Shown here: positions 1 to 64,000 of the stretch, piece after piece
How positions within the stretch are numbered: the stretch's first letter is position 1
How the letters are laid out: each line of letters begins with the position of its first letter
DNA from: Candidatus Pacearchaeota archaeon
Lineage (GTDB): Archaea; Nanobdellota; Nanobdellia; UBA10117; JAFCGI01
Length of the DNA stretch: 64,000 bases
Direction of reading: 5' to 3'
Assembly (NCBI GenBank): GCA_017608235.1
Contig: JAFCGI010000005.1
Span: forward strand, 46,930-110,929
Notes under the pieces: generated by a model
What the model was told of the DNA's origin: nothing
Database searches by the model: none
The model's input: the letters and a program-made list of their open reading frames with translations, nothing else
Position numbers and translations under genes: made by a program

Positions 1-840
1 ACAATTTTTACATTTAGTTCTGATTTTTTTTACACCTATAATTCTTCCAAATTTTAGCCCAAGAAGTTGTGCAAACATTGCTAGAGTTTTTTCTTTTGTA
101 ATTATTACTGTCCTATTTTGATTATCAACATATCCATCTGATTCTATCCAGCCCTTTAAGAACTCCTCAAACTGATATTTATTCAATCCTAAGAACCATG
201 TTGGCAGGGTTTTACCATGCTTGTTATCATGTCTAAAATGTTTAGTTAGCCATTGTCTAAATGGTCTATCTCTCCAATATAGATTTAATGCTCCATTATG
301 TTCATATTCTGCTATCTTTTCTACTCTAAAGAGTTCTGATATTATAAACTTATAGTAATTAGGAATTGTTCTTTCTTTTTTAGCATTAAATACTAATCCT
401 ATTCTCTCGTTGCTACGATAATTATTTGTAAAGCCGTCTCCTATCCAATATCCTATAAATCTAAAGAACTTATTATCTAAAATAATTCTTTTTGAATATC
501 CAGATGCATCTTTTAATATAATTTCCTTAGGTAACTTTGTGGAGATTTTTAATTTTGGAAAAAAAAGCATGTCATCTTTGGATAAGTCTTCTACATTAGT
601 CCATTGTTTTTTTGTATTTCTTTTAATTAATATTGGATGTTTCTCAGTTATTCGGAATATATTGCCAAAGTAGCTTTGTAGTTCAAAAAGTTTTTCATAA
701 GGATCAATAGTTCTAGAATTAATTGCCATAATTTTCTTAAATTTTCCTGTGTGTGTTAAGACAGAATCTCCTACTTTTACATCTTTAACTGAGATTAAAC
801 CTTTAGATTTTACATATATTGGGGTGCGACCTGTAACACA
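1..840 (-). mobile_element. Intein inserted directly after ligase motif I (KYDGFR|C). Contains a LAGLIDADG homing-endonuclease domain. Partial: its C-terminal splice junction lies beyond the window start
   Basis: The intein begins with Cys (CVTGRTPIYVKSKG...). Two LAGLIDADG blocks are present: FIGYWIGDGF and LKGWIESDGYV. More than 280 aa of non-ligase sequence lie in frame inside the ligase. Confidence 0.6.
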
Positions 841-1602
841 ACGAAATCCATCATATTTATATTCGAGAGCTGCTGGTTTTCCTACGATTTTGAAAGCATC
901 TTCTAGATCCTTAGTTTTCTGATAGAGCATAACTCTGATAGGTTTTCCTATAGTGATTGAGGCTTTTTTTAAACCTGAGTCTCCTTTTTCTTTAGCTAGT
1001 TTAATTACTTCAGAGAAATCTGTTGTGAGATTATATGCATACTCTACTAAATCCTTGTCTACTTCAAAGGCTTTAGAAATTGCATCTCTTATTATTCCTG
1101 TGCCTACACCTATTCTTAGTTCTTCCAGAACGGTTCTTATGATATATTTAGCAGATTTAGAGTCTGCTGCAGATAATAATTCTGAAACCAAAGATATTTT
1201 CTTGTTAACAGTACCTGCACCTTCCAAATCAGCCAGAGTTCTAAAGTTCTTTAGAACCTTGTTTATTGTTAGCTCTTCTTTAAAGAGTGTGGATTGTTTT
1301 TTGGATTTTGTTAACTTCTGAGCAACTTCACCTAGGTCACCGATTTCTTTCCATTTTTTTTCTACTTTTTCGGGAGAAGTTCCTGTGGTCTTGGAGATAG
1401 CTTTTATTGCTAGTCTAGAAGCCATTCCTAATACTCTTGAATCATAATCTGGAAATACTTTGCCTCTTACAAGAATAACAACCTCTTGTAATTCATCTGT
1501 TTTTAACTTCTTAAAGAAGTCTGCAAGAATTTTTGTTTTTTCTAGTTGACTTGAGGTAGAATCCAGATCTTCATAAAGCTCAGCTAGCTTAGAGTATTTC
1601 AT
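1..1602 (-). CDS. lig: ATP-dependent DNA ligase, partial. Start codon at 1602; the gene runs off the window start. The coding sequence is interrupted by an intein (see next feature)
   Basis: Own reverse-strand translation: MKYSKLAELYEDLDSTSSQLEKTKILADFFKK... is a typical archaeal ligase N-terminus. Adenylation motif I is EYKYDGFR. The ORF is absent from the track only because it has no in-window stop. Confidence 0.8.
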   Translation of the reverse strand, partial: MKYSKLAELYEDLDSTSSQLEKTKILADFFKKLKTDELQEVVILVRGKVFPDYDSRVLGMASRLAIKAISKTTGTSPEKVEKKWKEIGDLGEVAQKLTKSKKQSTLFKEELTINKVLKNFRTLADLEGAGTVNKKISLVSELLSAADSKSAKYIIRTVLEELRIGVGTGIIRDAISKAFEVDKDLVEYAYNLTTDFSEVIKLAKEKGDSGLKKASITIGKPIRVMLYQKTKDLEDAFKIVGKPAALEYKYDGFRCVTGRTPIYVKSKGLISVKDVKVGDSVLTHTGKFKKIMAINSRTIDPYEKLFELQSYFGNIFRITEKHPILIKRNTKKQWTNVEDLSKDDMLFFPKLKISTKLPKEIILKDASGYSKRIILDNKFFRFIGYWIGDGFTNNYRSNERIGLVFNAKKERTIPNYYKFIISELFRVEKIAEYEHNGALNLYWRDRPFRQWLTKHFRHDNKHGKTLPTWFLGLNKYQFEEFLKGWIESDGYVDNQNRTVIITKEKTLAMFAQLLGLKFGRIIGVKKIRTKCKNC

Positions 1603-1686
1603 GGTTAAGTTTTTATACATTAAGTGATTAAAAACCTTTGTAATAATCTTTAGAAAAAGATTAATCAAAAAATACTGGTTAGAAAA

Positions 1687-2337
1687 ATGGAAACTTTCAA
1701 GGCTATTAAATTAAGAAGATCTATAAGAAAATTTAAAGATCAAGAGATTGATGATGAAGATTTACTAAAGATATTAGATGCTGCTACATATGCACCTGCT
1801 AGCGGAAATATAAAACATATTAAATTTGTGGTTATAGAAGATAAAGAAACAAAAAAAAATATTGCCAAAGCAGCGCTTGATCAAAACTGGATTACTACCG
1901 CACCAATAATAATAATTGCTTGTTCTGAGAGTGTATTTATAGAACAACATTATGGCAAACGAGGCAAGGAATTATATGCTATACAAAATGTAGCTGCTGC
2001 TATTGAAAATATGTTGATAGCTGCTTCAGATTTAGGAATTAGTGGTTGTTGGGTTGGTGCTTTTACTGAACCTATGCTGAGAAGTGTTCTAGGAATTCCT
2101 GATGATGTTGAAATTCATGCTATAATCCCTTTAGGTTATGCTGATGAAAGTCCTAAATTTAGGCATAAACTACATGCTACAGATATTACATTTTATGAAA
2201 AATGGGGTACTCATAAGCGACCTGGACTTCTGCCTCTAGGAGAAAGCCCTATTGTTGAAAAAAAAATCTCTGAAGTAAAGAAAAAGCTCAAGAATCATGC
2301 AAGTAAACTTAAAAAACTAATTAAGAATTCCAAGTAA
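1687..2337 (+). CDS. Nitroreductase-family (NADH oxidase/nitroreductase-like) protein with a lysine-rich C-terminal tail
   Basis: The N-terminus AIKLRRSIRKF is the conserved nitroreductase RRS(I/V)R(K/R)F block. There is a glycine-rich segment ISGCWVG. Confidence 0.65.
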   Translation: METFKAIKLRRSIRKFKDQEIDDEDLLKILDAATYAPASGNIKHIKFVVIEDKETKKNIAKAALDQNWITTAPIIIIACSESVFIEQHYGKRGKELYAIQNVAAAIENMLIAASDLGISGCWVGAFTEPMLRSVLGIPDDVEIHAIIPLGYADESPKFRHKLHATDITFYEKWGTHKRPGLLPLGESPIVEKKISEVKKKLKNHASKLKKLIKNSK

Positions 2338-2555
2338 ATTTTTTATTTATTATTTAAATTAGAATTTTGATATATTAGGTATAATTGATGAATATTGAAT
2401 ATTATAAATATTGAATAATTTATGAATATAAGGGAGGTATGCCCGAAGAAATTTGGAGTGGGCACACCTGTAGCAGCTTTCGAAACCAATCAAGGTTCCG
2501 TGGACCACAAAGACAACTTTGGAGGTGCTTTTAGAAAGCTGTGTCGTCTTTGAGC

Positions 2556-3638
2556 TTAATTAATTAATTCTATGCCAAGCTCTTTGTTCATAGCAACTGA
2601 TTCTGGAGATGGCATATTTGTATTTACTTTTCCTAATACATAAGGAGAGTTAACTCCTGTAACGATAGTCATTATTCTTAGCTTGCCTTGCATATCATTA
2701 TCTATGCGGGCTCCCCAGATTACATTTGCATCTGCATCTAGGCTAGCTGTTACAAGCTCGCCAATTTGGCTTACTTCGTCAAGAGTTAAGTCTGAGCCAC
2801 CTGAAATATGTATTAATGCTCCGGTTGCTCCTTGGTAGTCTACATCTAGTAATGGATTGGATAGAGCACGCTTTACTGCTTCTTTTACTCTTTCTTCAGT
2901 ATCTGATTCTCCAATACCAATTACAGATACGCCTCCATTAGTCATTATTGACTTTACGTCAGCATAGTCCAAGTTGACTAAACTTGGAACTGCAATAGTT
3001 TCTACTATGCCCTTAATCATTGTAGAGATTAGCTCATTTGCTACAGCAAATGCTTGGGCAATAGGTAGGTTTCCGGCTAGGTCTACTAAACGATTATTAT
3101 CTATAACAATAACTGTATCAGAAACTTGTCTTAGTTGCTTTAGGCCAAATTCAGCTTTGTCTATCCTTGCTCTTTCAATGCTAAAAGGCATTGTTACAAC
3201 ACCAATTACAATGGCTCCAGCTTCTTTTGCTACTTCAGCAAGTATTGGTGCTGATCCAGTACCAGTACCTCCGCCAAGGCCAGCAGTAATAAAGACCATA
3301 TCTGTATTTTTGAGCATTTCTTTTATTTCTGAAATACTTTCTTTAGCTGCTTCTGCTCCCTTATTTGGATACCCACCACAACCTAGACCTTTTGTTAATT
3401 CTGAACCAATCAAGAATTTTTTATCAGATTCAACAATATCTAAATGTTGCTTATCTGTATTAACGGCAACAATCTCAGCGCCTTTGATCCCTTTTTTATA
3501 TAGCCAATTAACCATGTTGGATCCAGCACCGCCTGCGCCGATGACTTTTATATTCGCCTGTCCTACGACTATGTCGTTATTTAATCCGTTTTCATCAGCG
3601 GATTCCAATGCGTTTTGTACAATAAACTCCATTTCCAT
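2556..3638 (-). CDS. ftsZ: Cell division GTPase FtsZ
   Basis: GGGTGTG tubulin signature, IKVIGAGGAGSN N-terminal GTP-binding loop, 360 aa. Confidence 0.9.
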   Translation of the reverse strand: MEMEFIVQNALESADENGLNNDIVVGQANIKVIGAGGAGSNMVNWLYKKGIKGAEIVAVNTDKQHLDIVESDKKFLIGSELTKGLGCGGYPNKGAEAAKESISEIKEMLKNTDMVFITAGLGGGTGTGSAPILAEVAKEAGAIVIGVVTMPFSIERARIDKAEFGLKQLRQVSDTVIVIDNNRLVDLAGNLPIAQAFAVANELISTMIKGIVETIAVPSLVNLDYADVKSIMTNGGVSVIGIGESDTEERVKEAVKRALSNPLLDVDYQGATGALIHISGGSDLTLDEVSQIGELVTASLDADANVIWGARIDNDMQGKLRIMTIVTGVNSPYVLGKVNTNMPSPESVAMNKELGIELIN

Positions 3639-3857
3639 GCACCTCCCACTCTCTGGCGCATACCCAACCTCGCGCCAAAAACGCGATACGTCAAGCTAAG
3701 CTGTCATAAGTGGAAATATGTTCAATATATGAAACAGATCCTTTATATATATTTATTTACTCCAGTATATATGTTTACTAAAGTAAACAAATTAAATTTG
3801 AATTTTTCGAATTCTTTGGATGAAAAGTATTTATATTAGCAAATATAATAAAAACAT

Positions 3858-5132
3858 ATGGCTAAGATTGGAGACAAAGTTTCTGTTGAGCATAAAGATA
3901 AAAGATATGATGGTATCCTTATGCCTTCTGAAGAAGATTCTAAAGATATCTTGATTTTGAAGCTAGTTAATGGATATAATATTGGTTTTGATAAGAAAGA
4001 AACTAAAGTTAAAGTTCTAGAATCAGCAAGAGAGTATAAGTTTCCTAGTGCTAAGCTGACGAAAGACAAGAAGCTTCCTAAAATTGTGATCATTACTACT
4101 GGTGGCACAATTACGTCTAAAGTAGATTATAAAACAGGAGCAGTGCATCCTCTAATAAGACCTGAAGAACTTCTTGCTCAAGTACCAGAGTTAAGTAAGA
4201 TTGCTAATATTGAAATTAAGAATCCTTTTGCAGTACTTAGTGAAGATATGACTTCTAAGAACTGGAGAGATCTTGCTAAAGAAGTTATGAAAGCTTTAAA
4301 CTCTGATGCTATTGGAGTTATAGTAACACATGGTACTGATACTTTAGCATATACTGCCTCTGCATTAAGTTTTATGATTAAAGATCTAAATAAGCCAGTT
4401 GCATTAGTTGGAGGTCAAAGATCTTCAGATCGGGGAAGTTTTGATGGTGCGCTTAATTTGATATGTGCTGCTTACTATTGCTGTTCTGATATTGCAGAAG
4501 TTTCTGTTGTAATGCATGGAACTAGTTCTGATGATTATTGCTTAGCAATCCCAGGAACTAAAGCTAGAAAAATGCATACATCAAGACGGGATGCTTTTCG
4601 TCCTGTAAATAGTTTACCTTTTGCAAAAATCTATAACAAAGGTATGATTGAATTAATAAGAAAAGATTTCAATAAGCGTTCTACTGGAAAGGTAAAACTT
4701 GATAATAAATTTGAGAAAAAAGTAGCATTAGTTAAGTTTGCTCCTGGACAGGGTCCTGGTGTGGTAGATTATTATGCTAAACAAGGATATAAAGGAATTA
4801 TTTTAGAAGGAACTGGTTTAGGACATGTGGCTATTACTGGTTTGAATTCTTGGATAAAAAGCATACAGCAGGCTGTGAAGAAAGGAATCTTTGTTGGGAT
4901 TACTTCTCAGTGTTTATATGGAAGAACAGATTTGTTTGTCTATAGCAATGGACGGAAACTGCTGGATGCTGGCTGTATCCAGTTGGGAGATATGCTTCCT
5001 GAGACTGCCTATATAAAATTAGGATGGGCTCTTGCTCATGTTAAGAATTCTGAAGATGTTAAAAAATTGATGCTTGAGAATATTTCCAAAGAAATCTCTG
5101 AAAAGGAAGACCCAAAATCCTATTTATATTAA
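3858..5132 (+). CDS. gatD: Glu-tRNA(Gln) amidotransferase subunit D (asparaginase-like)
   Basis: Asparaginase-type motifs IVIITTGGTITS and VIVTHGTDTL. Sits in the conserved pairing with gatE nearby. Confidence 0.85.
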   Translation: MAKIGDKVSVEHKDKRYDGILMPSEEDSKDILILKLVNGYNIGFDKKETKVKVLESAREYKFPSAKLTKDKKLPKIVIITTGGTITSKVDYKTGAVHPLIRPEELLAQVPELSKIANIEIKNPFAVLSEDMTSKNWRDLAKEVMKALNSDAIGVIVTHGTDTLAYTASALSFMIKDLNKPVALVGGQRSSDRGSFDGALNLICAAYYCCSDIAEVSVVMHGTSSDDYCLAIPGTKARKMHTSRRDAFRPVNSLPFAKIYNKGMIELIRKDFNKRSTGKVKLDNKFEKKVALVKFAPGQGPGVVDYYAKQGYKGIILEGTGLGHVAITGLNSWIKSIQQAVKKGIFVGITSQCLYGRTDLFVYSNGRKLLDAGCIQLGDMLPETAYIKLGWALAHVKNSEDVKKLMLENISKEISEKEDPKSYLY

Positions 5133-5251
5133 TAATTCTTAGACTTTCTCTAGATTTTTAAACTAACTATTTAATTGTTTGTTCCAATATATAGTTTCTA
5201 ATATATAGATTCGAAAGGTTTATATATAGTTAATTACTGTTAAGTAGTACT

Positions 5252-6319
5252 ATGATAAGTAAAACTAAGGTAAAATCAGATAGACCTTTTGGTGTACACA
5301 CAATCCTTGAAACTGTAAGATATTGTCCATTAGCAGGACTAGCAATTATACAGGGATTTAAGGGAAAAGAAAGTCCTTTAAATAAATATAAGCAGGCTAT
5401 AGGCAATGAAGTACACAGATTATTTGAAATTAATCCTTTGCTTGCTCCTGAAATTTTAGAAAGGAATATGTCTAGTATGAGTTTAGAAGATAGATTTAAT
5501 CTTAATACTGAACAAGAAATACTTACTCCTGAAGGAGACTTTATTATTCCTGAAAAAACAAAACTTCATACTAATCTATGCAGTATTAGATCTTCATTAA
5601 CAACAAGTAGACAAAGCAGAACACTTAGAATAAATCCTAGATTAAGTTTAGTTAACATTCCATTTAGAACTGCCTATAATAATTATAGTGCTTTACCTCA
5701 TTTAGGAAAGCTTGGTAGAGATGGTTGTGCTGAGTTGCTTTCTTATTGGGGAGCTAACGGAATTGAAGATAGAAATAAAAAAATCGTTAGCAGCGGATTT
5801 GTAGGAGCTCCAGATCATGTTTTCAGTTTTAGACATCCAAAAATTCCTGAAATGGGAAAACAAGTTGTAGCTGAGTTTAAAACTTATGGTCCTGGATTTA
5901 ATCATGATATTAATAGATTACAGGTAGAGTTATATATGCATATGCTTGATGAAAAAAACAAATCAGAAGGTAATCTAAATATTAGTGTAGAAGGATGTTT
6001 ACTTTATCAAGGATTAACTATGCCTAAAACAGCTAGTGGTAGTAAAAGTCAATCTCAAGAACATAGTAAATTGTTTCCTATTTATCCAAATAAAAAAAAT
6101 ATAGAGCTTGCGATAAAAGCAAGAAGTGATCTTATTAAAGTTATTAATAATGATTATGATACAAACTTCTTTGAAAGAGATTGCAAAAAAGATGAAAGCT
6201 ATTGTAAAAAAATAAGATGTCCTCATGCTGAAGCTTGTTATGGAGATAAAAGCTTAGAATATATAAAAAGATGTAAATCTAGCAGATCTAAGTTATATAA
6301 TACCAAAATTATAGCTTAA
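5252..6319 (+). CDS. Cas4-like / RecB-family PD-(D/E)XK nuclease with a predicted Fe-S cysteine cluster (DUF83-like), lying between gatD and gatE
   Basis: N-terminal Cys (RYCPLAG). Nuclease motifs PDHVF ... AEFKT ... QVELYMHM (D, ExK, QxxxY). C-terminal cysteine cluster CKKIRCPHAEAC. Confidence 0.5.
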   Translation: MISKTKVKSDRPFGVHTILETVRYCPLAGLAIIQGFKGKESPLNKYKQAIGNEVHRLFEINPLLAPEILERNMSSMSLEDRFNLNTEQEILTPEGDFIIPEKTKLHTNLCSIRSSLTTSRQSRTLRINPRLSLVNIPFRTAYNNYSALPHLGKLGRDGCAELLSYWGANGIEDRNKKIVSSGFVGAPDHVFSFRHPKIPEMGKQVVAEFKTYGPGFNHDINRLQVELYMHMLDEKNKSEGNLNISVEGCLLYQGLTMPKTASGSKSQSQEHSKLFPIYPNKKNIELAIKARSDLIKVINNDYDTNFFERDCKKDESYCKKIRCPHAEACYGDKSLEYIKRCKSSRSKLYNTKIIA

Positions 6320-6373
6320 TCTAAATAACTTGAAAAAGAAATAATTATATTTAACTAATTTTCTTTTATTTTT

Positions 6374-7816
6374 ATGACAGATTTTGATTATACTAAATTA
6401 GGATTTAAATCTGGGTTAGAGATTCATCAGAGACTAAAATCTCACAAATTGTTTTGTGATTGTAGTTCTGATATGGCTAAGACTGATTTTAGTATTGAAG
6501 CTATGAGAAAGCTTAGAGCAACTCCTGGAGAATTGGGAAAGATAGATATTGCTGCTGCGTTTGAGGCAGCAAAGGAACAAGAGTTTATTTATCATGGTTA
6601 TAAAGATGAATCTTGTCTAGTGGAGTGGGATGAAGAACCACCGCATCTAATTAATCAAGAAGCTCTGAATATTGCAATTAAGATTGCTATGCTTTTGAAT
6701 TGTAATATTGTTAAAAATATACAGGTTATGAGAAAAACTGTTCTTGATGGTTCTAATACAAGTGGTTTTCAGAGAACCATGCTGATAGGAACAGATGGGT
6801 TTATTGATACTAGTTTTGGCAAGGTTGGAATTAAATATATGATTCTTGAAGAGGAAGCAGCAAAGAATCTTGGCGAGGAAAAAGGAAGGAAAGTTTGGGG
6901 ATTGAACAGATTAGGAATTCCATTAGTTGAGATTGTAACAGATCCTGATATGAAAAATCCTGAACAAGTAAAAGAAGTCGCTGAAAAAATTGGCTTGATG
7001 TTAAGATCTACTGGCTTGGTTCTTAGGGGCTTAGGTACAATTAGACAAGATATTAATGTTTCAATAAAAAAAGGAGATAGAACTGAGATAAAAGGTGTAC
7101 AAGATATAAGGTTAGTTAAAAAAGTCATAGATTCTGAAATTCAAAGACAGCTTGATCTTATCTTTAAAAAGAAAAAAATAGAGAGAACAGTAAGAAGTGC
7201 ATTAGCTGATGGTTCTACAAAATTTATGAGGCCCTTACCTGGTGGAGCAAGACTTTATCCTGAAACAGATCATCCTTTGATTATATTAGATAATAAGAAA
7301 CTTGCAAAAATAAAGAAAGAACTTCCTGAACCTTTAGAAAAGAAAAAAGCTAGACTTGAAAAATTAAATATAAGTAAAGATCTTGTTAAGCAGATTTTAC
7401 ATTCTACTTATTTAGAGTTTTTTGAATTCTTAGTTAAGAATTATAAGAATGTAAGGCCTAGTATAATTGCTAAGCTTTTGTTCTCAATTCCTAAAGAAGT
7501 TGAAAAGAAACTAGGAATCATTAAGGGGGAATTTTCAGAAGAACATTTTTTAGAAATTCTAGAACTACTAGACAAAGGAAGGGTAGCTAAAGAATCAGTA
7601 TTAGATATTATGGTTGAGGTTGCTAAAGGTAATCAAATTAGTAAGATTTGGAAGGATTACAAAATGCTTTCTGATTCTGAAATCAAGAAAAAAGTAGAGG
7701 AGATAAAAAAGAAAAACAAGGATGCTCCTGAAAATAAGATTATTGGAATAATAATGGGTGAACTTCGTGGGAAAGCTGATGCTCAGAAGATCTTAAAAAT
7801 AGTGAAAAGCAAATAA
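6374..7816 (+). CDS. gatE: Glu-tRNA(Gln) amidotransferase subunit E
   Basis: N-terminus MTDFDYTKLGFKSGLEIHQRL is the typical GatE/GatB start. 480 aa with a GatB/YqeY-like C-terminal domain. Confidence 0.85.
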   Translation: MTDFDYTKLGFKSGLEIHQRLKSHKLFCDCSSDMAKTDFSIEAMRKLRATPGELGKIDIAAAFEAAKEQEFIYHGYKDESCLVEWDEEPPHLINQEALNIAIKIAMLLNCNIVKNIQVMRKTVLDGSNTSGFQRTMLIGTDGFIDTSFGKVGIKYMILEEEAAKNLGEEKGRKVWGLNRLGIPLVEIVTDPDMKNPEQVKEVAEKIGLMLRSTGLVLRGLGTIRQDINVSIKKGDRTEIKGVQDIRLVKKVIDSEIQRQLDLIFKKKKIERTVRSALADGSTKFMRPLPGGARLYPETDHPLIILDNKKLAKIKKELPEPLEKKKARLEKLNISKDLVKQILHSTYLEFFEFLVKNYKNVRPSIIAKLLFSIPKEVEKKLGIIKGEFSEEHFLEILELLDKGRVAKESVLDIMVEVAKGNQISKIWKDYKMLSDSEIKKKVEEIKKKNKDAPENKIIGIIMGELRGKADAQKILKIVKSK

Positions 7817-7898
7817 AAAATATATGATAAATAATGGCTATGATTTTTGTGAATGTAAGAACTAAAATAAAAAAGAAAAAGAAGAATCGGAAGAATAA

Positions 7899-8855
7899 AT
7901 GGCTAAAGTAATTATAAGTAAGGGAGGATGTCCTTATAAGAACACTTTAGATGTATTAGAGTATCTTTCTAAAGATATAAAAAAATCTCTGAAAAAGAAA
8001 AAACCAAAAACTATTTTGATAAAACCAAATCTTCTTTCTGAAAAGGAAAATAAAGCAGCTAATACAGATGTGAGAGCTGTAATGGCAGTGGTTGATTTTT
8101 TTAATATACTTGGAAACTTTGATTTTATTGTAGCTGAAAATACTACTGGTGGTGCTACAAGGGCTTTTAGAAACAATCATTACTATGCAAAACTAGAGAA
8201 ATATGAGAATGTTAAATTACATAGCATGCGCTGGGATAAATTTGGAAAATATTTCCAGATTAAAACTGCATATAGAAAAATAAAAGTGGGAATTTGTGAG
8301 ACTGCTACTAAAGCAAAATACATTATAGATATTGCTAAAATAAAATCACATAATCATGCAGTTGCTACATTTACAATCAAAAATATGATGGGTTTTTGTA
8401 AACGGTCTGCAAGAAGTAAATTTCATGGGACTGCAGATCCTTATGTTTATCATGGAATCATGAAATTTCTTAGAGCTCATCATCTATTTAAAACTGGAGC
8501 TCCATTATTGAATTATAATCTTATTAAGCTTTATAATGCAATAAAACCAGATCTTGCTTTAATAGATGGAGAGTATGGTATGGAAGGCGAAGGTCCTGGA
8601 CATGGGGATGCTGTTAAACTTGGAATAGCAATGGGAAGCATGGATGCACTTAGTATAGATTTAGTAGCTGCAAAAATTATGAAACTTCCTAAACTTCCTG
8701 GATATTTACAAATTCTGAAAGAAAGAGAAAGTCCGAATATCAAAGTTATTGGAGTTCAAGTTCAAGAAGTGGCTCGCAAGTTTAGGCTACATCATGATTA
8801 TCAAGATATGGATTTTCCAATAATATTACTTAAAAAGCTATTAAGGGATAGATAA
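7899..8855 (+). CDS. DUF362-domain protein
   Basis: ILIKPNL motif near the N-terminus and DGEYGMEGEGPGHGDAVKLGIAMGSMDALSIDLVAAKIM near the C-terminus, both characteristic of DUF362. Confidence 0.55.
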   Translation: MAKVIISKGGCPYKNTLDVLEYLSKDIKKSLKKKKPKTILIKPNLLSEKENKAANTDVRAVMAVVDFFNILGNFDFIVAENTTGGATRAFRNNHYYAKLEKYENVKLHSMRWDKFGKYFQIKTAYRKIKVGICETATKAKYIIDIAKIKSHNHAVATFTIKNMMGFCKRSARSKFHGTADPYVYHGIMKFLRAHHLFKTGAPLLNYNLIKLYNAIKPDLALIDGEYGMEGEGPGHGDAVKLGIAMGSMDALSIDLVAAKIMKLPKLPGYLQILKERESPNIKVIGVQVQEVARKFRLHHDYQDMDFPIILLKKLLRDR

Positions 8856-8883
8856 GAAACCTTTATTTAGTATTAATACATTA

Positions 8884-9708
8884 GTGAAAAGGGAAAGGAT
8901 GGAATTAATTAGCTGGATTGGAAAAGGAATTGGTGGATTTTTATTAACTACATTTCTAGCATTCTTGATATTAGATATTGGAATGATAGAGCTAACTACA
9001 GAGAGCAATATTAAACCAATTATCTCTGATTCCATACAAGAACAATTAGATGAGCAATTAACTGCGGAACAGCTTCCCTATGTTCATCAGGATTTTATAG
9101 ATAAATGTGAAAGTAGTGCTTCTAATGAACTTACTTTAACTAGTGATGAAATTGGTATGCCTGTGGATATTAATCTTAATTGTAATAGAATAAAGAGTTC
9201 TAGTCCTGAAACCATAACTATAGTGCTAGCAGAGAGTGCTGCAAATGACTTATATAATAAAGAATATGATTGTAGTGTATTAGAGTGTGTTAAAGATCCA
9301 GAAAAAGCAAGTGTCTTAATTTCTAAAAAAGGTCATAATTTCTTTGCAAACATTAAAAATTATTTAATATATGGTTGTTTACTTGGAGCTGGCTTGATTA
9401 TCTTATTCTCAAGAAAGAGTCTTTACATAATTTCTAAAAATCTTGGATATAGTTTGTTTGTTACTGGATTACCTTTTGTGCTTATGGGTTATATTACCAG
9501 TGCAATTAAAGAGAAATTACCTGCAGAACTACCTGCTGGATTTTCTAGTTTATTTGATAATATGATTGCTAGTATGTCTTATAATTATAAGCTTGTTTTT
9601 TCTATTGGAATAGTGCTTCTAGTATTTGGTTTCTTAGGAAGCATGATTGCTGAAAAAGTTAAAAAATCAATGAAGAAGAGCGAAAAAAAAGCAAAAAAGA
9701 AAAAATAG
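8884..9708 (+). CDS. Hypothetical membrane protein with a lysine-rich C-terminal tail
   Basis: Several hydrophobic helices; C-terminus KKSMKKSEKKAKKKK. Confidence 0.4.
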   Translation: MKRERMELISWIGKGIGGFLLTTFLAFLILDIGMIELTTESNIKPIISDSIQEQLDEQLTAEQLPYVHQDFIDKCESSASNELTLTSDEIGMPVDINLNCNRIKSSSPETITIVLAESAANDLYNKEYDCSVLECVKDPEKASVLISKKGHNFFANIKNYLIYGCLLGAGLIILFSRKSLYIISKNLGYSLFVTGLPFVLMGYITSAIKEKLPAELPAGFSSLFDNMIASMSYNYKLVFSIGIVLLVFGFLGSMIAEKVKKSMKKSEKKAKKKK

Positions 9709-9799
9709 GTGTTATTTCTATTAAGTAGATTATTCGAAAGCTTTTTAAATATAACTCTATCTTAACTATTGAATAGTAATAATATATTGTAGAAAACAA

Positions 9800-12700
9800 A
9801 TGGGCAATCGATTAAAAAGAGCTGGATATGTTTTAGGAAGCGGTACTTTAGGTCTTGCTGCATTAATTGTGGCTGCTAAAGCTACTGCTGAAGGTCAGTT
9901 TTTAATTACTGGACAAAGTGTAGATTATCATCTTGGTAATATGTATCATAATTTTCAAAGCGCGCTTAATAGTGTTTATAATTGGTTAATAAGTGACAAT
10001 CATAGTCTTGATAGAATTGGTAGAGATTATGATGGAAAGACTCCTTGGAATAGAACTGAAAATTCTGAGCAGATTACTGAAACAAAACCTGATGTTCGAT
10101 CAAATCCTAATGAATATATTGTTGAAAGGGAAATAAAAACTGATAGATCATTAGTGATGCATCATAATGGTGAAGGTAGTTCTTTAACATTTGATCCTGA
10201 TCAAGGGTCTCAGGAAACCTATATTCCTAGAGAACAATTTATTTCTAAAATCCAAGTAGGCATTGGAGACTATGCAACAGGGCAAGAAGGTACTGGTCAT
10301 TACAAAGGAGAACTTCTTGCTGGAGATGCTAATGGTGATGGTAAATATGATCTTGAAATCGCAAATGGTGAAACCAAGACTGTTTGGGAAATTAGAAACC
10401 ATTCTGAAGTTAATGATGATTTAGAAGGAAAAATATTCGAAAATAAAGAAGATGCTGTTGGTGCAGTTGAGTCTACTGCTGTTACAGGTCCTGCAGAAAA
10501 AGAATATACTTTCTGGGAAAGATTTAATGGAGCAGGCGGAAATATAGGATTTGGTGGAGCATTCATAAAGAATCTTGGTTTAAGATTAGCTGGATCTTGG
10601 GGTATGTTTATTGGATTAGTAGGATTACAATATAAACTTCACAAGAGCAAAAAAGAATGGAAGAAAAAAACTTACATAAATGATACTCTGGAATATATAG
10701 CTAAAGATCTAAAAAATCGGGCAGAAATGATTGGAATAAATATTCCATCTTCAAACCAAAGAATATCAGATAAAGAATTAGAACTTTGTATTGCTATTGT
10801 AGATGATGGTGATCAAATAGAAACTTCTACAAACCAATCATTAGAGCAAGAAGTTCAAAAAATTCCTAAAATTCAAGAAATTCAACAAATTTTATCCAAA
10901 GATAAATTAAACAGAGCAAAAATGAATGAATTAACAAAGCTTTCTGAAGATGCTAGTCTGCCTGTAGAAGGATTAAAAAGAAATGACTTGTTAGAACAAC
11001 TTCGTATATATTATCGTCGTATATATTATCGTTATGATGATCCAGAAGAATCGCAAATAGAAACTCAAAATGTTGCTCAAAATGTTGAGCAAGAAAAATT
11101 AAATAAAGAAATTAGAGAATTAGTTGTTAAAGAATTAAGTGATTTAAGAATTGGAGCACTTAAAGATATTCTTAAAACATTAAGAGAAGAATATGCTAGT
11201 AATGTTTCCATACCTTATGTATATTCAGAAGAAGAAGCTAATGCAGATGTCCATGCAAGTATTATAGATGCAATAAGGAAAGGAATCTATTCTGAAGATT
11301 TCAAAACAGATATTAAAAAACGAAAAGCGTTAATTAATAGCTTTGAAGCTAAAACATTTACAATTGAGGACGTAGAAAAAAATCTTAATAACAAAAATCT
11401 TAGTAAATATGAACTTAAGAAATTAGAAAAATTAATAAATAAAAAAATTAATGCTAAAGAACTCAATATTGATTACTGGCATTCTATAAGAACTAATAAT
11501 ATTAGAAAATTAATTAGAGAGCATAATTTAAGTGATGAAGAAATAGTGGAATATTTGAATATTTCAAAAGATTATGTTGGTTCTGATATACTTAATGATC
11601 TTAGAGATGAAGTAGAAAGAGAAAAATTTGAAGAAGATATGATTGCTCCACTTATTAAAATATATCCTGATATCGCTGCAGAATTAGGATATGAGCTTAT
11701 AGATAAAGAACTTTCAGATGGTTATGGATCTATATCTAATGATCCTCATTTAATTGGAGGCTATTATTGGAAAAAATTCATAGAATGGGATATGGATACT
11801 CTTAATGAGAAATTAAACATAGCAAAAAAAATCTTTAAACAAATTAACAAACACACAGATATTCAATCAATTAAAACTATACTTAGACAAAATGGTGGAT
11901 TTGAATTATTGGTTGATATAGTTAATGAGATGAGAGAAGAACTATCTAATTCAAAAAAAAATGAATTAATAAAGCGTTCCGAAGAATTGGGATTGCCTAC
12001 AAAGAATAAAAAACATAAAGAATTGATAGAACAACTTTATAACTATTATAATTATGACAAATTAGAATCAACAATACCGGCAGAACAACCTACTCAGGCT
12101 ATTACTCAATCCCAACCAGAAGTATCTATAGAACAACCTACTCGACCATATAAAGTCGTAAAACGTGAAATTAAAGAAAAAATAAGAAACTTAAGATCAG
12201 AAAAGAAAAATATAGAAAGACTATTACGTGATAAAGAAAAGCAAATCAAGGAATATCATGCTTCAAATAATAAATCATATGCAGATTCATTTTTAAGAGA
12301 TGCTACGAATGTACGCCAATCTTATACAGTCCAAATACAAGAAAAAAATATAAAAATTGAATCTCTAAAATATCAATTGCAAAAAGCAAAAAAGAATAAG
12401 AAAAAAAATCAAACTGATCAGCAAGTATCATCACAAAATGAATCAGTACAAACTCCTGATCAACCAGAACAAGAAGCTTCTAGTAGGGTAGCTATCTCTT
12501 ATACTAACTTATCAGCAGAAGAGTCTATAACTAGTTCTGATAGCTCAAGCTTAGTAGATGAGGTTGATCAAAAAATTCCTGACTTAGATAATAGTGATGG
12601 TGATCAAAAAGAAACTCAAGAAACTAGCTACCAAGAGAATATTGAAGATAATGGTTATGAAACCCAGCCACAAATAGAAACTCAAGAAACTAGCTACCAA

Positions 12701-12883
12701 GAGAATATTGAAGATAATGGTTATGAAACCCAGCCACAAATAGAAACTCAAGAAACTAGCTACCAAGAAGATACTGAAGATACTCAAGCTAGTACTCAAT
12801 CCCAACCACAAATAGAAACTCAAGAAACTAGCTACCAAGAAGATACTGAAGATAATGAATGGAGCTTCCTGCTAACACTTTAA
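9800..12883 (+). CDS. Large (1027 aa) secreted or membrane-anchored coiled-coil protein with SAP/HeH-like motifs and C-terminal acidic tandem repeats
   Basis: N-terminal hydrophobic segment GSGTLGLAALIVAAKATAEG. Motifs LPVEGLKRNDLLEQLRIYY and LGLPTKNKKHKELIEQLYNYY. C-terminal ETQETSYQENIEDNGYETQPQI repeated about four times. Confidence 0.5.
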   Translation: MGNRLKRAGYVLGSGTLGLAALIVAAKATAEGQFLITGQSVDYHLGNMYHNFQSALNSVYNWLISDNHSLDRIGRDYDGKTPWNRTENSEQITETKPDVRSNPNEYIVEREIKTDRSLVMHHNGEGSSLTFDPDQGSQETYIPREQFISKIQVGIGDYATGQEGTGHYKGELLAGDANGDGKYDLEIANGETKTVWEIRNHSEVNDDLEGKIFENKEDAVGAVESTAVTGPAEKEYTFWERFNGAGGNIGFGGAFIKNLGLRLAGSWGMFIGLVGLQYKLHKSKKEWKKKTYINDTLEYIAKDLKNRAEMIGINIPSSNQRISDKELELCIAIVDDGDQIETSTNQSLEQEVQKIPKIQEIQQILSKDKLNRAKMNELTKLSEDASLPVEGLKRNDLLEQLRIYYRRIYYRYDDPEESQIETQNVAQNVEQEKLNKEIRELVVKELSDLRIGALKDILKTLREEYASNVSIPYVYSEEEANADVHASIIDAIRKGIYSEDFKTDIKKRKALINSFEAKTFTIEDVEKNLNNKNLSKYELKKLEKLINKKINAKELNIDYWHSIRTNNIRKLIREHNLSDEEIVEYLNISKDYVGSDILNDLRDEVEREKFEEDMIAPLIKIYPDIAAELGYELIDKELSDGYGSISNDPHLIGGYYWKKFIEWDMDTLNEKLNIAKKIFKQINKHTDIQSIKTILRQNGGFELLVDIVNEMREELSNSKKNELIKRSEELGLPTKNKKHKELIEQLYNYYNYDKLESTIPAEQPTQAITQSQPEVSIEQPTRPYKVVKREIKEKIRNLRSEKKNIERLLRDKEKQIKEYHASNNKSYADSFLRDATNVRQSYTVQIQEKNIKIESLKYQLQKAKKNKKKNQTDQQVSSQNESVQTPDQPEQEASSRVAISYTNLSAEESITSSDSSSLVDEVDQKIPDLDNSDGDQKETQETSYQENIEDNGYETQPQIETQETSYQENIEDNGYETQPQIETQETSYQEDTEDTQASTQSQPQIETQETSYQEDTEDNEWSFLLTL
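12611..12870 (+). repeat. Intragenic tandem repeat of 66 nt, about 4 copies (last two diverged to 72 nt), encoding ETQETSYQE(N/D)... units
   Basis: Direct reading: gaaactcaagaaactagctaccaagagaatattgaagataatggttatgaaacccagccacaaata repeated. Confidence 0.85.
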
Positions 12884-13290
12884 TATAGAAGAGCAATATA
12901 ACTTGATAGTGTGGTTATCTGATAAAGAAGATATGGCTGAAAAATAAAATCTAAAATGAATATCTCTGATAAGTATTTAGAATGTGTTAAAATTTATTTT
13001 AAGGGGATGATGATACTGAATATCTATTATCACATAGGTCAAAATATGTTTTTCTGAACCTTCACAAGAAGATATTGCTGAACTTATTGAGGGATATGTT
13101 AAAAAAGGATTAAATATTGATCAGGCGGTCATTATATTTAAAGACATACCAAAAGGAGTTATCCAGAAGAGATTAAATAAAAGTCGTGATTTTGGTGGAG
13201 ATATTAAAGTAATTCCTATAGATTCAAAATAAGAAAATTATATTTCAGTAAAACAACAAATATAAAAACTTAGATTTCTATTTTAAGTTT

Positions 13291-14571
13291 ATGGCTGCAA
13301 ACTTTAGCAAAATAGATAATGTTCTTAATAAGAAATTTGATAAAAAGAAAGTTAAGATTCGTGGCTGGGTTTATAGGAAGCGAACTTTGAAAGATAAAAT
13401 TTTCCTAGTGATTAGGGACTCTAGTGATATTATCCAAGTTCTGGCTTCTAAAGGATCTAAGGCCTGGAAAGATGCCCAAAAGATTACTATTGAAAGCTCT
13501 CTTGAGCTAGAGGGCAAGTTGAGAGAAGATAAAAGAGCTCCAACTGGATTTGAGATTAATGCTACTAAAATAAACATAGTAGGACTTGCTGAAGATTTTC
13601 CTATAGCTAGAGACACCAGTCCTGAATTCTTAATGGATGTAAGACATTTGGCTATTAGATCTAGAAAGCTAAGTGCGGTTTTTAGAATAAGAAGTAAGAT
13701 TTTTTACTTGCTTCATAGATATATGCATGAACATGGATTCTATGAGATGGATCCACCAATGTTAAGTTCTGCTGGAAGTGAGGGCGGAGCTGAAATGTTT
13801 AAGCTTAAGTATTTTGATACCAAGACTGCAGTGCTTAATCAAAGCTGGCAGTTTTATGCTGAGGCTTTTGCTAATGTTTTAGAAAAGGTATATTGTATAG
13901 CTCCAAGTTTTAGGGCTGAAAAATCTAAAACTGCAAGGCATGTAACAGAGTATTGGCATTTTGAAGTTGAAGCAGCTTGGATGAAGATGAATGATATGAT
14001 GAAACTAGCTGAGGATATTATCTCATATGTATGCTTAAATATTGTAAAAGAAAATAAAAAAGACTTAGATATTCTTGGCAAGGATCCTAAAGAGCTTCTA
14101 AATATAAAAGCACCATTTCCAAGAATAACTTATAAAGAAGCTGCTAAAAAGCTTAAAATAAAGTATGGAAATGATTTTGGAATTAAAGAAGAGCGGGCTT
14201 TGATGAAAGCTTATAAGAAACCTTTATTTATAACTCATTATCCAAGTAGTTTAATGCATTTCTATAAGAAACGGGATCCTAAAAATCCTAAAGTATGTTT
14301 AAATTTTAATATGATTTCTCCATTTGTGGGAGATGAGATTATAGATGGGTCTGAAAGGGAGTCTGACTTAAATAAAATTATTGAAATCTTAAAAAAAGAA
14401 GGGAAAGATCCAAAACAGGTAGACTGGTATCTTGATTCTAGAAGATATGGTGCTGTACCTCATTCTGGATTTGGATTAGGAATAGCTAGGTTGATAATGT
14501 GGATCTGCGGCTTAGATCATATTAGAGATACAATTCCTTTCCCAAGAACTGTTAATAGGATTAGTCCTTAA
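13291..14571 (+). CDS. asnS: Asparaginyl-tRNA synthetase (class II)
   Basis: FRAEKSKTARHVTEYWHFEVEAAWM, DWYLDSRRYGAVPHSGFGLGIARL and the C-terminal FPRT all match archaeal AsnRS rather than AspRS. Confidence 0.8.
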   Translation: MAANFSKIDNVLNKKFDKKKVKIRGWVYRKRTLKDKIFLVIRDSSDIIQVLASKGSKAWKDAQKITIESSLELEGKLREDKRAPTGFEINATKINIVGLAEDFPIARDTSPEFLMDVRHLAIRSRKLSAVFRIRSKIFYLLHRYMHEHGFYEMDPPMLSSAGSEGGAEMFKLKYFDTKTAVLNQSWQFYAEAFANVLEKVYCIAPSFRAEKSKTARHVTEYWHFEVEAAWMKMNDMMKLAEDIISYVCLNIVKENKKDLDILGKDPKELLNIKAPFPRITYKEAAKKLKIKYGNDFGIKEERALMKAYKKPLFITHYPSSLMHFYKKRDPKNPKVCLNFNMISPFVGDEIIDGSERESDLNKIIEILKKEGKDPKQVDWYLDSRRYGAVPHSGFGLGIARLIMWICGLDHIRDTIPFPRTVNRISP

Positions 14572-14643
14572 AGTAATTAATCCTTAAAATAAAAGAATCT
14601 TCTAAAGATAATCTTTTTAAATCAATAAAAAGCAGTAGTTAAT

Positions 14644-14717
14644 GGGCCTGTAGCATAATCTGGATAGTGCGGGCGGCTTCGGACCGTTTGATGCGGGTTC
14701 AAATCCTGTCAGGCCCT
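14644..14717 (+). tRNA. tRNA-Arg (anticodon TCG)
   Basis: Acceptor GGGCCTG/CAGGCCC; D-arm GCAT..GTGC; anticodon loop CTTCGGA; T-arm GCGGG-TTCAAAT-CCTGT. Folded by eye. Confidence 0.7.
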
Positions 14718-14720
14718 TTT

Positions 14721-14874
14721 GCTCCTGTAGTCTAGTCCGGTCTCTTATCTCGAGACATTCGAGATTTGACGGAAAAGGATACCAGCCTCTCGAGCAACCT
14801 TTCTTAGAAAGAAAGCTTGACCAAAGAAAGTGCAGAGAAAGCTGGGGACGCGGGTTCAAATCCCGCCGGGAGCA
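14721..14874 (+). tRNA. tRNA-Glu (anticodon CTC). The precursor is about 154 nt, apparently with two introns: one in the D-loop (about 33 nt including the palindromic hairpin ATCTCGAGACATTCGAGAT) and one at the anticodon loop (about 46 nt)
   Basis: Acceptor GCTCCTG/CGGGAGC+A. D-arm begins GTCTAGTCCGG as in archaeal tRNA-Glu. Anticodon stem CCAGC...GCTGG with loop CTCTCG(A). T-arm GCGGG-TTCAAAT-CCCGC. Confidence 0.55.
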
Positions 14875-14971
14875 CTTATATTTCTCTTAAATTAATAGAA
14901 AAAAGTGATAAGGACTCATTAGTAGTCAGTTCCGCTTTTAAGGCTTCTCTGCGCATATTATACTGATAACC

Positions 14972-15271
14972 ATGGTAGACGGAGAAGTTCCGTATGCTAA
15001 GATGTTAAACTTAGTATATGCACAATATAAAGGAATAATGGATCGTACCCATCTAGATAGTTGGCTAAGCTACCAGATAAAACTAGCTGGTGGAGAAATC
15101 AGAGAGTATGAAGGAAGGCGTATGGTATATTTGAACGGATCTAGGCAAACCTTCTTAGAAAATCTAGAAAGTAATAGCACAATGCAGATGGGAAAAAGCA
15201 GAACTAGATTCCTTATGGCTAATATGAATACATTGCTAAGTATCTTAGACGGAAATACAATGAATACCTAG
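14972..15271 (+). CDS. Hypothetical 99-aa protein (weak call), flanked by imperfect 14-nt direct repeats
   Basis: ORF only, no recognisable motif. Local GC is slightly higher than the surroundings. Confidence 0.2.
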   Translation: MVDGEVPYAKMLNLVYAQYKGIMDRTHLDSWLSYQIKLAGGEIREYEGRRMVYLNGSRQTFLENLESNSTMQMGKSRTRFLMANMNTLLSILDGNTMNT

Positions 15272-15612
15272 CTAGTTTTCTTTTTTTTTCTTTTTTCTAA
15301 TTAAAATTAGATACAAATTTTCTGAGAAGAGATATATAAAATAATCTTAGTACCATAAAGTTATAGGTTTTGTTTAAAAATGCAGAAATCTAGTTATCTG
15401 ATAAAATGAAGACAAATACAAAAGCAAGCAAATGAGACCATTACCCTGCTGCTGATGCAGCATCCTTTGAGACCTAGGGTACCCTGGTCTCTTGTTTGTC
15501 TTTAAGGCTTTTCTTTGTCTTTGGTATCTTTTATCTTTTAAATTTTATTCTTGCATGCGATAAGTATTTTTTCCTAAGTATTTGCTTATTTATTCTGTTT
15601 TGTTAGTTTCTA

Positions 15613-16095
15613 TTATGGCTTGTGATTTTCTAAAATACTATCTAATTCTTCTATGTTTCCAGAATCAAAAATATATACTGCAGGATGGGTGTGTATCTTC
15701 ATAATATATGCTATGCCCTTTTCTTTCTCTGTATCATATATACCAAAAGCAAGCCCATTCCTGGTACTAGCTATAATTGTTTGGTTCTCAGTAGTATATT
15801 TTTTACAGATTTTATCTAACAGTTCTTTAGTTTCATCTACATTTGGCTGTGCTAAGCTAGTAGTTATTATTTTAGCAAGACAAATACTATAATTTTCTTC
15901 CAGATCTATTATACCTGTATTAAATTCCATATCTTTCTGCCTTATTTTATTATTCAAGTTATTTACATAATCAGAAATAATATCTTTAAATAAAGGAAAT
16001 AATAAAGAATATTCCCACATAGTAGGGGGATCTGGCATTTCACCATTCCATATCACATTAGTTAATACATCTTTAAACATCATTATTAATTTCAC
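15613..16095 (-). CDS. Hypothetical protein (160 aa)
   Basis: Clean ORF with an upstream AT-rich spacer; no recognisable motif. Confidence 0.4.
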   Translation of the reverse strand: MKLIMMFKDVLTNVIWNGEMPDPPTMWEYSLLFPLFKDIISDYVNNLNNKIRQKDMEFNTGIIDLEENYSICLAKIITTSLAQPNVDETKELLDKICKKYTTENQTIIASTRNGLAFGIYDTEKEKGIAYIMKIHTHPAVYIFDSGNIEELDSILENHKP

Positions 16096-16151
16096 CTCTC
16101 TTCTTTAAGATATCCATAATATTTAAAAATTTTTCCAATAAAAGTAATAGA

Positions 16152-17504
16152 CTATTTTTTATTTTTATAGAAATTATATGCTTCATATAAACCTAGTCCA
16201 GCTAACAATAATATTGAGCCTGCAATTATAGCCGTAAATTCTAAATGGAATATAAAATATATGTTAAGGATTATTCCTAAGAAAGCAATTACTGAAAAAC
16301 TCCCAATATTTAATGGAACTTTGAATGCACGCTTTACTTTTGGTTTTTTGTATCTTAATGCTATCAATGATGCATTAACTAAAATAAATGTTACAAAAAT
16401 TGCAAAATCAGTCATTGATGCTATTAAAGTTATATCGTCAATTAATATAAATAATGATGTTAAGATAAACATTAAAGCTACTGCTAAGTGTGGAGTTCTT
16501 CTTGTTTTATGTACCAAAGCAAGTTTTTCTGGAAGAGCTTTCATGTCTGCCATTCCATATATAATTCTAGAGGTTGCAATAAGAATTATCAAAACTGTAT
16601 TAGTTGTAGAAAATAAAGCTATAGCACTAAGCATTAAGAATCCTTGAGAGCCCATTGCAATTTTTGCTACATCTGCTAAAGGTGCTGGGGATGCTGCTAA
16701 TGCCTGCCAGTTCATTATACTTACTGCAGAGATAGCTACTAAGATATAGATAATTGTAGACACTATAATTGAAATAATTAATGCTTTAGGCAGAATTTCT
16801 CTTGGTTTCTTAGTTTCTTCTGCTAGTTTTACTATATCTTCAAACCCAATGAATGCAAAGAATATTAATGAAGTTGCTCCTAGCACTCCAACAAATCCTG
16901 TTGGTGGAAGTTCAAAATAATCTATTGTCCCAATATATTTCATACCCATTGCAATAATTATTAGAAGTCCGCCTGCTTCTATTAATGTGAACACAATATT
17001 AAACCAAGCTGATTCTTTTATGCCCCAATAACTAAGCAAGGATAATACAAATATGAGTGTTATTGCTGCTGGAATCTGGGGAGTATGAAACAATGCTGAG
17101 AAATATCCTGCAAACCCTAAAGCTACTGCTGCAGAACTTACTACTCCTGCTATAATCAGAAGCCAACCAACTATAAACGCAAGACGTTTGTTAAATGCAT
17201 TTTCTGCATAAGCGTACTCAGAAGCATCTTTTGGAAACATTGAACTTAGTTCTGCATAACTAAGTCCTGTAAATGCTGCAATAATTGCTGCTAGCGCAAA
17301 AGAAACCCAAACCATAGGTCCTCCTATGCCAGCAGCTTTTCCTATTAAAGCATAAATTCCTGCTCCTAAAATTACACCAATACCATAGAAAGTACACTCT
17401 AATAATCCTAGTTCTCGTTTAAGTTTATGTTTTTTCTTTGGAATCAATTCTAATTTAAGTTTCTTAGTTAGATTTGGTGCGGTCATTATTTTTAAGAAAA
17501 ACAT
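16152..17504 (-). CDS. APC-family amino acid permease
   Basis: About 12 TM helices. The N-terminal GIGVILGAGIYALIGKAAG is typical of APC transporters. The true start is probably the internal Met at about 17486. Confidence 0.8.
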   Translation of the reverse strand: MFFLKIMTAPNLTKKLKLELIPKKKHKLKRELGLLECTFYGIGVILGAGIYALIGKAAGIGGPMVWVSFALAAIIAAFTGLSYAELSSMFPKDASEYAYAENAFNKRLAFIVGWLLIIAGVVSSAAVALGFAGYFSALFHTPQIPAAITLIFVLSLLSYWGIKESAWFNIVFTLIEAGGLLIIIAMGMKYIGTIDYFELPPTGFVGVLGATSLIFFAFIGFEDIVKLAEETKKPREILPKALIISIIVSTIIYILVAISAVSIMNWQALAASPAPLADVAKIAMGSQGFLMLSAIALFSTTNTVLIILIATSRIIYGMADMKALPEKLALVHKTRRTPHLAVALMFILTSLFILIDDITLIASMTDFAIFVTFILVNASLIALRYKKPKVKRAFKVPLNIGSFSVIAFLGIILNIYFIFHLEFTAIIAGSILLLAGLGLYEAYNFYKNKK

Positions 17505-17579
17505 TGGAGTATTTAAGAGTTGCGGGATTCTTCTCAGGAAAGACTTTCCAAACTAAAAGTTAATTATAGTATTTCTACT

Positions 17580-19037
17580 TTATTCTGAAGGAAGTCTCTC
17601 AAAAATTGTTTTATAGTCTTTTCCTAATTTAGTCATTTTTTTAACATAGCTAAAGTAAATTAGTGCACCAAATAACATTATAGCTAAAGACTGTATTGTA
17701 GCCATATTCAATAAAGACTTACCTGATGTGAAGTCAAAGTACACTAAAGATAATAAAAGCAATGATGAAAAAATTATGGTAAGTATTGAAACTATTATTT
17801 GGGCAAACCTATTTTTCATAAAAGAGATTTTATTAAAGATTTCTGGATTTTTTGATTTAATAATTATAAGCGATGCTGCCATCATAATATAAACTATAAA
17901 TCTTGACATTACTACAACATTTATCTCCGTGAAAAATCCGCCTAATGCACTTTCTATTGCTACTAAAGACGCTACAACAGCTACAGCAGTTAGAGAATGA
18001 ATTGGGACCTTGTACTTATTGGTTTTAACAAAGAATTTTGGAATAATATTGTCTTTTGCCCAGCTATAAAATAGTCTTGACTTGGTATATAACATTGGCG
18101 GGATGTCGTTTGCTAAGGCAATAAACACAAAGACAGTTATAAACAATGCAAAGCTTTGAGGCAAAAGATGTCCAATAAGTTCTGGAACATTAAGCCCTGA
18201 TTTTCCAACTATATATTGCCATGGTACTGCATGATAGAATGAGAATGAATACAAAAGATAATATAACATCACAATTAAAGATGAAAAGATAAATGCTTTT
18301 GGAAGATTTTTCTTTGGATTTTTTATTTCTCCTCCCGCCTGAGATATTGAAGTGAAACCTATATAAGCCCAAAACAAAATAGCTATTGCTTGAAAGAACA
18401 ACATAAAAGAACTGGCTTGTTGAATACTCTGAATTGCTGGTTGGGATTGAAATGTTGCTTGAAGTGAATTAAGGAAATCTGCTTGGCTATGGCTCAAGCC
18501 AACATAAATAATGAGTGCTCCTCCTGCAAACATAATTGTTGCCAAAGCTACAACAGTTCTTGCGAAAGAGATAACTCCAAAATAATTTACAACCCAAAAA
18601 ATCCATATAATAAGCAAGGAAAAAAGAATTGTGCCTTGGGGGGTGCTCAAGAAATTTTCTAACCTGGTAAAGTTTGCATAATGTGCCATTGTGGATGCTA
18701 TTATTGTATCCATATAAGCTATGGTTCCTAAAGCAATTACGCTCCCTGACCATTTTAAAAATGCTGCAATAAATCCAAGAAAAGGAGAAAGCCCTCTAGA
18801 TATATAAATATAGCCTCCTCCTGCCCTTGGCATTGCTGTGCTTAGAGATGCATAGAGCAATGCTATAACAAGAGCAATAAGTCCACCACAAAGAATAGCT
18901 AAAGGAACAAGACTTCCTATGCCTTTCAGCTCATTTTGAATTTCTACGAGTAAAACATTAATTCCTCCACCAATAACGCTGCTTAATGCAGCAGCAATCA
19001 CTGCAATTAATGGAAGTTGTCTAGATAACTTAGCCAT
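17580..19037 (-). CDS. APC-family amino acid permease, second paralog
   Basis: MAKLSRQLPLIAVIAAALSSVIGGGINVLLVEI..., polytopic membrane protein. Start placed at the internal Met (MAKLSR) rather than the ORF-track start at 19142. Confidence 0.8.
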   Translation of the reverse strand: MAKLSRQLPLIAVIAAALSSVIGGGINVLLVEIQNELKGIGSLVPLAILCGGLIALVIALLYASLSTAMPRAGGGYIYISRGLSPFLGFIAAFLKWSGSVIALGTIAYMDTIIASTMAHYANFTRLENFLSTPQGTILFSLLIIWIFWVVNYFGVISFARTVVALATIMFAGGALIIYVGLSHSQADFLNSLQATFQSQPAIQSIQQASSFMLFFQAIAILFWAYIGFTSISQAGGEIKNPKKNLPKAFIFSSLIVMLYYLLYSFSFYHAVPWQYIVGKSGLNVPELIGHLLPQSFALFITVFVFIALANDIPPMLYTKSRLFYSWAKDNIIPKFFVKTNKYKVPIHSLTAVAVVASLVAIESALGGFFTEINVVVMSRFIVYIMMAASLIIIKSKNPEIFNKISFMKNRFAQIIVSILTIIFSSLLLLSLVYFDFTSGKSLLNMATIQSLAIMLFGALIYFSYVKKMTKLGKDYKTIFERLPSE

Positions 19038-19118
19038 TCTAAAAGAATTAATGAGTACTTCAATATTAAAATGTTTATTTTCTCTGAACAGTAAGATATT
19101 TATTTGAATATAAACAAA

Positions 19119-19205
19119 TCTTTCAAACTTAAATTCTTTCAAACTTAAATTCTTTCAAACTTAAACTCTTTCAAACTTAAACTCTTTCAAACTTAAACTC
19201 TTTTA
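19119..19205. repeat. Intergenic tandem repeat, 17-nt unit x5 (tctttcaaacttaaa[t/c]t)
   Basis: Direct reading of the sequence between the permease start and the tRNA. Confidence 0.85.
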
Positions 19206-19320
19206 AGACACTTTTAGAATCTAAAAAGAAAGAAAATACTGATTATTATAAACTAGATAACATTTTTTAAAGCCTGTTCAAAGAAAACCTTTAAAAACAT
19301 AAACAATGAAGATAAATCAT

Positions 19321-19484
19321 GCTGGGGTGTCCGAGAAGCAGTTTAGAAATATACTGTTCGGGAACGGTCAAAGGAGCAGGTTCCAGTTAGATTCTTTAAT
19401 TGGATGCTAAACTTAAGATCTCCTTGATTGGATAAGAAATCCTGTGGCTTAGTGCCTTCGCAGGTTCGAACCCTGTCCCCAGCA
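19321..19484 (+). tRNA. Class II tRNA with a long variable arm, most like tRNA-Ser. The precursor is about 164 nt with an intron in the D-loop and another in the anticodon region; the exact anticodon was not resolved by eye
   Basis: Acceptor GCTGGGG/CCCCAGC+A. D-loop pieces GAG...CGGTCAAAG and T-arm GCAGG-TTCGAAC-CCTGT resemble archaeal tRNA-Ser. Variable arm GGCTTAGTGCCTTC. An internal GCT lies in a loop (ATGCTAA). Confidence 0.5.
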
Positions 19485-19577
19485 TATCTTATTTTAGCAT
19501 ATCCTGTATAACGCCAGCCAATTTATTATCCAAATATTTATATATAATTAATTATAGCTAATTATAGGTGATATATA

Positions 19578-19805
19578 ATGTCTAACATGACTACAATTCA
19601 ATTAGATAAGCGACTTGTAAAATCTTTAAAAGATATAAGAGAGTATCCTAAGCAAACATATAATGAATTGATAACACATATGGCTAAATTGTTTAAAGCT
19701 GTGAAAAAAAAGAACCAATATGATGAGTTTTTACATAAAATACAACAAGCTAAAATGAAAGAAATCTGGGATAACAAAGAAGATGAGGCTTGGGAAAATG
19801 CTTAA
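19578..19805 (+). CDS. Putative antitoxin (archaeal VapB/DUF104-like)
   Basis: MTTIQLDKRLVKSLKDIREYPKQTYNELI resembles the archaeal small antitoxin family. Overlaps the start of the downstream toxin gene. Confidence 0.45.
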   Translation: MSNMTTIQLDKRLVKSLKDIREYPKQTYNELITHMAKLFKAVKKKNQYDEFLHKIQQAKMKEIWDNKEDEAWENA

Positions 19806-20112
19806 AGCTGGAGATGTAGTTCTTACTAGAGTTCAGTTCACAGATACTTTTGAAATTAAGACACGGCCAGCACTTGTCTTATTTGAAGAATTCGATAATA
19901 TAATTGTTGCAGGTATAACAAGTAATCTTAAGATGGAAGGTATAACTCTATCAAAAAAGGAAGGCGCTATAAAAGATAGCATTATCAAATTAAATTATAT
20001 ATTTACAGTATCTAAAGCTATGATTTCTAAAACTTTATTTCATTTAAGTAAAAAAAAGAAACATAAAGTTTTTGAAGAGCTAATAAATAGGTTAAGTAAT
20101 TTAGAATCATAA
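19783..20112 (+). CDS. MazF/PemK-family toxin (endoribonuclease); true start probably the Met at 19798
   Basis: GDVVLTRVQFTDTFEIKTRPALVL...NIIVAGITSN matches the PemK/MazF core. Confidence 0.6.
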   Translation: MRLGKMLKAGDVVLTRVQFTDTFEIKTRPALVLFEEFDNIIVAGITSNLKMEGITLSKKEGAIKDSIIKLNYIFTVSKAMISKTLFHLSKKKKHKVFEELINRLSNLES

Positions 20113-21150
20113 TCAAAATCATATTTTCCAGGATAAGGATCAATGAATTTGTCCTTTATTAGATTCCCATCTTTATCATAATGACCAATATATAATCTCT
20201 CTAAACTATTAGTATTTGTTGCATCAGAACCAACTATCCAAAAAGAATCATCTGGCATTACTACCATATTTTTGCCTGTAATTTCACTTAAATAATAAGT
20301 TCCATATAGAAATTTTGCCCAAAGCTTATTGGCTGTTGAATCATACTTAGCTAAATACATATCTGTAAAATAATGGCCACTATATCCAGAGCCTGCAAGT
20401 ATAACATTGTCTTGAGAGTCTACTCCAATGCTATATGCTCTATCATAATATATAGTTCCATGTACTATTGTATTAATTCTTTGTAGACCTTTATTATATA
20501 TTATTGCAATCATATCATCTCTACCTTTTCCACCATACCCTTTTCCACCTACTATAATATTCTCTTGAGAATTAAAATCTACAGAATATGCTATATCTAC
20601 TCTGATGTTCTGAAAGTATCAGTTGCTACTGCAATAGCTGGATTTTCCATTGTGGTTGACCAGCGTGAGGTAGTGGAAGATAATGGATTACCATAATACA
20701 TATACAAAGATAACTCTTGTACTGGAAGATCTGTTTTAACCCATACTTTTGCTGAAATTCCTGCAACATAACTTTCAATCCAATAAGAAAGTTCTGTTTC
20801 GCCGTCTTCCATAGTAAATCTTAAATCTGAGAAATCTTGCTTCATATCAGGTACATAAGTTATATTTAGTAAAATTTGATAATCTGATAATGGTAATTGT
20901 TCTAAATTTGTAATATTAATTTGTTTACGATATTTCCAAGCAGGATAAGCCAGCCTGTGAGTTTGTTACAATCATTTAGAACTCCATCACAAATTTCTGA
21001 AGCACCTGGATAAACATTTGCATTGTATCATCACAATCAGTTTCCACATAGAAACCATCGTTATCTTCATCAATACAATTTGCAGTACTTACTGCAAAGC
21101 CAGTTATGATAACTAGCACAAAAATTGCGGCCAAAGCTATTTTTTTTCAT
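20040..21150 (-). pseudogene. Disrupted gene for a secreted surface protein (signal peptide, Cys-rich DxDxDG/DNDC metal-binding-like motif, DUF2341, SBBP beta-propeller repeats), broken by at least three frameshifts, one of them in an A8 homopolymer at the start
   Basis: With A7 instead of A8 after the ATG the N-terminus reads MKKIALAAIFVLVIITGFAVSTANCIDEDNDGFYVETDCDD. ORF fragments 20597..20845 (LRFTMEDG..YYGNP, DUF2341-like) and 20040..20513 (SBBP-like repeats) lie in different frames. Confidence 0.5.
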
Positions 21151-21426
21151 CAGCAACTCCTTGATATAATAAATATAATATTAATAATAATTTTCTTTAA
21201 TATATAACTTGCATTATTTAAGCAAGTTAGAAAAATTTTGTCATAACTCAATTTTGTCTAAGCTACAAAAATATGCAAGATGCATATGTATATATTATTA
21301 TACAATAACTAATGCTGTCTATAGAATATAATGTTGCTGAATAAATATGCTATCTATATAGGCTATAATGCTGCTGAATAAATAGATTTTTATAGAAGAA
21401 ATACAAAAAATAAATGGAGGGAGAAT

Positions 21427-22170
21427 ATGAAAAAAAGTATAATTTATTTTTTTATACTCATAATGCTTGTATTAATTCCTTGTACTATAGCAGAAGATAA
21501 TGCTAATTCTAATCCTACTAATGGTAATGGTCAAGGACAGATAGTTAGCATACAGCAAGTAAGTACAGATGTAAATAATTCTAATGAGTTAACAATTTCT
21601 AATGAGTTAATAAATTCTAATAGATTAATAGATGCCATCCAAAACAGAACTAAATTACAGATAAAAAATGGAGCTAAACAACTCATTAAGGAACAAATAA
21701 AAGCAAGAAATGTTTCAGAACTTAAAAAAATTATAAAAGAAAAACAATCAAAATTAGGAAATATTTCAAGAAATCAAAATAGAATTAGATTAGCAGTGCA
21801 TGCTTTATTAGCTATGGAAAATATAACTGGTGGCATAGGACCTCAAGTTTCAGAAATAGCTAGAGAGTTTAATAACTCTATGCAAGCCACAATAAAAAGT
21901 GAAGAAAAAATTCAAGCAAGAAACCAAATAGTAAGATTCTTTGCTGGTGGAGATTATAAAGCAGCTCAAGAAATAGAACAAGAAATTAATCAAAGCAGAG
22001 TAAAAGTTCAGGAATTAAAAAGACTTAGAGAAGAATGTAATTGTACTGACGAAGTAAAAGCTATGATGCAAGAACAAATTCAAAATATGGAACAAGAACA
22101 ATCTCGCTTAAGTGAGTTAGCTGAACAAGAGAAACAAAACAAAGGATTATTTGGCTGGCTTTGGAAATAA
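21427..22170 (+). CDS. Hypothetical secreted coiled-coil protein
   Basis: N-terminal signal/TM segment IIYFFILIMLVLIPC, then a Q/E/K-rich helical region. Confidence 0.45.
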   Translation: MKKSIIYFFILIMLVLIPCTIAEDNANSNPTNGNGQGQIVSIQQVSTDVNNSNELTISNELINSNRLIDAIQNRTKLQIKNGAKQLIKEQIKARNVSELKKIIKEKQSKLGNISRNQNRIRLAVHALLAMENITGGIGPQVSEIAREFNNSMQATIKSEEKIQARNQIVRFFAGGDYKAAQEIEQEINQSRVKVQELKRLREECNCTDEVKAMMQEQIQNMEQEQSRLSELAEQEKQNKGLFGWLWK

Positions 22171-22202
22171 TTAATACTATCATAAATAGTTAGAAAAAAT
22201 AA

Positions 22203-23096
22203 ATGGTTAGAAAGAAAAGGAGAAAACCTAGTAAGCTTGAATATAGATTAGCAATTATATGTTCTGGAATTTTAATTGGTTTGATTGGAATTTTAGTTAA
22301 GATGATTGGAGATAAAATTCCAATTACTAGTTTGAATTTTTTTAGAATGTTATTTGCATTGATCTTTGCGGCAGCAGTCGTGCCTTTTATTGATAAAAAT
22401 GTTTTCAAGCCTAGTAAACAAGATTTGAAAGATTATGCAGTTGTTGGTTTTTTAATGGCATCTGCATTTTCATTATATGCATTAGCACTACTTAATGCTC
22501 CAGTTGCAAATGTTGCTTTGATCACTTCTGGATATATTGTATTAGTACCAATATTTGCTCTTTTTATTCTCAAAGAAAAAATTCAAAAAAATGTTGCAAT
22601 TGCTATCCCTGTGGCTTTACTTGGTGTATGGATATTAAATCCATTTACAACAACTTATGCTAAAGGAAATATAATTGCATTTATTCAATCTGCAATATTT
22701 GCATTATTTATTATTTATTTAAGACGTGAGGAGAAAACAGAAACGCTGGGATCTGTATTTTGGTTTTTCTTTTTTGCAACTATATTCTTAAGTCCAGGAC
22801 TTTTAGTATATGGAATTGGAGATCTGATTAGTGTATTGCCATTAATATTAATCTTGGGAATATTATCTACTGGATTAGCATATTTATTATTAGCTCATGG
22901 GCTAGAGGGAGTTAGTGCAAATACTGGAGCAATACTTACATTAGTAACATTTCCATTATCATCTATAATATTTGCATATTTATTTATTAATGAGTCTGCT
23001 TCAATTAATACCTTAATTGGGGGTAGTTTATTGGTAGTTGCAAGTTTTATTACATTAGTAGAATTTAAACATAAGAAGCATTTTTTACTTCATTAA
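22203..23096 (+). CDS. EamA/DMT-family transporter
   Basis: About 10 TM helices, two EamA-like halves, 297 aa. Confidence 0.7.
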   Translation: MVRKKRRKPSKLEYRLAIICSGILIGLIGILVKMIGDKIPITSLNFFRMLFALIFAAAVVPFIDKNVFKPSKQDLKDYAVVGFLMASAFSLYALALLNAPVANVALITSGYIVLVPIFALFILKEKIQKNVAIAIPVALLGVWILNPFTTTYAKGNIIAFIQSAIFALFIIYLRREEKTETLGSVFWFFFFATIFLSPGLLVYGIGDLISVLPLILILGILSTGLAYLLLAHGLEGVSANTGAILTLVTFPLSSIIFAYLFINESASINTLIGGSLLVVASFITLVEFKHKKHFLLH

Positions 23097-23176
23097 AAAT
23101 TTATGAAAAAGTATTTAAATTATTAAATGGTATAATATATTATAAAAAAAATTATAATTAAGGAGGAGGAAAGAAA

Positions 23177-23395
23177 ATGGCCATTTTAAGAAAAAAAGCA
23201 AAGAGGAAGACTACAAGAAAGACAACGAAAAAGAAACCTGTTAAAAAGAAGAAAGTTATTAGAAAGAAGAAAGTAGTACGAAAGAAAAAACCTGTGAAGA
23301 GAAAAGTCGTACGAAAGAAAAAAGTTGTTAAAAAGAAGAAACCTATAAAGAAAAAAGCAACTAGAAGAAAAGTAGTCCGAAGGAAAAAAAAGTAA
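23177..23395 (+). CDS. Extremely basic lysine/arginine-rich 72-aa protein (histone H1 tail-like KKKxVxRKK repeats); putative nucleic-acid-binding protein
   Basis: Strong Shine-Dalgarno AGGAGGAGG 7 nt upstream of the ATG. Sequence is KKKPVKKKKVIRKKKVVRKKKPVKRKVVRKKKVV... built from internal nucleotide repeats. Confidence 0.5.
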   Translation: MAILRKKAKRKTTRKTTKKKPVKKKKVIRKKKVVRKKKPVKRKVVRKKKVVKKKKPIKKKATRRKVVRRKKK

Positions 23396-23476
23396 ATTCC
23401 TATTTCTTAACAATTTTTATTTTTAATTTTCTCATTCTTCAAAAATTATTTAAAGGCAATTAGTAGTTTATTTCTT

Positions 23477-23902
23477 ATGGTAGAGAAGCCAAAATCAATG
23501 TCAGAACTAACCTATTATACATTTAGATCCCTTAAGGGTAAGAAAGATGGTAAAGCTAAGGTTTGGGTATTCAAAGCAACCTGCTCAAAATGTAAAAAAG
23601 GAAAAATGAGTAAGCCTGTAGATCCTAAAACTGGAAAGCCTAAGACACGAGCAAAAGAATTAGTTTGTGAGAACTGTGGATTTACTGAAGATAAAAATAT
23701 AATTGAAGATCAGCTAATAGCAGGAATAGAATATACTTGTCCTGAGTGTGGCCATCAAGCAGAAAAGGAAGTTCCATTCAAGAGAAAGAAAGTTCAACTT
23801 CTTGATCCTAAGACTGGAAAGAAAAAATCAGCTGATGCACTTGTATTTGAATGTGATAATTGTGGATTTTCAATTAAAATCACAAAGAAGATGAAGCAAT
23901 AA
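23477..23902 (+). CDS. Double zinc-ribbon protein (two CxxC..CxxC units)
   Basis: CSKCKK...CENCGF and CPECGH...CDNCGF. Confidence 0.5.
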   Translation: MVEKPKSMSELTYYTFRSLKGKKDGKAKVWVFKATCSKCKKGKMSKPVDPKTGKPKTRAKELVCENCGFTEDKNIIEDQLIAGIEYTCPECGHQAEKEVPFKRKKVQLLDPKTGKKKSADALVFECDNCGFSIKITKKMKQ

Positions 23903-23936
23903 ATAATATTTTACTTATTTTTTGCTTATTACTTTT

Positions 23937-24008
23937 GCCTCGGTGGCTTAGTGGTATAGCGTTCGCTTGGTAAGCGAAAGGTCGCGAGTTCAATTCTCGC
24001 CCGGGGCT
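23937..24008 (+). tRNA. tRNA-Thr (anticodon GGT)
   Basis: Acceptor GCCTCGG/CCGGGGC; D-arm GCTTAGTGGTATAGC; anticodon loop TTGGTAA; T-arm GCGAG-TTCAATT-CTCGC. Confidence 0.8.
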
Positions 24009-24205
24009 TAATAGATAAACAAAGATATTAAATACCTCTAATGTATGGTGGAATATATGGGTCAAAAACCAAATCAAAGACGAAAAAGCAATCAAGCTAA
24101 GAAAAACAAAAGAGCAAAAAAAAGAAAGAGTAAAAAGTAATTGATATACTTAGACTGCTTTGCTATCTCGAGGCTTTTTTATATCTATAGTTTTTTCTGA
24201 TTTTT

Positions 24206-24856
24206 ATGAAAGTAGTATTTATTATTCCTACACTTAATGAAGATAAAGGGATAGCCAAAGTTATAGATCATTGTAGGTCCCTAAATATTAGAAACTCCTC
24301 TATCTTAGTAGTAGATGGTAATTCCAGTGACAGAACTGTGAATATTGCTAGACAGAAAAACGCAAGAGTCTTAATTCAGAAAGGTAGAGGAAAAGGGGCA
24401 GGATTAAGGCAAGCAGTAAATAGTCTTAAAGATCAAGATATAGTAGTTATGGTTGATGCAGATGGAACTTATTCTTTAGATAATGTTAGCAAAATGATTA
24501 GCTTTGTTGAGGAAAATAATTTGGTTCTTGGTAATAGGATTTTTGATAAAAACTCTATAACTTTACTGAATAGGTTTGGTAATTGTATATTTAATTTGCT
24601 GGCAACGATATTATATAAAAAACAAATCCATGATTTGTTAACTGGATTAAGAGTTTTTAAAGCAAAGACTTTCAAATCATTAAAATTAGAGTCTAATGGT
24701 TTTGATATTGAGGCAGAGATGACTTTGAAAGCTTTAAAGCAAGGAGTAAAAATAATAGAGGTTCCTTGCAAATATAAAAAAAGATTAGGCGAGACAAAGC
24801 TTAACCCTCTGAAAGATGGGTTTCTTATACTTAAAAGATTATTAAGTATATTATAA
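24206..24856 (+). CDS. Family 2 glycosyltransferase (dolichyl-phosphate mannose/glucose synthase-like)
   Basis: IIPTLNE, VVDGNSSDRT and VVMVDADGT are the GT2 DxD-fold signature motifs. Confidence 0.75.
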   Translation: MKVVFIIPTLNEDKGIAKVIDHCRSLNIRNSSILVVDGNSSDRTVNIARQKNARVLIQKGRGKGAGLRQAVNSLKDQDIVVMVDADGTYSLDNVSKMISFVEENNLVLGNRIFDKNSITLLNRFGNCIFNLLATILYKKQIHDLLTGLRVFKAKTFKSLKLESNGFDIEAEMTLKALKQGVKIIEVPCKYKKRLGETKLNPLKDGFLILKRLLSIL

Positions 24857-24964
24857 TTTAAATATATACTATAATAAAATATTATAATAAAATATTGATT
24901 AGCTATAATAAATTAATAAATAATAAAGTAAATATTATATAATATATGTAAATAATCTAATTAT

Positions 24965-25453
24965 GTGATAGAAATGGAAGAAGATAAATTAGCTAAAATA
25001 AAAAAGAATTATGAGGTCGCTAAGAAAAAATATGATTTGCCTGATTTTGAGGCAATAGACAAAGAGTTTTATATTAGAAAAACTAACCCAGAGGGATTTA
25101 TTATTTTAGAAGTTGTTTATGCTATTTCAAACAAACTCAGAAATATGATTGGTGATATTGATCCTGCTCTTAGTCCAAATCCAGGAAACCTTCATATGAT
25201 GGTAGAAATGAATGCCTTTGGCAAAGAAGAAAAGGCAGGCGCGTTTGCTTTCTATAAAAAATTAGGATATCAGTTTCATAAAGCATTAGCATCTGAATTA
25301 ATACCTGAAGAAGAACAAGTAAAATTTATAAAAGAGTTTTGGAAAGATTGGGGATCTTTAAAAAAACAATATCTGAAATATATGGATAAGATAATTGCAG
25401 AATGGGGCAAAGAAGAGGAAAAGAAATCTGATAGTACAGAATATTTAGGTTAG
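24965..25453 (+). CDS. Hypothetical protein (162 aa)
   Basis: ORF with its stop overlapping the adk start (ATGA-type coupling); no motif recognised. Confidence 0.4.
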   Translation: MIEMEEDKLAKIKKNYEVAKKKYDLPDFEAIDKEFYIRKTNPEGFIILEVVYAISNKLRNMIGDIDPALSPNPGNLHMMVEMNAFGKEEKAGAFAFYKKLGYQFHKALASELIPEEEQVKFIKEFWKDWGSLKKQYLKYMDKIIAEWGKEEEKKSDSTEYLG

Positions 25454-25454
25454 A

Positions 25455-26105
25455 ATGAAAATAATTCTTTTTGGTCCTCAAGGTGCAGGAAAAGGTACTT
25501 ATGCAAGGATGCTTGTAAAAGAGTTTAATTTAGAATATATAGAATCTGGGAGATTACTAAGAGAGATCAAAGAGCAAAATACTATTTTGGGAAAAAAGGT
25601 AAAATCTTTGGTAGATAAAGGCCAGCTAGTTCCTGATGAGTTAATTGGAGATATTATTAGATCTAAATTTCATGAATTAGAGAACAAAGATTTTGTGTTA
25701 GATGGATTTCCCAGAAATTTAACTCAGGCAAAGATTCTTGATTCTATATTAGCTGAAAAACACACTAAAGTTGATCATGTTATAGAAATTACCTTACCTG
25801 AAGAAGAGACAATTAGAAGACTTACTGCAAGACGGACATGTAGTAATTGTGGACAGATCTATAATCTTTTAATTAAAAATCTTACTCCAAAAAAAGAAGA
25901 AATTTGTGATATATGTGGTAAAAAATTGCAAATAAGAAAAGACGATAATCCAGACGCTATAAAAAAGCGCTTGGAAATATATCATAAAGAAACTGAACCA
26001 ATTTCTAAATACTATGAAGAACAAGGAATTTTGAATATTGTGGATGGAGTAGGATTAGTGGATGAAGTCTTTAATAGGATTCTAAAAATCATTAAAGCTG
26101 AATAA
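25455..26105 (+). CDS. adk: Adenylate kinase, long form with a zinc-binding LID
   Basis: P-loop GPQGAGKGT; LID cysteines CSNCGQ...CDICGK. Confidence 0.85.
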   Translation: MKIILFGPQGAGKGTYARMLVKEFNLEYIESGRLLREIKEQNTILGKKVKSLVDKGQLVPDELIGDIIRSKFHELENKDFVLDGFPRNLTQAKILDSILAEKHTKVDHVIEITLPEEETIRRLTARRTCSNCGQIYNLLIKNLTPKKEEICDICGKKLQIRKDDNPDAIKKRLEIYHKETEPISKYYEEQGILNIVDGVGLVDEVFNRILKIIKAE

Positions 26106-26152
26106 AAAATCACAAAGTTTAAAATAAGTAAAGTTTTCAAATTGCTAGTAAA

Positions 26153-27607
26153 ATGAATGGCCAAAAAAATTTTTTATGCCTGGTTAGCATAATTATATTT
26201 GGAATTTTTTCTCTAAATTTAGTTTCCATGCCAGTAGAGGCTGTTCAAGATATTATTTTAGACCATACTGTAATTGATAATGATATTTATTCAAATGAAA
26301 GTGCAAAATTTTCTATATTGCTTGAAAACAAACAAGATTCTATTGAACAAGTACAGATCTCTGTATCAGGAATTGCCTGGACTTTAAGTGCAGATTCTTT
26401 TGTATATGATTTGTCTCCTAGAGAATCTGTGGAATTTGATATTGAATTATTCCCACCAAAATCAGTTACTTTAGGATCTTATGCTTTGAAGTTGTTAGCT
26501 ACAACTGCAGATGGAGAAGTTACTGAAGAGATCATATTAGTAAATGTAAACAAAATAATTGAAGAACCAGTATTAAGTTTAGATTTAGATATTCCTGAAG
26601 AAGTTAGTCCTGGTGAAAAATTTAATGTGGTTATAGATGTAACAAACAATGGAAGAGATGCAGTACCTAATGTTGAAGCATATGTTAAATCTGAATTGTT
26701 TGATGAAGTAGGAATTGAAAGACTCGGAACTCTGGAATTAGGAACAACAGAGAATGCATTCAATATTGAAGTTGACATTCCTAAAGATAAAGAACCTAGA
26801 GATTATGATGTTGAAATTGGTGTAGCTCAAGGTTATGATATATTAATAAAAACTACAGAGCAAATCAAAGTATTGCCTGCTTCAGATATTGCAATCAGTG
26901 AAAATATTGAAAAAGGATTCCTAAAAAGGAGCTATGTTGTTACTTTAGTAAACCAAGGTAATACAATAGTAAAAGATGAATATATTGTTAATCTTAAATC
27001 TTTTGAGAATAATTTCTTTAAAGGGGAGCCAGCACCAGATAGAAAGGAACTTATTGATGGCAAAAGAGAAGTAGCTTGGATGTATAATTTAGCTCCTAAT
27101 GAGATACTTACCATTAGATATAGTATTTCTTATTGGCCATTGTTATTAATTATTTTATTGTTAGTAGGATCTTTTAGTGCAGTATTTTTCTATATTAACA
27201 CAAGCATTAGCATAGATAAGAGAATTTTATTTGCTGAAGAGAAAGGACTAAAATTTGTAAAAATACAGCTACATATTAAGAATAAAAGTGGAAGCAGGCT
27301 AAAAAATGTAAATTTAGTTGATACTATTCCTAGTCCTTTAAAACTTCTTAAGGAATTTGGAACCATAGTACCAGATGATGTACATAAAGAAGAAAGTAAA
27401 ACTAAACTAAGGTGGAAGTTTGAAGCCTTAGAATCTAATGAAGAGAGAGTTATATCTTATGGCATTAGATCTGGATTAAGCATAATTGGAAAAATAAATC
27501 TTCCAGAAGCAAAAATGAGATTCCAAAAGTCTGGAGTATGGAAAGCAACTAAATCTAATAAGCTTACTTTACAAGGTAAGACAGATGTTAATGTTGAAGA
27601 AGAGTAG
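26153..27607 (+). CDS. Cell-surface protein with N-terminal signal peptide, CARDB/DUF11-like beta domains and a C-terminal TM anchor
   Basis: N-terminal hydrophobic segment LCLVSIIIFGIFSLNLVS; NVVIDVTNNGRDAVPNVEAYV; TM segment LLLIILLLVGSFSAVFFYI near the C-terminus. Confidence 0.5.
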   Translation: MNGQKNFLCLVSIIIFGIFSLNLVSMPVEAVQDIILDHTVIDNDIYSNESAKFSILLENKQDSIEQVQISVSGIAWTLSADSFVYDLSPRESVEFDIELFPPKSVTLGSYALKLLATTADGEVTEEIILVNVNKIIEEPVLSLDLDIPEEVSPGEKFNVVIDVTNNGRDAVPNVEAYVKSELFDEVGIERLGTLELGTTENAFNIEVDIPKDKEPRDYDVEIGVAQGYDILIKTTEQIKVLPASDIAISENIEKGFLKRSYVVTLVNQGNTIVKDEYIVNLKSFENNFFKGEPAPDRKELIDGKREVAWMYNLAPNEILTIRYSISYWPLLLIILLLVGSFSAVFFYINTSISIDKRILFAEEKGLKFVKIQLHIKNKSGSRLKNVNLVDTIPSPLKLLKEFGTIVPDDVHKEESKTKLRWKFEALESNEERVISYGIRSGLSIIGKINLPEAKMRFQKSGVWKATKSNKLTLQGKTDVNVEEE

Positions 27608-27680
27608 TTTAGAATACTTTTATAGCTATTTTTAGGAGAACGTAACTTTTTTAAGGAGGTATTTAGGTGTTCTATATATT

Positions 27681-27784
27681 CCCGCCTTAGCTCAACCTGG
27701 CAGAGCGATCGGCTGTAGTTTGTTACTCGCTTAACGAAGCGAGCAGAACCCGATGTGTTCCTGGTTCAAATCCGGGAGGCGGGA
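27681..27784 (+). tRNA. tRNA-Tyr (anticodon GTA) with a canonical 29-nt intron after position 37
   Basis: Acceptor CCCGCCT/AGGCGGG, giving the C1:G72 pair characteristic of archaeal tRNA-Tyr. Anticodon stem ATCGG/CCGAT with loop CTGTAG|intron|A. T-arm CCTGG-TTCAAAT-CCGGG. Confidence 0.7.
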
Positions 27785-27978
27785 CTTTTTCTTAACTTAG
27801 AAGTTTAAGTACATTGTTACCTTAATTGGTCTTTTGAGAGTAGTGTTTGACCCGCATTATATGATTAAAATGGTCTCTAAATTTCTAAGAAAACCGATGT
27901 AAAACAAAAGGACAAATCGCTATGCTTAGACCAAGTTAGCACCGAAAAGCTTTTAAAGTTACTATTACAAAGTAAAAC

Positions 27979-28662
27979 ATGAACTTAAGAGAAGCTATAT
28001 CTCAAAAATTGAACTGCGTGTTCAATCGAATATTAGTACCTGGAAACGATAGCTCGTACTCTCTTGATATGCTTTTAGAAGGAATTCCTAAGTTAGAGAA
28101 TAGCAACTTCTTAGAAATAGGTTGCGGAGATAATCCGCTGTTCTCCGACGCATTTTATCACACGCTTTTTTATATGGGACTAAAGAAAGAAGATATTCTA
28201 AAGAAAATGACTTTGTCAGATAAGGAAAATCGGGTTAAAGACATGAATGGAAATAGACATTACGAACCCTCTTGGCCAAAAGAGTTTTCCGATAGATTTG
28301 TAATTGAAGATGCAACAAACTTAGATTTTGGTAACGGACAATTTAATATTGTCGCTGCAGGTCGGCTTTTAAATAATTTAGAGTTTGATGACGACAACGA
28401 TGAGGTTAGTCAAGTACTTGGAGAAATACACCGAATTCTAACTCCGCATGGTTATTTTGTTGGAGATATCCCTTTTTGTAGAGGTAAGCGAATACGAGAA
28501 ATACCTAGGGCGCTAAAAAGCGATATGGGTAAACTCAAAAATTACACAAAAGCAATTGAAGATGCGGGCTTTGAATTTGTAATAAGAGGACTCGGGCAAA
28601 ATAGTTGTATCTATAGAGAACCATTTATTAGAAGTTTATACTTCCAAGCTAAGAAGATTTAG
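27979..28662 (+). CDS. Class I SAM-dependent methyltransferase, cargo gene of the IS element
   Basis: Motif I FLEIGCGDNP. Local GC is noticeably higher than the flanking chromosome. Confidence 0.6.
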   Translation: MNLREAISQKLNCVFNRILVPGNDSSYSLDMLLEGIPKLENSNFLEIGCGDNPLFSDAFYHTLFYMGLKKEDILKKMTLSDKENRVKDMNGNRHYEPSWPKEFSDRFVIEDATNLDFGNGQFNIVAAGRLLNNLEFDDDNDEVSQVLGEIHRILTPHGYFVGDIPFCRGKRIREIPRALKSDMGKLKNYTKAIEDAGFEFVIRGLGQNSCIYREPFIRSLYFQAKKI

Positions 28663-29560
28663 TATTTTCTGCTAATTCTATAAGACTTAACCACTTGTTA
28701 TGACCTAAATTTAGGTGAATTTTAGCTTCTTCCGATGGCGTTTTATCAATTCCTTGATGTCGAGTAATATAATTGTAGTAAATTTCCCAACCTTTTAGTA
28801 TAGATCTTGCACTCTCCACGGAGCCATGAAAACCACGCATAGTTTTTGTTCTTGCTCTTTGACCATTATGCAATCTCTCGATAGGATAATTAAAGCCTTC
28901 ACCTTGACGCGCATTTACTTGGTTATGAAAAACCTTGTAGCGACCAAGTTTGTTGCTATATCCAAACGTCTTTTTAACTACGTTCGTATACGCCATAAAT
29001 CCATCTGTTGTAATAATTTTAATGTTATCTTCACCCTTCTTTTTGATATCAACTAGAACTTTCTTAATCTCTTCTTTGGTGCGAGATTCGGCGTACTGCG
29101 CCGCTACTAAGAACCGCGTTTTAGTATCGATACTATCGATAAACCAATTCTTAGCCACCCCTAAATGCTTTTTAGGATGTTTCCTTCTGTGGTACTCTAC
29201 TTCATCTACTTGAACTTCTTGTCCGAGTTCTGGTTTTAAATTATTAGTAAACTTTGCTATAACTTGAGAATATTTTATAACCCACAAATAGATTGATTTG
29301 TGACTTGATTTGTGAGGATAGAAAGCTTGTAAATGTTCCTGAACTTTCCTTGTAGATATCCCTCTGAAGAATAAATCTAAACAGAGTGTTATTTTCTGTG
29401 GGGAATTTCGCATACGATAGAATGCATCTCTCGGAATAAACTTTTTATCACAGCTTTTGCAATAATATCTCTGTTGCTTTCCATGTGCTTGAGTATGAAA
29501 ATATCCTCTCTTGACTGTGTTTTGTTTCTTACAGTGAGGACATTGTAATTTGCTCTTCAT
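28649..29560 (-). CDS. IS1595-family (ISH4-like) DDE transposase with an N-terminal zinc ribbon
   Basis: N-terminal CPHCKK...CKSCDKKF. The DDE region VQVDEVEY ... ITTDGFMAYT ... and the C-terminal HNGQRARTKTMRGFHGSVESARSILKGWEIYYNY match the IS1595 pattern. Confidence 0.65.
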   Translation of the reverse strand: MKSKLQCPHCKKQNTVKRGYFHTQAHGKQQRYYCKSCDKKFIPRDAFYRMRNSPQKITLCLDLFFRGISTRKVQEHLQAFYPHKSSHKSIYLWVIKYSQVIAKFTNNLKPELGQEVQVDEVEYHRRKHPKKHLGVAKNWFIDSIDTKTRFLVAAQYAESRTKEEIKKVLVDIKKKGEDNIKIITTDGFMAYTNVVKKTFGYSNKLGRYKVFHNQVNARQGEGFNYPIERLHNGQRARTKTMRGFHGSVESARSILKGWEIYYNYITRHQGIDKTPSEEAKIHLNLGHNKWLSLIELAENTKSS

Positions 29561-30015
29561 ACATATTCATGTACATGAAACTATATAAACCTTTCGGTAC
29601 ATGAATTATAACTAAATCACTACGCGTAGCACCTATGTTTAAAATAGAAAACTAGTCTTTTTCTATAACTATCTTTCCATTATCATTGCTAGCTCTAAGG
29701 TCTTTTCCTAAAAGGTCGGACTCTTTAACGATATTTTTAGGTAAAATGATGATATAGCGAGTGTATTTTGTATCACCTACTTTTTTATCAAGGACTTCTC
29801 GGATCTTCATATCAAGGTTATTACTTAGAACTATTTAAAATTATCGGTACATGAAAAGCCCAATTAAGGTAACAGTGTAAAGTTTAAGTTAACTTTAAAA
29901 ACTCTAAAAATTAGTAAAAAATCAGAATAAATCAAATAAATTTAGTAAAATTCATTTAAAAACAAAACATTTAAAAGCAAAGAATCAAAAAAGACCGAAA
30001 GATTATTAAAGCTGT

Positions 30016-30132
30016 GCCTTGGTGGTGTAGTTTGGTCTATCATATGAGCCTGTCGAAAATATAAATATTTATTTGATATTTATAGTAAGCTCGTGACCCG
30101 GGTTCAAATCCCGGCCAAGGCGTTTGATAAAA
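30016..30132 (+). tRNA. tRNA-Asp (anticodon GTC) with a roughly 32-nt AT-rich intron at the anticodon loop
   Basis: Acceptor GCCTTGG/CCAAGGC+G. D-arm TGGTGTAGTTTGGTCTATCAT is archaeal Asp-like. Anticodon stem TGAGC/GCTCG with loop CTGTCG(A). T-arm CCGGG-TTCAAAT-CCCGG. Confidence 0.7.
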
Positions 30133-30147
30133 AAGGGGTGTGCTAGT

Positions 30148-30390
30148 TTGTCTGAAGAAAAAGAATCTGACTTTTCAAAACATGTTTTGATTCCCACACA
30201 TAAAATTATGAAGGAAGAAGCTGTTAATAAGCTCCTTGAAAAATATAATATATCATTACTTCAATTGCCATCAATCTTAAAATCTGATCCAATGATTAAA
30301 TTATTAAATGCTAAAGTAAATGATGTTATTGAGATTATTAGAGCAGGATCTACTGGCAAATATAAATATTATAGACGAGTTACAGAATGA
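30148..30390 (+). CDS. rpoH: DNA-directed RNA polymerase subunit H (Rpb5 homolog)
   Basis: HVLIPTHKIMKEEAVNKLLEKYNISLLQLPSI...DPMIKLLNAKVNDVIEIIR. Start taken as the TTG at 30148 (SD AAGGGGTG) to avoid overlap with tRNA-Asp; the ORF track begins at 30124. Confidence 0.7.
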   Translation: MSEEKESDFSKHVLIPTHKIMKEEAVNKLLEKYNISLLQLPSILKSDPMIKLLNAKVNDVIEIIRAGSTGKYKYYRRVTE

Positions 30391-31880
30391 ATAAACTATT
30401 AATAGATAAATATTTTGAGAAACACAGCCTTGTAGAAAAGAACCTAGATTCTTTTAATGATTTTATAGAGTGGAGATTGCAAAAAATTATTGATAGTATT
30501 GGATCTGCAACTCCAGCAGTTATTCCTCCTGATGTTGAAGAAGTTAAATTTGTTTTTGGAAAAGTAAAGATTGACCGTCCTTATATAATTGAAGCTGATG
30601 GTGCTGAAAGAGCTATATTACCTACAGAAGCAAGATTAAGAAATCTAACATATGCTTCTCCTGTTTTTTTAGAAATTTCTACTATAGTTGATGGGAAGGA
30701 AAGAGAAAGAGCAGAAGTTCAAATAACAGAACTTCCTATCATGATTAAATCTAAGTTATGTTATTTAAGTAATATGGATAAAGAAGAATTAATTAAAAGC
30801 GGAGAAGATCCTTTAGACTTTGGTGGATATTTCATTATAAATGGTACTGAAAGAGTTCTTGTATTGTTAGAGGATCTTGCACAAAATAGAATATTTGTAA
30901 ATGAAGAAAAAATTGGTCCGTCAACACATACTGCAAAAATATTTTCTGCTAATAATACTTATAAAATCCCTCATATATTAGAAAGAAGTAAAGATGGTTT
31001 ATATCTTACTAGTTTTACAAATATTAACAAACTACCTTTAGTTGTGCTTATGAAAGCACTTGGCTTAACTAATGATTCTGAAATCATAAAAGCAATTGGT
31101 TTAGATGATATAGATGAGGATATGTATATTAACTTATATGAGTTTGTAGATATTAAAAACAAAGATGATGCTAAGGAATTTATTGGAAGGTTAATGAAGA
31201 TTCCACAACCAAAAGAACAAAAAATTCAAAGAGTAGATTATATGATAGATAATTTCTTATTGCCACATGTTGGTTCTGACCCAAAAAGCAGATTAGAAAA
31301 AGCATTTTTCCTGGGACGAATAGCTAAAAAGATTCTTTTGTTAAAACAAGGAAAGATAAAAGCAGATGATAAAGACCATTATTCAAACAAGAGAATAAGA
31401 TTAGCTGGAGATTTACTTGAAGATTTATTTAGAACAAATATAAAAATCCTTGTGAGTGATATGCTTTATATTTTTCAAAGAAGTGTGAGAAGGGGTAAGA
31501 TGCCTTCTTTGCATACTATTGTAAGAACAAAACTTCTAACATCAAGAATTAAAAGTGCTATGGCTACTGGAAATTGGACTGGTAACAGGCAGGGTGTAAG
31601 CCAAAGATTGCAAAGAGATAATCAGCTAGAATCATTATCTCAACTTCAAAGAGTTGTTTCTTTGTTAGTGTCATCTCAGGAAAACTTTGAAGCCAGAGCA
31701 TTGCATCCCACACATTGGGGAAAATTATGTCCTATTGAATCCCCAGAAGGAAAAAATATAGGATTAAGAAAAAATCTGTCTTTATTATCTGAAATTACTC
31801 CTTTGTTAGGAGATAAAGAAATTAATAGAAATATGGAATATTTCAAATCTATAGGTTTAAAAGATATTAAAAATGAGTGA
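30387..31880 (+). CDS. rpoB2: DNA-directed RNA polymerase subunit B'' (N-terminal half of split RpoB)
   Basis: Typical B'' sequence; start overlaps the rpoH stop and end overlaps the B' start. Gene order follows the conserved archaeal operon. Confidence 0.9.
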   Translation: MNKLLIDKYFEKHSLVEKNLDSFNDFIEWRLQKIIDSIGSATPAVIPPDVEEVKFVFGKVKIDRPYIIEADGAERAILPTEARLRNLTYASPVFLEISTIVDGKERERAEVQITELPIMIKSKLCYLSNMDKEELIKSGEDPLDFGGYFIINGTERVLVLLEDLAQNRIFVNEEKIGPSTHTAKIFSANNTYKIPHILERSKDGLYLTSFTNINKLPLVVLMKALGLTNDSEIIKAIGLDDIDEDMYINLYEFVDIKNKDDAKEFIGRLMKIPQPKEQKIQRVDYMIDNFLLPHVGSDPKSRLEKAFFLGRIAKKILLLKQGKIKADDKDHYSNKRIRLAGDLLEDLFRTNIKILVSDMLYIFQRSVRRGKMPSLHTIVRTKLLTSRIKSAMATGNWTGNRQGVSQRLQRDNQLESLSQLQRVVSLLVSSQENFEARALHPTHWGKLCPIESPEGKNIGLRKNLSLLSEITPLLGDKEINRNMEYFKSIGLKDIKNE

Positions 31881-33672
31881 TGTATTTTTAGATGGCAAGC
31901 TAATTGGGACTATAGAAAATCCTAAGGTATTTGTAGATTCATTAATTACTGCTAGAAGAGAAGGCAAAATATCTAATTTCCTTAATGTAAATTATGATAA
32001 AAATTTAGATTCTATAGATATTTTCTTAGAAAAAAATAGGATCAGGCGTCCATTGATTATTGTAAATAAAGGAATTCCTTTACTTACTAATGATATTAAA
32101 GAGAGACTAAAAAATGGAGAATTGTCTTGGGATGATTTAGTTATGCAAGGAATAATTGAATATCTTGATACTTCTGAAGAAGAAAGAGTTCTCATTGCAC
32201 TTAATGAAAAAGATCTTACTGAAAAACATACACATCTTGAAATTAATCCTGTTGCAATATTCAGTATATGTAGTTCTTTGGTACCTTATTCTAATTTTAC
32301 ACCAAGTGCAAGGTTTAATATTGGTTCTAAATCACAGAAACAATCTGTTGGTATTTATGCTTTAAACTATCTAAATAGATTAGATACTAGCACTAATTTG
32401 CTTCATTATCCACAAATTCCAATTACTCATAGTTTTACAGAAGAAATTTTTGGAGATAAGAAAAATTCTGGCCAGAATGTAGTTATTGCTATAATGAACT
32501 ATGATGGATATAATATTGAGGATTCTATTGTGATTAGCAAGGCTTCTATTGATAGAGGATTTGGAAGAATCTCACATTACAGACCTTATTCTGCTGAAAG
32601 ATTAAGATATCCTGGCGGCCAGGTTGATCAAGTATGTATTCCTGATAAAGAAACTGAAGGTTATGGAACTGAACAAGATTATAGATTTTTAAATGAGGAT
32701 GGAATTATCTATCCTGAAGCAGAGGTTACTGGTGGAGATGTTCTAATAGGTAAGACTAGCCCTCCAAGATTCTTAGGAAAATTAGAATCATTTAGTGCTG
32801 CAGCAAATGTTAGAAAGGATACTTCTGTAAAAATTAGAAGTGGAGAAAAAGGATTAGTTACTGATGTCTTCTTAACAGAAAGTATTGATGGTAATGCATT
32901 AATAAAAATCAATACTAGAGATACTAGATCTCCTGAGATTGGAGATAAATTTTCTTCAAGACATGGTCAGAAAGGAATCTTAGGATATATAGTTCCTGTT
33001 GAAGATATGCCTTTCACAGCAAGTGGAATAGTTCCAGATATTATATTCTCACCAAATGGTTTGCCAAAAAGAATGACAGTAAATCAGCTGATTGAAGCTT
33101 TGTGTGGGAAAGTAGGAAGTTTAGCTGGAAGAAGAATTAATGGTACTGCTTTCCAAGGAGAAAAACCTGAAGATCTTAGAAAAGAATTGCTTGAATTAGG
33201 ATTTAGAGAAGATGGAACTGAAACTATGTATGATGGCAGGACTGGAAAGCAATATGAGGCTAGAATTTTTGTTGGAAATATATATTATATGAGATTAAAA
33301 TATCAGGTTGCAGATAAGGTTCAAGCAAGAGCTCGTGGACCTGTACAGCTACTTACAAGACAGCCTACAGAAGGTAAAGCTAAAGAAGGCGGTTTAAGGC
33401 TCGGAGAGATGGAGAAGGAATCTCTTATAGGTCATGGTGCATCATTATTAGTTAAAGAAAGGTTTAGTTCAGATAAAACTATTGAATATGTTTGTGAAAA
33501 ATGTGGAGATTTAGCAATATTTGATAGATATAAGAATAAGCCTTTTTGTTTAGTATGTGGAGAAAAAAGTACTATATCTCCAATAGAGTTATCTTATGCT
33601 TTTAAGTTATTTCTTGATGAATTAAAAAGTCTGGGAATAAAAACAAAATTAGAACTAAAGGATAAATATTAG
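31873..33672 (+). CDS. rpoB1: DNA-directed RNA polymerase subunit B' (C-terminal half of split RpoB)
   Basis: GDKFSSRHGQKGI, PFT, and a C-terminal zinc ribbon CEKCG...CLVCG. Confidence 0.9.
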   Translation: MSDVFLDGKLIGTIENPKVFVDSLITARREGKISNFLNVNYDKNLDSIDIFLEKNRIRRPLIIVNKGIPLLTNDIKERLKNGELSWDDLVMQGIIEYLDTSEEERVLIALNEKDLTEKHTHLEINPVAIFSICSSLVPYSNFTPSARFNIGSKSQKQSVGIYALNYLNRLDTSTNLLHYPQIPITHSFTEEIFGDKKNSGQNVVIAIMNYDGYNIEDSIVISKASIDRGFGRISHYRPYSAERLRYPGGQVDQVCIPDKETEGYGTEQDYRFLNEDGIIYPEAEVTGGDVLIGKTSPPRFLGKLESFSAAANVRKDTSVKIRSGEKGLVTDVFLTESIDGNALIKINTRDTRSPEIGDKFSSRHGQKGILGYIVPVEDMPFTASGIVPDIIFSPNGLPKRMTVNQLIEALCGKVGSLAGRRINGTAFQGEKPEDLRKELLELGFREDGTETMYDGRTGKQYEARIFVGNIYYMRLKYQVADKVQARARGPVQLLTRQPTEGKAKEGGLRLGEMEKESLIGHGASLLVKERFSSDKTIEYVCEKCGDLAIFDRYKNKPFCLVCGEKSTISPIELSYAFKLFLDELKSLGIKTKLELKDKY

Positions 33673-33673
33673 A

Positions 33674-37665
<3,992 letters not shown>

Positions 37666-37669
<4 letters not shown>

Positions 37670-38094
37670 CTATAAGAAAATATGATTCTAGTATTTTAGG
37701 ATATATGAGTTTATTTAAGAAAATTACAAAAGTTAATGCTAAAGATTGTTTAGTAATAGATGGAAGTCTTATTTTCTTTACTAATCCTGGACAGGCTGGA
37801 TTAGCGGTTGGAAAGGCTGGAAAGAATATCAAATCCCTTAAGACTTCTTTGAATAAAGATATAAAAATCGCTGAATGGTCTGATGATCCTTCAAAACTGA
37901 TTAGTAATTTAATATTTCCATTAATTCCAGAAAGTGTGGAGCTTTCTGAAGATGGGTCTACTATTAACATTAAATTTAAGAGCAGTAAAGAACGAAGAAT
38001 TTTATTAGCAGATAATCAGAAAAAACTTAAAGATCTTAAAGAAATCATAATAAAATATTTCCCGAACATAAAAAGCATTATAGTTCTTCAGTAA
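37666..38094 (+). CDS. nusA: Archaeal NusA-like transcription termination/antitermination factor (two KH domains)
   Basis: KH motif VGKAGKNIKSL; about 140 aa; conserved operon position. Confidence 0.75.
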
Positions 38095-38150
38095 GCTTAT
38101 GCTTATGAAAACCTTTATAAACAAACAAATTAGCTGTATCTTATCATAAA

Positions 38151-38591
38151 ATGAGTAAGAAATCAAGAGGACTTGGATCCGCTAAAAAATTAAAAAGCAG
38201 AAGAAGTAAATTTAGATGGAATAATAAATGGTTTGTAAAGAGAGTTCTAAAACTAAAAGAAAAAAGTGATCCATTACAAGGTTCTCCACAAGCTTCTGGA
38301 ATTGTACTAGAAAAAAGACAATTAGAAGCTAAGCAGCCTAACTCTGCTATGAGAAAATGTGTTAGAGTTCAATTGATTAAGAATGGAAAGCAAATTACTG
38401 CTTTTGTTCCAGGATATAATGCTATCAAGCAAATAAATGAACATGATGAAGTTCTTGTTGAAGGGATTGGTGGCAAAATGGGAAGATCTAAAGGAGATAT
38501 TCCTGTTGTTAGATGGCAAGTAATTAAAGTTAATGGACAATCATTAGACCAGTTATGGAGAGGAAAGAAAGAAAAAACAGTAGGTAGATAA
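38151..38591 (+). CDS. rps12: Ribosomal protein S12
   Basis: [13 protein letters not shown]...[23 protein letters not shown]. Confidence 0.9.
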
Positions 38592-38592
38592 A

Positions 38593-39321
38593 ATGCCAAG
38601 ACCAAGAAAAACAGAGATAGTTAAGAAAGGAGGAAAGAAATTTTTAGAAAAGGATTCATTAAAGGCTGAAGAAAAAGATTCTGGAATTAAGATTAAAATA
38701 AAAAAAAAGAAACCAGTTTATGATTTTAAATTATTCAATAAATGGAACGTTTCTGAAGTAAATGTTTCAGATGTTAGCTTACAACCATATATTAATTTAA
38801 GTCCTGTACTAGTACCAAGATCTCATGGAAGAAATATTGAGAAACAATTCTGGAAATCTAAAAAAAATATTGTAGAAAGACTGTTAAACAAATTAATGGT
38901 TGCAGGGCATAAAGGAAAAAAACATTGGAGAACTTCTAATATAAATACTGGTAAAACCACAACTATCTATAAAATTATAATAAATAGTTTTAATATTATT
39001 GAAAGCAAGACAAAAAAGAATCCTGTGCAAGTTTTTGTGGATGCTTTATGTAAGGCATGTCCTAAAGAAGGGATTGCTACTATTGAATATGGTGGTGTAA
39101 GATATCCAAAAGCTGTAGATATAAGCCCGCAAAGAAGAATTGATCTTGCTCTAAGATGGATCTCACAAGGAGCATATGCTTCATCTGCAAATGCTAAAAC
39201 AAAAAAGACAATTCAACAAGCATTAGCTGATGAAATTATGTTGGCTGCTCAAAGGGATCAAAAATCTAATTGCGTAACTAAAACAATTGAACTAGAAAGA
39301 CAAGCAGCAGCTTCTAGATAA
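38593..39321 (+). CDS. rps7: Ribosomal protein S7, with an N-terminal extension and an internal insertion
   Basis: LFNKWNVSEV, VERLLNKLMVAG, IEYGGVRYPKAVDISPQRRIDLALRW. Confidence 0.85.
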   Translation: MPRPRKTEIVKKGGKKFLEKDSLKAEEKDSGIKIKIKKKKPVYDFKLFNKWNVSEVNVSDVSLQPYINLSPVLVPRSHGRNIEKQFWKSKKNIVERLLNKLMVAGHKGKKHWRTSNINTGKTTTIYKIIINSFNIIESKTKKNPVQVFVDALCKACPKEGIATIEYGGVRYPKAVDISPQRRIDLALRWISQGAYASSANAKTKKTIQQALADEIMLAAQRDQKSNCVTKTIELERQAAASR

Positions 39322-39355
39322 AAGTTAATGTTTAATTGTATGAGGTTTTAAGAAA

Positions 39356-41536
39356 ATGGCAAAAACTATAACTGAAAAAGTACTTGAGCTTATGAATAAG
39401 CCAGATAACATTAGAAATATTGGAATCTGTGCACATATTGATCATGGTAAAACAACTTTAAGTGATAATATTCTAGCTGGAGCAGGAATGATCTCAGAAG
39501 AATTAGCTGGAAAACAACTTTATCTTGACTTTGATGAACAAGAACAAGCTCGAGGAATTACAATTAATTCTGCAAATGTATCTATGGTTCATCAGGTTGG
39601 AGATGAAGAGTTCTTGATTAACTTAATTGATACTCCTGGACATGTAGATTTTGGTGGAGACGTAACCAGAGCTATGAGAGCTGTAGATGGAGCGGTAGTA
39701 GTAGCTTGCGCTGTAGAGGGGGTTATGCCTCAAACAGAAACTGTTCTTAGACAGGCCTTGAAAGAAGGTGTAAAGCCAGTCCTATTTATCAATAAAGTAG
39801 ATAGAATGATTAGAGAATTAAAATTAACTCCTGAGAAAATGCAAGAGCAATTTATCAAAATTATCAATGAAGTAAATAGATTAATTGATAGTATAGCTCC
39901 AGCAGAATTTAAAGATAAATGGAAAATTAATGTTCAAGAAGGAAGTGTTGCATTTGGATCTGCATTCCATAACTGGGCTCTAAGTATTCCGATTATGAAT
40001 AAGAAAAAAATGACTTTTAAAGAAATTATTGATGCTTATGAACAAGATACTTGGAAAGAGCTAATCAAGAAAGCTCCGCTACATGAAGCATTTTTAGATA
40101 TGGTAATTAAGCATATTCCAAGCCCTGTTATGGCACAGAAATATAGAATTCCAATTATTTGGCATGGTGATTTAGAAAGTAATGCTGGACAAAGTTTAGT
40201 AACATGTAATAAAGATGGACCTATGATTTTTGTAGTTACAAGAATTACAATAGACCCTCAAGCAGGAGAAATTGCTGCTGGAAGATTATTTTCTGGAAAG
40301 CTAAGCAAAGGGCAGGAAACTGTGTTAAGTACAGGACAACCACAAAGAATACAGCAAGTATCTATTTATAAAGGAGCTCAAAGAATTATTATAGATAATG
40401 TTCCTGCAGGTAATATTATTGGTGTTTCAGGATTAAAAGCAGCTTCATCTGGAGAAACTGTCTCAAGCGAAGAGGTAGAGCCTTTTGAAGCTATTAAACA
40501 TTTATTTGATCCTGTTGTTACTAAGGCTTTAGAAGCAAAGAATCCTAAAGATCTTCCAAAATTAATTGAAACTTTAAATCAAATAGCTAAGGAAGACACA
40601 ACTTTAAAAATTGAGATTAATGAAGAAACAGGAGAAAACTTGATTTCTGGTTTAGGTGAACTACATTTAGAGATTTGGGAGTTTAGAATTAGAAAAGATA
40701 AAGGAATTGATATTGTAACTTCTGAACCTATTGTTGTATTTAGAGAAACTGTTAGAAGTCAAGCTGGGCCAGTGGAAGGAAAATCTCCAAACAAACATAA
40801 TAAGTTATATGTTACTGTTGAGCCTTTAGAAGACTCTGTTTTTGAAGCAATTCAGGCTGGAAAAATTCATGAAATGAAGATTAAAAAAAGAAAGCCTGAA
40901 GTGGAAGAAACTTTAGTCGAAGCTGGGCTAGATAAAGATGATGCTAAAAAAGTAAGAGATATTTGTAAAGGAAATCTTCTAATTGATAACACAAGAGGTA
41001 TTGTTCATATAGGTGAGATCATAGAAATGGTTATGGAAGCTTTTGAAGAAATCTGTAATTCTGGACCTCTTGCCAAAGAACCTACTACTAAATTAAAAGT
41101 AAGATTAATGGATGCAAAGCTTCATGAGGATGCTATTCATAGAGGGCCTGCACAGGTAATTCCTGCTATGAGAAAATCTATTATGAATGCTATGTTGACT
41201 GCAGGAACTTTACTTTATGAGCCAAAACAAACGATCAGGATTGATTCTCCAGTAGAATATCTTGGAGCAGTATCTAAGTTGATTCAAAGTAGAAGAGGCC
41301 AATTGCTAGATACAGAGCAAAAAGGTGAACAATTAGTTGTAAGAGCAAAGCTACCTGTAGCAGACATGTTTGGATTTACTTCTGCTTTAAGATCTAGTAC
41401 AGCTGGAAGAGGTGCTTGGTTCTTAGTGGATCAGACTTTTGAGAAACTTCCTGAAGAACTACAAAATCAAACTATTATGAGAATTAGAAAGCGAAAAGGT
41501 TTGAAGGAAGAAATTCCACAGCCAGATCTTGAATAA
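39356..41536 (+). CDS. fusA: Elongation factor 2 (aEF-2)
   Basis: G-domain AHIDHGKTT and DTPGHVDF; 726 aa. Confidence 0.9.
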   Translation: MAKTITEKVLELMNKPDNIRNIGICAHIDHGKTTLSDNILAGAGMISEELAGKQLYLDFDEQEQARGITINSANVSMVHQVGDEEFLINLIDTPGHVDFGGDVTRAMRAVDGAVVVACAVEGVMPQTETVLRQALKEGVKPVLFINKVDRMIRELKLTPEKMQEQFIKIINEVNRLIDSIAPAEFKDKWKINVQEGSVAFGSAFHNWALSIPIMNKKKMTFKEIIDAYEQDTWKELIKKAPLHEAFLDMVIKHIPSPVMAQKYRIPIIWHGDLESNAGQSLVTCNKDGPMIFVVTRITIDPQAGEIAAGRLFSGKLSKGQETVLSTGQPQRIQQVSIYKGAQRIIIDNVPAGNIIGVSGLKAASSGETVSSEEVEPFEAIKHLFDPVVTKALEAKNPKDLPKLIETLNQIAKEDTTLKIEINEETGENLISGLGELHLEIWEFRIRKDKGIDIVTSEPIVVFRETVRSQAGPVEGKSPNKHNKLYVTVEPLEDSVFEAIQAGKIHEMKIKKRKPEVEETLVEAGLDKDDAKKVRDICKGNLLIDNTRGIVHIGEIIEMVMEAFEEICNSGPLAKEPTTKLKVRLMDAKLHEDAIHRGPAQVIPAMRKSIMNAMLTAGTLLYEPKQTIRIDSPVEYLGAVSKLIQSRRGQLLDTEQKGEQLVVRAKLPVADMFGFTSALRSSTAGRGAWFLVDQTFEKLPEELQNQTIMRIRKRKGLKEEIPQPDLE

Positions 41537-41631
41537 TTATAAAATTAGCAACCGAAAGGCTTTAAAAGGGCTTATTTTTGATATTATTTATTAAATTATA
41601 CTAAAAAATAATTGAATGAGGTAAAACGAAA

Positions 41632-42900
41632 ATGGCAGAAAAACCACATATGAATTTGGTATTTATTGGTCATGTTGACCATGGAAAAAGTACAACAGTA
41701 GGTAGAGTTCTCTTTGATTCTGGAAATATTTCAGAAGTAGAGATGAAGAAATTGAAAGAAAAAGCACAAGAATTAGGAAAAGCAGGTTTTGAATTTGCTT
41801 TTGTCATGGATACAATTAAGGAAGAGCAAGAGAGAGGAGTAACAATTGATTTATGTTATAAAAAATTCGAAACTGGTAAGTATTATTATACTATTATTGA
41901 TGCTCCTGGGCATAAAGACTTTATTAAGAACATGATTACAGGAACATCTCAAGCAGATGCTGCTATAGTAGTAGTTGCTGCATCTGAAGGTGTTATGGAG
42001 CAAACTAAAGAACATATTTTCTTGGCAAAGACTCTAGGTGTACCACAAATTGCAATTGCAGTTAATAAGATGGATGCTGTAAACTATGAAGAAGCAAAAT
42101 TTAACCAAATTAAAGATGAAGTTGGTAAATTACTTCAAACTGTAGGTTTCAAACCAGAAGATGTTAAATTTATTCCAATTTCTGCTTTGAAAGGTGATAA
42201 TGTTGTTAAGAAATCTGAAAACCTTGCATGGTATAAGGGTGGAACATTAACTGAAGAACTAGACAATTTTACTGCTCCAGAAAAACCAACAAGCCTACCA
42301 TTAAGAATGCCTGTACAAGATGTATATACAATTACAGGTATAGGTACTGTTCCAGTAGGTAGAATTGAAACTGGAGAAATGAAAGTTGGAGATAAGTTAA
42401 TTGTTCAACCAAGTGGAAAGGTTGGAGAACTAAAGAGCATAGAGATGCATCATGAACAAATGCAGAAAGCTGGACCTGGAGATAATGTTGGAATTAATAT
42501 TAGAGGTCTGGGTAAAGATGATATTAGAAGAGGAGATGTACTTGGTTTAGAAAGCAATCCTCCAACTGTTGTAAAAGAATTTACTGCGCAAATAATTGTT
42601 CTAAATCATCCAACTGTTGTTACAGTAGGATATGCACCTGTATTTCATGTAAATACAGCACAGGTGTCATGTAGAGTTACAGAACTAGTAAAAACCATTG
42701 ATCCAAGAACTGGAGAAACTCTAAAAGAAAAGCCAGACTTCTTGAAGAATGGTGATGTAGCAATTGTTAAGGTTGAACCAACACAACCAATGTGTTTGGA
42801 AAAAACCTCAGACATCCCACAAGTATCTAGATTTGCTATCAGAGATATGGGAAAGACTGTTGCTGCAGGCATGTGCATAGATTTAGTTAAGAAAGAGTAA
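41632..42900 (+). CDS. tuf: Elongation factor 1-alpha
   Basis: [21 protein letters not shown]. Confidence 0.9.
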
Positions 42901-42910
42901 ATCTTTTTTC

Positions 42911-43447
42911 TTATTTTCTTTTATATTTTTTGATTATTTTTTCTAAATATTTAATTTCAAAGAATTTCTGATATCTTCTTACAAATGCCATTACAAATAT
43001 TCCTATAAATATCCATCCTAAAATCCATATTAATGGAATTCCTAAAATTATTGGTCTTAGATATATATTTGTAGGATATGACCATATTCCAAATACCTGA
43101 CTTCCTAGATATTCTAAAAAGAAACCTATACTAGATGCAGTTAAAACATCATAAAATAAGCAGTTTTTCTTATTATTCTTTGAGATTTTATGGTTTTTTT
43201 GAAAATAATCTGAAATTAGAGCAAATCCTCCTATTGTGATTCCCCATATCAATATTATAACTAAAGGTATATCTTTCCATAAATATATAGTAAATCCTGT
43301 ATAATCAAATAGACTTTCTGCTGAAAATTCCCAAATTAATCCATATAAGCAGCCTATAAAGAATTCTCCCATATATGAAGTTCTAAGCTTCCAGCCTAAC
43401 AACAAAAATCCAAATATAAATATAAAAGTTATTATTTCCCAAAACAT
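42911..43447 (-). CDS. Hypothetical polytopic membrane protein
   Basis: Five to six hydrophobic helices; basic C-terminus. Confidence 0.4.
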   Translation of the reverse strand: MFWEIITFIFIFGFLLLGWKLRTSYMGEFFIGCLYGLIWEFSAESLFDYTGFTIYLWKDIPLVIILIWGITIGGFALISDYFQKNHKISKNNKKNCLFYDVLTASSIGFFLEYLGSQVFGIWSYPTNIYLRPIILGIPLIWILGWIFIGIFVMAFVRRYQKFFEIKYLEKIIKKYKRK

Positions 43448-43478
43448 ATTTTGAAATTGGAAATTTTAATATATAAAT

Positions 43479-43588
43479 ATAGTTAATTACTAAAGAATTA
43501 ATAGTTAATTACAGAAGGATTAATAGTTAATTACTAAAGAATTAATAGTTAATTACAGAAGGATTAATAGTTAATTACTAAAGAATTA
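43479..43588. repeat. Intergenic tandem repeat, 22-nt unit x5 (attaatagttaattac + taaaga or agaagg, alternating)
   Basis: Direct reading. Lies between the rps10 3' end and the start of the membrane-protein gene. Confidence 0.85.
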
Positions 43589-43894
43589 CTCGATAACTTG
43601 TATTTCTATATTAACATCTTTTGGAATTGGTACTCTCATAACTAAATGCAAGGCTCGTTCATCAGCAGCTAAATCAATCATACGCTTATGAATTCTCATT
43701 TCGTATCTTTCCCAGGTTTCTGTACCTTCACCATCTGGGGCTTTTCTTACTGGAATTCTAAGGATTTTTGTAGGAAGATTTATTGGACCTGAATAGTTTA
43801 CTCCTACATTCTTAGCAATATCAGTAATCTGATTAGCTATGCTATTCAATTTGTTTATGTCTGTGCTGTAAAGCTTAATTCTTGCTTTTGGCAT
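43586..43894 (-). CDS. rps10: Ribosomal protein S10
   Basis: MPKARIKLYSTDINKLNSIANQITDIAKNVGVNYSGPINLPTKILRIPVRKAPDGEGTETWERYEMRIHKR is typical S10. Inverted relative to tuf. Confidence 0.8.
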   Translation of the reverse strand: MPKARIKLYSTDINKLNSIANQITDIAKNVGVNYSGPINLPTKILRIPVRKAPDGEGTETWERYEMRIHKRMIDLAADERALHLVMRVPIPKDVNIEIQVIE

Positions 43895-43999
43895 TCTAAA
43901 TAGCTTGGTTTATGGGTTTAAAAAGGTTTTCTTTGCAAGTTTTTTTCTAAGGAACTTTCCTTTTATTACTAATCTTTTGGATAAAAAAATAAAAAAGAA

Positions 44000-44074
44000 T
44001 GGGCCCGGGCGGATTCGAACCGCCGATCCCCGCCTTGTAAGGGCGGTGTCATAACCAGACTAGACCACAAGCCC
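44000..44074 (-). tRNA. tRNA-Val (anticodon TAC)
   Basis: Reverse complement reads GGGCTTG-TG-GTCTAGTCTGGTTATGAC-A-CCGCC-CTTACAA-GGCGG-GGATC-GGCGG-TTCGAAT-CCGCC-CGGGCCC-A. Confidence 0.75.
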
Positions 44075-44077
44075 ATA

Positions 44078-44207
44078 AGCCCCGAGTGGGAGTCGAACCC
44101 ACGACCTGCGGTTATCTTGCCTTTGCTGGTTTCCTTCACCAGCGTTTCTTTCTTGAAGAAAGGCTATGTTACAAGACCGCCGCTCTACCAGACTGAGCTA
44201 TCGAGGC
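44078..44207 (-). tRNA. tRNA-Thr (anticodon TGT) with a roughly 56-nt intron at the anticodon loop
   Basis: Reverse complement: acceptor GCCTCGA/TCGGGGC+T; D-arm GCTCAGTCTGGTAGAGC; anticodon stem GCGGT/ACCGC with loop CTTGTA|intron|A; T-arm GTGGG-TTCGACT-CCCAC. Confidence 0.65.
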
Positions 44208-44568
44208 ATATGAGGAAATGACTTTTTATGGTTTATAACTATTTTGTTTATTAACAGTAGATAGGAAAGTGCAAAAGTGGGAACTGAATGAAAAATTCCT
44301 TCATTAGAAAGCTTGAGACCATCATTCTTGAGGTATTGTAGTGCGAGAGCTTTTTGTTTGCTTCTATAGTGCTGGATCATTCCATAAACTCTCATAATAT
44401 CTCTATTCTCTTTTCTGTATTTATTCTGTCTTTGCCTCTCTATCTCTGGATTATTAAGTATCCATTCTTTAGATTTGGCTCTAATAGCCTTTTTATTTCT
44501 TTGGTAGTATTCTCGCTTTTTCTTTAGATTATATTCTCTATTTTTTAACTTCCATTCTCTGCTTAATT
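44198..44568 (-). pseudogene. Open reading region with no start codon, directly after the stop of the zinc-ribbon gene in a different frame. It continues the EY..EYY..NK repeat pattern and its stop codon overlaps the tRNA-Thr 5' end. Either a frameshifted C-terminal extension or a remnant
   Basis: Own translation: ...REYNLKKKREYYQRNKKAIRAKSKEW... following ...KEYRKEYYEKNKEKY* of the upstream ORF. Confidence 0.25.
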
Positions 44569-44865
44569 TTAGTATTTCTCTTTATTTTTCTCATAATACT
44601 CTTTTCTGTATTCTTTGGGTGTTTTAGAAAATCCATTAAATAACAGTTTTAAACTCTTTTTAATCTCTTTAATCCTTGCTAAATGTTCTTTATATTCTTT
44701 ATCAAATCTTTCCGCATCCTCAATTCTTCTTCTTTTGTTAAATTCCTGAAATTCCTTGACTTCTATCTCTTTTTGAGGAAACAATCTAGAACATAAAGCA
44801 CATTTGTATTTAGGTCTAGAAGAAAGCAATACAAGTTTGTATGAGTAGTTTGGACATCGTGGCAT
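44569..44865 (-). CDS. Zinc-ribbon protein, last gene of the island operon
   Basis: CPNYSYK...CALCSR. The start overlaps the stop of the upstream nuclease gene. Confidence 0.45.
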   Translation of the reverse strand: MPRCPNYSYKLVLLSSRPKYKCALCSRLFPQKEIEVKEFQEFNKRRRIEDAERFDKEYKEHLARIKEIKKSLKLLFNGFSKTPKEYRKEYYEKNKEKY

Positions 44866-45893
44866 TATTTCTTCTCCTTTTTCTTTAAAGCTTCTTTATT
44901 TTCTCTCGCATATTTTATATTCTGAAGTTGTCTTTTCCCATTTTCAATGAGTTCATTAAAAGTAACTATTTTAATATGAGGTCTTAATTGAAAATTCCAA
45001 TTTTTTATAAGTCTCTGTTCCCCATCACTTATATTGTAACCCATAACAATTATTCCGGAAGGGGCTTGTATTTTATAAGTGCCCTCTTCAGATAAACCAC
45101 TATACAAATCTGTTCTACGCAAGTAGAGAATCAATTGATTAATCCCTTGTGCTAGTTCATCAGAAATATATAATCTTGAGTCATCTTTTTTCTTGAAAAA
45201 TGGATTAAGATTTGGGCTTTTGAATTCAAAAACTTTATCTTCCCCAATTTCAGTTTTTATGTGAAGATCTACTGCTAATTGTGGATCAACTGCTTTTTCA
45301 GAAGCCTTAACCTCACAATCTATGCCTAATATCCATTTACTTTCCTTAAGTTTCGTTTTTACTAAATGCTCTTCTCTTTTAGTACCCTTACTAATTCTTT
45401 TTACTTCATTTTCAAATTCAGTTAGTTTAGATTCATAATCTTCTATTTTATCAATTACTTCCTTAGCAAGTGTTATCTCAATTTGTTGTTTACTTAAACG
45501 TTCCTCAGCATCCTTGAGTTTTATTTTTGCTTCTACAAGTTCATTGTTTAACAATTCAACTTTTTCTTTATATATTGAAACTTCTTCTGAAACATCTTCT
45601 ATTTGTTTACCCCAAATTTTATATGCGAATCCTTTAACTGTTTTAGAAAACCATTTGAACCATTCTGAGAGATTAATTCTATTAGGAATCCAAAAACCAG
45701 ATTTATGTGTTTTAAAATAAGGTTTTGTTGATGCAGATTGAACTCTTATACCTTCATATCCTTGTGTATTTTTTTCAGAAGAGATTTTTGATTTATAAGT
45801 TCCTTCTTCAAAACTGTCTGATTTAATCTCTTTAATATGCTCTGATTTATAAAAATCATTTGTTCTCTTCTTTTTAGTTTTCTTTTTTGTCAC
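44865..45893 (-). CDS. PD-(D/E)XK-superfamily nuclease with an N-terminal basic/coiled-coil region (Shedu/DUF4263-like or RecB-like fold)
   Basis: In the C-terminal domain: VDLHIK...KVFEFKSP (D...ExK) and QGINQLILYLRR (QxxxY). The N-terminus is a K-rich segment followed by heptad-like coiled coil. Confidence 0.5.
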   Translation of the reverse strand: MTKKKTKKKRTNDFYKSEHIKEIKSDSFEEGTYKSKISSEKNTQGYEGIRVQSASTKPYFKTHKSGFWIPNRINLSEWFKWFSKTVKGFAYKIWGKQIEDVSEEVSIYKEKVELLNNELVEAKIKLKDAEERLSKQQIEITLAKEVIDKIEDYESKLTEFENEVKRISKGTKREEHLVKTKLKESKWILGIDCEVKASEKAVDPQLAVDLHIKTEIGEDKVFEFKSPNLNPFFKKKDDSRLYISDELAQGINQLILYLRRTDLYSGLSEEGTYKIQAPSGIIVMGYNISDGEQRLIKNWNFQLRPHIKIVTFNELIENGKRQLQNIKYARENKEALKKKEKK

Positions 45894-45894
45894 T

Positions 45895-46572
45895 TTATTT
45901 TTCTCCTCTTATTTTACAAAACCCACACTCTTTACTTGCCTTTGGCTCTTTTCCTTGTAAAATTTTAATGGCTTGTTTGAAAACTTTTTCCCCTCTTTTA
46001 GGATCTGTTTTAATTTTAATCAATTTGGTATCAAATATTACTTCTCCTGTTTCTGTAACATGATTAGGATAATAAAACAATAGATAAGTATAGTCTTCTG
46101 TTTGATAACCATTTTCTCTTAATAAGAAATTATAAAGATCCATTTGATTGATATAATGCTCATGAGTATCTTCTTTTAGAGGAAATCCTCTTGTTTTGTA
46201 ATCTAAAACAATTAGTTTCTTTCCTTTCTTTAGAATATTATCTACTGCTCCATGTAATAAAATATTTGATTTTTTGTCTAGTAATTCTATACCCTTAAAA
46301 TTGCTTCTCCAGATTTTTAGTTTTTCTTTATCATTGAATAATTTACATCCATCATTTGCACATTCTTGTTCTTTTAGTTCTGGTGGAAGTTCTCCTTTTT
46401 CCATAAACCTATCAAAATGCTCTTTTAGAACTTTATCCATCCCTGAAGGTAAACTTGGGAATGGTGTGTCTGGTCTTCTTTCTTTTTTAACTAATTGAAG
46501 CCAGAAACATCTAGGACATTCTAGCATTAAATTCAATGAACTTGGTGATATTTTGTATGTTGATTTATTCAT
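45895..46572 (-). CDS. Cas4-like / RecB-family exonuclease with Fe-S cluster cysteines (DUF83 type)
   Basis: N-terminal ISPSSLNLMLECPRCFWL (the Cas4 signature). LHGAVDNI...LIVLDYKT (D, D/ExK), QMDLYNFLL (QxxxY). C-terminal cysteines CGFCK. Confidence 0.65.
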   Translation of the reverse strand: MNKSTYKISPSSLNLMLECPRCFWLQLVKKERRPDTPFPSLPSGMDKVLKEHFDRFMEKGELPPELKEQECANDGCKLFNDKEKLKIWRSNFKGIELLDKKSNILLHGAVDNILKKGKKLIVLDYKTRGFPLKEDTHEHYINQMDLYNFLLRENGYQTEDYTYLLFYYPNHVTETGEVIFDTKLIKIKTDPKRGEKVFKQAIKILQGKEPKASKECGFCKIRGEK

Positions 46573-48893
46573 TTGAATATTATCTCCTTTAATTTTTTAA
46601 TTTCATTTTCATTTAATAGATTTATTCCTTTTGGATTTTGAATTATATCTCCTTTTAATTTAATAAATGGCTTATTTTTTTTATCAAATGTCAATTCTTG
46701 TTTAAAATAGATAACTCCTGAGATAATATCTGTATTTGGATTTGTTTTATGTATTGAATCGTCTTTTCTCGAAGGATATTGATCTATTGTTTTGCCAGTT
46801 TTTTTATCCATAACTAAGGTTAAAGATAAACTTCCAAAGAAGGTATTGATTATTTCATGTTCATCAATAGTTGAACCACTTTTATCTATAACTATAAAAA
46901 TAATATCACTCCTTTTTTTATTTAACATTTCTTTTAGAGTTACATCTGATTTAATCTGTTTTTTAAATTTATTTTTTATTTTTTTAAGAGCTTCATTAGG
47001 CATGGCTACAGCACTATTACTTAATCTTAAATTCTTATTAATTTCAGGTCTTGTAATCTCAAAGTAAATATCTTTATTGAATAAATTTACCTTAAGATCA
47101 AGATTATTGTTTTTTTTATTTGGTGGAAGGGGCTCTATAACCTCAATATGATTATTATCAAACTTATTTATAAAAATAAGTTCACTAAAATAATTCCAAA
47201 ATTTATTTTCATTAAACAAGTTTTGTTTTATATCCTTGACTATATGTTCTTTTTTCTTGAATTTTTCATTTGCTTTTGTCTCAATTATTTTAATGTTCTT
47301 ATTCAATTCATAAAGATAAGCTTTTGGCCAAAATCTACTTCTAACAAAATCTATCTTAAATGCCTTATTTAATTCAGAATCTTTTTCTGAAATTTTAATA
47401 TCTTCAAGAGTTGGTTGTTCATTTTCTCCAAGCCAAATAAGAGGAGTGTATCGCTTTTTGTTTTCTGCTTCTATAATTACCTCTTTTGCAAATTTATACA
47501 AGTTAGTGTATTTTTTGAGATTTTTTTTAATTATATCAAAGTTGTATTTTTCTTTCCTATTTCTCAATTGAGTTAAAAGATTTTCAGCAAAGTTAATTAA
47601 ATAGTCATAATCGTCTTTAGAAAAAGGTTTTTTGTTTTTCCTTTCATTGTATTTATTTTTATTAAACTCGATGAAATTTTTTTCCTTAGATATTTTAATT
47701 AGATTGTCTATAAGTTTAATAATAACATCTTTATTTTTAATATCCTTAAAAATATTTCCAATTAAGACATTATTTAACTCAAAAAATAAATATTTTTCAT
47801 CTTTATTCTTTAGATTAAATTTTAGTATCTGATCCAAAGCATAGCTTATATGGAATTTTGAGAGTGTTTTAAATAAATGAGGTAATGTAACAATATATAA
47901 TTTTGATTTTTTATTTTGGATTCTCTTGTAATTTTCAAGGATATATCTAATAAAAAGTCTATTCTTTTTTACTAATTCCTCAAGTGCCCAGTCAAAATGT
48001 CTTAATTTAAATTCCATATCTTTATTTAACCAATAAATAAACAAATCAGATATTTGTTTATATGGCTGAGGAAACTTCCTTAATACTTCAACGATTTTGT
48101 CTATTATGATATAATCCATATCTTTAGAATATTTAATAAGTTCAAAGATTTGTTTTTGGTTTAATAAGTCTTTATATGTTAACCTATCAAACAATAAATA
48201 AGTAATATTTTTGTCCTTTAGTTTTATTAAATCAAAGAGTTTATTATAAAAATAGTCTTTATTTTTATTAAAAAATATTAAACAAACATTAATGAATTCT
48301 TGCAGTATTTTTTTATCTTGGTTTTTAGATATTTTATCAAAATAAGAATAAGCTTCTTTACTTAGTCTTTGGGATTCATATTTATACAAAATAGCTTTTA
48401 ATATAGAATTAGTTTGTGGATATTCAAGCTTTTTATTTAAAAATTCCTCCAGGATTGAATCATTTTTTACTGAATATCCTCCAAGGATTAAACCAGCCAC
48501 TACCTTAAAATCACTATCTTTAGATTTAGTTATTATCTTCTTATAAAATTGTAGAGCAAATGGTTTATTTTTTCCAATATCTTTTAGTATATTTAGGAAA
48601 GGCCCTTGAGCCATATCTCTTTTTATTTTATTGTTTATTTTTTCTAATAATTCAAGGTATTTATCTGTGTTATCTGCTAACTCATATGTAACAGTAGTAA
48701 TCAATTCAAAATATCCCCAAAAGTCAGAACTAAAGAGAAAATCATCAATTAATTTATATTTATCCTTTTCAGATAGCTTAGATTTATGACTATTGTAAAC
48801 TTTGATTTGTTCTTCAAATTTGTAATATTTACCTTTTAAGTCTTCTTCAAGGCTCATATTCTTGGCACCATCTTCCATTTTTCTTGATTGCAT
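46569..48893 (-). CDS. Large (774 aa) predominantly alpha-helical protein with a distinct C-terminal domain, function unknown; no P-loop found
   Basis: Extremely K/N/I/F/Y-rich and more AT-rich than the neighbouring genes. Start and stop overlap both flanking genes in the operon. Confidence 0.45.
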   Translation of the reverse strand: MQSRKMEDGAKNMSLEEDLKGKYYKFEEQIKVYNSHKSKLSEKDKYKLIDDFLFSSDFWGYFELITTVTYELADNTDKYLELLEKINNKIKRDMAQGPFLNILKDIGKNKPFALQFYKKIITKSKDSDFKVVAGLILGGYSVKNDSILEEFLNKKLEYPQTNSILKAILYKYESQRLSKEAYSYFDKISKNQDKKILQEFINVCLIFFNKNKDYFYNKLFDLIKLKDKNITYLLFDRLTYKDLLNQKQIFELIKYSKDMDYIIIDKIVEVLRKFPQPYKQISDLFIYWLNKDMEFKLRHFDWALEELVKKNRLFIRYILENYKRIQNKKSKLYIVTLPHLFKTLSKFHISYALDQILKFNLKNKDEKYLFFELNNVLIGNIFKDIKNKDVIIKLIDNLIKISKEKNFIEFNKNKYNERKNKKPFSKDDYDYLINFAENLLTQLRNRKEKYNFDIIKKNLKKYTNLYKFAKEVIIEAENKKRYTPLIWLGENEQPTLEDIKISEKDSELNKAFKIDFVRSRFWPKAYLYELNKNIKIIETKANEKFKKKEHIVKDIKQNLFNENKFWNYFSELIFINKFDNNHIEVIEPLPPNKKNNNLDLKVNLFNKDIYFEITRPEINKNLRLSNSAVAMPNEALKKIKNKFKKQIKSDVTLKEMLNKKRSDIIFIVIDKSGSTIDEHEIINTFFGSLSLTLVMDKKTGKTIDQYPSRKDDSIHKTNPNTDIISGVIYFKQELTFDKKNKPFIKLKGDIIQNPKGINLLNENEIKKLKEIIFK

Positions 48894-49567
48894 CGGTATA
48901 AATACCCATTTGGGATTATTTCAAAATTTTTTGTACTATTTTTTTTGCAAATTACAACGTCACATCCATAAATGTATGGACTTCCTGTAAACTGAAAATC
49001 AATCAAAGAGATGTTATTTAAAGTATTAACTGAGTGTCTAATTATTTGTTTAAAATTTCTTTTTAGTTCATAGGATTTTAATTCATTTAATTGAGATAAA
49101 ATATAATTTCCTCTTCGCAAATCATTATTTGAATCAAGACAAGTCTCTTTACCAGATCCTATGAATCCTTTTTCAATAGATTTGATCTCATAGTCTTTTA
49201 TGTTATTGGAAACCATTTTCGAGAAATCAATTTTGTAACACTTAAATGAAGCGATATTAAGTAGAATACAAGAAACATCAATTTTTGAGAGTCGGGGATA
49301 TGTTTTTTTAATGATAGCATATATTTTTTTGAATTGTAGCCTGTTGTTGATATTTGCGTAAAACATATCTTTTATTTTTATTATATTAGAACTATTCCCT
49401 GCAAAACCCAATATCCAATTTTTTCTTATTTCTACTTTTTTTGCAAAATTATGTGGAAAGACTTCATATCCTTCAGTCGCCCGGATAGTATCATGTATAT
49501 CAGTTTCCAACCTATCTGCAACAAGTACCCACGCATTCTTCAATGGAAAGGCAAAAATAGAAGTCAT
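48854..49567 (-). CDS. HslV/proteasome-beta-like N-terminal-nucleophile hydrolase (Thr directly after the initiator Met, no propeptide)
   Basis: [17 protein letters not shown] aligns with HslV [31 protein letters not shown] aligns with HslV [16 protein letters not shown] matches the HslV/proteasome GSGG block. SD GAGGGG lies 11 nt upstream. Confidence 0.55.
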   Translation of the reverse strand: [237 protein letters not shown]

Positions 49568-49634
49568 TTTTCATTAACCCCTCAACAAAATTGTAATTTC
49601 TTCTTTGACCAACCCATATAATTCATGAACCATT

Positions 49635-52340
49635 TTATTTTTTATATTCCCTAAAATTTCTCTCTAATTCTTTAAAAGAGGATGGGTGATATTTATCAAA
49701 ACTCTCTTCGTCCACATAAATAAAGTCATATTTAGCCTTTTTCTGAGACTTGTTTAGATCTTCACACCATTGTTTTAATCTCTGCATTTTTAGTGGAACA
49801 TCTAAGTCTTCCTTACCTTTAGTTTCAATTATGAAGATTTCTTTATCTGATTTTTTAACAATAAAATCTGGATAATACTCTGAAATATTTCCATCTTTAT
49901 TTTTATAATCTATTTTAAAATGGACACCAAAATAATTTTTGACGTAAGATACTATCTCCCCTTCTGGACAATTTTCTAAAAAATTAGCAAATCTTAATTC
50001 TAAATCGCTATCTCCTATAATCTTATTAAAGATGCTTTTTTTAGGAACAAGATATCCTTGCTGTTTTACAACAAAAGACCTACATTGACTGAGTTTTATG
50101 TAATTTCTAATTTCTGCTTCTCCTTTATCTTGAACTGTTAAATCATTAATTTCTTTCTTAAAAGTTTCAATTATTGTTCTTGTTGCTTCTATCTCAGATA
50201 GATTTCTTAAAATATTCAAATCTTCTAAGTTAACCTTTTCTTTGAACAATTCATTTTGAATAAAATTCTTGACTTTTTCATATAGAATGTCATAACCACT
50301 AATTAATCTTAATTCCTTCATTATACTTTGAGTAAAAAAACCAATTGCTCCCTGATAATTGATAATGGCATTGCTGTCTAATACTGTTTTATGGTGTGCT
50401 TCTTCCTTAGAATCTTCTTTGTTCACTACATATTTAAAAACAATTTCTTTCTTTTCTTCTTCTGAAAATTTTTGAATGTTTATTTTTTTATGTTTAAATT
50501 TAGAAACTTCTAACTCAGAAAGATTTTTGTATTCTCTGAATATTCTTGGAGTTAAAACAGGAATTTCTATATCTAATTTTTTAAGATTTTTCTTTTTATT
50601 CTCTTTGTCTATTTCAACAACAAGAGGTGTTTTGGCAGGAGTCCTATCTCCCATTTTTCTTTTTTCCAGTTCAACACCTTCATTTTTTATAGACTCAACA
50701 AATTCCATAAAAGCAGGAGTTCCAACAACACTAACATACTCTTCCACATCTTCTCCCCTGTACATTCTTCTTAATCCTCTTCCTAATGTCTGCTCAGGTA
50801 AGATATTGCTTTTTGCTGAATATGCTCTTAATCCAACAATTGTTGTAACATTTTTTACATCCCATCCTTCTTTTAGCATTAAAACAGAAACAATAGCTTT
50901 GTATTTGCTATCCGGATTATCAATATCATTAGCTGCTTTTCTTAATTCTTTTAGTTCTTTTTCTTTTTTTCCAGTCACTGATTCAGAGATTTCTCCATTA
51001 TTTTTAGTATGAATTACTAAAACAGCATCTTTTAGATCTGAATATGTTTCTTCCAAATATTTTTTCACTTCATCACAATTTTTAGTATCATCAGTCATAA
51101 CAAACAGAACTGCTTTTTTCCCAGCCTTTATCTGCTCATTATAAACTTTCTTCCATTCTTCATATCCAAGATGAATAAAGTCCCTATATTTCTCTGTAAA
51201 GTTTGAACTCTTTATTTCATTTAATTTTGCTCTACTTGCTTCATCTGGAACAAGAGGTTTTTTGACTACATCTTGATATATGGCCTCTACCAAAGGATAA
51301 TCAGAAATAGTTTGAACAAAAATTGCTCCATTAACCTGCTTTGGTGTAGCTGTTGTGTCTACTTGTAAAGATACCTTGCTTCCCTTTTGTAAAAGTTTAT
51401 TATGAATATCTTGAAGTGATTTAAACCAAGCCATTCTTTCATCATGTATATGGTGCGCTTCATCATTTAGAATTACTAACTCGTCAACATCTCTCACAAT
51501 CTCACTTAAATCAACTTTAGATTCATTTGTTGGTCCAACTGGTTTTTCTCCTAAAAAATAATCCATAGTATTATCATCTTCAGAAGAAGGAGTTTTTGTT
51601 CTGCTATCAAAAACTCTGTGGATATTTGTTAAAAATATATTTCCTACACTTTTTACAACGTTTGCATCATCCTGAATATATAAAGATAATTGAAAATCAT
51701 CTTGCCAGTTTTGGCCATCAAAACCATTTGGCGGAAGAACTGGATCTTCATAGAATACTCTCAACCCATCGAAGTCAGCTCTTATTCTGTCTAAGACAAT
51801 AATATTTGGAGTAATTATTAAGAAATTTCTTGCTAAATCTGAATCTTCTTCATATAATTTATGAAAATAACTCCATGCTAAGACTAGACTTAGAACTTTT
51901 GTTTTTCCAGAACCAGTAGCCATCTTGATAACAAATCTTCTCCATGTTTCTGCAAACATTCCGGTAGACACTGCACCAGAACTATCATATCTCATTAAAT
52001 CATGTTTATCCTCAACTTTAGCTACTTCATACAAGTAAATTATTGATTCTATTGCTTCTCTTTGGCAAAAATAATATTTGAATAAAGAAATATTTCCTTC
52101 TGAGTCCTCTATAGGATGGTCGGTTTCAAACCACCATTTCAAAAGAGCCTTGCTTGTTTCACTAGCTCCTTCGTAATTTGATTCTCTCCATTTTTTAACT
52201 TCTTTTCTTATTTTATCCACTAATGGAGGCAGAAGTTTTTGATATCCTTCTTCCCTTAATGCTTCATCAGCAGGAAACCATCTAATTGAAGGGTCTAAAA
52301 TATCATGAGGCGATCTTGGGAAATCTTTGTGAAGAGCCAT
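49635..52340 (-). CDS. res: Type III restriction-modification Res subunit (SF2 helicase plus C-terminal endonuclease)
   Basis: Walker A MATGSGKTKV, DEAH box LNDEAHHI, and the C-terminal nuclease motif YYPDFIVKK...FIIETKGKE. 901 aa. Confidence 0.8.
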   Translation of the reverse strand: MALHKDFPRSPHDILDPSIRWFPADEALREEGYQKLLPPLVDKIRKEVKKWRESNYEGASETSKALLKWWFETDHPIEDSEGNISLFKYYFCQREAIESIIYLYEVAKVEDKHDLMRYDSSGAVSTGMFAETWRRFVIKMATGSGKTKVLSLVLAWSYFHKLYEEDSDLARNFLIITPNIIVLDRIRADFDGLRVFYEDPVLPPNGFDGQNWQDDFQLSLYIQDDANVVKSVGNIFLTNIHRVFDSRTKTPSSEDDNTMDYFLGEKPVGPTNESKVDLSEIVRDVDELVILNDEAHHIHDERMAWFKSLQDIHNKLLQKGSKVSLQVDTTATPKQVNGAIFVQTISDYPLVEAIYQDVVKKPLVPDEASRAKLNEIKSSNFTEKYRDFIHLGYEEWKKVYNEQIKAGKKAVLFVMTDDTKNCDEVKKYLEETYSDLKDAVLVIHTKNNGEISESVTGKKEKELKELRKAANDIDNPDSKYKAIVSVLMLKEGWDVKNVTTIVGLRAYSAKSNILPEQTLGRGLRRMYRGEDVEEYVSVVGTPAFMEFVESIKNEGVELEKRKMGDRTPAKTPLVVEIDKENKKKNLKKLDIEIPVLTPRIFREYKNLSELEVSKFKHKKINIQKFSEEEKKEIVFKYVVNKEDSKEEAHHKTVLDSNAIINYQGAIGFFTQSIMKELRLISGYDILYEKVKNFIQNELFKEKVNLEDLNILRNLSEIEATRTIIETFKKEINDLTVQDKGEAEIRNYIKLSQCRSFVVKQQGYLVPKKSIFNKIIGDSDLELRFANFLENCPEGEIVSYVKNYFGVHFKIDYKNKDGNISEYYPDFIVKKSDKEIFIIETKGKEDLDVPLKMQRLKQWCEDLNKSQKKAKYDFIYVDEESFDKYHPSSFKELERNFREYKK

Positions 52341-54508
52341 TATTTATTTCCCCCTTTTAATTCTATAACTTTCGTTGTATCGTTTCCAAAAATATCAACA
52401 ACTTTAATAGCAATTTTTCTTTTTCCAGAAATTTTCCTGAAGGGAGTTTTTAATTCTAATTCTCTATTCTTCTTTGTTCTAAATGACTGCCATTCATTTT
52501 CAAAGATATAATCTCCTGTCCATTTTTCTTCGTATTCTTTTTCAAAATCCAGCTTTCCTGTTTGTTTCTTTTGTTTTTCTATTTTGATTATTTCTTTTTT
52601 GCTTTCAAAATCAAAATCTACTGCCCAATAATCAATCCAGTCAGTCCATTTTTTAGTTAAAACATCCTGTGTAACAATTCCATTTTTATCTTTTGATACC
52701 TTGATTATATTTCCATTCTCTACTACAATTTTATTGCTTCCATTTTTTAAACTGGCTTCAACATGTTTTATTGAATCCTGATTATAGAAAACAGAAAAAT
52801 CAGCTAATTCAATAGCCACGCCATCTTTAATATAATGTGGTGTAACTTCAATATATGAAACATCAGTAAATACAACTTGATTCTTTTCAACTGCTCTTTT
52901 ATCGAATACTTCTCTTGGGATATGTTTTAGTGCTAAATCAACACCTTTGGCTTTTGCTTCTTCTTGAATATGGGGAAATAATCCCATTTCAAATTCAAAT
53001 GCAAGAATGTCAACTTTAGTTATTTTGTTTTTAATTGCTTCCTCGATAGCCTCTTCAATAAATAATCTTCCCACTGGTAAATTTATAGGACCAACTGCAA
53101 CTAATCTATTTAATTTCTTTCCTGAAAAGGTATTATATCCTGTAACTCCCTCTGCTCTGTAAGCATGAAGGATTAGTTTAACAAAATCTTTTTCCTTTTT
53201 TGCTATTTGTTTTTGTTTTTCTTCATCCCTTAAATTTGAATTTACTCCAACATAATGTTGTCTTTCATATTTTCCAAGATTTAATATCTCAAATGCCCTG
53301 AAATCTTTTCCATCTTTTTTTAATTGTCTTTGAACATCAATCATCCTTTTTCTTGTTGTGTGAATTGAGAACTTTCCTAAATCAGAACCAATCCATTTTC
53401 TTCCTAATTTTTCTGCAACTGCTAAGGTAGTTCCTGAACCACAGAAGAAATCGCAGACAATGTCGCCTTCATTTGATGATGCTTTTATTATTCTTTTCAT
53501 CAATTTTTCAGGTTTTTGTGTAGGATAGTCTAATAATTCGCTTACTATTCTTCCAACTGGTGAAATATCTACCCACCAATCTTCTAATTGTTTTCCTTCT
53601 TCCTCAAGAGCTCTCAGTTTCTCTTCACTAGTTTCAGTTGTTCTAAATCCTAAACCTCCCTTACCATGTATGCCAGATTTATGTTTGATTCTTTGGATGT
53701 TAAAATTAGTATTCTCAGATTTAGCATAGAAAAGGATAGTATCATGTTTTCTTGTAAACCCTTTTTTATTTTTTAATGGAGAACTGTAACACCAAATAAT
53801 TTCATTCCTAAAATTCTGTTTTCCAAACACTTCATCCAACAGCAACCTCATATATCCAGAGACTCTCCAATCACAATGAACATAAATACTTCCATCAGGA
53901 GCAAGTAAGTCTCTCATTAGCATTAACCTTTCATACATCATTGCAATAAAACTATCTGCTCCCTTGCCCCACGTATCTCTGTAAGCCAATTCTTCCAAAA
54001 CATTCGGTTGCTTTGTAAATTCATCATCTCCAATATTTATCTTCATAGAGAAATCAGCACCAACATCAAATGGTGGATCAATATAAATTAATTTAATTCC
54101 TCCTTGTTTTTCAATCTCTTCTCTTAATGAACCATTTTTCAAACTTGAGAGAATTAATTTGTTATCTCCCCAAATAAGCTTATTAGTCCATCCTTTTAAT
54201 TGTCTCCCTCTTGTATCTGTTTCAAAATCAATTAAGCTAACTTGTTTTCCTCCCCCTAAACCTTCTTTTCTTGGTTCATCCACTTGTTCAATAACTTGAA
54301 AAGGAAGAACGACATTAGTAACATCTCTAGATTTTCCGTTCCAAACTAATTCAACTTCCCTTTTATCTCCAAATAATAAAAATCTATATTCTTCTGGTAA
54401 GGGAACTCCCTTTTTTAAGAAACTTGTTATATCTCTAATTTCATTGTCAGATAAGACTATTTTGGTTTTTGATTCAAATTTTGATTTAACTTGTTTCTTT
54501 TTAGCCAT
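52340..54508 (-). CDS. mod: Type III restriction-modification Mod subunit (beta-class N6-adenine/N4-cytosine DNA methyltransferase)
   Basis: Motif IV DPPF (IYIDPPFDV) lies upstream of the YPTQKP block and motif I FFCGSGTT. Its stop overlaps the res start. Confidence 0.8.
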   Translation of the reverse strand: MAKKKQVKSKFESKTKIVLSDNEIRDITSFLKKGVPLPEEYRFLLFGDKREVELVWNGKSRDVTNVVLPFQVIEQVDEPRKEGLGGGKQVSLIDFETDTRGRQLKGWTNKLIWGDNKLILSSLKNGSLREEIEKQGGIKLIYIDPPFDVGADFSMKINIGDDEFTKQPNVLEELAYRDTWGKGADSFIAMMYERLMLMRDLLAPDGSIYVHCDWRVSGYMRLLLDEVFGKQNFRNEIIWCYSSPLKNKKGFTRKHDTILFYAKSENTNFNIQRIKHKSGIHGKGGLGFRTTETSEEKLRALEEEGKQLEDWWVDISPVGRIVSELLDYPTQKPEKLMKRIIKASSNEGDIVCDFFCGSGTTLAVAEKLGRKWIGSDLGKFSIHTTRKRMIDVQRQLKKDGKDFRAFEILNLGKYERQHYVGVNSNLRDEEKQKQIAKKEKDFVKLILHAYRAEGVTGYNTFSGKKLNRLVAVGPINLPVGRLFIEEAIEEAIKNKITKVDILAFEFEMGLFPHIQEEAKAKGVDLALKHIPREVFDKRAVEKNQVVFTDVSYIEVTPHYIKDGVAIELADFSVFYNQDSIKHVEASLKNGSNKIVVENGNIIKVSKDKNGIVTQDVLTKKWTDWIDYWAVDFDFESKKEIIKIEKQKKQTGKLDFEKEYEEKWTGDYIFENEWQSFRTKKNRELELKTPFRKISGKRKIAIKVVDIFGNDTTKVIELKGGNK

Positions 54509-54755
54509 TTTTCATCTCTTTAACAGCTTCTTCAGGTCCTTTTAGTTTGTAAAGTCTTATTCTGGAATCTTGAGGATCTAGTCTAGCTTCTAACCAGCCA
54601 TATTTTTTAAGGTCAGAAATGCACAGGCTTACGACCCTCTCATCCTTCTCTTTAAGGGCTTCTATGGCCTGTTTATGGGTAAATTCTTCATTTCTAAATT
54701 TATTCCAAAGTGTTGAATATCTTTTCATAATCCATCGTGGAAGCGGTTCTATCAT
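54501..54755 (-). CDS. Small winged-helix-like protein upstream of and overlapping mod; possible regulator (controller-like)
   Basis: MIEPLPRWIMKRYSTLWNKF...LDPQDSRIRLYKLKG. Start placed at the internal Met; the longer track ORF N-terminus looks spurious. Confidence 0.35.
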   Translation of the reverse strand: MIEPLPRWIMKRYSTLWNKFRNEEFTHKQAIEALKEKDERVVSLCISDLKKYGWLEARLDPQDSRIRLYKLKGPEEAVKEMKNG

Positions 54756-54949
54756 ATTAAGTCCCTCATGTGCATCACATAAGTAATATGTAGTCCTATT
54801 TAAATATATTGTTTTGCATTTTAAGCCAGAAATAAAGTGTATTCTACAGAATAACAATGTTTAAATAGTAGTTATGCTTATTACATAAGTATTATGTATA
54901 TAAAATAAGTATCAAGAGAGACTCTCCGCAAAGATCATCTCTCCTGGTA

Positions 54950-56526
54950 ATGGAGTCCGCGATGAACTCCACAATAGAAAGAATAGAAAAGGAACTTAAT
55001 AAAACTTTTGAGTCTGTTAGTGAGAAATGGATTAAAACCTCTTCTGTTCTTAAAAAATTGAACTTACAATTAATAGAACAAAGACAATCTAAATTCAATC
55101 CAGAAAGCTTAATTAAATTATATCTTTACAGAAGAATAAAAGGCATCCATTATTATGAAAAGTTAATAGAACATTTAGAAAATAATGAAACTGATTCTTA
55201 TGATCTTGGATTTTCAAATGGAAATAATAACAAGTTAGAATTTCCAACAAAAAGAGCATTTAATAAATTCTTCAAAAATAAAATTGATGATAATCTCAAA
55301 TTACAATTAGATAATCTTACTAAAAATATTCTAAGAATAGCAACTCAAAAAGGAATAGTCTTAGATTTAGAATTAGTCAATAAAGCAATAAAAGATAAGA
55401 AAGATAAAAAGAGAGAGAGAAAAGAAAAGCATTTCATGAAGCCACTAAATTGGTAAAGAAATTAGTCTATCCTCAAATTGATATTAAAATTAAAGAGAAT
55501 GGAAAATTTACAACTAAGGATTTATTGGATGTTTTAGTTCATATTGCTTATTCTCATGATTTTACTACAAACGGCTCTTCTACATTCCAGGAATTATATC
55601 CTGACTTAAAAGCTCCTTCTGGAGATTTAATGTTATATCATTTTTCTAAATTGCAATCAGTAGATAAAATAAAAGATATGTTTATTTCAATATTTGATGT
55701 TATTTTTAACTTTGCTAAACAGAATTACAAGCTGTTAAATAGAAGAAAAATAGACATTGCGTTTGATGTCCACAAAATCCCCTATTATGGCAATAAGAAT
55801 GATTTTTATGTAACAGAAGGAAAACATGAAAGAGGAACAACTCACTTCTATCAGTTCTTAACATGCTCAATAGTCGTTGCTGGGCAGAGATTTAGTATTG
55901 ATGCTATTCCTATTCATAAATTTGATAGTATTGAAAATTTAGTAGATCAAAGTTTAGAAAGGGTTAAACAAAAAATTCATATCAATAAAGCATATCTTGA
56001 TAGAGGTTTTGATAAACCAAAAGTAATCAACGTTATCAAAGCTCATAAAGTAAAGTTTATCATGCCAAAAGTTAGAAGTGAAACTGTAAAGGCATGGATG
56101 AGAAAATCTGAGGAATGCAAGGCGAGAGTTATTGAAAACTTTGAAATTGGTAAAGGAGAGAATAAGGCTATTGTGAACTTAATCCTTGTAGATGATGAAG
56201 AAGGGATAAAGAGAGCTTTCATTACTAATTTTCACATTCCTGAACAACTATCACATTATCTTTATAATTGGTATTCAAAAAGATGGGGAATTGAAACAGG
56301 GTACGGGCAGTTTGACCATGATTTTAAAGCAAAAACCACTACTAAGAATTATCACATTAGATTATTCTATTTCTTATTTTCAGTATGTTTGTATAATCTT
56401 TGGGTCTTGGTAAATATTTGTGTTTCTTTATCTCTTCATGGTAGATTGTCAGAAAAGCCAATAATTACATCTAAGTTATTTGCAGTTGTTCTTTACAAAG
56501 TTGCTTATGAAGATCCTCCAACGTGA
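54950..56526 (+). mobile_element. IS4-family (DDE_Tnp_1) transposase gene, split into two overlapping ORFs (54950..55456 and 55450..56526) by a frameshift in an A-rich tract. Terminal inverted repeats not resolved
   Basis: DDE residues in IAFDVH, AYLDRGF and the signature YSKRWGIETGY. Both frames are open across the agaaagataaaaagagagagagaaaagaaaag tract. Confidence 0.6.
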
Positions 56527-56714
56527 TGGTTAATCCTGTTAGTTATAGAATTGTTCTAGTTGGAACTCTCCTATTTCTCTCTTATTTCTAATAAATCACA
56601 ACCTAAAATTTTAACTTCTCCAGAATTTTCTTAAGATTTAATGAGAACCAAAGATAAAATCTTATAAACATAGCCATTCTATTTATCAATTCAGTTTACT
56701 TTCTATCTACTGTA

Positions 56715-57689
56715 TTAATATTCTAAGGTTTTTTTAAAAATATCAAATACTCTTTCCAAGTCTTTATGATTTGCTTTATCTCTTAGCTCAATCCTAGCTG
56801 AAGCCTTAATCATGGATATTATTGACTCTATTGTTTTGGGAGTTACCTTATATAACAATGAATGTTCTTTAGATTTAAGAGTTGTGGAAAAATCTTTTAT
56901 TAGGTCTAAAAACTGATTTGGAATTTCTACCTTTATTTGATTTGCATGATTAATATATTCTCTAATAAAATCCATATCTGCTTGTTTTGGCTTTTGTTTT
57001 TCAGACATAACTATCTTTTCTGCTATGTCTGCAAATTGTTCTAAAGAGGCATCCCTAATAATAAATGCTAAATTAAAATCTGATAGTTTTGTATAAGAAG
57101 GTATTTGTGACTTAATAATATGTATAGAATAATCTTCAATATTCTTTTTTGCATCTATAACTTTTGGTAGATTTTTTGAAGATATTTTAGATAATGAATC
57201 TAATATACTGGTTTTTCCAGTTCCAGAATTTCCAAATAATAGCATGTTTAGTGAATCCTCTGTGAATAATTGAAGCATGCATGCTTGCTTAACTTCTCTA
57301 AGTCCTACTATATTAGAAGCAATATATTGTGGAATTATATTCCAAGCTCTTTCTTTAAACTCTTTGAATTTTTCTTTAAGATATTTTCTTTCTATCTCTT
57401 GATTTAATATTGTTAGATCTTTTTCTTGCGATTCTATTTTTGGAATTATATTTTTTCCAGAAATTAGGAAAGAGAAATCCTTTTTCTTTCGAACTAATTT
57501 AGCTTTTTTTTGCTTGATTTTTGTTTTTATAAATGAGATTTGATCTTTGCTTAGATATTCTGATAAGAAATTTAGATCTGTTTTTTCTTCTTTAGTTAAA
57601 GGTCTTAATCTAAGAAATAAATCAATAGTATTATTTAGACTATTTTCTATTATTTGAATTGTACCTTCCTTAGCAGTTTTCTTTGCCAT
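56715..57689 (-). CDS. Mini-MCM-like AAA+ ATPase (MCM helicase core homolog, 324 aa)
   Basis: IVGLREVKQACMLQLF...NMLLFGNSGTGKTSIL parallels the MCM IYGHEDVKKA..LLVGDPGTAKSQ region. Walker A GNSGTGKT. Lies 20 nt from the tRNA-Met 3' end. Confidence 0.5.
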   Translation of the reverse strand: MAKKTAKEGTIQIIENSLNNTIDLFLRLRPLTKEEKTDLNFLSEYLSKDQISFIKTKIKQKKAKLVRKKKDFSFLISGKNIIPKIESQEKDLTILNQEIERKYLKEKFKEFKERAWNIIPQYIASNIVGLREVKQACMLQLFTEDSLNMLLFGNSGTGKTSILDSLSKISSKNLPKVIDAKKNIEDYSIHIIKSQIPSYTKLSDFNLAFIIRDASLEQFADIAEKIVMSEKQKPKQADMDFIREYINHANQIKVEIPNQFLDLIKDFSTTLKSKEHSLLYKVTPKTIESIISMIKASARIELRDKANHKDLERVFDIFKKTLEY

Positions 57690-57708
57690 TCTCTAAAAAA
57701 ATAGTAAA

Positions 57709-57823
57709 TGCCGAAGGAGGGATTTGAACCCTCGACTTCCAGCTTACTTACGCAGTAAGCATACAGAAAACAACTTTTCTGCGATATGAGACTGGCACTC
57801 TAGCCAGACTGAGTTACTTCGGC
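57709..57823 (-). tRNA. tRNA-Met, elongator type (anticodon CAT; an Ile2-type cannot be excluded), with a roughly 40-nt intron at the anticodon loop
   Basis: Reverse complement: acceptor GCCGAAG/CTTCGGC+A; D-arm ACTCAGTCTGGCTAGAGT; anticodon stem CCAGT/GCTGG with loop CTCATA|intron|A; T-arm GAGGG-TTCAAAT-CCCTC. Confidence 0.65.
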
Positions 57824-58262
57824 TTGCTTTTCCTTAAGGTTGGGTTTATTTTTAAGTGTTACCAATTCAAATAAATCTTGCTATCTACTTATTTTAACAA
57901 AAAGAGAAAATATTTTAAATAGAATGTAAACTTAACATAAAAGAATGGAAGATTTAGTTAATATTATAATTTTGTTGTATGAAAACTATAAAGTTACTAA
58001 ATTTATTGCTAACACAAAGGAGCAATATTCTATAATCATGTGGAAGAAAGAATTTAATAAATATGGTTTAGACCTTCTTAAAAGTAAAAAAGTAATAACT
58101 GAAATGGAAATTGATTCAATAGTAACAATTGATGATATAGGTTGTATTTCTGAGTATAGTATAGACAACATACAAAAGTATCCTATGAAAGAAGTTTTTA
58201 TTGATAATCAACCAACTCTAGAGCCATACTACAAAGAGATCTTAGGCAATCTAAGGTATGAA

Positions 58263-58397
58263 TGGACCGGTCGGGATTCGAACCCGAGGCCTCTCCATAG
58301 CAATAAATAAGTATTTAACTTAAATATTCATGCCAAGGAAGCGATCTATTGTCCTGCATTGTCTAATGACATAGCAACCGGACTGATCTACCGGCCC
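58263..58397 (-). tRNA. tRNA, isotype unresolved. The precursor is about 135 nt with apparently more than one intron, including one in the D-loop
   Basis: Reverse complement: acceptor GGGCCGG/CCGGTCC+A; T-arm TCGGG-TTCGAAT-CCCGA; D-stem GATC...GATC. An internal TTGCTATG is repeated twice. Confidence 0.45.
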
Positions 58398-58458
58398 ATG
58401 GTATAAGAATCTAAAAATCATTTATAAAAGTTTGTAAAATTAGAAAAAAAGAAAAAAC

Positions 58459-58665
58459 TTATTCTTCCTTGGCTTGTGATTCGCTTAGTAAGGAAAGTTT
58501 CTCTGAAAGTTCATCTAATTTCTTTGCTAGTTCCTCTTCTAAATCTACAGATTTTTCAATCCAGCTAGAAAGTAAAGTATTATCTACTTCGCCTGCTTGG
58601 AATTTGTCAATTATTTGTTGTTTTAGTTGTTTTAATTCTTCAATAATAGAGTAAATTTGTTCCAT
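58459..58665 (-). CDS. Small coiled-coil protein (68 aa), hypothetical
   Basis: ORF with a heptad-like, E/K/L-rich sequence. Confidence 0.3.
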   Translation of the reverse strand: MEQIYSIIEELKQLKQQIIDKFQAGEVDNTLLSSWIEKSVDLEEELAKKLDELSEKLSLLSESQAKEE

Positions 58666-58765
58666 AGTTTCACCTCAATTTATATAATAAAAATTAGGAA
58701 CTTATCCTTTAAAAATCTAATGAATATCTCTTTAATTTTTAAAGAAATGTATAAAGAATGATAAA

Positions 58766-58840
58766 TGGGCCCGACAGGATTCGAACCCGCGACCTATCGG
58801 TTAAGAGCCGATCGCTCTGACCAGGCTGAGCTACGAGCCC
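58766..58840 (-). tRNA. tRNA-Lys (anticodon CTT)
   Basis: Reverse complement reads GGGCTCG-TA-GCTCAGCCTGGTCAGAGC-G-ATCGG-CTCTTAA-CCGAT-AGGTC-GCGGG-TTCGAAT-CCTGT-CGGGCCC-A. Confidence 0.75.
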
Positions 58841-58876
58841 ATAAGTCAGAAGTAAAATTTGTAATTAAAAATGTTT

Positions 58877-59773
58877 CTAAATCTCTTTTAAAAATTCTGA
58901 AATAGTTTTTTTATCTAAACTGATTAATGGATAAAATATAGGAATTTTTGAAACTTTCAAAGTGTTTTTTATATTTGTGGTTCCGAGAATAATTGCTTTT
59001 GCATTATATTTCTTGGCAGCTTGTTCTGCAGCTAAAAGTAAGTCTTTGGATTTTATTACTAAAGGTTTAAGTTTCGAACTTGGACTAAATTTCTCAAGAA
59101 GTTTTATATTTTTTAGAAATTCTTTTTCAGAAGTTTCTGAAGTTTTAATGTGCAAAGGAATGATATTAGCTCCTCTTCTTAGCATAAGCCAGGCTGCAAC
59201 CAAGTCTTCCTTTTTTGAGGAAATTAAACAGATTACTTTCCCAGAAACTCCTACAGGTAATCCTTCATGAGCTCTGATTGTCTCAGAAAATAGATGCGCT
59301 TGGTCATCAATTATTTCTATTCCTATTTTTAGACTAGGATTCTTTAATTTTACTGGAGCCTTTGTGTTTTTCTGAATGAATGCTCCAATTTCTCTATCTA
59401 ATTCTAAAGAAGTTTGTTTTAGAGTTTTTGTTACTCTTTTAGATTTTATTGCAAATGTCTTTTTGGAATTTAATTTATTTTGTTTTGCAATCTTTAGGGC
59501 TGTTTTTTTGATATCATTAAGATCAGACTTACAAATTACTGCAGGAGTTATTAAAACAAGTCCAAAAATATTTTTTAGAACTTTAATTGCTTTCTTAGTA
59601 TTTTTTGTTTTGATATAGATTCTAGAATGTTTTTTCTCAAGAGAGAATTCTAAATTATTTTGCTTTAGAGCATTATCTATATTTCTAAGAAGCTGATTTT
59701 CGAATTGGGACCTTGTTCTTTTGCTTTTTAGCATCAATTCTGCAAACTTAAGAATTATTAGTTTATTATCCAT
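58877..59773 (-). CDS. ThiI-like protein: THUMP domain plus a truncated, degenerate PP-loop domain (tRNA 4-thiouridine synthase homolog, possibly inactive)
   Basis: TFAIKSKRVTKTLKQTSLELDREIGAFI matches the THUMP/ThiI region. GKVICLISSKKEDLVAAWLMLRRG aligns with the ThiI PP-loop, but the SGGxDS motif is replaced by SSKKED. Only 298 aa. Confidence 0.5.
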   Translation of the reverse strand: MDNKLIILKFAELMLKSKRTRSQFENQLLRNIDNALKQNNLEFSLEKKHSRIYIKTKNTKKAIKVLKNIFGLVLITPAVICKSDLNDIKKTALKIAKQNKLNSKKTFAIKSKRVTKTLKQTSLELDREIGAFIQKNTKAPVKLKNPSLKIGIEIIDDQAHLFSETIRAHEGLPVGVSGKVICLISSKKEDLVAAWLMLRRGANIIPLHIKTSETSEKEFLKNIKLLEKFSPSSKLKPLVIKSKDLLLAAEQAAKKYNAKAIILGTTNIKNTLKVSKIPIFYPLISLDKKTISEFLKEI

Positions 59774-59828
59774 AGAATATAGTAATTAATATCTATTTAT
59801 AAAAAATTCTAAATATAAAATAAAAAAT

Positions 59829-59990
59829 TTAAAGTAGTTGAGTAGCTACTATAAATCCAATTATAAAACCAATAAGAACACCTTGTATTAATTCCTTCAT
59901 ACCATACTCTATTTCTGCTTGTCTTTCTGCTGCTAATTGTGTTCTTAGAGATCTGACCATTGAACTTGATCTTTTTCGTCTAGTTGCCAT
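59829..59990 (-). CDS. Small tail-anchored membrane protein (53 aa), Sec61beta/SecG-like; not in the ORF track because it is under 60 aa
   Basis: Own translation: MATRRKRSSSMVRSLRTQLAAERQAEIEYGMKELIQGVLIGFIIGFIVATQLL. SD GGGAGG lies 8 nt upstream, overlapping the end of the upstream ORF. Confidence 0.3.
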   Translation of the reverse strand: MATRRKRSSSMVRSLRTQLAAERQAEIEYGMKELIQGVLIGFIIGFIVATQLL

Positions 59991-59992
59991 TT

Positions 59993-60238
59993 TTATTTCC
60001 TCCCTTTACCTGGTAAGGCTTCTTTTAGTTCTATATTTCCTAGTGCCATTAGCATTCCGCCAACGCCATAAAATATTGGGAACATAAGTAATTCACTTCC
60101 AGAAATTAGTGGATAGTTAGCTATCAATAATCTTTCTGCTGCTAATAATGTAAAATAAAGTCCTAATCCTAACCATGTTGCTCCTGTAAATATAAATAAC
60201 AGTCCCAAATATTCGTGTTTCTTCAAATTAGATGCCAT
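59993..60238 (-). CDS. Small membrane protein (81 aa, two TM helices), hypothetical
   Basis: Hydrophobic segments LGLLFIFTGATWLGLGLYFTLLAA and LLMFPIFYGVGGMLMAL. Confidence 0.4.
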   Translation of the reverse strand: MASNLKKHEYLGLLFIFTGATWLGLGLYFTLLAAERLLIANYPLISGSELLMFPIFYGVGGMLMALGNIELKEALPGKGRK

Positions 60239-60383
60239 TTTTAATCTCCTCTTATCTAATTTAATTTAACATATAGCAGTTTAAATAATTGTTTTAGTTA
60301 CGAGAAGTGGTTACAACTACTGATTGTTTAATTAAATTTAAAATCCAAATGTTTTTAAATGAAGTAACATGAAATAGAAACAT

Positions 60384-60509
60384 GGGGCTATGGTGTAGCT
60401 TGGACTATCATCTGTGGTTTGGGACCATAGGACCCAGGTTCAAAGCAACCTTTTGCCTAACAAAGCATTGACGGAAAAATCCGTGGTTGAGAAAGTCCTG
60501 GTAGCCCCA
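60384..60509 (+). tRNA. tRNA-Pro (anticodon TGG) with a roughly 50-nt intron at a non-canonical position in the T-loop (between nucleotides 59 and 60)
   Basis: Acceptor GGGGCTA/TAGCCCC+A. Anticodon stem TGTGG/CCATA with loop TTTGGGA. The T-stem 5' half CCAGG plus TTCAAA is separated by about 50 nt from T + CCTGG. Confidence 0.6.
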
Positions 60510-60632
60510 TTTAAAAATCTTTTTAAAAAACCGCATTAGGAAAGGCCTAAAAAACAAAATATTTATATAGGTGATACGTTTTAATTCTTGCAGACCTTTA
60601 TGTTTAAGGTAAAACTTTGAGAGGTGTATTAA

Positions 60633-60926
60633 ATGGCAAAAAAAAGGAAAAAGAAAGCTGTAATGAAATATTTTGTTTTATTAAAGGGAACTAAAGACAC
60701 AGAGCACGTTTTTGCAAGTAAACAACCAAGAGGCGCTGCTCTAAAAGCTGCTACACGTGGATTCACAGAGATTAAATTACGTGAAAGAGGAACTAATAAG
60801 ATTCATGTATTTAAGGGATCTAGAAAGAAAGTAAGTGCACCAGCAAACGCACCTGACTGGATGCCATCAAAAATCTGGAAATCCAACGTAAAGAAGAAAG
60901 GAATTGAGAGAAAGAAAAAGAAATAA
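60633..60926 (+). CDS. Chromosomal protein MC1 (archaeal non-histone chromatin protein)
   Basis: SKQPRGAALKAATRGF..IKLRERGTNKIHVFKGSRKKVSAPANAPDWMPSKIWKSNVKK closely parallels Methanosarcina MC1 (GKQPRQAALKAANRG..IRLRERGTKKVHVFKAWKE.VDAPKNRPAWMPEKI). SD GAGGTG upstream. Confidence 0.75.
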   Translation: MAKKRKKKAVMKYFVLLKGTKDTEHVFASKQPRGAALKAATRGFTEIKLRERGTNKIHVFKGSRKKVSAPANAPDWMPSKIWKSNVKKKGIERKKKK

Positions 60927-61022
60927 ATTCCTTACTCTTTCTTTTTTTATTTATATTTCTATTTTCTAAAATTTTTAGCTAGGAGTTAGTTTTATATACC
61001 TAAAAATATTGGTTTTTAATAT

Positions 61023-61145
61023 GCGGTCGTAGTGTAGTGGTATCACTCAAGCTTGCCATAATCCTTCTTAAGAAGAAGCGTCGGCAGAAGAAAAGACTGT
61101 TGGTTGCAAAGAGCTTGCGACTCGGGTTCAAATCCCGGCGACCGC
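61023..61145 (+). tRNA. tRNA-Gly (anticodon GCC) with a roughly 50-nt intron at the anticodon loop
   Basis: Acceptor GCGGTCG/CGACCGC+A. D-arm GTGTAGTGGTATCAC. Anticodon stem CAAGC/GCTTG with loop TTGCCA|intron|A. T-arm TCGGG-TTCAAAT-CCCGG. Confidence 0.65.
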
Positions 61146-61159
61146 ATTTAATTAAAAAT

Positions 61160-61765
61160 CTATTTCTGACTTAGAGTAATATATGAATCGCAAGTTCTAT
61201 GGATCTGTAAAATATGTAAATCTAAAGAATTCAATATATCCTCTATTTCTTCTCTTTCATATCCTCTAACAAAAGTATACTTATTTCCCTTTCTCATTAG
61301 AAATCCATGATTATATGGAATTCCAGTATTTTGGACAGAGTGTTTTATATCTCTTTGATTTCTTACTGATAGCACTAAATAACCTTTTTCTTTTATTACA
61401 GAATATACTTTTTTTAAGATCTTATTTCTCTGTTCTTCTAATGGTAAAACTTGAATTACAAAATTTAATAGCGCTGTGTCGTAATTAGTATTAGGAATAT
61501 TTGGTGATATTGAATTAATATATTTATGTTTAAATTTTTCAGAATCTATCCTCTTAATTTGTTCTTCAAGATCAACAGCATCTACTTTAATTTCTGAATT
61601 TGCTAGAAATAAAGAATCTCTTAGAAATCTACCACAACCATAATCAAGAACATTTTTTATATCTTTATCTTGGAAAAAGGACAGAATTTGTTCTCTCATA
61701 ATTCTATTGGGTTTTGTTTGACTTGATGTAAGATAGTAGGCAATATCTTCTAAATTAATTTGCAT
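61160..61765 (-). CDS. Class I SAM-dependent methyltransferase
   Basis: Motif I VLDYGCGRF; an acidic residue sits at the end of beta-2 (AVDLEE). Confidence 0.6.
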   Translation of the reverse strand: MQINLEDIAYYLTSSQTKPNRIMREQILSFFQDKDIKNVLDYGCGRFLRDSLFLANSEIKVDAVDLEEQIKRIDSEKFKHKYINSISPNIPNTNYDTALLNFVIQVLPLEEQRNKILKKVYSVIKEKGYLVLSVRNQRDIKHSVQNTGIPYNHGFLMRKGNKYTFVRGYEREEIEDILNSLDLHILQIHRTCDSYITLSQK

Positions 61766-61801
61766 AATTGACTTAGAAAAAAACTTGTTATTTAAATACT
61801 A

Positions 61802-63016
61802 TTATCTTAAAACAATCTTTTTCATATTCCTAATAGTAGTCTTTAGGCTGTTTTCAAGCTTAATTATTTCTGGTTTTTCATGTAAGGCTGCTAGAATTCC
61901 AAATATCGCTGAGATAGTTACTGATGCTAAGAGCATGTTTCTTATTCCAAATGAATCTGCAATATATCCTGCAACCATTATTGATATTGCTGCAGATGAA
62001 GTTGTTACAAATTGAATTAATGCATTTATAGCTCCTCTATTTGTATGGTCTGCAAATCTTGCCATATCTGCTGCCATAGGATTCCAAGCTAGATCTGCAC
62101 CTACTCCTAAAATTGCTCTGCTAGCTACAAGATAAATTTTGTTTAGTGTATTAACAAATACATAACCAAAAAAACCCATTATAAAAAATCCAGGAATGAT
62201 TATATAATTAATAGGAAATTTATCTATTAGCTTTCCTTCCAATGGTTGTGCTAATGCACATAATAATAGATTAAATGATGCTAAAAATCCTATAAAAGAC
62301 AATGAAAAACCCTGGCCTTCTAAATAAATTGGCAGGTAAGTATACCATATGGTTCCATAGATACTTACTATAGCACCGATCATTAAAGAAAGCTTAACTC
62401 TCTTATTTTTAAATAAATCTTTATATTCTTTAACTATGGATTTCTTGAGTCTAAAGTTAATTTTGTTTTTTATTTCTTTGACAAAGAAACCAACTAAAAC
62501 TCCTATAAATGATACTAATGCCCCAAGATAAAATACTATATCAAATCCATAACTATCTATTAGAAAACCTGCTAATAAAGGGGCTGTACCTGCAGCTATC
62601 ATTACAAGAGCATTACTACCTGCTAATCCTTGGCCTTCTTTGCCTTTAGAGATTACACTATAAAGGTATGCTGAAAAAGATGTCCAAAATATAGCTCCAA
62701 ATATTTCCAGAAAAATTTTCAATAATGTAAATTCTATGGCGGTTTTAGCTATTAAAATTCCTATAGCAAATAAAGGATAAATTAAAGATCCTGTAATTAA
62801 TAATGATTTTTTGCCATATTTATCCAATGCATAGCCTATTGGAAATCTTAGTATTGCTGCTAGGAATGCAGAAATTCCATATATGATTCCTATACTTACT
62901 AAGCTAATTCCATTTTCTGCTAGATAAATCGGAAAGAATGTTAATAACAAAGTAGAACCAAATACTATATTAAATACTAAGAGATACGCTAGATATAGAT
63001 TTTTTTTGAATTTCAT
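61802..63016 (-). CDS. Major facilitator superfamily transporter
   Basis: 12 predicted TM helices; MFS-like loop motif GYALDKYGKK between TM2 and TM3. Confidence 0.75.
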   Translation of the reverse strand: MKFKKNLYLAYLLVFNIVFGSTLLLTFFPIYLAENGISLVSIGIIYGISAFLAAILRFPIGYALDKYGKKSLLITGSLIYPLFAIGILIAKTAIEFTLLKIFLEIFGAIFWTSFSAYLYSVISKGKEGQGLAGSNALVMIAAGTAPLLAGFLIDSYGFDIVFYLGALVSFIGVLVGFFVKEIKNKINFRLKKSIVKEYKDLFKNKRVKLSLMIGAIVSIYGTIWYTYLPIYLEGQGFSLSFIGFLASFNLLLCALAQPLEGKLIDKFPINYIIIPGFFIMGFFGYVFVNTLNKIYLVASRAILGVGADLAWNPMAADMARFADHTNRGAINALIQFVTTSSAAISIMVAGYIADSFGIRNMLLASVTISAIFGILAALHEKPEIIKLENSLKTTIRNMKKIVLR

Positions 63017-63050
63017 GTATGATTTCTAACTTATGGATTTTTAAAATTTG

Positions 63051-64000
63051 TTAAAAAATCTTAGAACCTAAAGGCATGTCTTTCTCAGGCAATATTAAAG
63101 ATGCTTTGCCTTTTTCTTCTGCAACAAGGATCATTGCTTCTGATTCTAACCCTCGGATCTTTGCTGGTTTTAGATTTGTAAGGAATATTGCTTTCTTTCC
63201 TTTAAGATCTGATTCCTTATAATAAGGACGAATGCCTGCAATAACTTGTCTCTTACCTAGTGATCCTAAATCTACTTGAAATTTGTAAAGTTTATCTGCA
63301 TCTTTTACAGATTCAACTGAAGTAATCTTACCTACTCTTAGATCAAGTCTTTGAAATTCTTTAAAGTCTACCATTTGTATTTTCTCCTTTGTTTTTTCTT
63401 TTGTTTTTTCTTTTGTTTTTTCTTGAGTTTCTTTTTTTAATTCTTTAAACTCTAGTTTCTTAAACAAAATTTTTCCTTTTTTGATTTTTATTCCTGGTTT
63501 AATTTGTGCATATTTGATTTTTTCTAAACTAGGTACTTTTATTCCTAGTTGTTTAGCTATTTCTTCTGCTGACTCTGGAATGAATGCCCAGGTTAATGCT
63601 GATATAAGTCTTAAAGACTCAGCTAAATTATAAAGAATATTATCTAATTCTTTTCCTGTAAGAGTCCAAGGTTTCTTATCATCAATATATTTATTTACTG
63701 CATTAATAAAAGTCCAAATAGCATCTATAGCATGATGAAATTCTAGAGTTTCTATTTTTTCTGAAGATTTTTTTAATGCTACTTCAAATGATTTCTTTAA
63801 ATTTTTGTTAGGGATACCTTTTGGAATTTTTCCTGAAGATTTTTCTATTAATGAAAGTGATCTTGATAACAAATTTCCAAGGTCATTTGCAAGTTCAGAA
63901 TTATGTCTTTGGATTAGGGATTTCTCTGAAAAATCGCCGTCTTCTCCAAAAGGGATATCTCTAAGCACAAAATATCTAATTGTATCTGCTCCATATTTAT
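63051..64000 (-). CDS. metG: Methionyl-tRNA synthetase, C-terminal part (anticodon-binding domain plus C-terminal Trbp111/EMAP-like tRNA-binding domain). The 5' end lies beyond the window
   Basis: The frame stays open upstream of the first Met; own translation ...DTIRYFVLRDIPFGEDGDFS is the MetRS signature. C-terminal VDFKEFQRLDLRVGKI...AKIRGLESEAMIL is the OB-fold tRNA-binding domain. Confidence 0.8.
   Translation of the reverse strand, partial: KYGADTIRYFVLRDIPFGEDGDFSEKSLIQRHNSELANDLGNLLSRSLSLIEKSSGKIPKGIPNKNLKKSFEVALKKSSEKIETLEFHHAIDAIWTFINAVNKYIDDKKPWTLTGKELDNILYNLAESLRLISALTWAFIPESAEEIAKQLGIKVPSLEKIKYAQIKPGIKIKKGKILFKKLEFKELKKETQEKTKEKTKEKTKEKIQMVDFKEFQRLDLRVGKITSVESVKDADKLYKFQVDLGSLGKRQVIAGIRPYYKESDLKGKKAIFLTNLKPAKIRGLESEAMILVAEEKGKASLILPEKDMPLGSKIF

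What the first reader, a model, noticed from the sequence alone, without database searches (positions are those of the whole stretch)
5252..6319. Cas4-like Fe-S nuclease gene wedged between gatD and gatE
gatD and gatE are normally adjacent. Here a 355-aa ORF with the D / ExK / QxxxY nuclease motifs plus one N-terminal and three C-terminal cysteines (the Cas4/DUF83 arrangement) lies between them, with an extra roughly 150-aa N-terminal region. A second Cas4-like gene occurs in the 44-57 kb island, which suggests a family of stand-alone Cas4-like nucleases in this genome with no CRISPR array in view.
Basis: partly seen in the sequence, partly recalled or inferred. Interest (0 to 1): 0.5.

Follow-up and report, generated by a model that had tools for sequence, protein, structure and literature searches.

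The report
Divergent stand-alone Cas4-like nuclease gene
A real but very divergent gene between gatD and gatE of a small-genome (DPANN-type) archaeon most likely encodes a stand-alone Cas4-like iron-sulfur DNA nuclease, a kind of gene already known to be common in these archaea, so the finding is largely ordinary.

Summary
The 355-aa ORF at 5252-6319(+) is real and sits exactly between gatD and gatE. It has a strong, host-like coding signature. Its motifs are ordered as in Cas4: YCP(C25), G51xxxH55xxxE59, D188, E208xK210, Q224xxxY228, then C311/C318/C323/C329. That arrangement occurs in 0-60 of 200,000 shuffles and in none of 807 other natural ORFs.

Family-level support is weak. The only profile hit is PHROG 1706 ('CRISPR/Cas system associated', E 0.0017). 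Pfam, NCBIfam, PADLOC and PDB give nothing. Two searches of billions of proteins find only the protein itself. Both AlphaFold models are unusable (pLDDT 33 and 43), so the cysteine geometry could not be tested.

The 'extra 150-aa N-terminal region' is really an internal insertion of about 100 aa.

The second gene (45895-46572) is a genuine PDDEXK_1/Cas4-like nuclease inside a restriction-modification/defence operon. It is not a detectable paralog of the first.

Among relatives, gatD and gatE are adjacent in only 14 of 49 informative loci. The junction often holds unrelated accessory genes.

Stand-alone Cas4 genes, sometimes two per genome and without CRISPR, are already described for DPANN archaea (PMC5704561).

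Verdict: probably a new, highly divergent member of a known kind. Low to moderate interest.

The parts
5219..5228 (+). TATA-box-like element TTTATATATA about 25-30 nt upstream of the ATG. It suggests the gene has its own promoter and a leaderless or short-leader transcript (inference).
   Evidence: Read directly from the sequence. No archaeal promoter tool was available.
5252..6319 (+). Focal ORF, 355 aa: probable divergent stand-alone Cas4-like PD-(D/E)XK nuclease.
   Evidence: ORF. Coding signature. phrog_1706 E 0.0017. Motif statistics.
5318..5428 (+). N-terminal Cas4-type module: Y24-C25-P26 (C25 codon at 5324-5326), then 24 residues, then G51xxxH55xxxE59. C25 is the putative first Fe-S ligand and H55 the putative metal-binding His.
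   Evidence: Positions. Same YCP-x24-GxxxHxxxE spacing as the 4R5Q Cas4 fragment printed. By score this fragment is not significantly similar.
5444..5746 (+). Internal insertion of about 100 aa (residues ~65-165), rich in L/S/R/T/N, with no counterpart in the PDDEXK_1 relatives. It is predicted partly coil (~88-137) and partly helix, at low confidence.
   Evidence: MAFFT alignment A3. AlphaFold secondary structure. Coding signature same as the rest of the gene: CAI 0.805, GC3 0.109.
5813..5815 (+). D188 (GAPDHV), the motif II aspartate.
   Evidence: Aligned with D111 of the PDDEXK_1 protein.
5873..5881 (+). E208-F-K210 (VAEFKT), the motif III ExK.
   Evidence: Aligned with DYK of the PDDEXK_1 protein and EIK of 4R5Q.
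5921..5935 (+). Q224-V-E-L-Y228, the QhxxY motif helix.
   Evidence: Aligned with QMDLY and QLQIY. It is the only segment with pLDDT above 70 in the alignment-guided model.
6182..6238 (+). C-terminal cysteine group C311-x6-C318-x4-C323-x5-C329 (a further Cys is C341 at 6272-6274). These are the putative remaining Fe-S ligands, with non-canonical spacing.
   Evidence: The region lies inside the phrog_1706 match (residues 201-341). Spatial clustering was not testable.
3858..5132 (+). gatD (context, upstream neighbour).
   Evidence: NCBIfam GatD 5.6e-162; Pfam GatD_N, Asparaginase and Asparaginase_C.
6374..7816 (+). gatE, short 480-aa form (context, downstream neighbour). It has its own AT-rich TATA-like element at about 6342-6353.
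   Evidence: NCBIfam GatE 1.4e-160 in two stretches. Sequence.
45895..46572 (-). Second, unrelated-subfamily Cas4-like / PDDEXK_1 nuclease (225 aa), inside a tightly packed minus-strand operon with type III R-M genes and an SduA_C-like gene.
   Evidence: Pfam PDDEXK_1 3.4e-12. PADLOC Cas4 1.5e-11. 3487 homologs. Invariant C19, C22, C216, C219.

Best explanation
ORF 5252-6319 is an expressed chromosomal gene of a low-GC DPANN-type archaeon. It encodes a highly diverged stand-alone ('solo') Cas4-family-like nuclease.

Inferred mechanism, by analogy with characterised Cas4 proteins:
- A PD-(D/E)XK active site binds Mg2+/Mn2+ and cuts DNA. It would be built from H55, D188, E208 and K210, with Q224/Y228 on the following helix.
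- An Fe-S cluster staples the N-terminal helix to the C-terminus. It would be ligated by C25 and three of C311/C318/C323/C329.
- An internal insertion of about 100 aa is lineage-specific and of unknown role.

The gene appears to have its own promoter. It has no evident functional link to GatD/GatE. It simply occupies the gatD-gatE junction, which in related genomes is a variable slot holding many different accessory genes. Its likely role is DNA end processing in repair, recombination or defence, independent of CRISPR.

Shown: the gene is real, the motif order is non-random, and there is a weak profile match to a Cas4-like family. Inferred: the fold, Fe-S binding, nuclease activity and biological role.
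For: - Real gene: in-frame CAI 0.79 against 0.50-0.69 in the other frames; GC3 0.13; the same signature within the insertion.
- Ordered Cas4 motif set, at positions. It matched 60 of 200,000 shuffles (loose) and 0 of 200,000 (strict), and 0 of 807 other natural ORFs.
- The only profile hit is to a Cas-annotated nuclease family: phrog_1706, E 0.0017 for the full protein and 0.0011 for residues 156-355, covering ExK through the Cys group.
- The window's bona fide PDDEXK_1 protein hits the same PHROG in the same register (E 7.2e-5). One reversed and seven shuffled decoys gave nothing at or below 0.02, and nothing nuclease-related.
- BLASTP against that PDDEXK_1 protein aligns D, ExK and QxxxY in register (E 0.02). 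MAFFT aligns C25/P26, D188, K210, Q224 and Y228 with its invariant residues.
- Local alignment to the core fragment of solved Cas4 4R5Q scores 50 (z 6.9, 0 of 2000 shuffles). Among 808 natural ORFs the focal ORF ranks 4th, behind three true PDDEXK_1 proteins.
- The order of predicted secondary structure around the motifs fits a PD-(D/E)XK core: strand-D, strand-ExK, helix-QxxxY, strand, strand, helix, Cys group (low confidence).
- Literature: most DPANN archaea encode solo-Cas4 without CRISPR-Cas, several encode two distinct ones, and some lineages evolve fast (PMC5704561). A solo-Cas4 has been shown to bind [4Fe-4S] and to cut DNA (PMC12501428).
Against: - No hit in Pfam (PF01930/PF12705 included), NCBIfam or PADLOC. 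This holds for the C-terminal domain alone and for constructs with the insertions deleted.
- No PDB sequence hit to any nuclease.
- No homolog at all among 5.8 billion word-indexed and 1.84 billion exhaustively scanned proteins, even at E up to 10 in the word-indexed search.
- An HMM of the second gene's family scores the ORF 0.6 bits, which is background. hhalign probability is 0.39%.
- The N-terminal module is not significantly similar to 4R5Q by score (z 0.45, rank 153 of 808).
- In the core-fragment ranking, the margin over the best unrelated ORF is small (50 against 48).
- The C-terminal Cys spacing is not C-x2-C-x5-C.
- The AlphaFold models have mean pLDDT 33 and 43 and gave meaningless Foldseek hits. 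Neither the fold nor the Cys clustering is demonstrated.
Confidence: 0.65

Rival explanations
1. The gene is cargo of viral or mobile-element origin (an MGE-type Cas4-like exonuclease) that landed in a variable slot between gatD and gatE. It would not be a vertically inherited cellular solo-Cas4.
For: - Its only profile match is to a phage protein family (phrog_1706).
- The two closest of the three closest GatD relatives (L002, L003; 53-55% identity) have gatD and gatE 8-9 bp apart, with no insert.
- In other relatives the same junction carries varied accessory or defence-like genes: SoFic-type Fic, weak AbiEii-like hits, and a small nuclease-like ORF.
- Cas4 genes are often recruited by mobile elements (PMC5704561).
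Against: - Base composition and codon usage are indistinguishable from, or better adapted than, the housekeeping neighbours.
- There are no flanking direct or inverted repeats beyond chance, and no integrase, tRNA or other mobile-element gene at the site.
- No relative was found in 2.9 million viral contigs or 50,697 phage genomes.
Confidence: 0.15
2. The protein is a lineage-specific protein of another fold. Its Cas4-like motifs and the weak PHROG match are coincidental, so it is not a nuclease.
For: - All curated nuclease profiles fail.
- The family HMM and hhalign results are at background.
- There is no confident structure.
- The motifs were noticed post hoc among many ORFs.
- A comparably weak similarity to IscU (E 0.11) covers the same region.
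Against: - The complete ordered constellation is very rare in shuffles and absent from 807 natural ORFs.
- The single profile hit is to exactly the predicted kind of family and in the right register.
- The IscU-like alignment lacks all three IscU cysteine ligands and has a worse E-value.
- Similarity to the 4R5Q catalytic core exceeds all shuffles.
Confidence: 0.12
3. The protein is a Cas4-derived protein that keeps the fold but has lost nuclease or Fe-S function, having been exapted for a structural or binding role as in TTV1. This would explain its extreme divergence, large insertion and altered Cys spacing.
For: - Divergence is extreme and the protein is a singleton.
- There is a ~100-aa insertion.
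- The Cys spacing is non-canonical.
- An inactivated Cas4 derivative is known in TTV1 (PMC5704561).
Against: - Every catalytic position (H55, D188, E208, K210, Q224, Y228) and at least four suitably placed cysteines are retained. That is not expected after loss of function.
- Singleton status is also explained by sparse sampling: even GatD has no relative above 55% identity.
Confidence: 0.06
4. The ORF is spurious, a non-coding open frame in an AT-rich intergenic region.
For: It has no homologs anywhere.
Against: - It is a 355-codon open frame in 30% GC DNA, where stop codons are frequent.
- It shows strong frame-specific codon bias and the GC1>GC2>GC3 pattern over its whole length.
- It has a TATA-like element at the expected distance.
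- A gene was called here by NCBI and JGI.
Confidence: 0.02

Closest known systems
Solo-Cas4 (stand-alone Cas4-family PD-(D/E)XK / Fe-S nucleases of archaea, especially DPANN; Hudaiberdiev et al. 2017, PMC5704561; M. mazei Solo-Cas4, PMC12501428)
   Same: - It is stand-alone, with no cas genes or CRISPR array nearby.
- The host is a small-genome archaeon.
- It has an N-terminal YCP cysteine, GxxxH, D, ExK and QxxxY, and a C-terminal cysteine group.
- A second, distinct Cas4-like gene lies in the same genome, as reported for several DPANN.
   Different: - It is not recognised by any curated Cas4 or PDDEXK_1 profile.
- It is 355 aa rather than about 170-230 aa, because of an internal insertion of about 100 aa.
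- The C-terminal spacing is C-x6-C-x4-C-x5-C instead of C-x2-C-x5-C.
- No detectable homolog exists in public data.
CRISPR-associated Cas4 with solved structures (Pyrobaculum calidifontis Pcal_0546, PDB 4R5Q)
   Same: - The YCP-x24-GxxxHxxxE spacing at the N-terminus is identical.
- The ExK-QxxxY core aligns with z 6.9.
   Different: - There is no cas1/cas2/CRISPR context.
- The N-terminal similarity is not significant by score.
- No sequence hit to 4R5Q or any Cas4 chain in PDB searches.
PHROG 1706 (phage protein family annotated 'CRISPR/Cas system associated', Cas4-like exonucleases)
   Same: It is the only family profile that matches (E 0.0017, residues 201-341 to profile positions 133-254 of 293), in the same register as a genuine PDDEXK_1 protein.
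   Different: - The match is weak (18.9 bits) and covers only the C-terminal 40% of the protein.
- The gene lies in a cellular chromosome with host-like codon usage, and no phage genes are nearby.
The window's own PDDEXK_1 protein family (45895-46572; 3487 relatives in DPANN and other archaea)
   Same: It belongs to the same superfamily-level motif set (CP, D, [DE]xK, QxxxY), aligned in register by BLASTP and MAFFT.
   Different: - Its cysteine arrangement is different (CPxC...CxxC).
- Its family HMM does not recognise the focal ORF (0.6 bits).
- That family is extremely conserved and widespread, whereas the focal ORF is a singleton.
- It sits in a defence operon rather than between housekeeping genes.

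Membership tests
Cas4 family (PD-(D/E)XK nuclease with Fe-S cluster; Pfam PF01930 / PF12705 clan, COG1468) | RecB-type catalytic motifs in order: D (motif II), ExK (motif III), QhxxY | tested here: met
   D188, E208-x-K210 and Q224-xxx-Y228. They align in register with a PDDEXK_1 protein and with 4R5Q. The core pattern alone occurs in 3.3% of shuffles.
Cas4 family (PD-(D/E)XK nuclease with Fe-S cluster; Pfam PF01930 / PF12705 clan, COG1468) | Four conserved cysteines: one N-terminal (YxxCP context) and three C-terminal | tested here: met
   C25 lies in RYCP. C311, C318, C323 and C329 lie in the last 45 residues. The full ordered pattern matched 60 of 200,000 shuffles and 0 of 807 natural ORFs.
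Cas4 family (PD-(D/E)XK nuclease with Fe-S cluster; Pfam PF01930 / PF12705 clan, COG1468) | Canonical C-terminal spacing C-x2-C-x5-C | tested here: not met
   The observed spacing is C311-x6-C318-x4-C323-x5-C329. Only the last pair has the canonical x5 spacing.
Cas4 family (PD-(D/E)XK nuclease with Fe-S cluster; Pfam PF01930 / PF12705 clan, COG1468) | Significant match to curated Cas4 / PDDEXK_1 profile HMMs | tested here: not met
   Pfam, NCBIfam and PADLOC gave 0 families, at E thresholds of 1 (Pfam and NCBIfam on the full protein) or 10 (PADLOC, and Pfam on the C-terminal domain and two insertion-deleted constructs).
Cas4 family (PD-(D/E)XK nuclease with Fe-S cluster; Pfam PF01930 / PF12705 clan, COG1468) | Match to any Cas4-like family profile | tested here: met
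   phrog_1706 'CRISPR/Cas system associated', E 0.0017 and 0.0011. Decoys were negative and the PDDEXK_1 positive control hit the same profile. The match is weak (18.9 bits).
Cas4 family (PD-(D/E)XK nuclease with Fe-S cluster; Pfam PF01930 / PF12705 clan, COG1468) | PD-(D/E)XK fold with the four cysteines spatially clustered | tested here: inconclusive
   AlphaFold2 on the single sequence gave pLDDT 33.3. With the PDDEXK_1 family as alignment it gave 42.7. Foldseek against PDB gave only meaningless hits (E at least 1.2).
Cas4 family (PD-(D/E)XK nuclease with Fe-S cluster; Pfam PF01930 / PF12705 clan, COG1468) | Metal-dependent DNA nuclease activity and Fe-S cluster binding | not testable with these tools
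   This requires protein purification, UV-vis or EPR spectroscopy, and nuclease assays.
CRISPR-associated Cas4 (CAS-Cas4) | Location in a cas operon (next to cas1/cas2) or near a CRISPR array | tested here: not met
   The neighbours are gatD, gatE, DUF362 and ftsZ. No CRISPR-like repeats occur in the 64 kb. The island genes are R-M, Shedu-like and IS genes, not cas.
PDDEXK_1 subfamily of the second gene (45895-46572) | Recognised by a profile of that family; CPxC...CxxC cysteines | tested here: not met
   hmmsearch scored the ORF 0.6 bits, within background (about 75th in the listing of 808 ORFs). hhalign probability is 0.39%. The focal ORF has A28, not Cys, at the second position, and its C-terminal cysteines do not align.
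IscU / NifU_N Fe-S scaffold (weak PDB similarity) | Three conserved cluster-ligand cysteines; significant profile match | tested here: not met
   The best PDB E-value is 0.11, over residues 170-250. The aligned positions of the IscU cysteines are D/H and P in the focal ORF (GAPD-HV, YGPGF). There is no Pfam NifU_N hit.

The most novel reading that the evidence does not exclude
The ORF may found a previously unsampled lineage of insertion-bearing Fe-S PD-(D/E)XK nucleases that no curated profile detects. In addition, the gatD-gatE junction may be a recurrent landing site for accessory and defence-type genes (Fic, AbiEii-like nucleotidyltransferases, small nucleases, this Cas4-like gene) across DPANN archaea. 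That would make it a conserved 'hot spot' anchored by two translation genes.
Probability: 0.2. Interest if true: 0.4.

Novelty: new member of a known kind. Interest (0 to 1): 0.2.

Why it matters
If the reading is right, the gene adds a very divergent, insertion-bearing example to the stand-alone Cas4 nucleases. These are common in small-genome archaea that lack CRISPR, and their cellular role is still unclear.

It also shows how such genes escape curated profiles. Pfam, NCBIfam and PADLOC all miss it, so counts of solo-Cas4 in DPANN genomes may be underestimates.

The practical value is modest. The phenomenon (solo-Cas4, sometimes two per genome, without CRISPR) is already published. The position between gatD and gatE appears incidental.

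Tried and rejected
- **Homolog searches.** The word-indexed search of 5.8 billion proteins at E 0.001 and at E 10, and exhaustive phmmer over 1.84 billion representatives, found only the protein itself. The look-up of encoding contigs had no record of it. tblastn against phages and plasmids gave only chance hits. A viral-contig scan found nothing.
- **Curated profiles.** Pfam, NCBIfam and PADLOC gave nothing, also for the C-terminal domain alone and for two insertion-deleted constructs.
- **PDB sequence search.** I searched with the full protein, residues 1-75, and the C-terminal 180 residues (about 176-355). The only hits were weak IscU similarity (E 0.11-0.9). I rejected these because all IscU Cys ligands are missing.
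- **Structure.** AlphaFold2 on the single sequence gave pLDDT 33. AlphaFold2 with the second gene's family as a surrogate alignment gave pLDDT 43. This second run is partly circular by design. The Foldseek results are meaningless.
- **Paralogy with the second Cas4-like gene.** hhalign (0.39%) and a family HMM (0.6 bits) do not support it.
- **A broader Cas4 profile.** I tried to build one from phage, plasmid and viral collections, but found only 1-2 extra sequences and abandoned the attempt.
- **Mobile-element signatures.** Repeat and tRNA scans around the gene found nothing beyond chance.
- **Orthologs in the same slot.** None of 62 intervening ORFs from 25 related loci resembles the focal ORF (best E 1.0 by BLASTP, 0.5 by tblastn).
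- **A conserved partner for the second gene.** The downstream gene differs between genomes.
Full report
**1. What is in the sequence**

The ORF is exactly as reported: 5252..6319 on the + strand, ATG start, 355 aa.
- Its left neighbour (3858..5132) is GatD: NCBIfam 5.6e-162; Pfam GatD_N, Asparaginase and Asparaginase_C.
- Its right neighbour (6374..7816) is GatE: NCBIfam 1.4e-160; Pfam GatB_N and GatB_Yqey.
- The window has about 30% GC.
- Best relatives of its proteins are from Pacearchaeota, Woesearchaeota and Nanoarchaeota records. The host is therefore a DPANN-type archaeon.

The ORF is a real, long-resident gene.
- In-frame codon adaptation to the housekeeping genes of the window is 0.79, against 0.50-0.69 in the five other frames.
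- GC3 is 0.13, the lowest of the 17 window genes compared. The same signature holds in each of its four segments.
- A TTTATATATA element lies 24-33 nt upstream of the ATG. A similar AT-rich element precedes gatE. I infer that each gene has its own promoter, but no tool here tests archaeal promoters.

**2. The motifs and their significance**

The protein carries, in order:
- Y24-C25-P26
- G51xxxH55xxxE59
- D188 (GAPDHV)
- E208-x-K210 (VAEFKT)
- Q224xxxY228
- C311-x6-C318-x4-C323-x5-C329 (and C341)

Chance is an unlikely explanation.
- A loose regular expression for this ordered set matched 60 of 200,000 composition-preserving shuffles. A stricter one with hydrophobic contexts matched none.
- In 808 natural stop-to-stop ORFs of at least 120 aa, from the window plus 86 related loci (709 kb), only the focal ORF matched.

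- The first 60 residues already hold the Cas4-type N-terminal module.
- Its spacing (YCP, 24 residues, GxxxHxxxE) is the same as in the solved Cas4 4R5Q fragment printed.
- The surplus is an internal insertion of about 100 residues (~65-165), as the alignment with PDDEXK_1 proteins shows.

**3. Family-level evidence**

The results are mixed, and I report both sides.

Negative:
- Pfam, NCBIfam and PADLOC give no hit, even for the C-terminal domain alone or with the insertions deleted.
- PDB sequence searches give only a chance-level IscU similarity that lacks all IscU cysteines.
- Searches of 5.8 billion and 1.84 billion proteins return only the protein itself, even at E up to 10 in the former.
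- An HMM of the second gene's family scores the ORF at background (0.6 bits). hhalign gives 0.39% probability.
- Both AlphaFold models are unusable (pLDDT 33.3 and 42.7), and the Foldseek hits are meaningless.

Positive:
- The one profile that matches is a Cas-annotated phage nuclease family, phrog_1706. E is 0.0017 for residues 201-341, and 0.0011 with the C-terminal domain alone.
- The window's genuine PDDEXK_1 protein hits the same profile in the same register. Eight decoys gave nothing comparable.
- BLASTP against that PDDEXK_1 protein aligns D, ExK and QxxxY in register (E 0.02).
- The catalytic-core fragment of Cas4 4R5Q aligns to residues 201-232 with z 6.9. The focal ORF ranks fourth of 808 natural ORFs, behind three true family members. 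The margin over the next ORF is small, 50 against 48.

I put the probability of a Cas4-like PD-(D/E)XK nuclease at about two in three. The four-Cys geometry remains untested.

**4. Why there are no homologs**

The genome's lineage is barely sampled.
- GatD and GatE are themselves singletons at 90% clustering.
- The closest GatD in 185,579 species genomes is 47% identical. The closest in the JGI metagenomes is 55% identical.
- A faster-evolving nuclease at that distance would fall below detection in databases of billions of sequences.

Singleton status is therefore expected and is not evidence of a new kind of protein.

**5. The gatD-gatE position**

I fetched 80 metagenomic gatD loci plus one genome locus and located gatE in each. 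There are 49 informative non-redundant loci:

| Arrangement | Loci |
|---|---|
| gatD and gatE adjacent (gap at most 400 bp) | 14 |
| Separated by 0.57-5.1 kb | 24 |
| No gatE within at least 2 kb downstream | 11 |

- The window's spacing is about 1.24 kb, so it falls in the common 'separated' class.
- The intervening genes are heterogeneous:
  - SoFic-type Fic proteins
  - weak AbiEii-like nucleotidyltransferases
  - uridine kinase
  - phosphoribosyltransferase-like proteins
  - a small UPF0102/AHJR-like ORF
  - many unknowns
- None of them resembles the focal ORF.
- Of the three closest GatD relatives, L002 and L003 have the two genes 8-9 bp apart, and L004 has no gatE within 2.4 kb downstream. 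The focal gene was therefore probably gained at this junction, or lost elsewhere.

I see no functional link to the amidotransferase.

**6. The second gene and the 'family' claim**

ORF 45895..46572(-) is a bona fide PDDEXK_1/Cas4-like protein: Pfam 3.4e-12, PADLOC Cas4 1.5e-11.
- It lies in a tightly packed minus-strand operon. The other genes are type III mod and res, two unknown ORFs and an SduA_C (Shedu)-like gene. The operon sits next to tRNA-Val and an IS element.
- Its family has 3487 detected relatives. The best 120 are all at least 67% identical.
- Its invariant cysteines are CPxC...CxxC, not the canonical Cas4 arrangement.
- It is not a detectable paralog of the focal ORF.

So the genome has two different stand-alone Cas4-like genes, not one expanded family. 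No CRISPR-like array is present in the window.

**7. Comparison with what is known**

- Hudaiberdiev et al. 2017 (PMC5704561) report that most DPANN archaea encode solo-Cas4 but not CRISPR-associated Cas4. [quoted passage not shown]
- A solo-Cas4 from Methanosarcina mazei binds a [4Fe-4S] cluster through its four cysteines and cleaves DNA in a metal-dependent way (PMC12501428).

The finding therefore fits a known kind. What is particular here:
- extreme divergence
- the ~100-aa internal insertion
- the altered spacing of the C-terminal cysteines

**8. Verdict**

- The best explanation is a divergent stand-alone Cas4-like Fe-S nuclease (confidence 0.65) that sits incidentally in a variable genomic slot.
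- Novelty: a new member of a known kind.
- Interest: 0.2.

Noticed in passing
window 6374-7816: GatE is a short 480-aa form. It matches the 622-630-position NCBIfam GatE models in two stretches, so it lacks the middle insertion domain. Most related loci have the same short form. A few (L002, L012, L049) show split matches, suggesting the longer form.
   Followed up: partly
L001-L081 (gatD loci), region between gatD and gatE: The gatD-gatE junction is a variable slot in DPANN relatives: 14 loci adjacent, 24 separated by 0.57-5.1 kb, and 11 without gatE within at least 2 kb. Cargo includes SoFic-type Fic (PADLOC 6.5e-17), weak AbiEii-like nucleotidyltransferases, uridine kinase, PRTase-like proteins and a small UPF0102/AHJR-like ORF.
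   Followed up: partly
window 44865-54857 (minus strand): A tightly packed operon lies next to tRNA-Val (43999-44075). Its genes are orf118, type III R-M mod (52340-54508) and res (49635-52340), two unknown ORFs (237 and 774 aa), the PDDEXK_1 gene, and an SduA_C (Shedu)-like gene (44865-45893). The genes overlap or lie 1-4 bp apart, apart from a ~67-bp gap between res and orf237. It looks like a composite defence island.
   Followed up: partly
window 45895-46572 and proteins P0005-P0137: This PDDEXK_1 family is unusually conserved. The best 120 of 3487 hits are all at least 67% identical, across Woesearchaeota, Nanoarchaeota and a Methanoperedenaceae genome. Its invariant cysteines are CPxC...CxxC rather than the canonical Cas4 pattern. 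Its neighbours differ between genomes: type I HsdR plus RadC in L084, and IS genes in L086.
   Followed up: partly
window 54950-57689: An IS-like pair (DUF772 domain ORF 54950-55456 and DDE_Tnp_1 transposase 55450-56526) is followed by a short MCM-like AAA protein (56715-57689, MCM_lid 6e-10). The group borders the island on the side toward tRNA-Lys (58765-58841).
   Followed up: no
window 43479-43610; 19100-19206; 12605-12874: Three tandem repeats were seen. There are five 22-nt units in the intergenic region by the S10-like gene, and five or six 16-nt units at 19.1 kb. Four 66-nt units encode an acidic Q/E/T-rich repeat at the C-terminus of the 1027-aa ORF 9800-12883.
   Followed up: no
window 5759-6001 (focal residues 170-250): There is weak similarity to the Fe-S scaffold IscU (PDB E 0.11), including GAP and FKT(Y/F)G strings. 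All three IscU cysteine ligands are replaced, so I judged it coincidental.
   Followed up: yes

What the first reader, a model, noticed from the sequence alone, without database searches (positions are those of the whole stretch)
27681..29888. Freshly inserted IS1595-like element with a methyltransferase passenger gene, immediately downstream of tRNA-Tyr
Twenty-bp terminal inverted repeats (one mismatch) and a perfect 9-bp direct repeat AAGTTTAAG on both sides delimit a 2070-bp element starting 26 bp after tRNA-Tyr. It carries a DDE transposase with an N-terminal zinc ribbon plus a SAM-dependent methyltransferase (cargo, higher GC). Repeated cggtacatgaa motifs lie between the transposase start and IRR. 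An intact target-site duplication implies recent transposition; cargo-bearing IS1595-type elements are comparatively rare.
Basis: seen in the sequence. Interest (0 to 1): 0.55.

Follow-up and report, generated by a model that had tools for sequence, protein, structure and literature searches.

The report
Cargo-carrying archaeal transposon, not IS1595
A real, intact 2,070-bp jumping gene sits between two tRNA genes of a low-GC archaeon; it is not IS1595 but belongs to a widespread, seemingly uncatalogued group of archaeal (DPANN) transposons that routinely carry extra genes and a tiny probable repressor of their own.

Summary
The element is window 27810-29879 (2,070 bp). Its inverted repeats match 19/20 (24/26 when extended) and a perfect 9-bp duplication, AAGTTTAAG, flanks it. 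It starts 25 nt after an intron-bearing tRNA-Tyr.

The family call does not hold. The window transposase has no IS1595 match. Its catalytic core is IS6-like, its N-terminus is IS1/IS1595-like, and it passes no curated NCBIfam family cut-off.

Twenty relatives that I delimited in DPANN genomes share the repeat consensus T[AG][CT]ATTGTT...TTAA.GGG. Eighteen of the 21 elements (window included) have perfect 9-bp duplications, and two more have 8/9. They are 2.0-6.9 kb long around a 0.9-kb transposase gene, so accessory genes are the rule. DNA methyltransferases occur in 8 of 21.

The "cggtacatgaa" repeats are TTCATGTAC sites flanking the TATA boxes of that gene and of the transposase. The same sites follow the small gene outside transposons, and they differ in elements with divergent small proteins. 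I therefore read them as its operators (inferred).

The passenger is a rare class I SAM methyltransferase of unknown substrate. The whole element is compositionally foreign. No empty site or second copy was found.

The parts
27681..27784 (+). tRNA-Tyr(GUA) with a 30-nt intron at 37/38. This is a host gene, not part of the element. An oligo-T run follows at 27786-27790.
   Evidence: Rfam RF00005, 47.5 bits. Anticodon, C1-G72 pair and intron read directly from the sequence.
27801..27809 (.). Left copy of the 9-bp target-site duplication AAGTTTAAG
27810..27835 (+). IRL, the terminal inverted repeat: 20-nt core TACATTGTTACCTTAATTGG, extending to 26 nt
   Evidence: (I1). Matches the family consensus seen in 20 related elements.
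27941..27959 (+). Putative BRE/TATA promoter of the methyltransferase, ACCGAAAAGCTTTTAAAGT. The TATA centre lies about 26 nt before the ATG, which implies a leaderless mRNA.
   Evidence: Read from the sequence. The identical 19-mer precedes a different cargo gene in L001. Promoter function is inferred.
27979..28662 (+). Passenger gene: a 227-aa class I SAM-dependent methyltransferase of unknown substrate. It is convergent with the transposase gene and overlaps it by 14 bp.
   Evidence: Pfam Methyltransf_11, 29 bits against a cut-off of 21.2. Only 24 distant relatives among 1.84e9 representatives. AF2 model pLDDT 84. Foldseek matches generic class I methyltransferases.
28649..29560 (-). DDE transposase, 303 aa: N-terminal CxxC...CxxC zinc ribbon (C7, C10, C34, C37) and catalytic residues D119, D186, E228 plus R235
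29566..29579 (.). Perfect 14-bp palindrome TTCATGTACATGAA between the transposase TATA box and its ATG. Putative operator made of two inverted half-sites.
   Evidence: Equivalent, element-specific sites occur in L004, L010, L019, L036 and L041.
29581..29605 (-). Transposase promoter region. On the minus strand it reads TTCATGTACCGA (29594-29605), then AAGG, then TTTATATAG (TATA box, 29581-29589).
   Evidence: (D1)
29652..29810 (-). 52-aa SpoVT/AbrB-like small protein, the putative repressor.
   Evidence: ORF. 106 homologues at about 60-83% identity. 22 of 30 members hit PF04014. hhalign to clear AbrB/MazE-type genes of sister elements gives E 2e-4.
29831..29855 (-). Promoter region of the small gene. 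On the minus strand it reads TTCATGTACCGA (29844-29855), then a TATA box ATTTTAAATAG. It directly abuts the inner edge of IRR.
   Evidence: (D1)
29854..29879 (-). IRR, the terminal inverted repeat. Reverse complement: TACACTGTTACCTTAATTGGGCTTTT.
29880..29888 (.). Right copy of the 9-bp target-site duplication AAGTTTAAG
30016..30122 (+). Next host gene: an intron-bearing tRNA that I read as tRNA-Asp(GUC). rpoH and rpoB follow it.
   Evidence: Rfam, 46.2 bits. Anticodon read from the sequence. RpoH by Pfam, 3e-22.

Best explanation
Window 27810-29879 is one complete insertion of a DDE-transposase mobile element with extra genes (a "transporter IS"). It belongs to a DPANN-archaeal group related to IS6 and IS1.

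Proposed working, step by step:
1. The 303-aa transposase has a zinc ribbon and a DDE core. It recognises the 20-26-bp terminal repeats and joins the element to a target cut with a 9-bp stagger. Gap repair gives the AAGTTTAAG duplication. The anatomy is shown; the chemistry is inferred from what is known of DDE transposases.
2. The insertion lies in a neutral spacer, after the oligo-T that follows tRNA-Tyr and 127 nt before the next tRNA.
3. All three genes have their own BRE/TATA box about 25 nt before the ATG, which implies leaderless transcripts (inferred).
4. The 52-aa SpoVT/AbrB-like protein probably binds the TTCATGTAC sites that bracket the TATA boxes of its own gene and of the transposase gene. 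It would thus repress both and keep transposition low (inferred from comparative evidence).
5. The methyltransferase is cargo with its own promoter. It is a class I SAM enzyme of a very rare family, it is not an N6/N4 DNA methylase, and its substrate is unknown.
6. The whole unit came from a donor of higher GC than the host.
For: Element boundaries:
- The inverted repeats are unique in the window and the 9-bp duplication abuts both ends.
- Twenty related elements in DPANN genomes share the same repeat consensus. Of the 21 elements (window included), 18 have perfect 9/9 duplications, 2 have 8/9, and one sits on an element-sized contig.

Transposase:
- 985 homologues, those that carry a source name being DPANN archaea.
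- Invariant CxxC x2 and D119/D186/E228/R235.
- IS6 model 73.9 bits over the full model length, IS1 model 53.8 bits.
- 26/26 relatives hit IS6, 25/26 hit IS1, 8/26 hit IS1595.
- tblastn against annotated plasmids: residues 50-291 align to IS6-family genes, 5-126 to IS1-family genes, 1-75 to the IS1595 zinc ribbon.

Accessory genes in the family:
- Elements are 2.0-6.9 kb long around a 0.9-kb transposase gene.
- N6_N4 DNA methylases occur in 8 of 21; other genes include an HNH nuclease, TrmB and AsnC regulators, a radical SAM enzyme and further class I methyltransferases.

Small protein and its sites:
- 106 homologues; 22 of 30 hit PF04014.
- TTCATGTAC occurs only in the two promoter regions of the element.
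- The same TTCATGTACCGA-TATA-TTCATGT arrangement precedes homologous small genes where no transposase is near (L038).
- It also occurs in L041, whose transposase is only 33% identical while its small protein is 73% identical.
- Elements with divergent small proteins have different sites at the same positions: TTCGGATACC in L004 and TTCGGGYRCC in L010 and L019 in both promoters, and GGTACC in the one promoter examined in L028.

Foreign origin: GC3 is 0.295 and 0.297 for the two element genes, against 0.182 +/- 0.033 (maximum 0.251) for 38 host ORFs.
Against: - There is no second copy in the window.
- All three proteins are singletons at 90% identity among about 15 billion proteins.
- No empty site was found, so mobility and recency are inferred, not observed.
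- No curated NCBIfam family model passes its cut-off, so mechanism cannot be borrowed safely from IS6 or IS1.
- The SpoVT/AbrB assignment rests on sub-threshold hits (17 bits against a cut-off of 24.7 for the window protein).
- DNA binding was not tested.
- The operator evidence comes from about ten loci inspected by eye, not from a statistical test.
Confidence: 0.8

Rival explanations
1. It is an IS1595-family element with a passenger gene.
For: The N-terminal CxxC...CxxC ribbon matches the shared IS1/IS1595 zinc-binding domain (NF050000, 23.7 bits, below its cut-off of 28). Residues 1-75 align at 36% to an IS1595-like ISBwe1 gene. Eight of 26 relatives give weak IS1595 hits. Passenger-bearing IS1595 subgroups exist (my recollection of ISfinder).
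Against: The window protein has no hit to the IS1595 transposase model at E<=1, and no Pfam IS1595 DDE domain at E<=0.1. The catalytic core aligns to IS6-family genes. The duplication is 9 bp across the family, not 8.
Confidence: 0.05
2. It is simply an archaeal member of the IS6 family and moves as IS26 does, by replicative cointegrate formation.
For: IS6 is the best-scoring curated model over its full length. All 26 relatives hit it. Pfam DDE_Tnp_IS240 scores 27.3 against a cut-off of 27. The E..H...R.R motif resembles the E--F---K-R signature described for archaeal 'IS6' elements (PMC6807381).
Against: The NCBIfam score (73.9) is far below the family cut-off (125). IS6 elements have 8-bp repeats, about 14-bp ends that mostly start with GG, are about 0.8 kb long, and include only one known passenger-bearing member (PMC7986276). 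Here the duplication is 9 bp, the 20-26-bp ends start TACA/TGCA/TGTA, and the elements are 2-7 kb with accessory genes. Harmer and Hall already argue that archaeal 'IS6' elements do not belong in that family. Perfect duplications around nearly every single copy fit simple insertion better (inference).
Confidence: 0.2
3. The TTCATGTAC repeats are subterminal transposase-binding sites or plain promoter duplicates, not operators of the small protein.
For: One copy abuts the inner edge of IRR (29854-29855). The transposase also has DNA-binding domains. No binding data exist.
Against: The same motif brackets the TATA box of homologous small genes in loci with no related transposase (L038). It stays with the small protein when the transposase is only 33% identical (L041). 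There is no copy near IRL. The motif differs in step with the small-protein type.
Confidence: 0.15
4. The element is an immobile relic. It inserted once, and the intact look is only a lack of time or selection to decay. The methyltransferase may already be a host-used gene.
For: It is a single copy. No other copy at >=90% identity exists in public data. No empty site was found.
Against: All invariant transposase residues are present. Both repeats and the duplication are intact. GC3 has not ameliorated. All promoters and operators are intact, as in the close relative L036.
Confidence: 0.2

Closest known systems
IS6 (IS6/IS26) family, especially the contested archaeal 'IS6' clades
   Same: It is the best-matching DDE catalytic core. 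It has a single transposase ORF, terminal inverted repeats, and an E..(H/F)...(K/R).R motif after the catalytic E.
   Different: The window protein scores below the NCBIfam family cut-off. The duplication is 9 bp rather than 8. The 20-26-bp ends begin TACA/TGCA/TGTA rather than about 14 bp beginning GG. An N-terminal zinc ribbon is present. Elements are 2-7 kb with accessory genes, whereas the IS6 review lists one passenger-bearing member.
IS1 family (including single-ORF archaeal members)
   Same: The N-terminal zinc ribbon and adjacent region align to IS1-family genes at 29-30%. The IS1 model scores 53.8 bits. Zn_ribbon_InsA hits 14 of 26 relatives. A 9-bp duplication is typical of IS1 (my knowledge). 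From memory, ISfinder lists an ISMhu11 subgroup of up to about 4.6 kb with passenger genes; I could not check this (one search found nothing).
   Different: The score is below the cut-off of 100. The catalytic half aligns better to IS6. The ends do not start with GG (my knowledge of IS1 ends).
IS1595 family with passenger genes (ISPna2+ and ISNwi1+ types; my recollection of ISfinder)
   Same: A zinc-ribbon N-terminus, and the idea of an IS carrying cargo inside its terminal repeats.
   Different: The window protein has no match to the IS1595 transposase models. The duplication is 9 bp rather than 8.
SpoVT/AbrB-type (MazE-like) small DNA-binding proteins acting as autorepressors
   Same: Size, PF04014 similarity, and repeated or palindromic sites over its own promoter.
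   Different: All hits are below the Pfam cut-off. No toxin partner is present. Here the protein is wired to a transposase promoter. Binding was not tested.

Membership tests
IS1595 family | Transposase matches the IS1595 transposase models (NCBIfam NF033547, Pfam DDE_Tnp_IS1595) | tested here: not met
   No hit at E<=1 or at E<=0.1. Only 8 of 26 relatives give weak hits.
IS1595 family | N-terminal zinc ribbon | tested here: met
   C7, C10, C34 and C37 are invariant. NF050000 scores 23.7 bits, below its cut-off of 28, and hits 25 of 26 relatives. IS1 shares this feature, so it does not discriminate.
IS1595 family | 8-bp target duplication (ISfinder, from memory) | tested here: not met
   9 bp here, and a perfect 9 bp in 18 of the 21 delimited elements, window included.
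IS6/IS26 family | Transposase reaches the curated family score | tested here: not met
   NF033587 scores 73.9 bits against a cut-off of 125. Pfam PF13610 scores 27.3 against 27, which is borderline.
IS6/IS26 family | 8-bp direct repeats and about 14-bp terminal repeats that mostly begin GG (PMC7986276, PMC6807381) | tested here: not met
   9-bp repeats, and 20-26-bp ends beginning TACA, TGCA or TGTA.
IS6/IS26 family | Compact IS of about 0.8 kb without passenger genes (one exception known) | tested here: not met
   2,070 bp with three genes here; relatives are 2.0-6.9 kb.
IS6/IS26 family | Transposition through cointegrates | not testable with these tools
   Needs experiments or population read data.
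IS1 family | Transposase reaches the curated family score | tested here: not met
   NF033558 scores 53.8 bits against a cut-off of 100.
IS1 family | 8-9-bp target duplication (my knowledge) | tested here: met
   9 bp.
IS1 family | Ends of the GGnnnTG type (ISfinder, from memory) | tested here: not met
   The ends are T[AG][CT]ATTG. The reference consensus itself could not be checked here.
Transporter IS (an IS with passenger genes inside its terminal repeats) | One pair of terminal repeats and one target duplication enclose both the transposase and non-transposition genes | tested here: met
Class I SAM-dependent methyltransferases (the passenger) | Domain score above the curated cut-off, a GxGxG SAM-binding motif and a Rossmann-like fold | tested here: met
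   PF08241 scores 29 bits against 21.2. EIGCGDN is seen in the sequence. AF2 pLDDT is 84. Foldseek gives probability 1.0 to many class I methyltransferases.
N6/N4 DNA methyltransferases (the usual cargo in this family) | PF01555 match and a (D/N/S)PP(Y/F) motif | tested here: not met
   No PF01555 hit and no such motif in the sequence. Sister elements do carry PF01555 genes.
SpoVT/AbrB (PF04014) DNA-binding domain (the small protein) | Domain score above the curated cut-off | tested here: inconclusive
   17.1 bits against 24.7 for the window protein. 22 of 30 homologues hit at E<=0.05, best 1e-5. hhalign to sister AbrB/MazE genes gives E 2e-4 at 47% probability. No PDB hit.

The most novel reading that the evidence does not exclude
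The window element is one member of an uncatalogued, DPANN-wide family of DDE transposons. The family is defined by T[AG][CT]ATTGTT...TTAA.GGG ends, a 9-bp duplication, and a transposase combining an IS1-type zinc ribbon with an IS6-type core. In this family cargo is the norm, often DNA methylases or restriction-modification genes. Each element also carries a swappable small-repressor and operator cassette (AbrB-like, zinc-ribbon or RHH) that controls the transposase. On this reading the family would be a main vehicle for gene exchange among these tiny-genome archaea.
Probability: 0.45. Interest if true: 0.6.

Novelty: new variant of a known kind. Interest (0 to 1): 0.45.

Why it matters
DPANN archaea have very small genomes and are thought to depend on hosts and on gene exchange, yet their mobile elements are barely catalogued. 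This locus leads to a coherent family with clear ends and a fixed 9-bp duplication. The family moves methylases, nucleases, regulators and metabolic genes between Pacearchaeota, Woesearchaeota and Nanoarchaeota genomes.

Three uses follow:
1. The repeat consensus and duplication length give annotators a simple rule for delimiting these elements, and so for separating imported genes from core genes.
2. The pairing of a 52-aa protein with a short operator that changes from element to element is a compact, testable case of transposase control and of protein-DNA recognition in archaea.
3. For this window specifically, the methyltransferase should be treated as imported cargo, not as host metabolism.

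Tried and rejected
- Empty site: an exact 25-mer spanning the reconstructed empty site found nothing in metagenome contigs. A protein-seeded search with the upstream 484-aa neighbour found no relatives.
- Source contig: a look-up by the exact transposase had no record. Cluster look-up gave no names or accessions.
- Methyltransferase homologues: the word-seeded search found only the protein itself. The single-sequence AF2 model was useless (pLDDT 34). The alignment-based model worked, but Foldseek gave only generic class I hits, so no substrate could be assigned.
- Methyltransferase context: its closest relative, P0122 (38% identity), lies outside any IS. It is unrelated to the class I methyltransferases of L038 and L021 beyond the shared fold.
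- tRNA targeting as a family trait: rejected. Of 19 related elements scanned, the nearest tRNA was 326 bp away (L034) and the rest were more than 1 kb away or had none.
- Target-site consensus from 20 duplications: only an A/T-rich centre, no motif.
- Generic promoter pattern search: the pattern was mis-specified and gave no hits, so it was not used.
- PDB profile search for the small protein: no meaningful hit.
- Viral contigs: one distant transposase hit with no recognisable ends.
- Literature: nothing for 'ISMhu11'. No paper on such DPANN elements was found. One query had invalid syntax.
Full report

Yes. Reading window 27400-30200 and running the repeat finder (I1) gives IRL at 27810-27829 (TACATTGTTACCTTAATTGG). 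IRR is at 29860-29879 (reverse complement TACACTGTTACCTTAATTGG). They differ at one base, and the repeat extends to 26 nt at 92%. At up to three mismatches these are the only two matches in the 64 kb, against 0.02 expected.

AAGTTTAAG occurs exactly twice in the window, at 27801-27809 and 29880-29888, abutting the two ends. The 9-mer alone is not rare (2.5 expected by chance). A 9/9 match exactly at both ends has a chance of about 1e-5 at this base composition (my arithmetic). The element is 2,070 bp.

**2. The tRNA context.**

Rfam finds the upstream tRNA at 27681-27784. Default ARAGORN misses it, and its intron mode mis-assigns the anticodon. Read directly, it has a C1-G72 acceptor pair, anticodon GTA, a 30-nt intron at position 37/38 and discriminator A, so it is tRNA-Tyr. 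An oligo-T run follows at 27786-27790.

The element begins 25 nt after the tRNA. It ends 127 nt before a second intron-bearing tRNA (30016-30122), which I read as tRNA-Asp. rpoH and a split rpoB follow. The host is therefore a low-GC (30%) archaeon, and the insertion lies in a spacer between two tRNA genes.

**3. Gene content.**

There are three ORFs, not two.
- A 227-aa methyltransferase at 27979-28662 (+).
- A 303-aa transposase at 28649-29560 (-). It is convergent with the methyltransferase and overlaps it by 14 bp.
- A 52-aa ORF at 29652-29810 (-), between the transposase gene and IRR.

**4. Which transposase family?**

The window protein does not match the IS1595 models, in NCBIfam at E<=1 or in Pfam at E<=0.1. 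Its best matches are as follows.
- IS6: NF033587, 73.9 bits, covering model positions 1-200 of 202, against a cut-off of 125.
- IS6 in Pfam: DDE_Tnp_IS240, 27.3 bits against a cut-off of 27.
- IS1: 53.8 bits against a cut-off of 100.
- The shared IS1/IS1595 zinc-binding domain: 23.7 bits against a cut-off of 28.

Across 26 relatives, 26 hit IS6, 25 hit IS1, 25 hit the IS1/IS1595 zinc ribbon, 14 hit Zn_ribbon_InsA, and only 8 hit IS1595.

Against annotated plasmids, residues 50-291 align at 24-25% to IS6-family genes. Residues 5-126 align at 29-30% to IS1-family genes. Residues 1-75 align at 36% to an IS1595-like gene.

The family alignment has invariant C7, C10, C34, C37, D119, D186, E228 and R235, so the window copy looks catalytically intact.

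The 985 homologues are 76% identical at most. Wherever a source gives a name, they come from Pacearchaeota or Nanoarchaeota MAGs, some labelled 'IS1/IS6 family transposase'. The genome scan adds Woesearchaeota MAGs.

**5. Family anatomy from related loci.**

I fetched loci around relatives. I then searched for inverted repeats flanking the transposase gene. Twenty further elements could be delimited.

All have ends of the form T[AG][CT]ATTGTT(ACC/AAG/GCA...)TTAA.GGG. Counting the window element, 18 of the 21 elements have perfect 9-bp duplications. Examples are L005 CCATAACCC, L011 TGGTGGTAT, L012 TGCAGAGCC, L001 ATTAACACA and L034 CTGCATTAG. Two have 8/9 (L008, L028). One (L004) is a contig barely longer than the element.

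A 9-bp duplication and these ends are therefore family traits. The IS6 literature describes 8-bp repeats, about 14-bp ends that mostly start GG, a length of about 0.8 kb, and a single passenger-bearing member (PMC7986276). It also already questions whether archaeal 'IS6' elements belong in that family (PMC6807381).

**6. Accessory genes are the rule.**

The elements are 2,013-6,924 bp long around a 0.9-kb transposase gene. Clustering their ORFs and scanning Pfam gives the following.
- N6_N4 DNA methylases in 8 of 21 elements, some fused to RAMA or Mrr-type nuclease domains.
- An HNH nuclease.
- TrmB and AsnC regulators.
- P-loop ATPases.
- An SDH-type protease.
- A radical SAM enzyme next to a class I methyltransferase (L021).
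- An eight-gene cargo (L006).

Nearly every element also has one or two small predicted DNA-binding genes next to the transposase gene. These are a ~50-aa zinc-ribbon protein (8 elements), the 52-aa type seen here (5), clear AbrB/MazE-type proteins (PF04014, 3e-12), or RHH proteins.

**7. The small protein and the repeated motif.**

The 52-aa ORF has 106 homologues at about 60-83% identity, all unnamed or labelled 'hypothetical protein'. Of 30 tested, 22 hit the SpoVT/AbrB domain PF04014 at E<=0.05. A profile comparison with the clear AbrB/MazE genes of sister elements gives E 2e-4.

On the minus strand the two promoters read as follows.
- Small gene: IRR, then TTCATGTACCGA, then TAATTTTAAATAG, then 20 nt, then ATG.
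- Transposase: TTCATGTACCGA, then AAGGTTTATATAG, then TT, then TCATGTACATGA, then ATATGT, then ATG.

TTCATGTAC occurs four times in the whole window, all in these two regions. Two of the four form the perfect palindrome at 29566-29579.

Four comparative observations bear on what these sites are.
- The same arrangement occurs in the closest relative, L036.
- It occurs in L041, whose transposase is only 33% identical while its small protein is 73% identical.
- It occurs in front of homologous small genes in L038, with a weaker version in L039. Neither locus has a related transposase nearby.
- Elements with divergent small proteins carry different sequences at the same positions. L004 has TTCGGATACC/TTCGGTATCC and L010 and L019 have TTCGGGYRCC, in both promoters. 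In L028, only the small-gene promoter was examined; it has AAGGTAC/GGTACC.

They bracket the TATA boxes of its own gene and of the transposase gene, so the protein would repress both. This is inferred; no binding was tested.

**8. The passenger methyltransferase.**

It is a class I SAM enzyme (Methyltransf_11, 29 bits against 21.2), with motif I reading EIGCGDN. It is very rare.
- The word-seeded search of 5.8e9 proteins found only the protein itself.
- A full phmmer scan of 1.84e9 representatives found 24 relatives, at most 38% identical.
- The closest relative lies outside any IS.

With that alignment AF2 gives pLDDT 84. Foldseek returns generic small-molecule and RNA class I methyltransferases (AtmM/RebM, BioC, ArsM, Bud23) at TM about 0.5. 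No substrate can be assigned. It lacks the (D/N/S)PP(Y/F) motif and any PF01555 match, so it is not the DNA methylase type common in sister elements.

Its putative promoter, ACCGAAAAGCTTTTAAAGT, is identical to the one that precedes a different cargo gene in L001.

**9. Origin and age.**

Element GC is 34.4% against 30.4% for the rest of the window. GC3 is 0.295 for the methyltransferase and 0.297 for the transposase. The 38 host ORFs average 0.182 +/- 0.033, with a maximum of 0.251.

The whole unit is therefore foreign, and the passenger and transposase share a compositional history. This corrects the 'cargo, higher GC' remark. Together with the perfect duplication and intact genes, it fits a fairly recent arrival.

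Three things remain missing: a second copy in the window, any other copy at >=90% identity in public data, and an empty site.

**10. Verdict.**

The tRNA proximity is not a family habit.

The element is best described as a member of a DPANN-specific group related to IS6 and IS1. I found no description of this group in the searchable literature, and it meets no curated NCBIfam family threshold.

It is a new variant of a known kind of element and is moderately interesting. The interest lies mainly in the family-level picture and in the repressor-operator cassette.

Noticed in passing
window 27681-27784, 30016-30122, 44078-44207, 57709-57823, 61023-61146: Rfam finds five intron-bearing tRNA genes that default ARAGORN misses. 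ARAGORN's intron mode mis-assigns the anticodons of the two nearest the element.
   Followed up: partly
L020 7046-7065 (element 5087-7099): A remnant end almost identical to the window element's repeat (CACATTGTTACCTTAATTGG) sits 12 bp inside L020's own, different right end. This suggests nested or recombined ends of two subfamilies.
   Followed up: no
L001, L002, L034 (all from GCA_053535835.1): One MAG carries at least three different members of the family. Their transposases are 70-73% identical to the window's, each with different cargo and a different type of small regulator.
   Followed up: partly
L006 4239-11162: A 6.9-kb family member with a perfect duplication (GCAAAATTG). Its eight-gene cargo includes a class I methyltransferase and a putative pyridine-nucleotide oxidoreductase (judged from the sequence; not scanned against Pfam).
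   Followed up: no
L037 2835-2993, L038 6001-6159, L039 2148-2309: Homologues of the 52-aa protein occur without any related transposase. In L038 the same TTCATGTACCGA-TATA-TTCATGT promoter precedes the gene, amid a run of small ORFs with an HNH_3 gene that looks virus- or plasmid-like.
   Followed up: partly
L041 and L042, about 3913-5150: The same unit (small gene convergent with a 33%-identical transposase gene) has different left flanks in two contigs. The flanks diverge exactly at an end-like sequence, TGAGATGTTAAGTTAGCG. A Metallophos gene may be its cargo.
   Followed up: partly
window 29620-29629: A perfect 10-bp palindrome, CTACGCGTAG, lies between the stop of the small gene and the transposase promoter. 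It is absent at the same place in the close relative L036.
   Followed up: no
L051 6001-6876 (IMG/VR contig IMGVR_UViG_3300033153_011099): This is the only viral-collection contig encoding a relative of the transposase (45% identity). No family-type ends were found around it.
   Followed up: partly
window 27941-27959 and L001 6945-6963: An identical 19-nt BRE/TATA-like sequence precedes two unrelated cargo genes, in opposite orientation relative to the transposase gene. It could be a shared strong promoter or a sign of cassette-like cargo exchange.
   Followed up: partly

What the first reader, a model, noticed from the sequence alone, without database searches (positions are those of the whole stretch)
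44000..57823. 13.5-kb tRNA-bounded accessory island (tRNA-Val/Thr to tRNA-Met) combining RM, nucleases, an IS and a mini-MCM
Between the 5' end of tRNA-Thr and the 3' end of tRNA-Met, every gene is accessory. The content is a five-gene nuclease/peptidase operon, Type III mod-res with a small wHTH gene, a split IS4 transposase and a mini-MCM-like ATPase 20 nt from the tRNA-Met 3' end. A replication-type MCM next to a tRNA 3' end is the classic footprint of an integrated archaeal plasmid or provirus. No integrase was found, so the element may be decayed or of the split-integrase type. The terminal ORF overlapping the tRNA-Thr 5' end (44198-44207) is also atypical.
Basis: partly seen in the sequence, partly recalled or inferred. 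Interest (0 to 1): 0.6.

Follow-up and report, generated by a model that had tools for sequence, protein, structure and literature searches.

The report
Defence-carrying transposon inserted upstream of tRNA
The "island" is one 12.5-kb cut-and-paste transposon, not an integrated plasmid or virus; it carries anti-virus genes into a tiny DPANN archaeon, and its relatives almost always land about 46 bases in front of a tRNA gene, a habit so far known mainly from eukaryotic retrotransposons.

Summary
The island is a single 12,458-bp element (44255-56712). It has 16-nt terminal inverted repeats (CAGTAGATAGGAAAGT) and a TATTAA target-site duplication. One end carries an ISH3-like DDE transposase, frameshifted here. 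The other end carries a zinc-ribbon gene, also frameshifted, that reads out through the repeat into tRNA-Thr.

The cargo is a Type III mod-res pair and a Shedu-like / Cas4-like / two-unknown gene module. No integrase or att repeat exists.

The mini-MCM and tRNA-Met lie outside the element. In the closest related DPANN genomes sampled, the order tRNA-Lys, tRNA-Ala, tRNA-Met, MCM, tRNA-Thr recurs as chromosomal synteny. Removing the element restores MCM, 43 nt, tRNA-Thr.

Copies with about 90% identical element proteins sit in hosts whose EF1A and S10 are only 62-68% identical, and they carry different defence cargo. In 7 of 8 insertion sites read at DNA level, a repeat end lies 45-47 nt upstream of a tRNA gene, just upstream of its TATA box. 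Five further sites, inferred from read-through peptides, point to four tRNAs and one 5S rRNA gene.

No description of such targeting for an archaeal DDE transposon was found.

The parts
44078..44207 (-). Target gene: tRNA-Thr(TGT) with a 58-nt intron. Its 5' end (44207) lies 47 nt from the transposon end.
   Evidence: Rfam 55.6 bits; sequence read.
44208..44254 (-). 47-nt spacer holding the tRNA-Thr promoter. A TATA-like TTATAAA sits at 44232-44238, which is -31 to -25 relative to the tRNA 5' end.
   Evidence: The same geometry is seen in six other insertion sites.
44249..44254 (.). Left copy of the target-site duplication, TATTAA.
   Evidence: An identical hexamer lies at 56713-56718.
44255..44270 (+). 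Left terminal inverted repeat, CAGTAGATAGGAAAGT. The terminus CAGT fits the ISH3 family's CRGT.
   Evidence: An identical repeat lies at the ends of related elements in L165, L167, L170, L173, L176, L178 and L179.
44198..44865 (-). Zinc-ribbon end gene (ZRP), a pseudogene here. Residues 1-97 are in one frame (44865-44575) and residues 98-204 in another (44575-44255). The ORF then reads through the repeat into host DNA and stops at the TAG of tRNA-Thr positions 8-10.
   Evidence: tblastn against the intact 226-aa homologue; 121 homologues of about 204-212 aa; translations.
44865..45893 (-). Cargo: 342-aa protein with a Shedu SduA_C nuclease domain.
   Evidence: Pfam PF14082, E 1.1e-11, 45.6 bits against a cut-off of 27.
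45895..46572 (-). Cas4-like PD-(D/E)XK nuclease, 225 aa. It recurs in related elements.
   Evidence: Pfam PDDEXK_1 3.4e-12; PADLOC Cas4 1.5e-11; 91-96% identical to genes in the L170 and L176 elements.
46569..48893 (-). Cargo: 774-aa protein of unknown function.
   Evidence: No Pfam, NCBIfam or PDB hit; weak PADLOC OloA hit at 4.5e-6; 199 cluster representatives at E<=1e-3, mostly about 750 aa.
48854..49567 (-). Cargo: 237-aa protein of unknown function.
   Evidence: No hits; AF2 pLDDT 31.
49635..52340 (-). Cargo: Type III restriction subunit (res), 901 aa, intact.
   Evidence: Pfam ResIII 1.9e-15; PADLOC REase_III 6.3e-22; 92-93% identical to res in the L165, L167 and L168 elements.
52340..54508 (-). 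Cargo: Type III methyltransferase (mod), 722 aa, intact. The segment 53535-53818 is not similar to the L167/L168 gene, whose flanking parts are 86-87% identical at DNA level; it may be the target-recognition region (position not tested).
   Evidence: Pfam N6_N4_Mtase 3.9e-47; PADLOC MTase_III 7.5e-118.
54501..54857 (-). Small gene divergent from the transposase. The likely true start is the ATG that gives 84 aa (54501-54755). It is an element backbone gene, not an RM component.
   Evidence: 44-46% identical to the 83-aa genes next to the transposase in L178 and at the same place in L179.
54962..56526 (+). ISH3-like DDE transposase, a pseudogene here. Residues 1-143 are in one frame (to 55390) and residues 156-520 in another (from 55429). 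The frameshift lies in a purine run.
   Evidence: Pfam DDE_Tnp_1. The intact 520-aa homologues match NCBIfam ISH3 at 1e-41. tblastn; sequence.
56697..56712 (-). Right terminal inverted repeat, (T)ACTTTCTATCTACTG, with a one-base deletion relative to the consensus.
56713..56718 (.). Right copy of the target-site duplication, TATTAA. It contains the stop codon of the MCM gene (56715-56717).
56715..57689 (-). NOT part of the element. This is a degenerate mini-MCM of a chromosomal family from Woesearchaeota-type (DPANN) archaea. About 95 aa, including Walker B and sensor 1, are deleted.
   Evidence: Alignment A1; 160 relatives in GTDB species genomes; synteny.
57709..58840 (-). NOT part of the element. 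This is a tRNA cluster that recurs next to the MCM gene in close relatives: tRNA-Met(CAT) 57709-57823, tRNA-Ala(GGC, two introns) 58260-58400, tRNA-Lys(CTT) 58766-58840.
   Evidence: The same order sits upstream of MCM in L002 and L006, and parts of it in L011, L016, L001 and L014.

Best explanation
Window 44255-56712 is one 12,458-bp cargo-carrying DNA transposon of an ISH3-related family.

Anatomy (shown). It has 16-nt terminal inverted repeats. One end holds a DDE transposase gene and a small divergent gene. The other end holds a zinc-ribbon gene (ZRP) that has no stop codon of its own and reads out through the repeat. A variable cargo bay lies between them. Here the bay holds an intact Type III mod-res pair and a four-gene module: two unknown proteins, a Cas4-like nuclease and a Shedu-domain nuclease.

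Insertion (shown). The element inserted with a short staggered cut, leaving a TATTAA duplication. The site lies between the stop codon of a chromosomal mini-MCM gene and the promoter of tRNA-Thr(TGT), 47 nt upstream of the tRNA 5' end and about 15 nt upstream of its TATA box. Both flanking genes remained intact.

State of this copy (shown). The transposase and the ZRP gene each carry a frameshift, so it is probably no longer autonomous.

Family behaviour (shown). Related copies have moved between deeply divergent DPANN hosts, swap defence cargo, and almost always sit 45-47 nt upstream of tRNA genes. One site inferred from a peptide tail lies upstream of a 5S rRNA gene.

Mechanism of targeting (inferred). 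The transposition complex actively selects the region just upstream of stable-RNA gene promoters. The 184-residue N-terminal extension of the transposase or the ZRP protein may act as the target selector. This would give the element a safe landing site in very compact genomes.
For: Ends of the element:
- The inverted repeat CAGTAGATAGGAAAGT lies at 44255, and its complement ends at 56712. TATTAA flanks both ends.
- The same end architecture occurs in L165, with a perfect 5-bp duplication GTGAT, and in L176, with AGTAA / GGTAA.

Shared sequence with other copies:
- Similarity between the window and L165/L167/L168 stops at the repeats. It covers 44255-44873, 49639-54510 (inverted) and 54936-56712, at 77-86% DNA identity (alignments).
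- The transposase is intact at 520 aa in other copies. Its best profile is NCBIfam ISH3 (1e-41).
- The termini CAGT and the roughly 5-bp duplications match the published ISH3 family description: CRGT termini, 4-5 bp duplications (PMC2266710).

Mobility between hosts:
- Comparing the window with L176, host proteins are EF2 64.6%, EF1A 67.8% and S10 61.6% identical.
- Element proteins are far closer: transposase 89.9%, Cas4-like 95.4%, ZRP 91.8%.
- None of 164 MCM-centred or S10-centred loci from relatives carries the island genes.

Empty site:
- Removing the element and one TATTAA copy gives MCM stop, 43 nt, tRNA-Thr(TGT).
- Relatives show MCM followed by tRNA-Thr at 0-35 nt (L001, L002, L013, L118, L122).

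Targeting:
- In 7 of 8 sites read at DNA level, a repeat end lies 45-47 nt upstream of a tRNA gene transcribed away from the element. The tRNAs are seven different ones: Thr-TGT, Gln-CTG, Ser-GCT, Thr-CGT, Phe-GAA, Thr-GGT and Ser-GGA. Rfam confirms the 5' ends of Thr-TGT and of Ser-GCT, Thr-CGT, Phe-GAA, Thr-GGT and Ser-GGA.
- Five further ZRP homologues have read-through tails that translate a tRNA or a 5S rRNA starting 46-49 nt from the repeat.
- In L165 the pre-insertion intergenic region was about 230 nt long, yet the insertion still lies 46 nt upstream of the tRNA.

Composition:
- The cargo region deviates from the rest of the window; the MCM region does not.
Against: - Only three elements have both ends in the DNA held here. 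Their duplications are 6, 5 and an imperfect 5 bp, so the exact length is not settled.
- The ISH3 profile score (143 bits) is below NCBI's curated cut-off (225). The element is 4-10 times longer than described ISH3 members.
- One site (L170) has no tRNA within 1.6 kb of the ZRP end, and its other end is not in the locus.
- Some tRNA-Ser sites may descend from one insertion rather than being independent.
- The five peptide-tail inferences are biased towards detecting read-through into RNA genes.
- Active targeting is inferred from positions only. No transposition assay exists, and the roles of ZRP, the small gene and the Cas4-like gene are unknown.
- In compact genomes, selection against harmful insertions could sharpen an apparent site preference.
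Confidence: 0.82

Rival explanations
1. It proposes an integrated archaeal plasmid or provirus that entered by integrase-mediated recombination at the 3' end of tRNA-Met. The mini-MCM would be its replication gene, and the integrase would be lost or split.
For: - An MCM-like gene starts 20 nt from the tRNA-Met 3' end.
- The region is accessory and compositionally atypical.
- A virus- or plasmid-like contig (L169) carries a close mod homologue.
Against: - No integrase domain occurs in any ORF.
- No duplicate of any tRNA segment occurs in the window.
- The tRNA-Met / MCM / tRNA-Thr arrangement recurs in the closest relatives, none of which carries an island gene next to the MCM.
- The MCM region has background composition.
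- This MCM lacks Walker B, sensor 1 and the arginine finger.
- The element's own ends, repeats plus duplication, exclude the MCM gene.
Confidence: 0.02
2. The island is a transposon, as in the best explanation, but there is no active tRNA targeting. Insertions would be near-random in AT-rich DNA. In these very compact genomes, only insertions in the few neutral bases between an upstream stop codon and a tRNA promoter would survive.
For: - In the window and in L176 the duplication overlaps or abuts the stop codon of the upstream gene, so the permissive space there is only a few bases.
- Duplications are AT-rich in the window and L176.
- L170 and the ZRP end of L165 are not next to tRNAs.
Against: - Promoter-upstream gaps of protein-coding genes are roughly 20 times more numerous than those of tRNA genes, by an estimate from assumed gene and tRNA counts rather than a count made here. 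Yet 7 of 8 sites are at tRNAs, and the peptide tails add four more tRNAs and a 5S rRNA.
- In L165 about 185 nt of free intergenic DNA was available upstream, yet the insertion lies 46 nt from the tRNA.
- The spacing holds within 45-47 nt across seven different tRNAs and hosts.
- A homologue only about 44% identical (P0234) shows the same 47-nt spacing.
Confidence: 0.13
3. The island is a mosaic defence island built piecemeal at a tRNA hotspot. An ordinary IS would sit at one side and an unrelated solo repeat or ZRP remnant at the other, and the 12.5 kb never moved as one unit.
For: - Cargo modules differ between copies, and mod-res is inverted relative to the ends in the window compared with L165.
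- L167 and L168 lack a recognisable right repeat.
Against: - Identical hexamers flank the outermost repeats of the whole 12.5 kb.
- The same ZRP-end / transposase-end pairing, with duplications, bounds elements of 5.1 kb (L176) and 11.7 kb (L165) in unrelated contexts.
- Deleting the whole unit restores the conserved MCM / tRNA-Thr junction.
Confidence: 0.03

Closest known systems
ISH3 family insertion sequences (archaeal, IS4-related DDE transposons)
   Same: - The DDE transposase has ISH3 as its best profile match, covering the whole 298-position model.
- The termini begin CAGT, which fits the family's CRGT.
- Target duplications are about 5 bp.
- The host range is archaeal (PMC2266710).
   Different: - The profile score is below the curated family cut-off.
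- The transposase has an extra N-terminal region of about 184 residues.
- The element is 5-12.5 kb, not 1.2-1.5 kb.
- It carries two extra backbone genes (ZRP and an 83-aa gene) and a variable defence cargo.
- It shows a strong site preference upstream of tRNA genes, which the family description read here does not report for ISH3.
Tn7-like transposons, including archaeal ones and CASTs
   Same: - They are large DNA transposons with tight target-site choice, often at tRNA genes.
- Their cargo is dominated by defence systems (PMC8649781; bioRxiv 10.1101/2025.07.27.667033).
- They have a dedicated safe-site logic.
   Different: - No TnsA, TnsB, TnsC or TniQ domains are present in any element protein.
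- There is a single IS4-type DDE transposase.
- As recalled, not checked here, Tn7-type elements insert beyond the 3' end of the recognised gene; this element inserts upstream of the tRNA 5' end.
- Orientation is preferred, not fixed: 6 of 7 sites have the ZRP end next to the tRNA.
tRNA-gene-targeting retrotransposons of compact eukaryotic genomes (Dictyostelium TRE5-A, yeast Ty3)
   Same: - They insert in a narrow window upstream of tRNA genes; TRE5-A inserts about 50 bp upstream.
- TRE5-A insertions have also been profiled on the extrachromosomal rDNA element (PMC5391098); here one inferred site lies upstream of a 5S rRNA gene.
- This is interpreted as a safe haven in gene-dense genomes (PMC3159450, PMC5391098, PMC5006619).
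   Different: - Those elements are RNA-mediated and use reverse transcriptase or integrase. They recognise RNA polymerase III factors (TFIIIB/TFIIIC).
- This one is a DNA transposon in an archaeon, which has a single RNA polymerase.
- This is a functional analogy only, not homology.
Passenger-carrying bacterial transposons (unit transposons such as the Tn3 family)
   Same: Terminal repeats and one transposase mobilise passenger genes, including restriction-modification and other accessory genes.
   Different: - They belong to different transposase families.
- A 2019 survey stated that such passenger-carrying DNA transposons had not been detected in archaea (PMC6563490).
- They have no tRNA-upstream targeting.
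Integrated archaeal plasmids and proviruses at tRNA genes (SSV-type or pTN3-type, with MCM or primase replicons)
   Same: It is an accessory block next to a tRNA gene, with an MCM-like gene nearby.
   Different: - It has no integrase and no att duplication.
- The junction is at a tRNA 5' side, through the promoter region.
- The MCM gene lies outside the element and is chromosomal in relatives.

Membership tests
ISH3 family IS | DDE transposase matching the ISH3 family profile | tested here: inconclusive
   NF033541: E 1e-41, 143 bits, model positions 2-297 of 298, but below the curated cut-off of 225. The next best profile is IS4 at 9e-8.
ISH3 family IS | Terminal bases CRGT in inverted repeats | tested here: met
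   Both ends are CAGT.... Family description in PMC2266710.
ISH3 family IS | Target-site duplication of 4-5 bp | tested here: inconclusive
   L165 has GTGAT (5 bp, perfect). The window has TATTAA (6 bp). L176 has AGTAA / GGTAA (4 of 5).
ISH3 family IS | Simple IS of 1.2-1.5 kb with the transposase as the only gene | tested here: not met
   Elements are 5.1 kb (L176), 11.7 kb (L165) and 12.46 kb (window), with 4-9 additional genes.
Integrated archaeal plasmid or provirus at a tRNA gene | Tyrosine or SSV-type integrase, intact or split | tested here: not met
   Pfam scans of all ORFs of 60 aa or more between 42.9 and 59.8 kb, and of homologous element genes, found no integrase or recombinase domain. 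Coding density leaves no room for a hidden one.
Integrated archaeal plasmid or provirus at a tRNA gene | att direct repeats, meaning a partial duplicate of the target tRNA at the far boundary | tested here: not met
   No 14-mer of any tRNA recurs outside tRNA genes. 22-23-mers from the tRNA-Met 3' half, allowing 3 mismatches, match only themselves.
Integrated archaeal plasmid or provirus at a tRNA gene | The replication gene (MCM) belongs to the mobile unit | tested here: not met
   The MCM gene lies outside the repeats and the duplication. Homologues occur in 160 loci from GTDB species genomes; in the ten closest they sit in the same tRNA cluster, and none of the 84 loci examined has an island gene beside the MCM.
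Tn7-like transposons | TnsB-type transposase with TnsC ATPase and a TniQ/TnsD selector | tested here: not met
   No such Pfam domains occur in any element protein of the window, L165 or L167, nor in the precomputed domains for L170-L179.
Type III restriction-modification | Adjacent mod (N6/N4 methyltransferase) and res (ResIII helicase-nuclease) genes | tested here: met
   PADLOC MTase_III 7.5e-118 and REase_III 6.3e-22; Pfam N6_N4_Mtase and ResIII. The ORFs are intact and overlap by one base. Enzymatic activity is not testable here.
Shedu defence system | SduA protein with the C-terminal DUF4263/SduA_C nuclease domain | tested here: inconclusive
   Pfam SduA_C at 1.1e-11 is above its cut-off. 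No PADLOC Shedu model hit was found; there is only a weak PDC-M22B hit.
MCM replicative helicase (for the neighbouring mini-MCM) | AAA+ core with Walker A, Walker B, sensor 1 and arginine finger, plus the N-terminal OB domain | tested here: not met
   Walker A and the lid are present. A gap of about 95 aa removes Walker B and sensor 1, and SRF is changed to SDF. No MCM_N or OB domain is present.
tRNA-targeting retrotransposons (TRE5-A, Ty3) | Reverse transcriptase or retroviral-type integrase, with an RNA intermediate | tested here: not met
   No such domains are present. The resemblance is in target choice only.

The most novel reading that the evidence does not exclude
DPANN archaea host a family of DDE transposons that actively recognise small stable-RNA genes (tRNA and 5S rRNA) and integrate at a fixed position about 46 nt upstream, immediately upstream of the BRE/TATA promoter. 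The recognised feature could be the gene itself or its transcription initiation complex. This would be a prokaryotic, DNA-based counterpart of Ty3/TRE5-type targeting. The end-encoded zinc-ribbon protein, or the transposase's N-terminal extension, would act as the target selector. The elements would serve as shuttles that carry interchangeable defence systems between deeply divergent DPANN hosts.
Probability: 0.55. Interest if true: 0.85.

Novelty: new variant of a known kind. Interest (0 to 1): 0.72.

Why it matters
- **Cargo transposons in archaea.** A 2019 survey stated that passenger-carrying DNA transposons had not been detected in archaea (PMC6563490). Since then, Tn7-like elements have been reported there. 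This element would show that an archaeal IS family (ISH3-like) has grown into a cargo shuttle.
- **Defence gene flow in DPANN.** The element moves restriction-modification and nuclease systems between very divergent DPANN archaea. These organisms have tiny genomes, and how they acquire defence genes is poorly understood.
- **Target choice.** The fixed position about 46 nt upstream of tRNA genes parallels the safe-haven strategy that eukaryotic retrotransposons evolved in compact genomes. Because archaea have one RNA polymerase with TBP/TFB, the system could give a simple, testable model of how a transposase reads a transcription unit. A compact DNA-insertion system that lands at a defined distance from tRNA promoters would also be of practical interest.
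- **Annotation.** 'MCM next to a tRNA' is not by itself evidence of an integrated element in these lineages.

Tried and rejected
- **att search.** The repeat finder, 22-23-mers allowing 3 mismatches, and all 14-mers of the ten tRNAs found nothing beyond similarity between tRNAs.
- **Integrase search.** Pfam, NCBIfam and PADLOC scans of all ORFs found none.
- **Window's own contig.** It is not on record for exact look-up. It is also absent at 100% identity from the GTDB and JGI scans, so no same-species empty site could be fetched.
- **IS-only repeats.** I first looked for inverted repeats just around the transposase (54.8-56.7 kb). Only weak candidates appeared. The true left repeat is 10.7 kb away. 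It emerged only after comparison with L165 and L167.
- **'Synteny breakpoint after MCM'.** I first read the displaced tRNA-Thr(GGT) at 23.9 kb as evidence of a rearrangement at the island. The simpler explanation is the insertion itself, since MCM followed by tRNA-Thr(TGT) is restored when the element is deleted. The EF1A/S10 inversion is a separate, unexplained event.
- **Viral collection.** The repeat sequence, ZRP and the transposase have no relatives in IMG/VR.
- **ZRP fold.** The model is confident (pLDDT 86), but Foldseek against the PDB found only generic zinc ribbons at E>0.4.
- **237-aa protein.** The single-sequence AF2 model has pLDDT 31, so the peptidase idea cannot be tested.
- **774-aa protein.** It belongs to a family of about 200 cluster representatives, but that library holds no names or genomic context.

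Full report
**1. What is in the window**

The window has about 30% GC. Its core genes and MCM homologues place it among DPANN archaea of the Woesearchaeota/Nanoarchaeota type.

- tRNA-Val(TAC) at 44000-44074(-).
- tRNA-Thr(TGT), with a 58-nt intron, at 44078-44207(-).
- A CAU-anticodon tRNA, with a 42-nt intron, at 57709-57823(-).

ARAGORN in default mode missed the intron-containing genes.

The genes between these tRNAs are as described:
- a 342-aa protein with a Shedu SduA_C nuclease domain;
- a 225-aa Cas4-like PD-(D/E)XK nuclease;
- 774-aa and 237-aa proteins with no annotation;
- an intact Type III res (901 aa) and mod (722 aa);
- a small gene upstream of mod;
- a DDE transposase in two frames;
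- a 324-aa MCM-like protein.

The 'peptidase' label for the 237-aa protein could not be supported by any library, by the PDB or by structure prediction.

**2. The plasmid or provirus reading fails its own tests**

- No integrase or recombinase domain occurs in any ORF.
- No partial copy of tRNA-Met, tRNA-Thr or tRNA-Val exists anywhere in the window.
- The mini-MCM belongs to a family with 160 relatives in GTDB species-representative genomes of Woesearchaeota/Nanoarchaeota.
- In all ten closest loci scanned with Rfam, the gene sits among same-strand tRNAs. ARAGORN types them as tRNA-Lys(CTT), tRNA-Ala(GGC), tRNA-Met(CAT), MCM, tRNA-Thr in most of them, though not every locus shows every member.
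- In some relatives this cluster is followed by genes leading to the RNA polymerase operon.
- The window has the same Lys-Ala-Met-MCM order on its minus strand. The tRNA-Ala at 58260-58400 has two introns and a G3:U70 pair, read.
- None of the 84 MCM loci carries any island gene.
- The MCM region has background composition, whereas 45-55 kb deviates.
- The window's MCM is also degenerate. An in-frame gap of about 95 residues removes Walker B and sensor 1, and the arginine-finger motif SRF reads SDF.

So 'MCM 20 nt from a tRNA' is ancestral chromosomal synteny here, not an integration scar.

**3. What the island is**

A search with Mod found homologues at 82-83% identity. Their contigs (L165/L166, L167/L168) share several features with the window:
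- Res at 92-93% identity and Mod at about 82%.
- An intact 520-aa transposase at 85-91% identity.
- A 226-236-aa zinc-ribbon protein that corresponds to the window's two small ORFs at 44198-44865.

DNA similarity covers exactly three blocks:
- 44255-44873;
- 49639-54510, which is inverted relative to the ends;
- 54936-56712.

The genes between the blocks differ, and so do the flanking host genes.

Reading the block edges shows the ends:
- The left edge begins CAGTAGATAGGAAAGT at 44255.
- The right edge ends ACTTTCTATCTACTG at 56712, its reverse complement with a one-base deletion.
- TATTAA lies immediately outside both ends, at 44249-44254 and 56713-56718.
- L165 has perfect repeats flanked by GTGAT on both sides.
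- L176 has a 5.1-kb element flanked by AGTAA / GGTAA.

The transposase's best profile is NCBIfam 'ISH3 family transposase'. The E-value is 1e-41 and the match covers the whole model, but the score is below the curated cut-off. The published ISH3 family description fits these ends: termini CRGT, duplications of 4-5 bp, archaeal hosts (PMC2266710).

The island is therefore one 12,458-bp transposon that carries passenger genes.

**4. Anatomy and state of this copy**

The backbone has four parts:
- the terminal repeats;
- the transposase (54962-56526);
- a small divergent gene (54501-54755 or 54857), 44-46% identical to the 83-aa genes at the same place in L178 and L179;
- the zinc-ribbon gene (ZRP) at the opposite end.

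ZRP has no stop codon inside the element. Its last two codons, CTA CTG, are the outer end of the repeat. Each homologue therefore ends with a different tail read from host DNA.

In the window both backbone genes are frameshifted:
- the transposase between 55390 and 55429, in a purine run;
- ZRP at about 44575.

This copy is therefore probably not autonomous.

The AF2 model of ZRP is confident (pLDDT 86). It shows a zinc ribbon, one long helix and six short basic helices. It has no informative structural neighbour.

The Cas4-like gene is 91-96% identical in the window, L170 and L176. It may be a semi-conserved element gene rather than free cargo.

**5. Mobility**

The window and L176 hosts are very distant: EF2 64.6%, EF1A 67.8% and S10 61.6% identical. 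Their element proteins are 90-95% identical.

None of 164 loci centred on MCM or S10 in relatives has the island genes. The only hit is a remote 27% Mod paralogue in L138 and L141.

Cargo differs in every copy:
- L165/L167: Type III RM, a Csa3/HFX_2341-like protein, another PD-(D/E)XK protein and a DSPc phosphatase.
- L170: an AlbA_2/HATPase protein, an MmeI-like RM enzyme and a RelA/SpoT protein.
- L178: a methyltransferase fragment and CTD11, MC6/MC7 and DUF2326-domain proteins.
- L179: a 1228-aa helicase-nuclease.

These are mostly defence-type genes.

**6. The empty site**

The right TATTAA contains the MCM stop codon (56715-56717). Deleting the element and one TATTAA copy gives MCM stop, 43 nt, tRNA-Thr(TGT) 5' end. 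Relatives show the same kind of junction, with MCM followed by tRNA-Thr at 0-35 nt in L001, L002, L013, L118 and L122.

**7. Target choice**

In eight insertion sites read at DNA level, I measured the distance from the outer end of a repeat to the 5' end of the nearest tRNA gene transcribed away from the element:

| Locus | Distance (nt) | tRNA | Element end nearest the tRNA |
|---|---|---|---|
| window | 47 | Thr-TGT | ZRP |
| L165 | 46 | Gln-CTG (contains an intron) | transposase |
| L167 | 46 | Ser-GCT | ZRP |
| L173-175 | 45 | Thr-CGT | ZRP |
| L176/177 | 45 | Phe-GAA | ZRP |
| L178 | 47 | Thr-GGT | ZRP |
| L179-183 | 46 | Ser-GGA | ZRP |
| L170-172 | none within 1.6 kb | none | other end not in the locus |

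The tRNA 5' ends come from Rfam for the window and for L167, L173, L176, L178 and L179, and from ARAGORN for L165.

Every spacer has a TATA-like box 13-24 nt from the repeat, which is about -32 to -25 relative to the tRNA 5' end. The element therefore sits just upstream of the promoter.

ZRP read-through tails give five more sites, inferred at peptide level:
- P0139: tRNA-Ser, 46 nt.
- P0150: tRNA-Ser, 49 nt.
- P0199: a tRNA, 47 nt.
- P0234: only about 44% identical to the family query, 47 nt. Its tail matches the translated window tRNA at 30016.
- P0204: 47 nt. Its tail matches a translated 5S rRNA that Rfam confirms in L113.

With roughly 45 tRNA genes per megabase-sized genome (an assumed figure, not measured here), a 5-nt window upstream of each covers about 2e-4 of positions. 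Seven of eight sites cannot be chance.

Selection alone is a weaker explanation, for two reasons:
- Promoter-upstream gaps of protein-coding genes should be far more numerous (again an estimate, not a count).
- In L165 about 185 nt of free intergenic DNA was available upstream, yet the insertion is 46 nt from the tRNA.

I infer, but have not shown, active selection of stable-RNA gene promoters or genes.

**8. Comparison with known systems**

- **ISH3 family.** The element works like an ISH3-type IS in its chemistry, ends and duplication. It fails that family's size and gene-content definition and only partly meets its profile.
- **Tn7-like elements.** It resembles them in carrying defence cargo and choosing tRNA-linked sites (PMC8649781; bioRxiv 10.1101/2025.07.27.667033). 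It has none of their proteins and inserts upstream of the tRNA 5' end rather than beyond the 3' end.
- **TRE5-A and Ty3.** Its target geometry resembles theirs most closely, at about 50 bp upstream of tRNA genes; TRE5-A insertions have also been profiled on the extrachromosomal rDNA element (PMC3159450, PMC5391098, PMC5006619). This is analogy, not homology.
- **Prior reports.** A 2019 survey stated that passenger-carrying DNA transposons had not been detected in archaea (PMC6563490). Four literature searches found no description of this family or of tRNA-upstream targeting by an archaeal IS. Absence from the held library is not proof of absence.

**9. Verdict**

The segment is accessory, mobile and tRNA-linked, but it is a transposon and the MCM gene is not part of it.

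Novelty is 'new variant of a known kind'. Interest is fairly high because of the target specificity, the cargo-shuttle role in DPANN archaea and the direct testability.

The main uncertainties are:
- the small number of complete elements;
- possible non-independence of some tRNA-Ser sites;
- the unproven targeting mechanism.

Noticed in passing
window 56715-57689 (-): The mini-MCM belongs to a roughly 435-aa family specific to Woesearchaeota-type DPANN archaea, with a unique N-terminal domain, an MCM AAA+ core and a lid. Here it has an in-frame gap of about 95 aa that removes Walker B and sensor 1, and SRF is changed to SDF. Shorter remnants (131-212 aa) occur at the same tRNA-flanked position in L118, L122 and L125. 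The gene therefore seems to be decaying, or being repurposed, in several lineages.
   Followed up: partly
window 14720-14876 (+): This looks like a tRNA gene with two introns (GCTCCTGTAGTCTAGTCCGGT ... GGGTTCAAATCCCGCCGGGAGCA), directly after tRNA-Arg. Both ARAGORN and Rfam at gathering threshold missed it.
   Followed up: no
window 58260-58400 (-): This is tRNA-Ala(GGC) with two introns, one in the D-loop region and one 3' of the anticodon, and a G3:U70 pair. Rfam gave only a weak tmRNA hit. ARAGORN in intron mode miscalls it as Leu. At least 7 of about 12 tRNA genes in the window contain introns.
   Followed up: partly
window 43479-43588: A perfect 2.5 x 44-nt (5 x 22-nt) tandem repeat, ATAGTTAATTACTAAAGAATTA / ATAGTTAATTACAGAAGGATTA, fills the gap between the S10 stop codon and the start of the 178-aa ORF. 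Its function is unknown.
   Followed up: no
window 41632-43894: EF1A (+) and S10 (-) are convergent, with an unannotated 178-aa ORF between them. Nearly all relatives have the colinear order EF2-EF1A-S10. This is a separate local rearrangement, not explained by the transposon. tRNA-Thr(GGT), together with the genes that follow MCM in relatives, lies at 23.9-30 kb on the other strand.
   Followed up: partly
window 53535-53818 (within mod): About 285 nt of mod have no similarity to the L167/L168 gene, although the flanking parts are 86-87% identical at DNA level. This pattern could reflect a swap of the target-recognition domain, giving a different methylation and restriction specificity; the domain boundaries were not mapped.
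   Followed up: no
L169 9641-12006: A virus- or plasmid-like contig, with many small ORFs, Thy1 and an AAA_24 protein, carries an orphan mod gene 80% identical to the window's, plus only the first 64 codons of res. This suggests the RM module also travels on other mobile elements.
   Followed up: no
L001, L002, L012, L013 (MCM 3' ends): In several relatives the MCM stop codon directly abuts the next tRNA gene (0 nt). The tRNA promoter must then lie inside the MCM coding sequence. Spacers upstream of tRNAs place the TATA box at about -32 to -25 from the mature 5' end. This suggests that tRNA transcripts start at or very near the mature 5' end.
   Followed up: no
window 46569-48893 (-): The 774-aa cargo protein belongs to an unannotated family of mostly about 750-aa proteins. 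It has 199 cluster representatives at E<=1e-3 and 39 at E<=1e-30. There is a weak PADLOC hit to OloA (Olokun).
   Followed up: partly

Follow-up and report, generated by a model that had tools for sequence, protein, structure and literature searches.

The anticodon nuclease PrrC is embedded in a Type IC restriction-modification (R-M) locus and has been described as an 'RM guardian', and ClpXP alleviates restriction of Type IA/IB systems in E. coli (PMC12707154). Olokun consists of an adaptin-like protein, OloA, and a PD-(D/E)XK protein, OloB (bioRxiv 10.1101/2025.07.10.664194). HslV, proteasome beta, Anbu and BPH are Ntn peptidases of the T1 family. Here, we analysed a stretch of 64,000 nucleotides of archaeal DNA, the window, in which five genes, A to E, share features with several of these systems. 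On balance, we favour reading the locus as a composite island carrying an undescribed R-M-linked protease/HEAT-nuclease cassette, with A-B(-C) as a proposed 'R-M guardian'.

An ORF check of the window places all five ORFs on the minus strand, see Table 1, at the coordinates of the initial annotation and with the overlapping or near-abutting junctions it described. The longest ORF of B overlaps A by 40 nt. If B begins at Met13 (48857), probably its true start and in agreement with the N-termini of the homologues, the junction is an ATGA start/stop overlap. B and C overlap by 4 nt, a 1 nt spacer separates C from D, and D and E have 1 nt in common (TAATG). The five can be taken as more than chance ORFs, because A, B and C have conserved homologues and C and D are above Pfam gathering scores. 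Directly upstream of A, 67 nt away and co-directional, are Type III Mod and Res genes, so the early placement in an accessory island beside a Type III R-M system holds. Of the two tRNA genes at the left border, ARAGORN detected tRNA-Val only.

The GC content of A-B is 23-24%, versus 30-32% for the R-M genes and C-D. Because of this difference, and because no other locus has D or E, the locus is quite probably not a single five-gene system but a composite defence island, with tRNA genes on one side and an IS element on the other, in the chromosome of a DPANN (Woesearchaeota-like) archaeon. We hold this with good confidence, jointly with the anatomy of the genes and their link to R-M.

Table 1. 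Features of the island and its borders (positions in the window)
Feature	Position	Strand	Description
tRNA-Val, left border	44000-44074	-	Rfam RF00005 (the two tRNAs: 55.6 and 64.7 bits)
Intron-containing tRNA, left border	44078-44207	-	Rfam RF00005 (the two tRNAs: 55.6 and 64.7 bits)
E region	44198-44865	-	98-aa ORF (44569-44865) and 119-codon open frame (44198-44557)
E	44569-44865	-	98 aa
D	44865-45893	-	342 aa, GTG start
C	45895-46572	-	225 aa
B	46569-48893	-	774 aa
B, C-terminal part	46572-47252	-	residues 548-774; PD-(D/E)XK-like alpha/beta domain, putative nuclease effector
B, N-terminal part	47274-48893	-	residues 1-540; HEAT/ARM/adaptin-like alpha-solenoid, distantly OloA-like
A	48854-49567	-	237 aa
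Type III Res	49635-52340	-	PADLOC REase_III 6.3e-22; Pfam ResIII
Type III Mod	52340-54508	-	PADLOC MTase_III 7.5e-118; Pfam N6_N4_Mtase
Split IS transposase, right side	54950-56526	+	Pfam DUF772, DDE_Tnp_1
MCM fragment, right side	56715-57689	-	Pfam MCM/MCM_lid

A proteasome-like peptidase and a solenoid protein

As first proposed, A is predicted to be an N-terminal-threonine peptidase of the proteasome-beta/HslV fold, here without a propeptide (Met-Thr start). A Foldseek search of its AF2 model (pLDDT 80.6) against PDB gave 780 matches at E<=1e-3, all of them proteasome beta, HslV or Anbu (top E 5e-8). The best PDB match of the A profile is HslV 4hnz (E 0.021), phrog_1040 'peptidase HslV family' is matched at 8e-4, and the divergent A' of L038 scores 5.4e-4 with Pfam Proteasome. 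The residues T2, D18, K44 and G57, i.e., the equivalents of Thr1, Asp17 and Lys33 plus a glycine, are invariant among 18 homologues (16-76% identity). The catalytic triad named in the initial annotation is thus intact, and since the fold is also confirmed by the model, A is probably an active protease.

Thr1 of A would be exposed through removal of the Met, as in HslV, and most members contain the GSG and D-x-x-T-G motifs of the T1 family. However, A has neither HslU nor any other AAA+ partner, the latter as noted at the outset, and no alpha subunit, scores under the Pfam and NCBIfam thresholds, and contains insertions (~237 aa vs ~175 aa in HslV). It also differs in being paired with a HEAT-nuclease gene, commonly in R-M operons, among loci found by similarity to B. 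The subtypes of A are highly divergent, with 16-25% identity between them.

The initial annotation counted two PD-(D/E)XK nucleases, C and D; both stand, but a further nuclease-like domain inside B was missed. The most conserved residues of B are an acidic E...D...E set in this nuclease-like, toxin-resembling fold, which has invariant acidic residues. The lysine of the (D/E)xK motif is not kept, the position being T, K or V, so the domain might serve in binding or as an atypical nuclease. Its closest solved structure is the CdiA-CT(II) Bp1026b toxin (PDB 4G6V), a PD-(D/E)XK tRNase with 17% identity to the B domain. However, K242 of the toxin has no demonstrated equivalent in B, and the biology differs, the toxin being secreted, contact-dependent and accompanied by an immunity protein.

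Over ~440 residues, the PADLOC OloA model aligns co-linearly with the N-terminal solenoid of B; the match is weak for the window protein, and a solenoid can produce biased matches. As in Olokun, an adaptin-like helical part is combined with a PD-(D/E)XK nuclease-like part, but B joins both in a single polypeptide, the locus has no OloB-like gene, and the C-terminal domain does not match the OloB model. Furthermore, the partner gene of B encodes a proteasome-like protease, which Olokun lacks, and A-B is embedded in R-M operons and occurs in DPANN/CPR organisms. Except for this distant OloA match, the A-B combination is absent from PADLOC.

The A-B cassette and restriction-modification operons

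The survey covers 33 non-redundant loci that were found by similarity to B, most of which lie on metagenome contigs of short length. A or a divergent A' is directly upstream of B in 28 of the 32 readable non-redundant loci, in most of them overlapping or <=4 nt apart, and the cassette is predicted to be translationally coupled. B occurs without A in L009, L020, L037, L039 and on haloarchaeal plasmids. Besides a range of DPANN archaea, at least one bacterium of the Patescibacteria carries the pair. The distances of A and B are correlated (Mantel r 0.50; 0 of 2000 permutations as high), and pairs of A proteins are on average 26% identical and pairs of B proteins 44%, i.e., A co-varies with B yet evolves faster. 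The neighbourhood co-occurrence envisaged initially is found for A with B and, in a single clade that includes the window, for C, but for D and E in 0 of 32 other non-redundant loci. The conserved unit is A-B alone, an undescribed two-gene cassette, with C as a third member in one clade.

In about 22 of the 33 loci, A-B lies within, or directly borders, an R-M operon of Type I, IIG or III. It is located between hsdR and hsdS/hsdM (L012, L013, L021, L027, L032, L033), after MmeI/Eco57I-type genes (L004, L005, L007, L011, L015, L016, L046) or after Type III Mod-Res (the window and L022), and 4 nt overlaps between an R-M gene and A are frequent. This embedding in operons of three types is the main regularity; the initial annotation saw the Type III neighbour but missed it. 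The cassette appears to move between R-M types, since the nearest relatives of the window B (62-64% identity) sit on Type IIG systems, while the other Type III-linked B is only 39% identical to it. Some cassettes have no visible R-M (L014, L026, L031, L036), which together with the occurrence of B without A means that neither the R-M link nor the protease is obligatory. A solo B adjoins BREX on a haloarchaeal plasmid.

The cassette follows the genomic logic of PrrC/RloC, accessory nucleases whose genes lie within Type I R-M operons, and the solved structure closest to the putative effector domain of B is also a tRNase. However, PrrC and RloC are ABC-ATPase plus anticodon-nuclease proteins without sequence or domain relation to A-B, which includes a protease and also accompanies Type IIG and Type III systems. 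We suggest that A-B(-C) could be a PrrC-type 'R-M guardian', a second-line module in which; (i) the solenoid of B would be sensor and scaffold, binding either the R-M complex or a protein of the virus, for example an anti-restriction factor, (ii) the C-terminal domain of B would be the toxic effector, cutting DNA or tRNA, and (iii) the fast-evolving protease A would be the controller, cleaving B, an inhibitor or a trigger protein. This specific mechanism is put forward only tentatively, as one possibility; in general terms, A-B probably adds a second layer of virus defence in tiny archaea.

The location between hsdR and hsdS/hsdM, where stops and starts overlap, would also suit a dedicated housekeeping device for restriction alleviation instead of an immune effector. 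In such a device, B would be the adaptor that recognises R subunits (HsdR, Res) attacking unmodified host DNA, and A would remove them. The three linked R-M types have a large R or fused RM enzyme in common, HEAT solenoids are typical adaptors, A retains its catalytic set, and degradation of HsdR by ClpXP provides an established precedent (PMC12707154). We nevertheless consider this unlikely. An adaptor would need no acidic set in a toxin-like nuclease fold, yet this is what is most conserved in B; cassettes without R-M and a solo B beside BREX do not fit; and swaps between unrelated R-M types are hard to square with the recognition of one R subunit.

It is rather improbable that A-B is a selfish, toxin-antitoxin-like addiction module stabilising mobile R-M cassettes, with B as toxin, A as labile or processing partner and no virus sensing implied. 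The toxin-like fold of the B domain agrees with it, as do the mobile contexts (L026 has an integrase and Fic, the window an IS and the MCM fragment, and a Halorubrum megaplasmid an IS6) and the PemK and HEPN-MNT neighbours in L005. However, A appears to be an enzyme with conserved catalysis, atypical as an antitoxin, and TA toxins are far smaller than B, which has ~750 aa and includes a large sensor-like solenoid. The faster evolution of A, with subtype swapping, is more typical of host-virus interfaces. Addiction and abortive-infection defence can both hold.

Genes C, D and E and the unity of the block

C is a predicted Cas4/RecB-like PD-(D/E)XK nuclease with CxxC...CxxC and a clade-specific third partner of A-B. 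It matches Pfam PDDEXK_1 (47.3 bits, cut-off 22), PADLOC Cas4 (1.5e-11) and phrog_31195 (2.6e-33), in line with its first description as Cas4/RecB-like. An orthologue, 66% identical, follows B in L011, and relatives are found after B in L017/L018/L046 and before B in L037. The RecB-type PD-(D/E)XK motifs and terminal Cys pairs are also those of Cas4 and DUF2779 nucleases, and the latter adjoin A-B in five loci. However, C is below the cas4 equivalog cut-off (41 vs 65 bits), its cysteines do not have the Cas4 pattern, and no cas genes or CRISPR array were found in the window.

Shedu is a known stand-alone, single-gene defence. It is identical to PD-T4-8 and forms a tetramer. D, initially recognised as a PD-(D/E)XK nuclease, appears from its domain content to be a Shedu-type nuclease and an independent single-gene module, with an N-terminal region and a coiled coil followed by DUF4263/SduA_C (Pfam SduA_C, E 1.1e-11, 45.6 bits with a cut-off of 27, residues 174-316). 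The nuclease domain and a variable N-terminal region are shared with SduA, but D does not match the PADLOC SduA model, and the N-terminal part of this putative nuclease is a coiled coil. No relatives of D were found in the other surveyed loci. The early statement that no known defence system is matched thus applies to A-B but not to D.

E had been described as a Zn-ribbon protein, a doubtful assignment. It has three Cys only and no homologues, is absent from the other surveyed loci, and 119 codons continue in another frame; because of this, E is probably one frameshifted gene or a remnant. Both frames carry the same K/R-E-Y-Y-x-x-N-K motif, and the joined sequence has no Pfam or phage match.

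The initial view of a single five-gene system, with a peptidase governing the separate nuclease effectors C and D and with a Zn-ribbon protein, is very improbable. The genes are indeed co-directional with overlapping or abutting junctions, and C recurs with A-B in one clade, but tight gene packing is the rule in such small genomes. The absence of D and E from all 32 other non-redundant loci, the Shedu domain of D, the probable frameshift in E and the different GC of A-B and C-D all argue against it.

A replication-recombination module of viral or plasmid origin, as also considered initially, is hardly credible for the block: Cas4-like nucleases and the phrog_31195/phrog_1040 matches occur in viruses and an MCM fragment is nearby, but a pattern scan of IMG/VR found no relatives of B, C or D, B has no tblastn match in 50,697 phage records, and the contexts are chromosomal R-M operons beside housekeeping genes.

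A recurrent gene pair in restriction-modification operons

Loci with relatives of gene B (a helical solenoid protein with a C-terminal domain) were gathered by exact look-ups, a scan of GTDB genomes and a scan of JGI metagenomes, the last using a narrower alignment labelled A2 as query. The 44 loci, referred to by L-numbers, reduce to 33 after removal of duplicates and were annotated using HMMs and phmmer with Pfam spot checks. Among the 32 loci with a readable upstream side, 28 have a gene for a proteasome-like protein (gene A) immediately before B, a count that includes A', a divergent form of A that precedes a B subfamily of 21-27% identity. In most loci the junction is an overlap of 4-40 nt or a gap of at most 4 nt. 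The window overlap is 40 nt by longest ORF, and becomes an ATGA start/stop overlap if B starts at Met13 (48857), the start that agrees with the N-termini of B homologues. A and B are a translationally coupled pair of a protease and a HEAT-nuclease-like protein, with catalytic residues conserved in both.

The initial annotation described a five-gene operon (A to E), and on re-reading of the sequence the five minus-strand ORFs have exactly the coordinates it gave. The five-gene reading is right only in part, as the A-B pair recurs and C joins it in one clade, while D and E are seen in the window only and in none of the other loci surveyed. C, a Cas4-like nuclease gene, follows B in the window, L011 (66% identity), L017, L018 and L046, and in L037 it stands before B, in the place of A. 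C is a third partner of A-B limited to one clade. The idea that the whole of 44.2-54.9 kb is one operon-level system was rejected, as the unequal conservation of its parts speaks against it.

The two genes also differ in divergence, with a mean identity of 26% for A and 44% for B. The B proteins of L001, L011 and L017 are 62-64% identical to the window B, but their A proteins are just 23-24% identical, while in L015 the values are 62% for B and 78% for A. From these identities, protease subtypes seem to have been exchanged between closely related B genes. The identity matrices of A and B correlate (Mantel r 0.50), and none of 2000 permutations gives a value as high.

In about 22 of the 33 loci, A-B is found inside or abutting an R-M operon. 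The pair separates Type I hsdR from hsdS/hsdM in at least six loci (L012, L013, L021, L027, L032 and L033), and two fragments, L029 and L034, show the same placement. It follows directly after MmeI/Eco57I-type Type IIG genes in L004, L005, L007, L011, L015, L016, L017/L046 and L041, some of which also have a PLD-SNF2 helicase gene; L001 retains a 139-aa remnant. Type III Mod-Res genes precede the pair in L022 and in the window, where they lie directly upstream on the same strand and the end of Res is 67 nt from A. In total, at least 12 loci have A-B abutting Type IIG and Type III genes. Overlaps of 4 nt are frequent, both between the R-M gene and A and between B and hsdS. In L009, a distant B without A is located between hsdS and hsdR. 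The cassette is not confined to a single type of R-M system: the window B shares 62-64% identity with Type IIG-linked copies and only 39% with the other Type III-linked copy.

Additional genes are inserted in the Type I operons around A-B (see the table), among them DUF3800, DUF4145 and a gene for a 361-aa protein whose metallopeptidase-like matches are weak. ORFs without annotation, 155-170 aa and 369 aa long, are found just upstream of A in such operons.

Features of the window and of other loci
Sequence	Feature	Position	Strand	Description
Window	ORF	9800-12883		1027 aa
Window	Coding tandem repeat	12605-12857		66-nt unit, 3.7 copies, 90% matches; within the 1027-aa ORF
Window	Membrane-protein ORF and S10 region	41632-43894		membrane-protein ORF, 178 aa
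Window	Tandem repeat	43479-43588		perfect; 44-nt x 2.5 (22-nt x 5)
Window	S10 gene	43586-43894		opposite to EF-2/EF-1alpha
Window	Left island edge: intron-containing tRNA	44078-44207	-	130 nt; side by side with tRNA-Val
Window	Second open frame	44557-44198	-	119 codons
Window	E	44569-44865	-	98 aa
Window	D	44865-45893	-	Shedu-type
Window	C	45895-46572	-	Cas4-like
Window	B	46569-48893	-	774 aa, solenoid and C-terminal domain
Window	A	48854-49567	-	237 aa, protease
Window	Res	49635-52340	-	Type III
Window	Mod	52340-54508	-	Type III
Window	ORF overlapping the Mod start	54501-54857		118 aa
Window	Right island edge	54950-57689		split DDE transposase, MCM fragment
L012	Inserts in Type I operon	7507-9029, 12150-12692		
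L013	Insert in Type I operon	13291-14376		
L021	Insert in Type I operon	5227-6336		
L045	Solo B-domain protein	498610-500688		Halorubrum ezzemoulense megaplasmid NZ_CP034941.1

An exhaustive HMMER search for the B family gives 352 cluster representatives at E<=1e-3, of which 112 reach E<=1e-30; most are 700-770 aa long. Clustered at 50% identity, the family comprises at least 352 clusters, none of which contains an annotated member. A Patescibacteria bacterium is the source of one named member. Homologues come from MAGs of Woesearchaeota, Pacearchaeota and Nanoarchaeota. In addition, solo proteins of ~695 aa from haloarchaeal plasmids (L044, L045) match the C-terminal domain of B only, at 31-35% identity. 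These plasmid copies have no protease gene upstream, and one of them adjoins an IS6 element and a BREX-5 pglZ cluster. The initial annotation had allowed for a viral module, and the block was not found as one: scans of IMG/VR, which rest on short exact patterns, contain no relatives of B, C or D, and tblastn of B against phages gives no match.

Proteins A and B

The family profile of A has HslV as its best PDB match (E 0.021). With the AF2 model (pLDDT 80.6), Foldseek retrieves 780 PDB chains at E<=1e-3, and every one is a proteasome beta, HslV or Anbu subunit (TM 0.5-0.65). The modelled fold is the alpha-beta-beta-alpha sandwich of the proteasome/HslV type. At the sequence level, A falls below all family thresholds, with no matches in Pfam, NCBIfam or PADLOC and a weak PHROGs match to 'peptidase HslV family'. 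The A' protein of L038 reaches 5.4e-4 and 20.1 bits against Pfam Proteasome (PF00227, cut-off 22.4). In an exact look-up, no record was returned for the A protein of the window.

Met1-Thr2, D18, K44 and G57 are invariant in all 18 aligned homologues (16-76% identity), and the A' proteins likewise begin with MT (N-terminus MTLIIYVRCRDGCVLISDRQAS). When the profile is aligned to 4hnz, an HslV structure, K44 falls on the lysine of HslV and the proteasome. As read from the alignments, A has the catalytic set of proteasome beta and HslV, Thr1 (at the mature N-terminus), Asp17 and Lys33, so the triad on which the HslV-like assignment had been made to depend is retained. G137-S138-G139, D190 and T194-G195 (T194-G-x-P) vary little or not at all across 16 sequences and are lost in the L004/L011 subtype; by motif resemblance, they are putative equivalents of Ser129, Asp166 and Ser/Thr169.

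Neither HslU nor any other AAA+ partner is found beside A at the surveyed loci, in agreement with the initial annotation; in every locus A has R-M genes and B beside it, and the sole AAA+ ORF near the window A is an MCM fragment at a distance of 7 kb on the other strand. A shares its fold and catalytic residues with HslV and other T1 peptidases, but differs from them in lacking HslU and in being sub-threshold in the sequence families.

In the AF2 model of B (pLDDT 86.8), an all-helical solenoid extends to about residue 540 and is followed by an alpha/beta domain (548-774); pLDDT is lower in the linker between the domains (490-545). The solenoid matches HEAT/ARM proteins such as INTS4/7, CAND1, importins, adaptins, PP2A-A and YibA. 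With full-length B, the best 50 Foldseek matches in the PDB are helical-repeat proteins only, and the C-terminal domain alone gives nothing consistent against Pfam, PADLOC or the PDB sequences. This domain is the best-conserved part of B, with a mean pairwise identity of 48% vs 43% in the solenoid. Only D599 and E612 are invariant in the domain among 62 members (15-58% identity), while at least 90% of the members keep E571 and D670. DSSP places E571 in the helix, D599 where strand 2 begins and E612 within strand 3. The order of elements and the acidic residues, seen in the model and the 62-member alignment, agree with the PD-(D/E)XK fold, and the domain is structurally similar to a solved PD-(D/E)XK member. 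The (D/E)xK lysine is not conserved, as the residue at 614 varies between T, K and V (FEIT, FEIK, IEVV); the lysine may have relocated elsewhere in the fold.

The solenoid also suggests a relation of B to Olokun, a validated two-gene system of an 'adaptin-like' protein, OloA, and a PD-(D/E)XK nuclease, OloB (bioRxiv 10.1101/2025.07.10.664194). The PADLOC OloA model matches the window B at E 4.5e-6 over 440 co-linear residues and five of 13 B relatives, the best at 2.2e-9 (55-495 vs 77-520 of 596). B appears to be a distant relative of OloA. OloB, however, matches neither the five window proteins nor the C-terminal domain of B. As there is no OloB gene, the nuclease-like domain is fused into B and the partner is a protease, A-B does not belong to Olokun. 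The cassette would give a handle on the workings of Olokun-type adaptin-like proteins.

A possible guardian of restriction-modification

We suggest that A-B could be a second-line module coupled to restriction, after the precedent of PrrC, an accessory nuclease in a Type IC locus that is activated upon inhibition of the R-M enzyme (PMC12707154). The solenoid of B would monitor the R-M complex or catch a viral protein, its PD-(D/E)XK domain would be the effector, with DNA or tRNA as candidate targets, and A would control the system through proteolysis. The much faster evolution of A relative to B and the apparent exchange of subtypes would suit a component facing a viral partner, either a substrate or an inhibitor. 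With the R-M guardian nucleases PrrC and RloC, A-B shares the genomic logic of a gene inside an R-M operon, but not homology: Pfam, PADLOC and NCBIfam show neither their ABC-ATPase N-domain nor their anticodon-nuclease C-domain in A or B.

As the main alternative, A-B may be devoted to restriction alleviation, degrading R subunits in the way that ClpXP degrades HsdR (PMC12707154). Such a device accounts for the protease and for the embedding in R-M operons. However, it leaves the invariant nuclease-like acidic residues of B, the copies free of R-M genes and the swapping between R-M types without explanation.

We prefer the guardian model, though tentatively. By its parts, A-B(-C) is grouped with the defence modules that combine a helical scaffold with PD-(D/E)XK, here in an R-M guardian setting, and that it forms a new category is a real possibility. 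It is conceivable, but rather doubtful, that A-B(-C) is an undescribed immune class in which an AAA+-free protease of the proteasome family gates or arms a HEAT-solenoid nuclease toxin as guardian of R-M. With A, a proteasome-like protease would for the first time be assigned a role in the antiviral immunity of prokaryotes; our full-text literature searches found no paper linking HslV/proteasome-like proteases to anti-phage defence, and PADLOC 2.0 has no model for A. The immune proteases described to date include caspase-like, Lon and CHAT enzymes, a list that A would extend with a member of the proteasome family. A-B would also be a second, unrelated case of PrrC-type 'guardian' logic, spanning Type I, IIG and III systems. 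If true, the strategy would be characteristic of genome-reduced DPANN archaea and CPR bacteria. Known defence systems are reported to be scarce in these groups (bioRxiv 10.1101/2025.04.20.649705), and a conserved cassette on their R-M operons would partly fill that gap.

Genes C, D and E and the borders of the island

Downstream of the pair, C overlaps the end of B by 4 nt, a single nucleotide separates C from D, and D and E have one base in common. C passes Pfam PDDEXK_1 and matches phrog_31195 at 2.6e-33, and by these profiles it is a RecB/Cas4-type nuclease of the wider PDDEXK_1 family. It differs from Cas4 in falling below the cut-off of the cas4 equivalog TIGR00372 (41 vs 65 bits) and in its context, as the window contains no cas genes or CRISPR-like array. 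Another Cas4-like nuclease, DUF2779 (~485-535 aa), is found beside A-B in L004, L005, L016, L027 and L032, convergent in three of them. Its likeness to C is limited to an N-terminal LECPR motif (E 0.009), so C was rejected as a DUF2779 member and the two are kept as different families.

The locus had been described as unlike Shedu, which is wrong for D: it matches PF14082 (DUF4263/SduA_C) at 45.6 bits against a cut-off of 27, while PADLOC SduA gives no match. Since Shedu needs only one gene, the best reading of D, from its domain, is a separate system stacked in the island and not a part of the A-B unit. E has three cysteines and stops at 44569, and a second open frame carries on its sequence rich in K/R-E-Y-Y-x-x-N-K, ending within the 5' end of the intron-containing tRNA gene. 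Judging from the two frames, E is probably a frameshifted gene or an A-run assembly error. The joined frames resemble nothing in Pfam or phages.

The island lies in AT-rich archaeal host DNA, adjoined by genes for RNA polymerase, EF-2, EF-1alpha and S10. GC is 23-24% across A-B vs 30-32% across the R-M genes and across C-D. Two tRNA genes bound the island on the left. The one with an intron scores 55.6 bits in Rfam, is not found by ARAGORN and, from its anticodon region GTA, is probably tRNA-Tyr. On the right side, the IS transposase consists of two overlapping ORFs, a DUF772 N-terminus and DDE_Tnp_1, and the MCM helicase is truncated to 324 aa; both are signs of the remnant of an integrated element. 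A tRNA-Lys gene also bounds the island on this side. The ORF overlapping the start of Mod has no family match. A search for att-type direct repeats between 43.5 and 57 kb gave chance-level matches only.

Just downstream of the S10 gene, a perfect tandem repeat lies in the gap ahead of the membrane-protein ORF. This ORF lies between S10 and EF-2/EF-1alpha, and the usual archaeal EF-1alpha-S10 arrangement is broken exactly at the island border. Elsewhere in the window, a 1027-aa ORF contains a coding tandem repeat.
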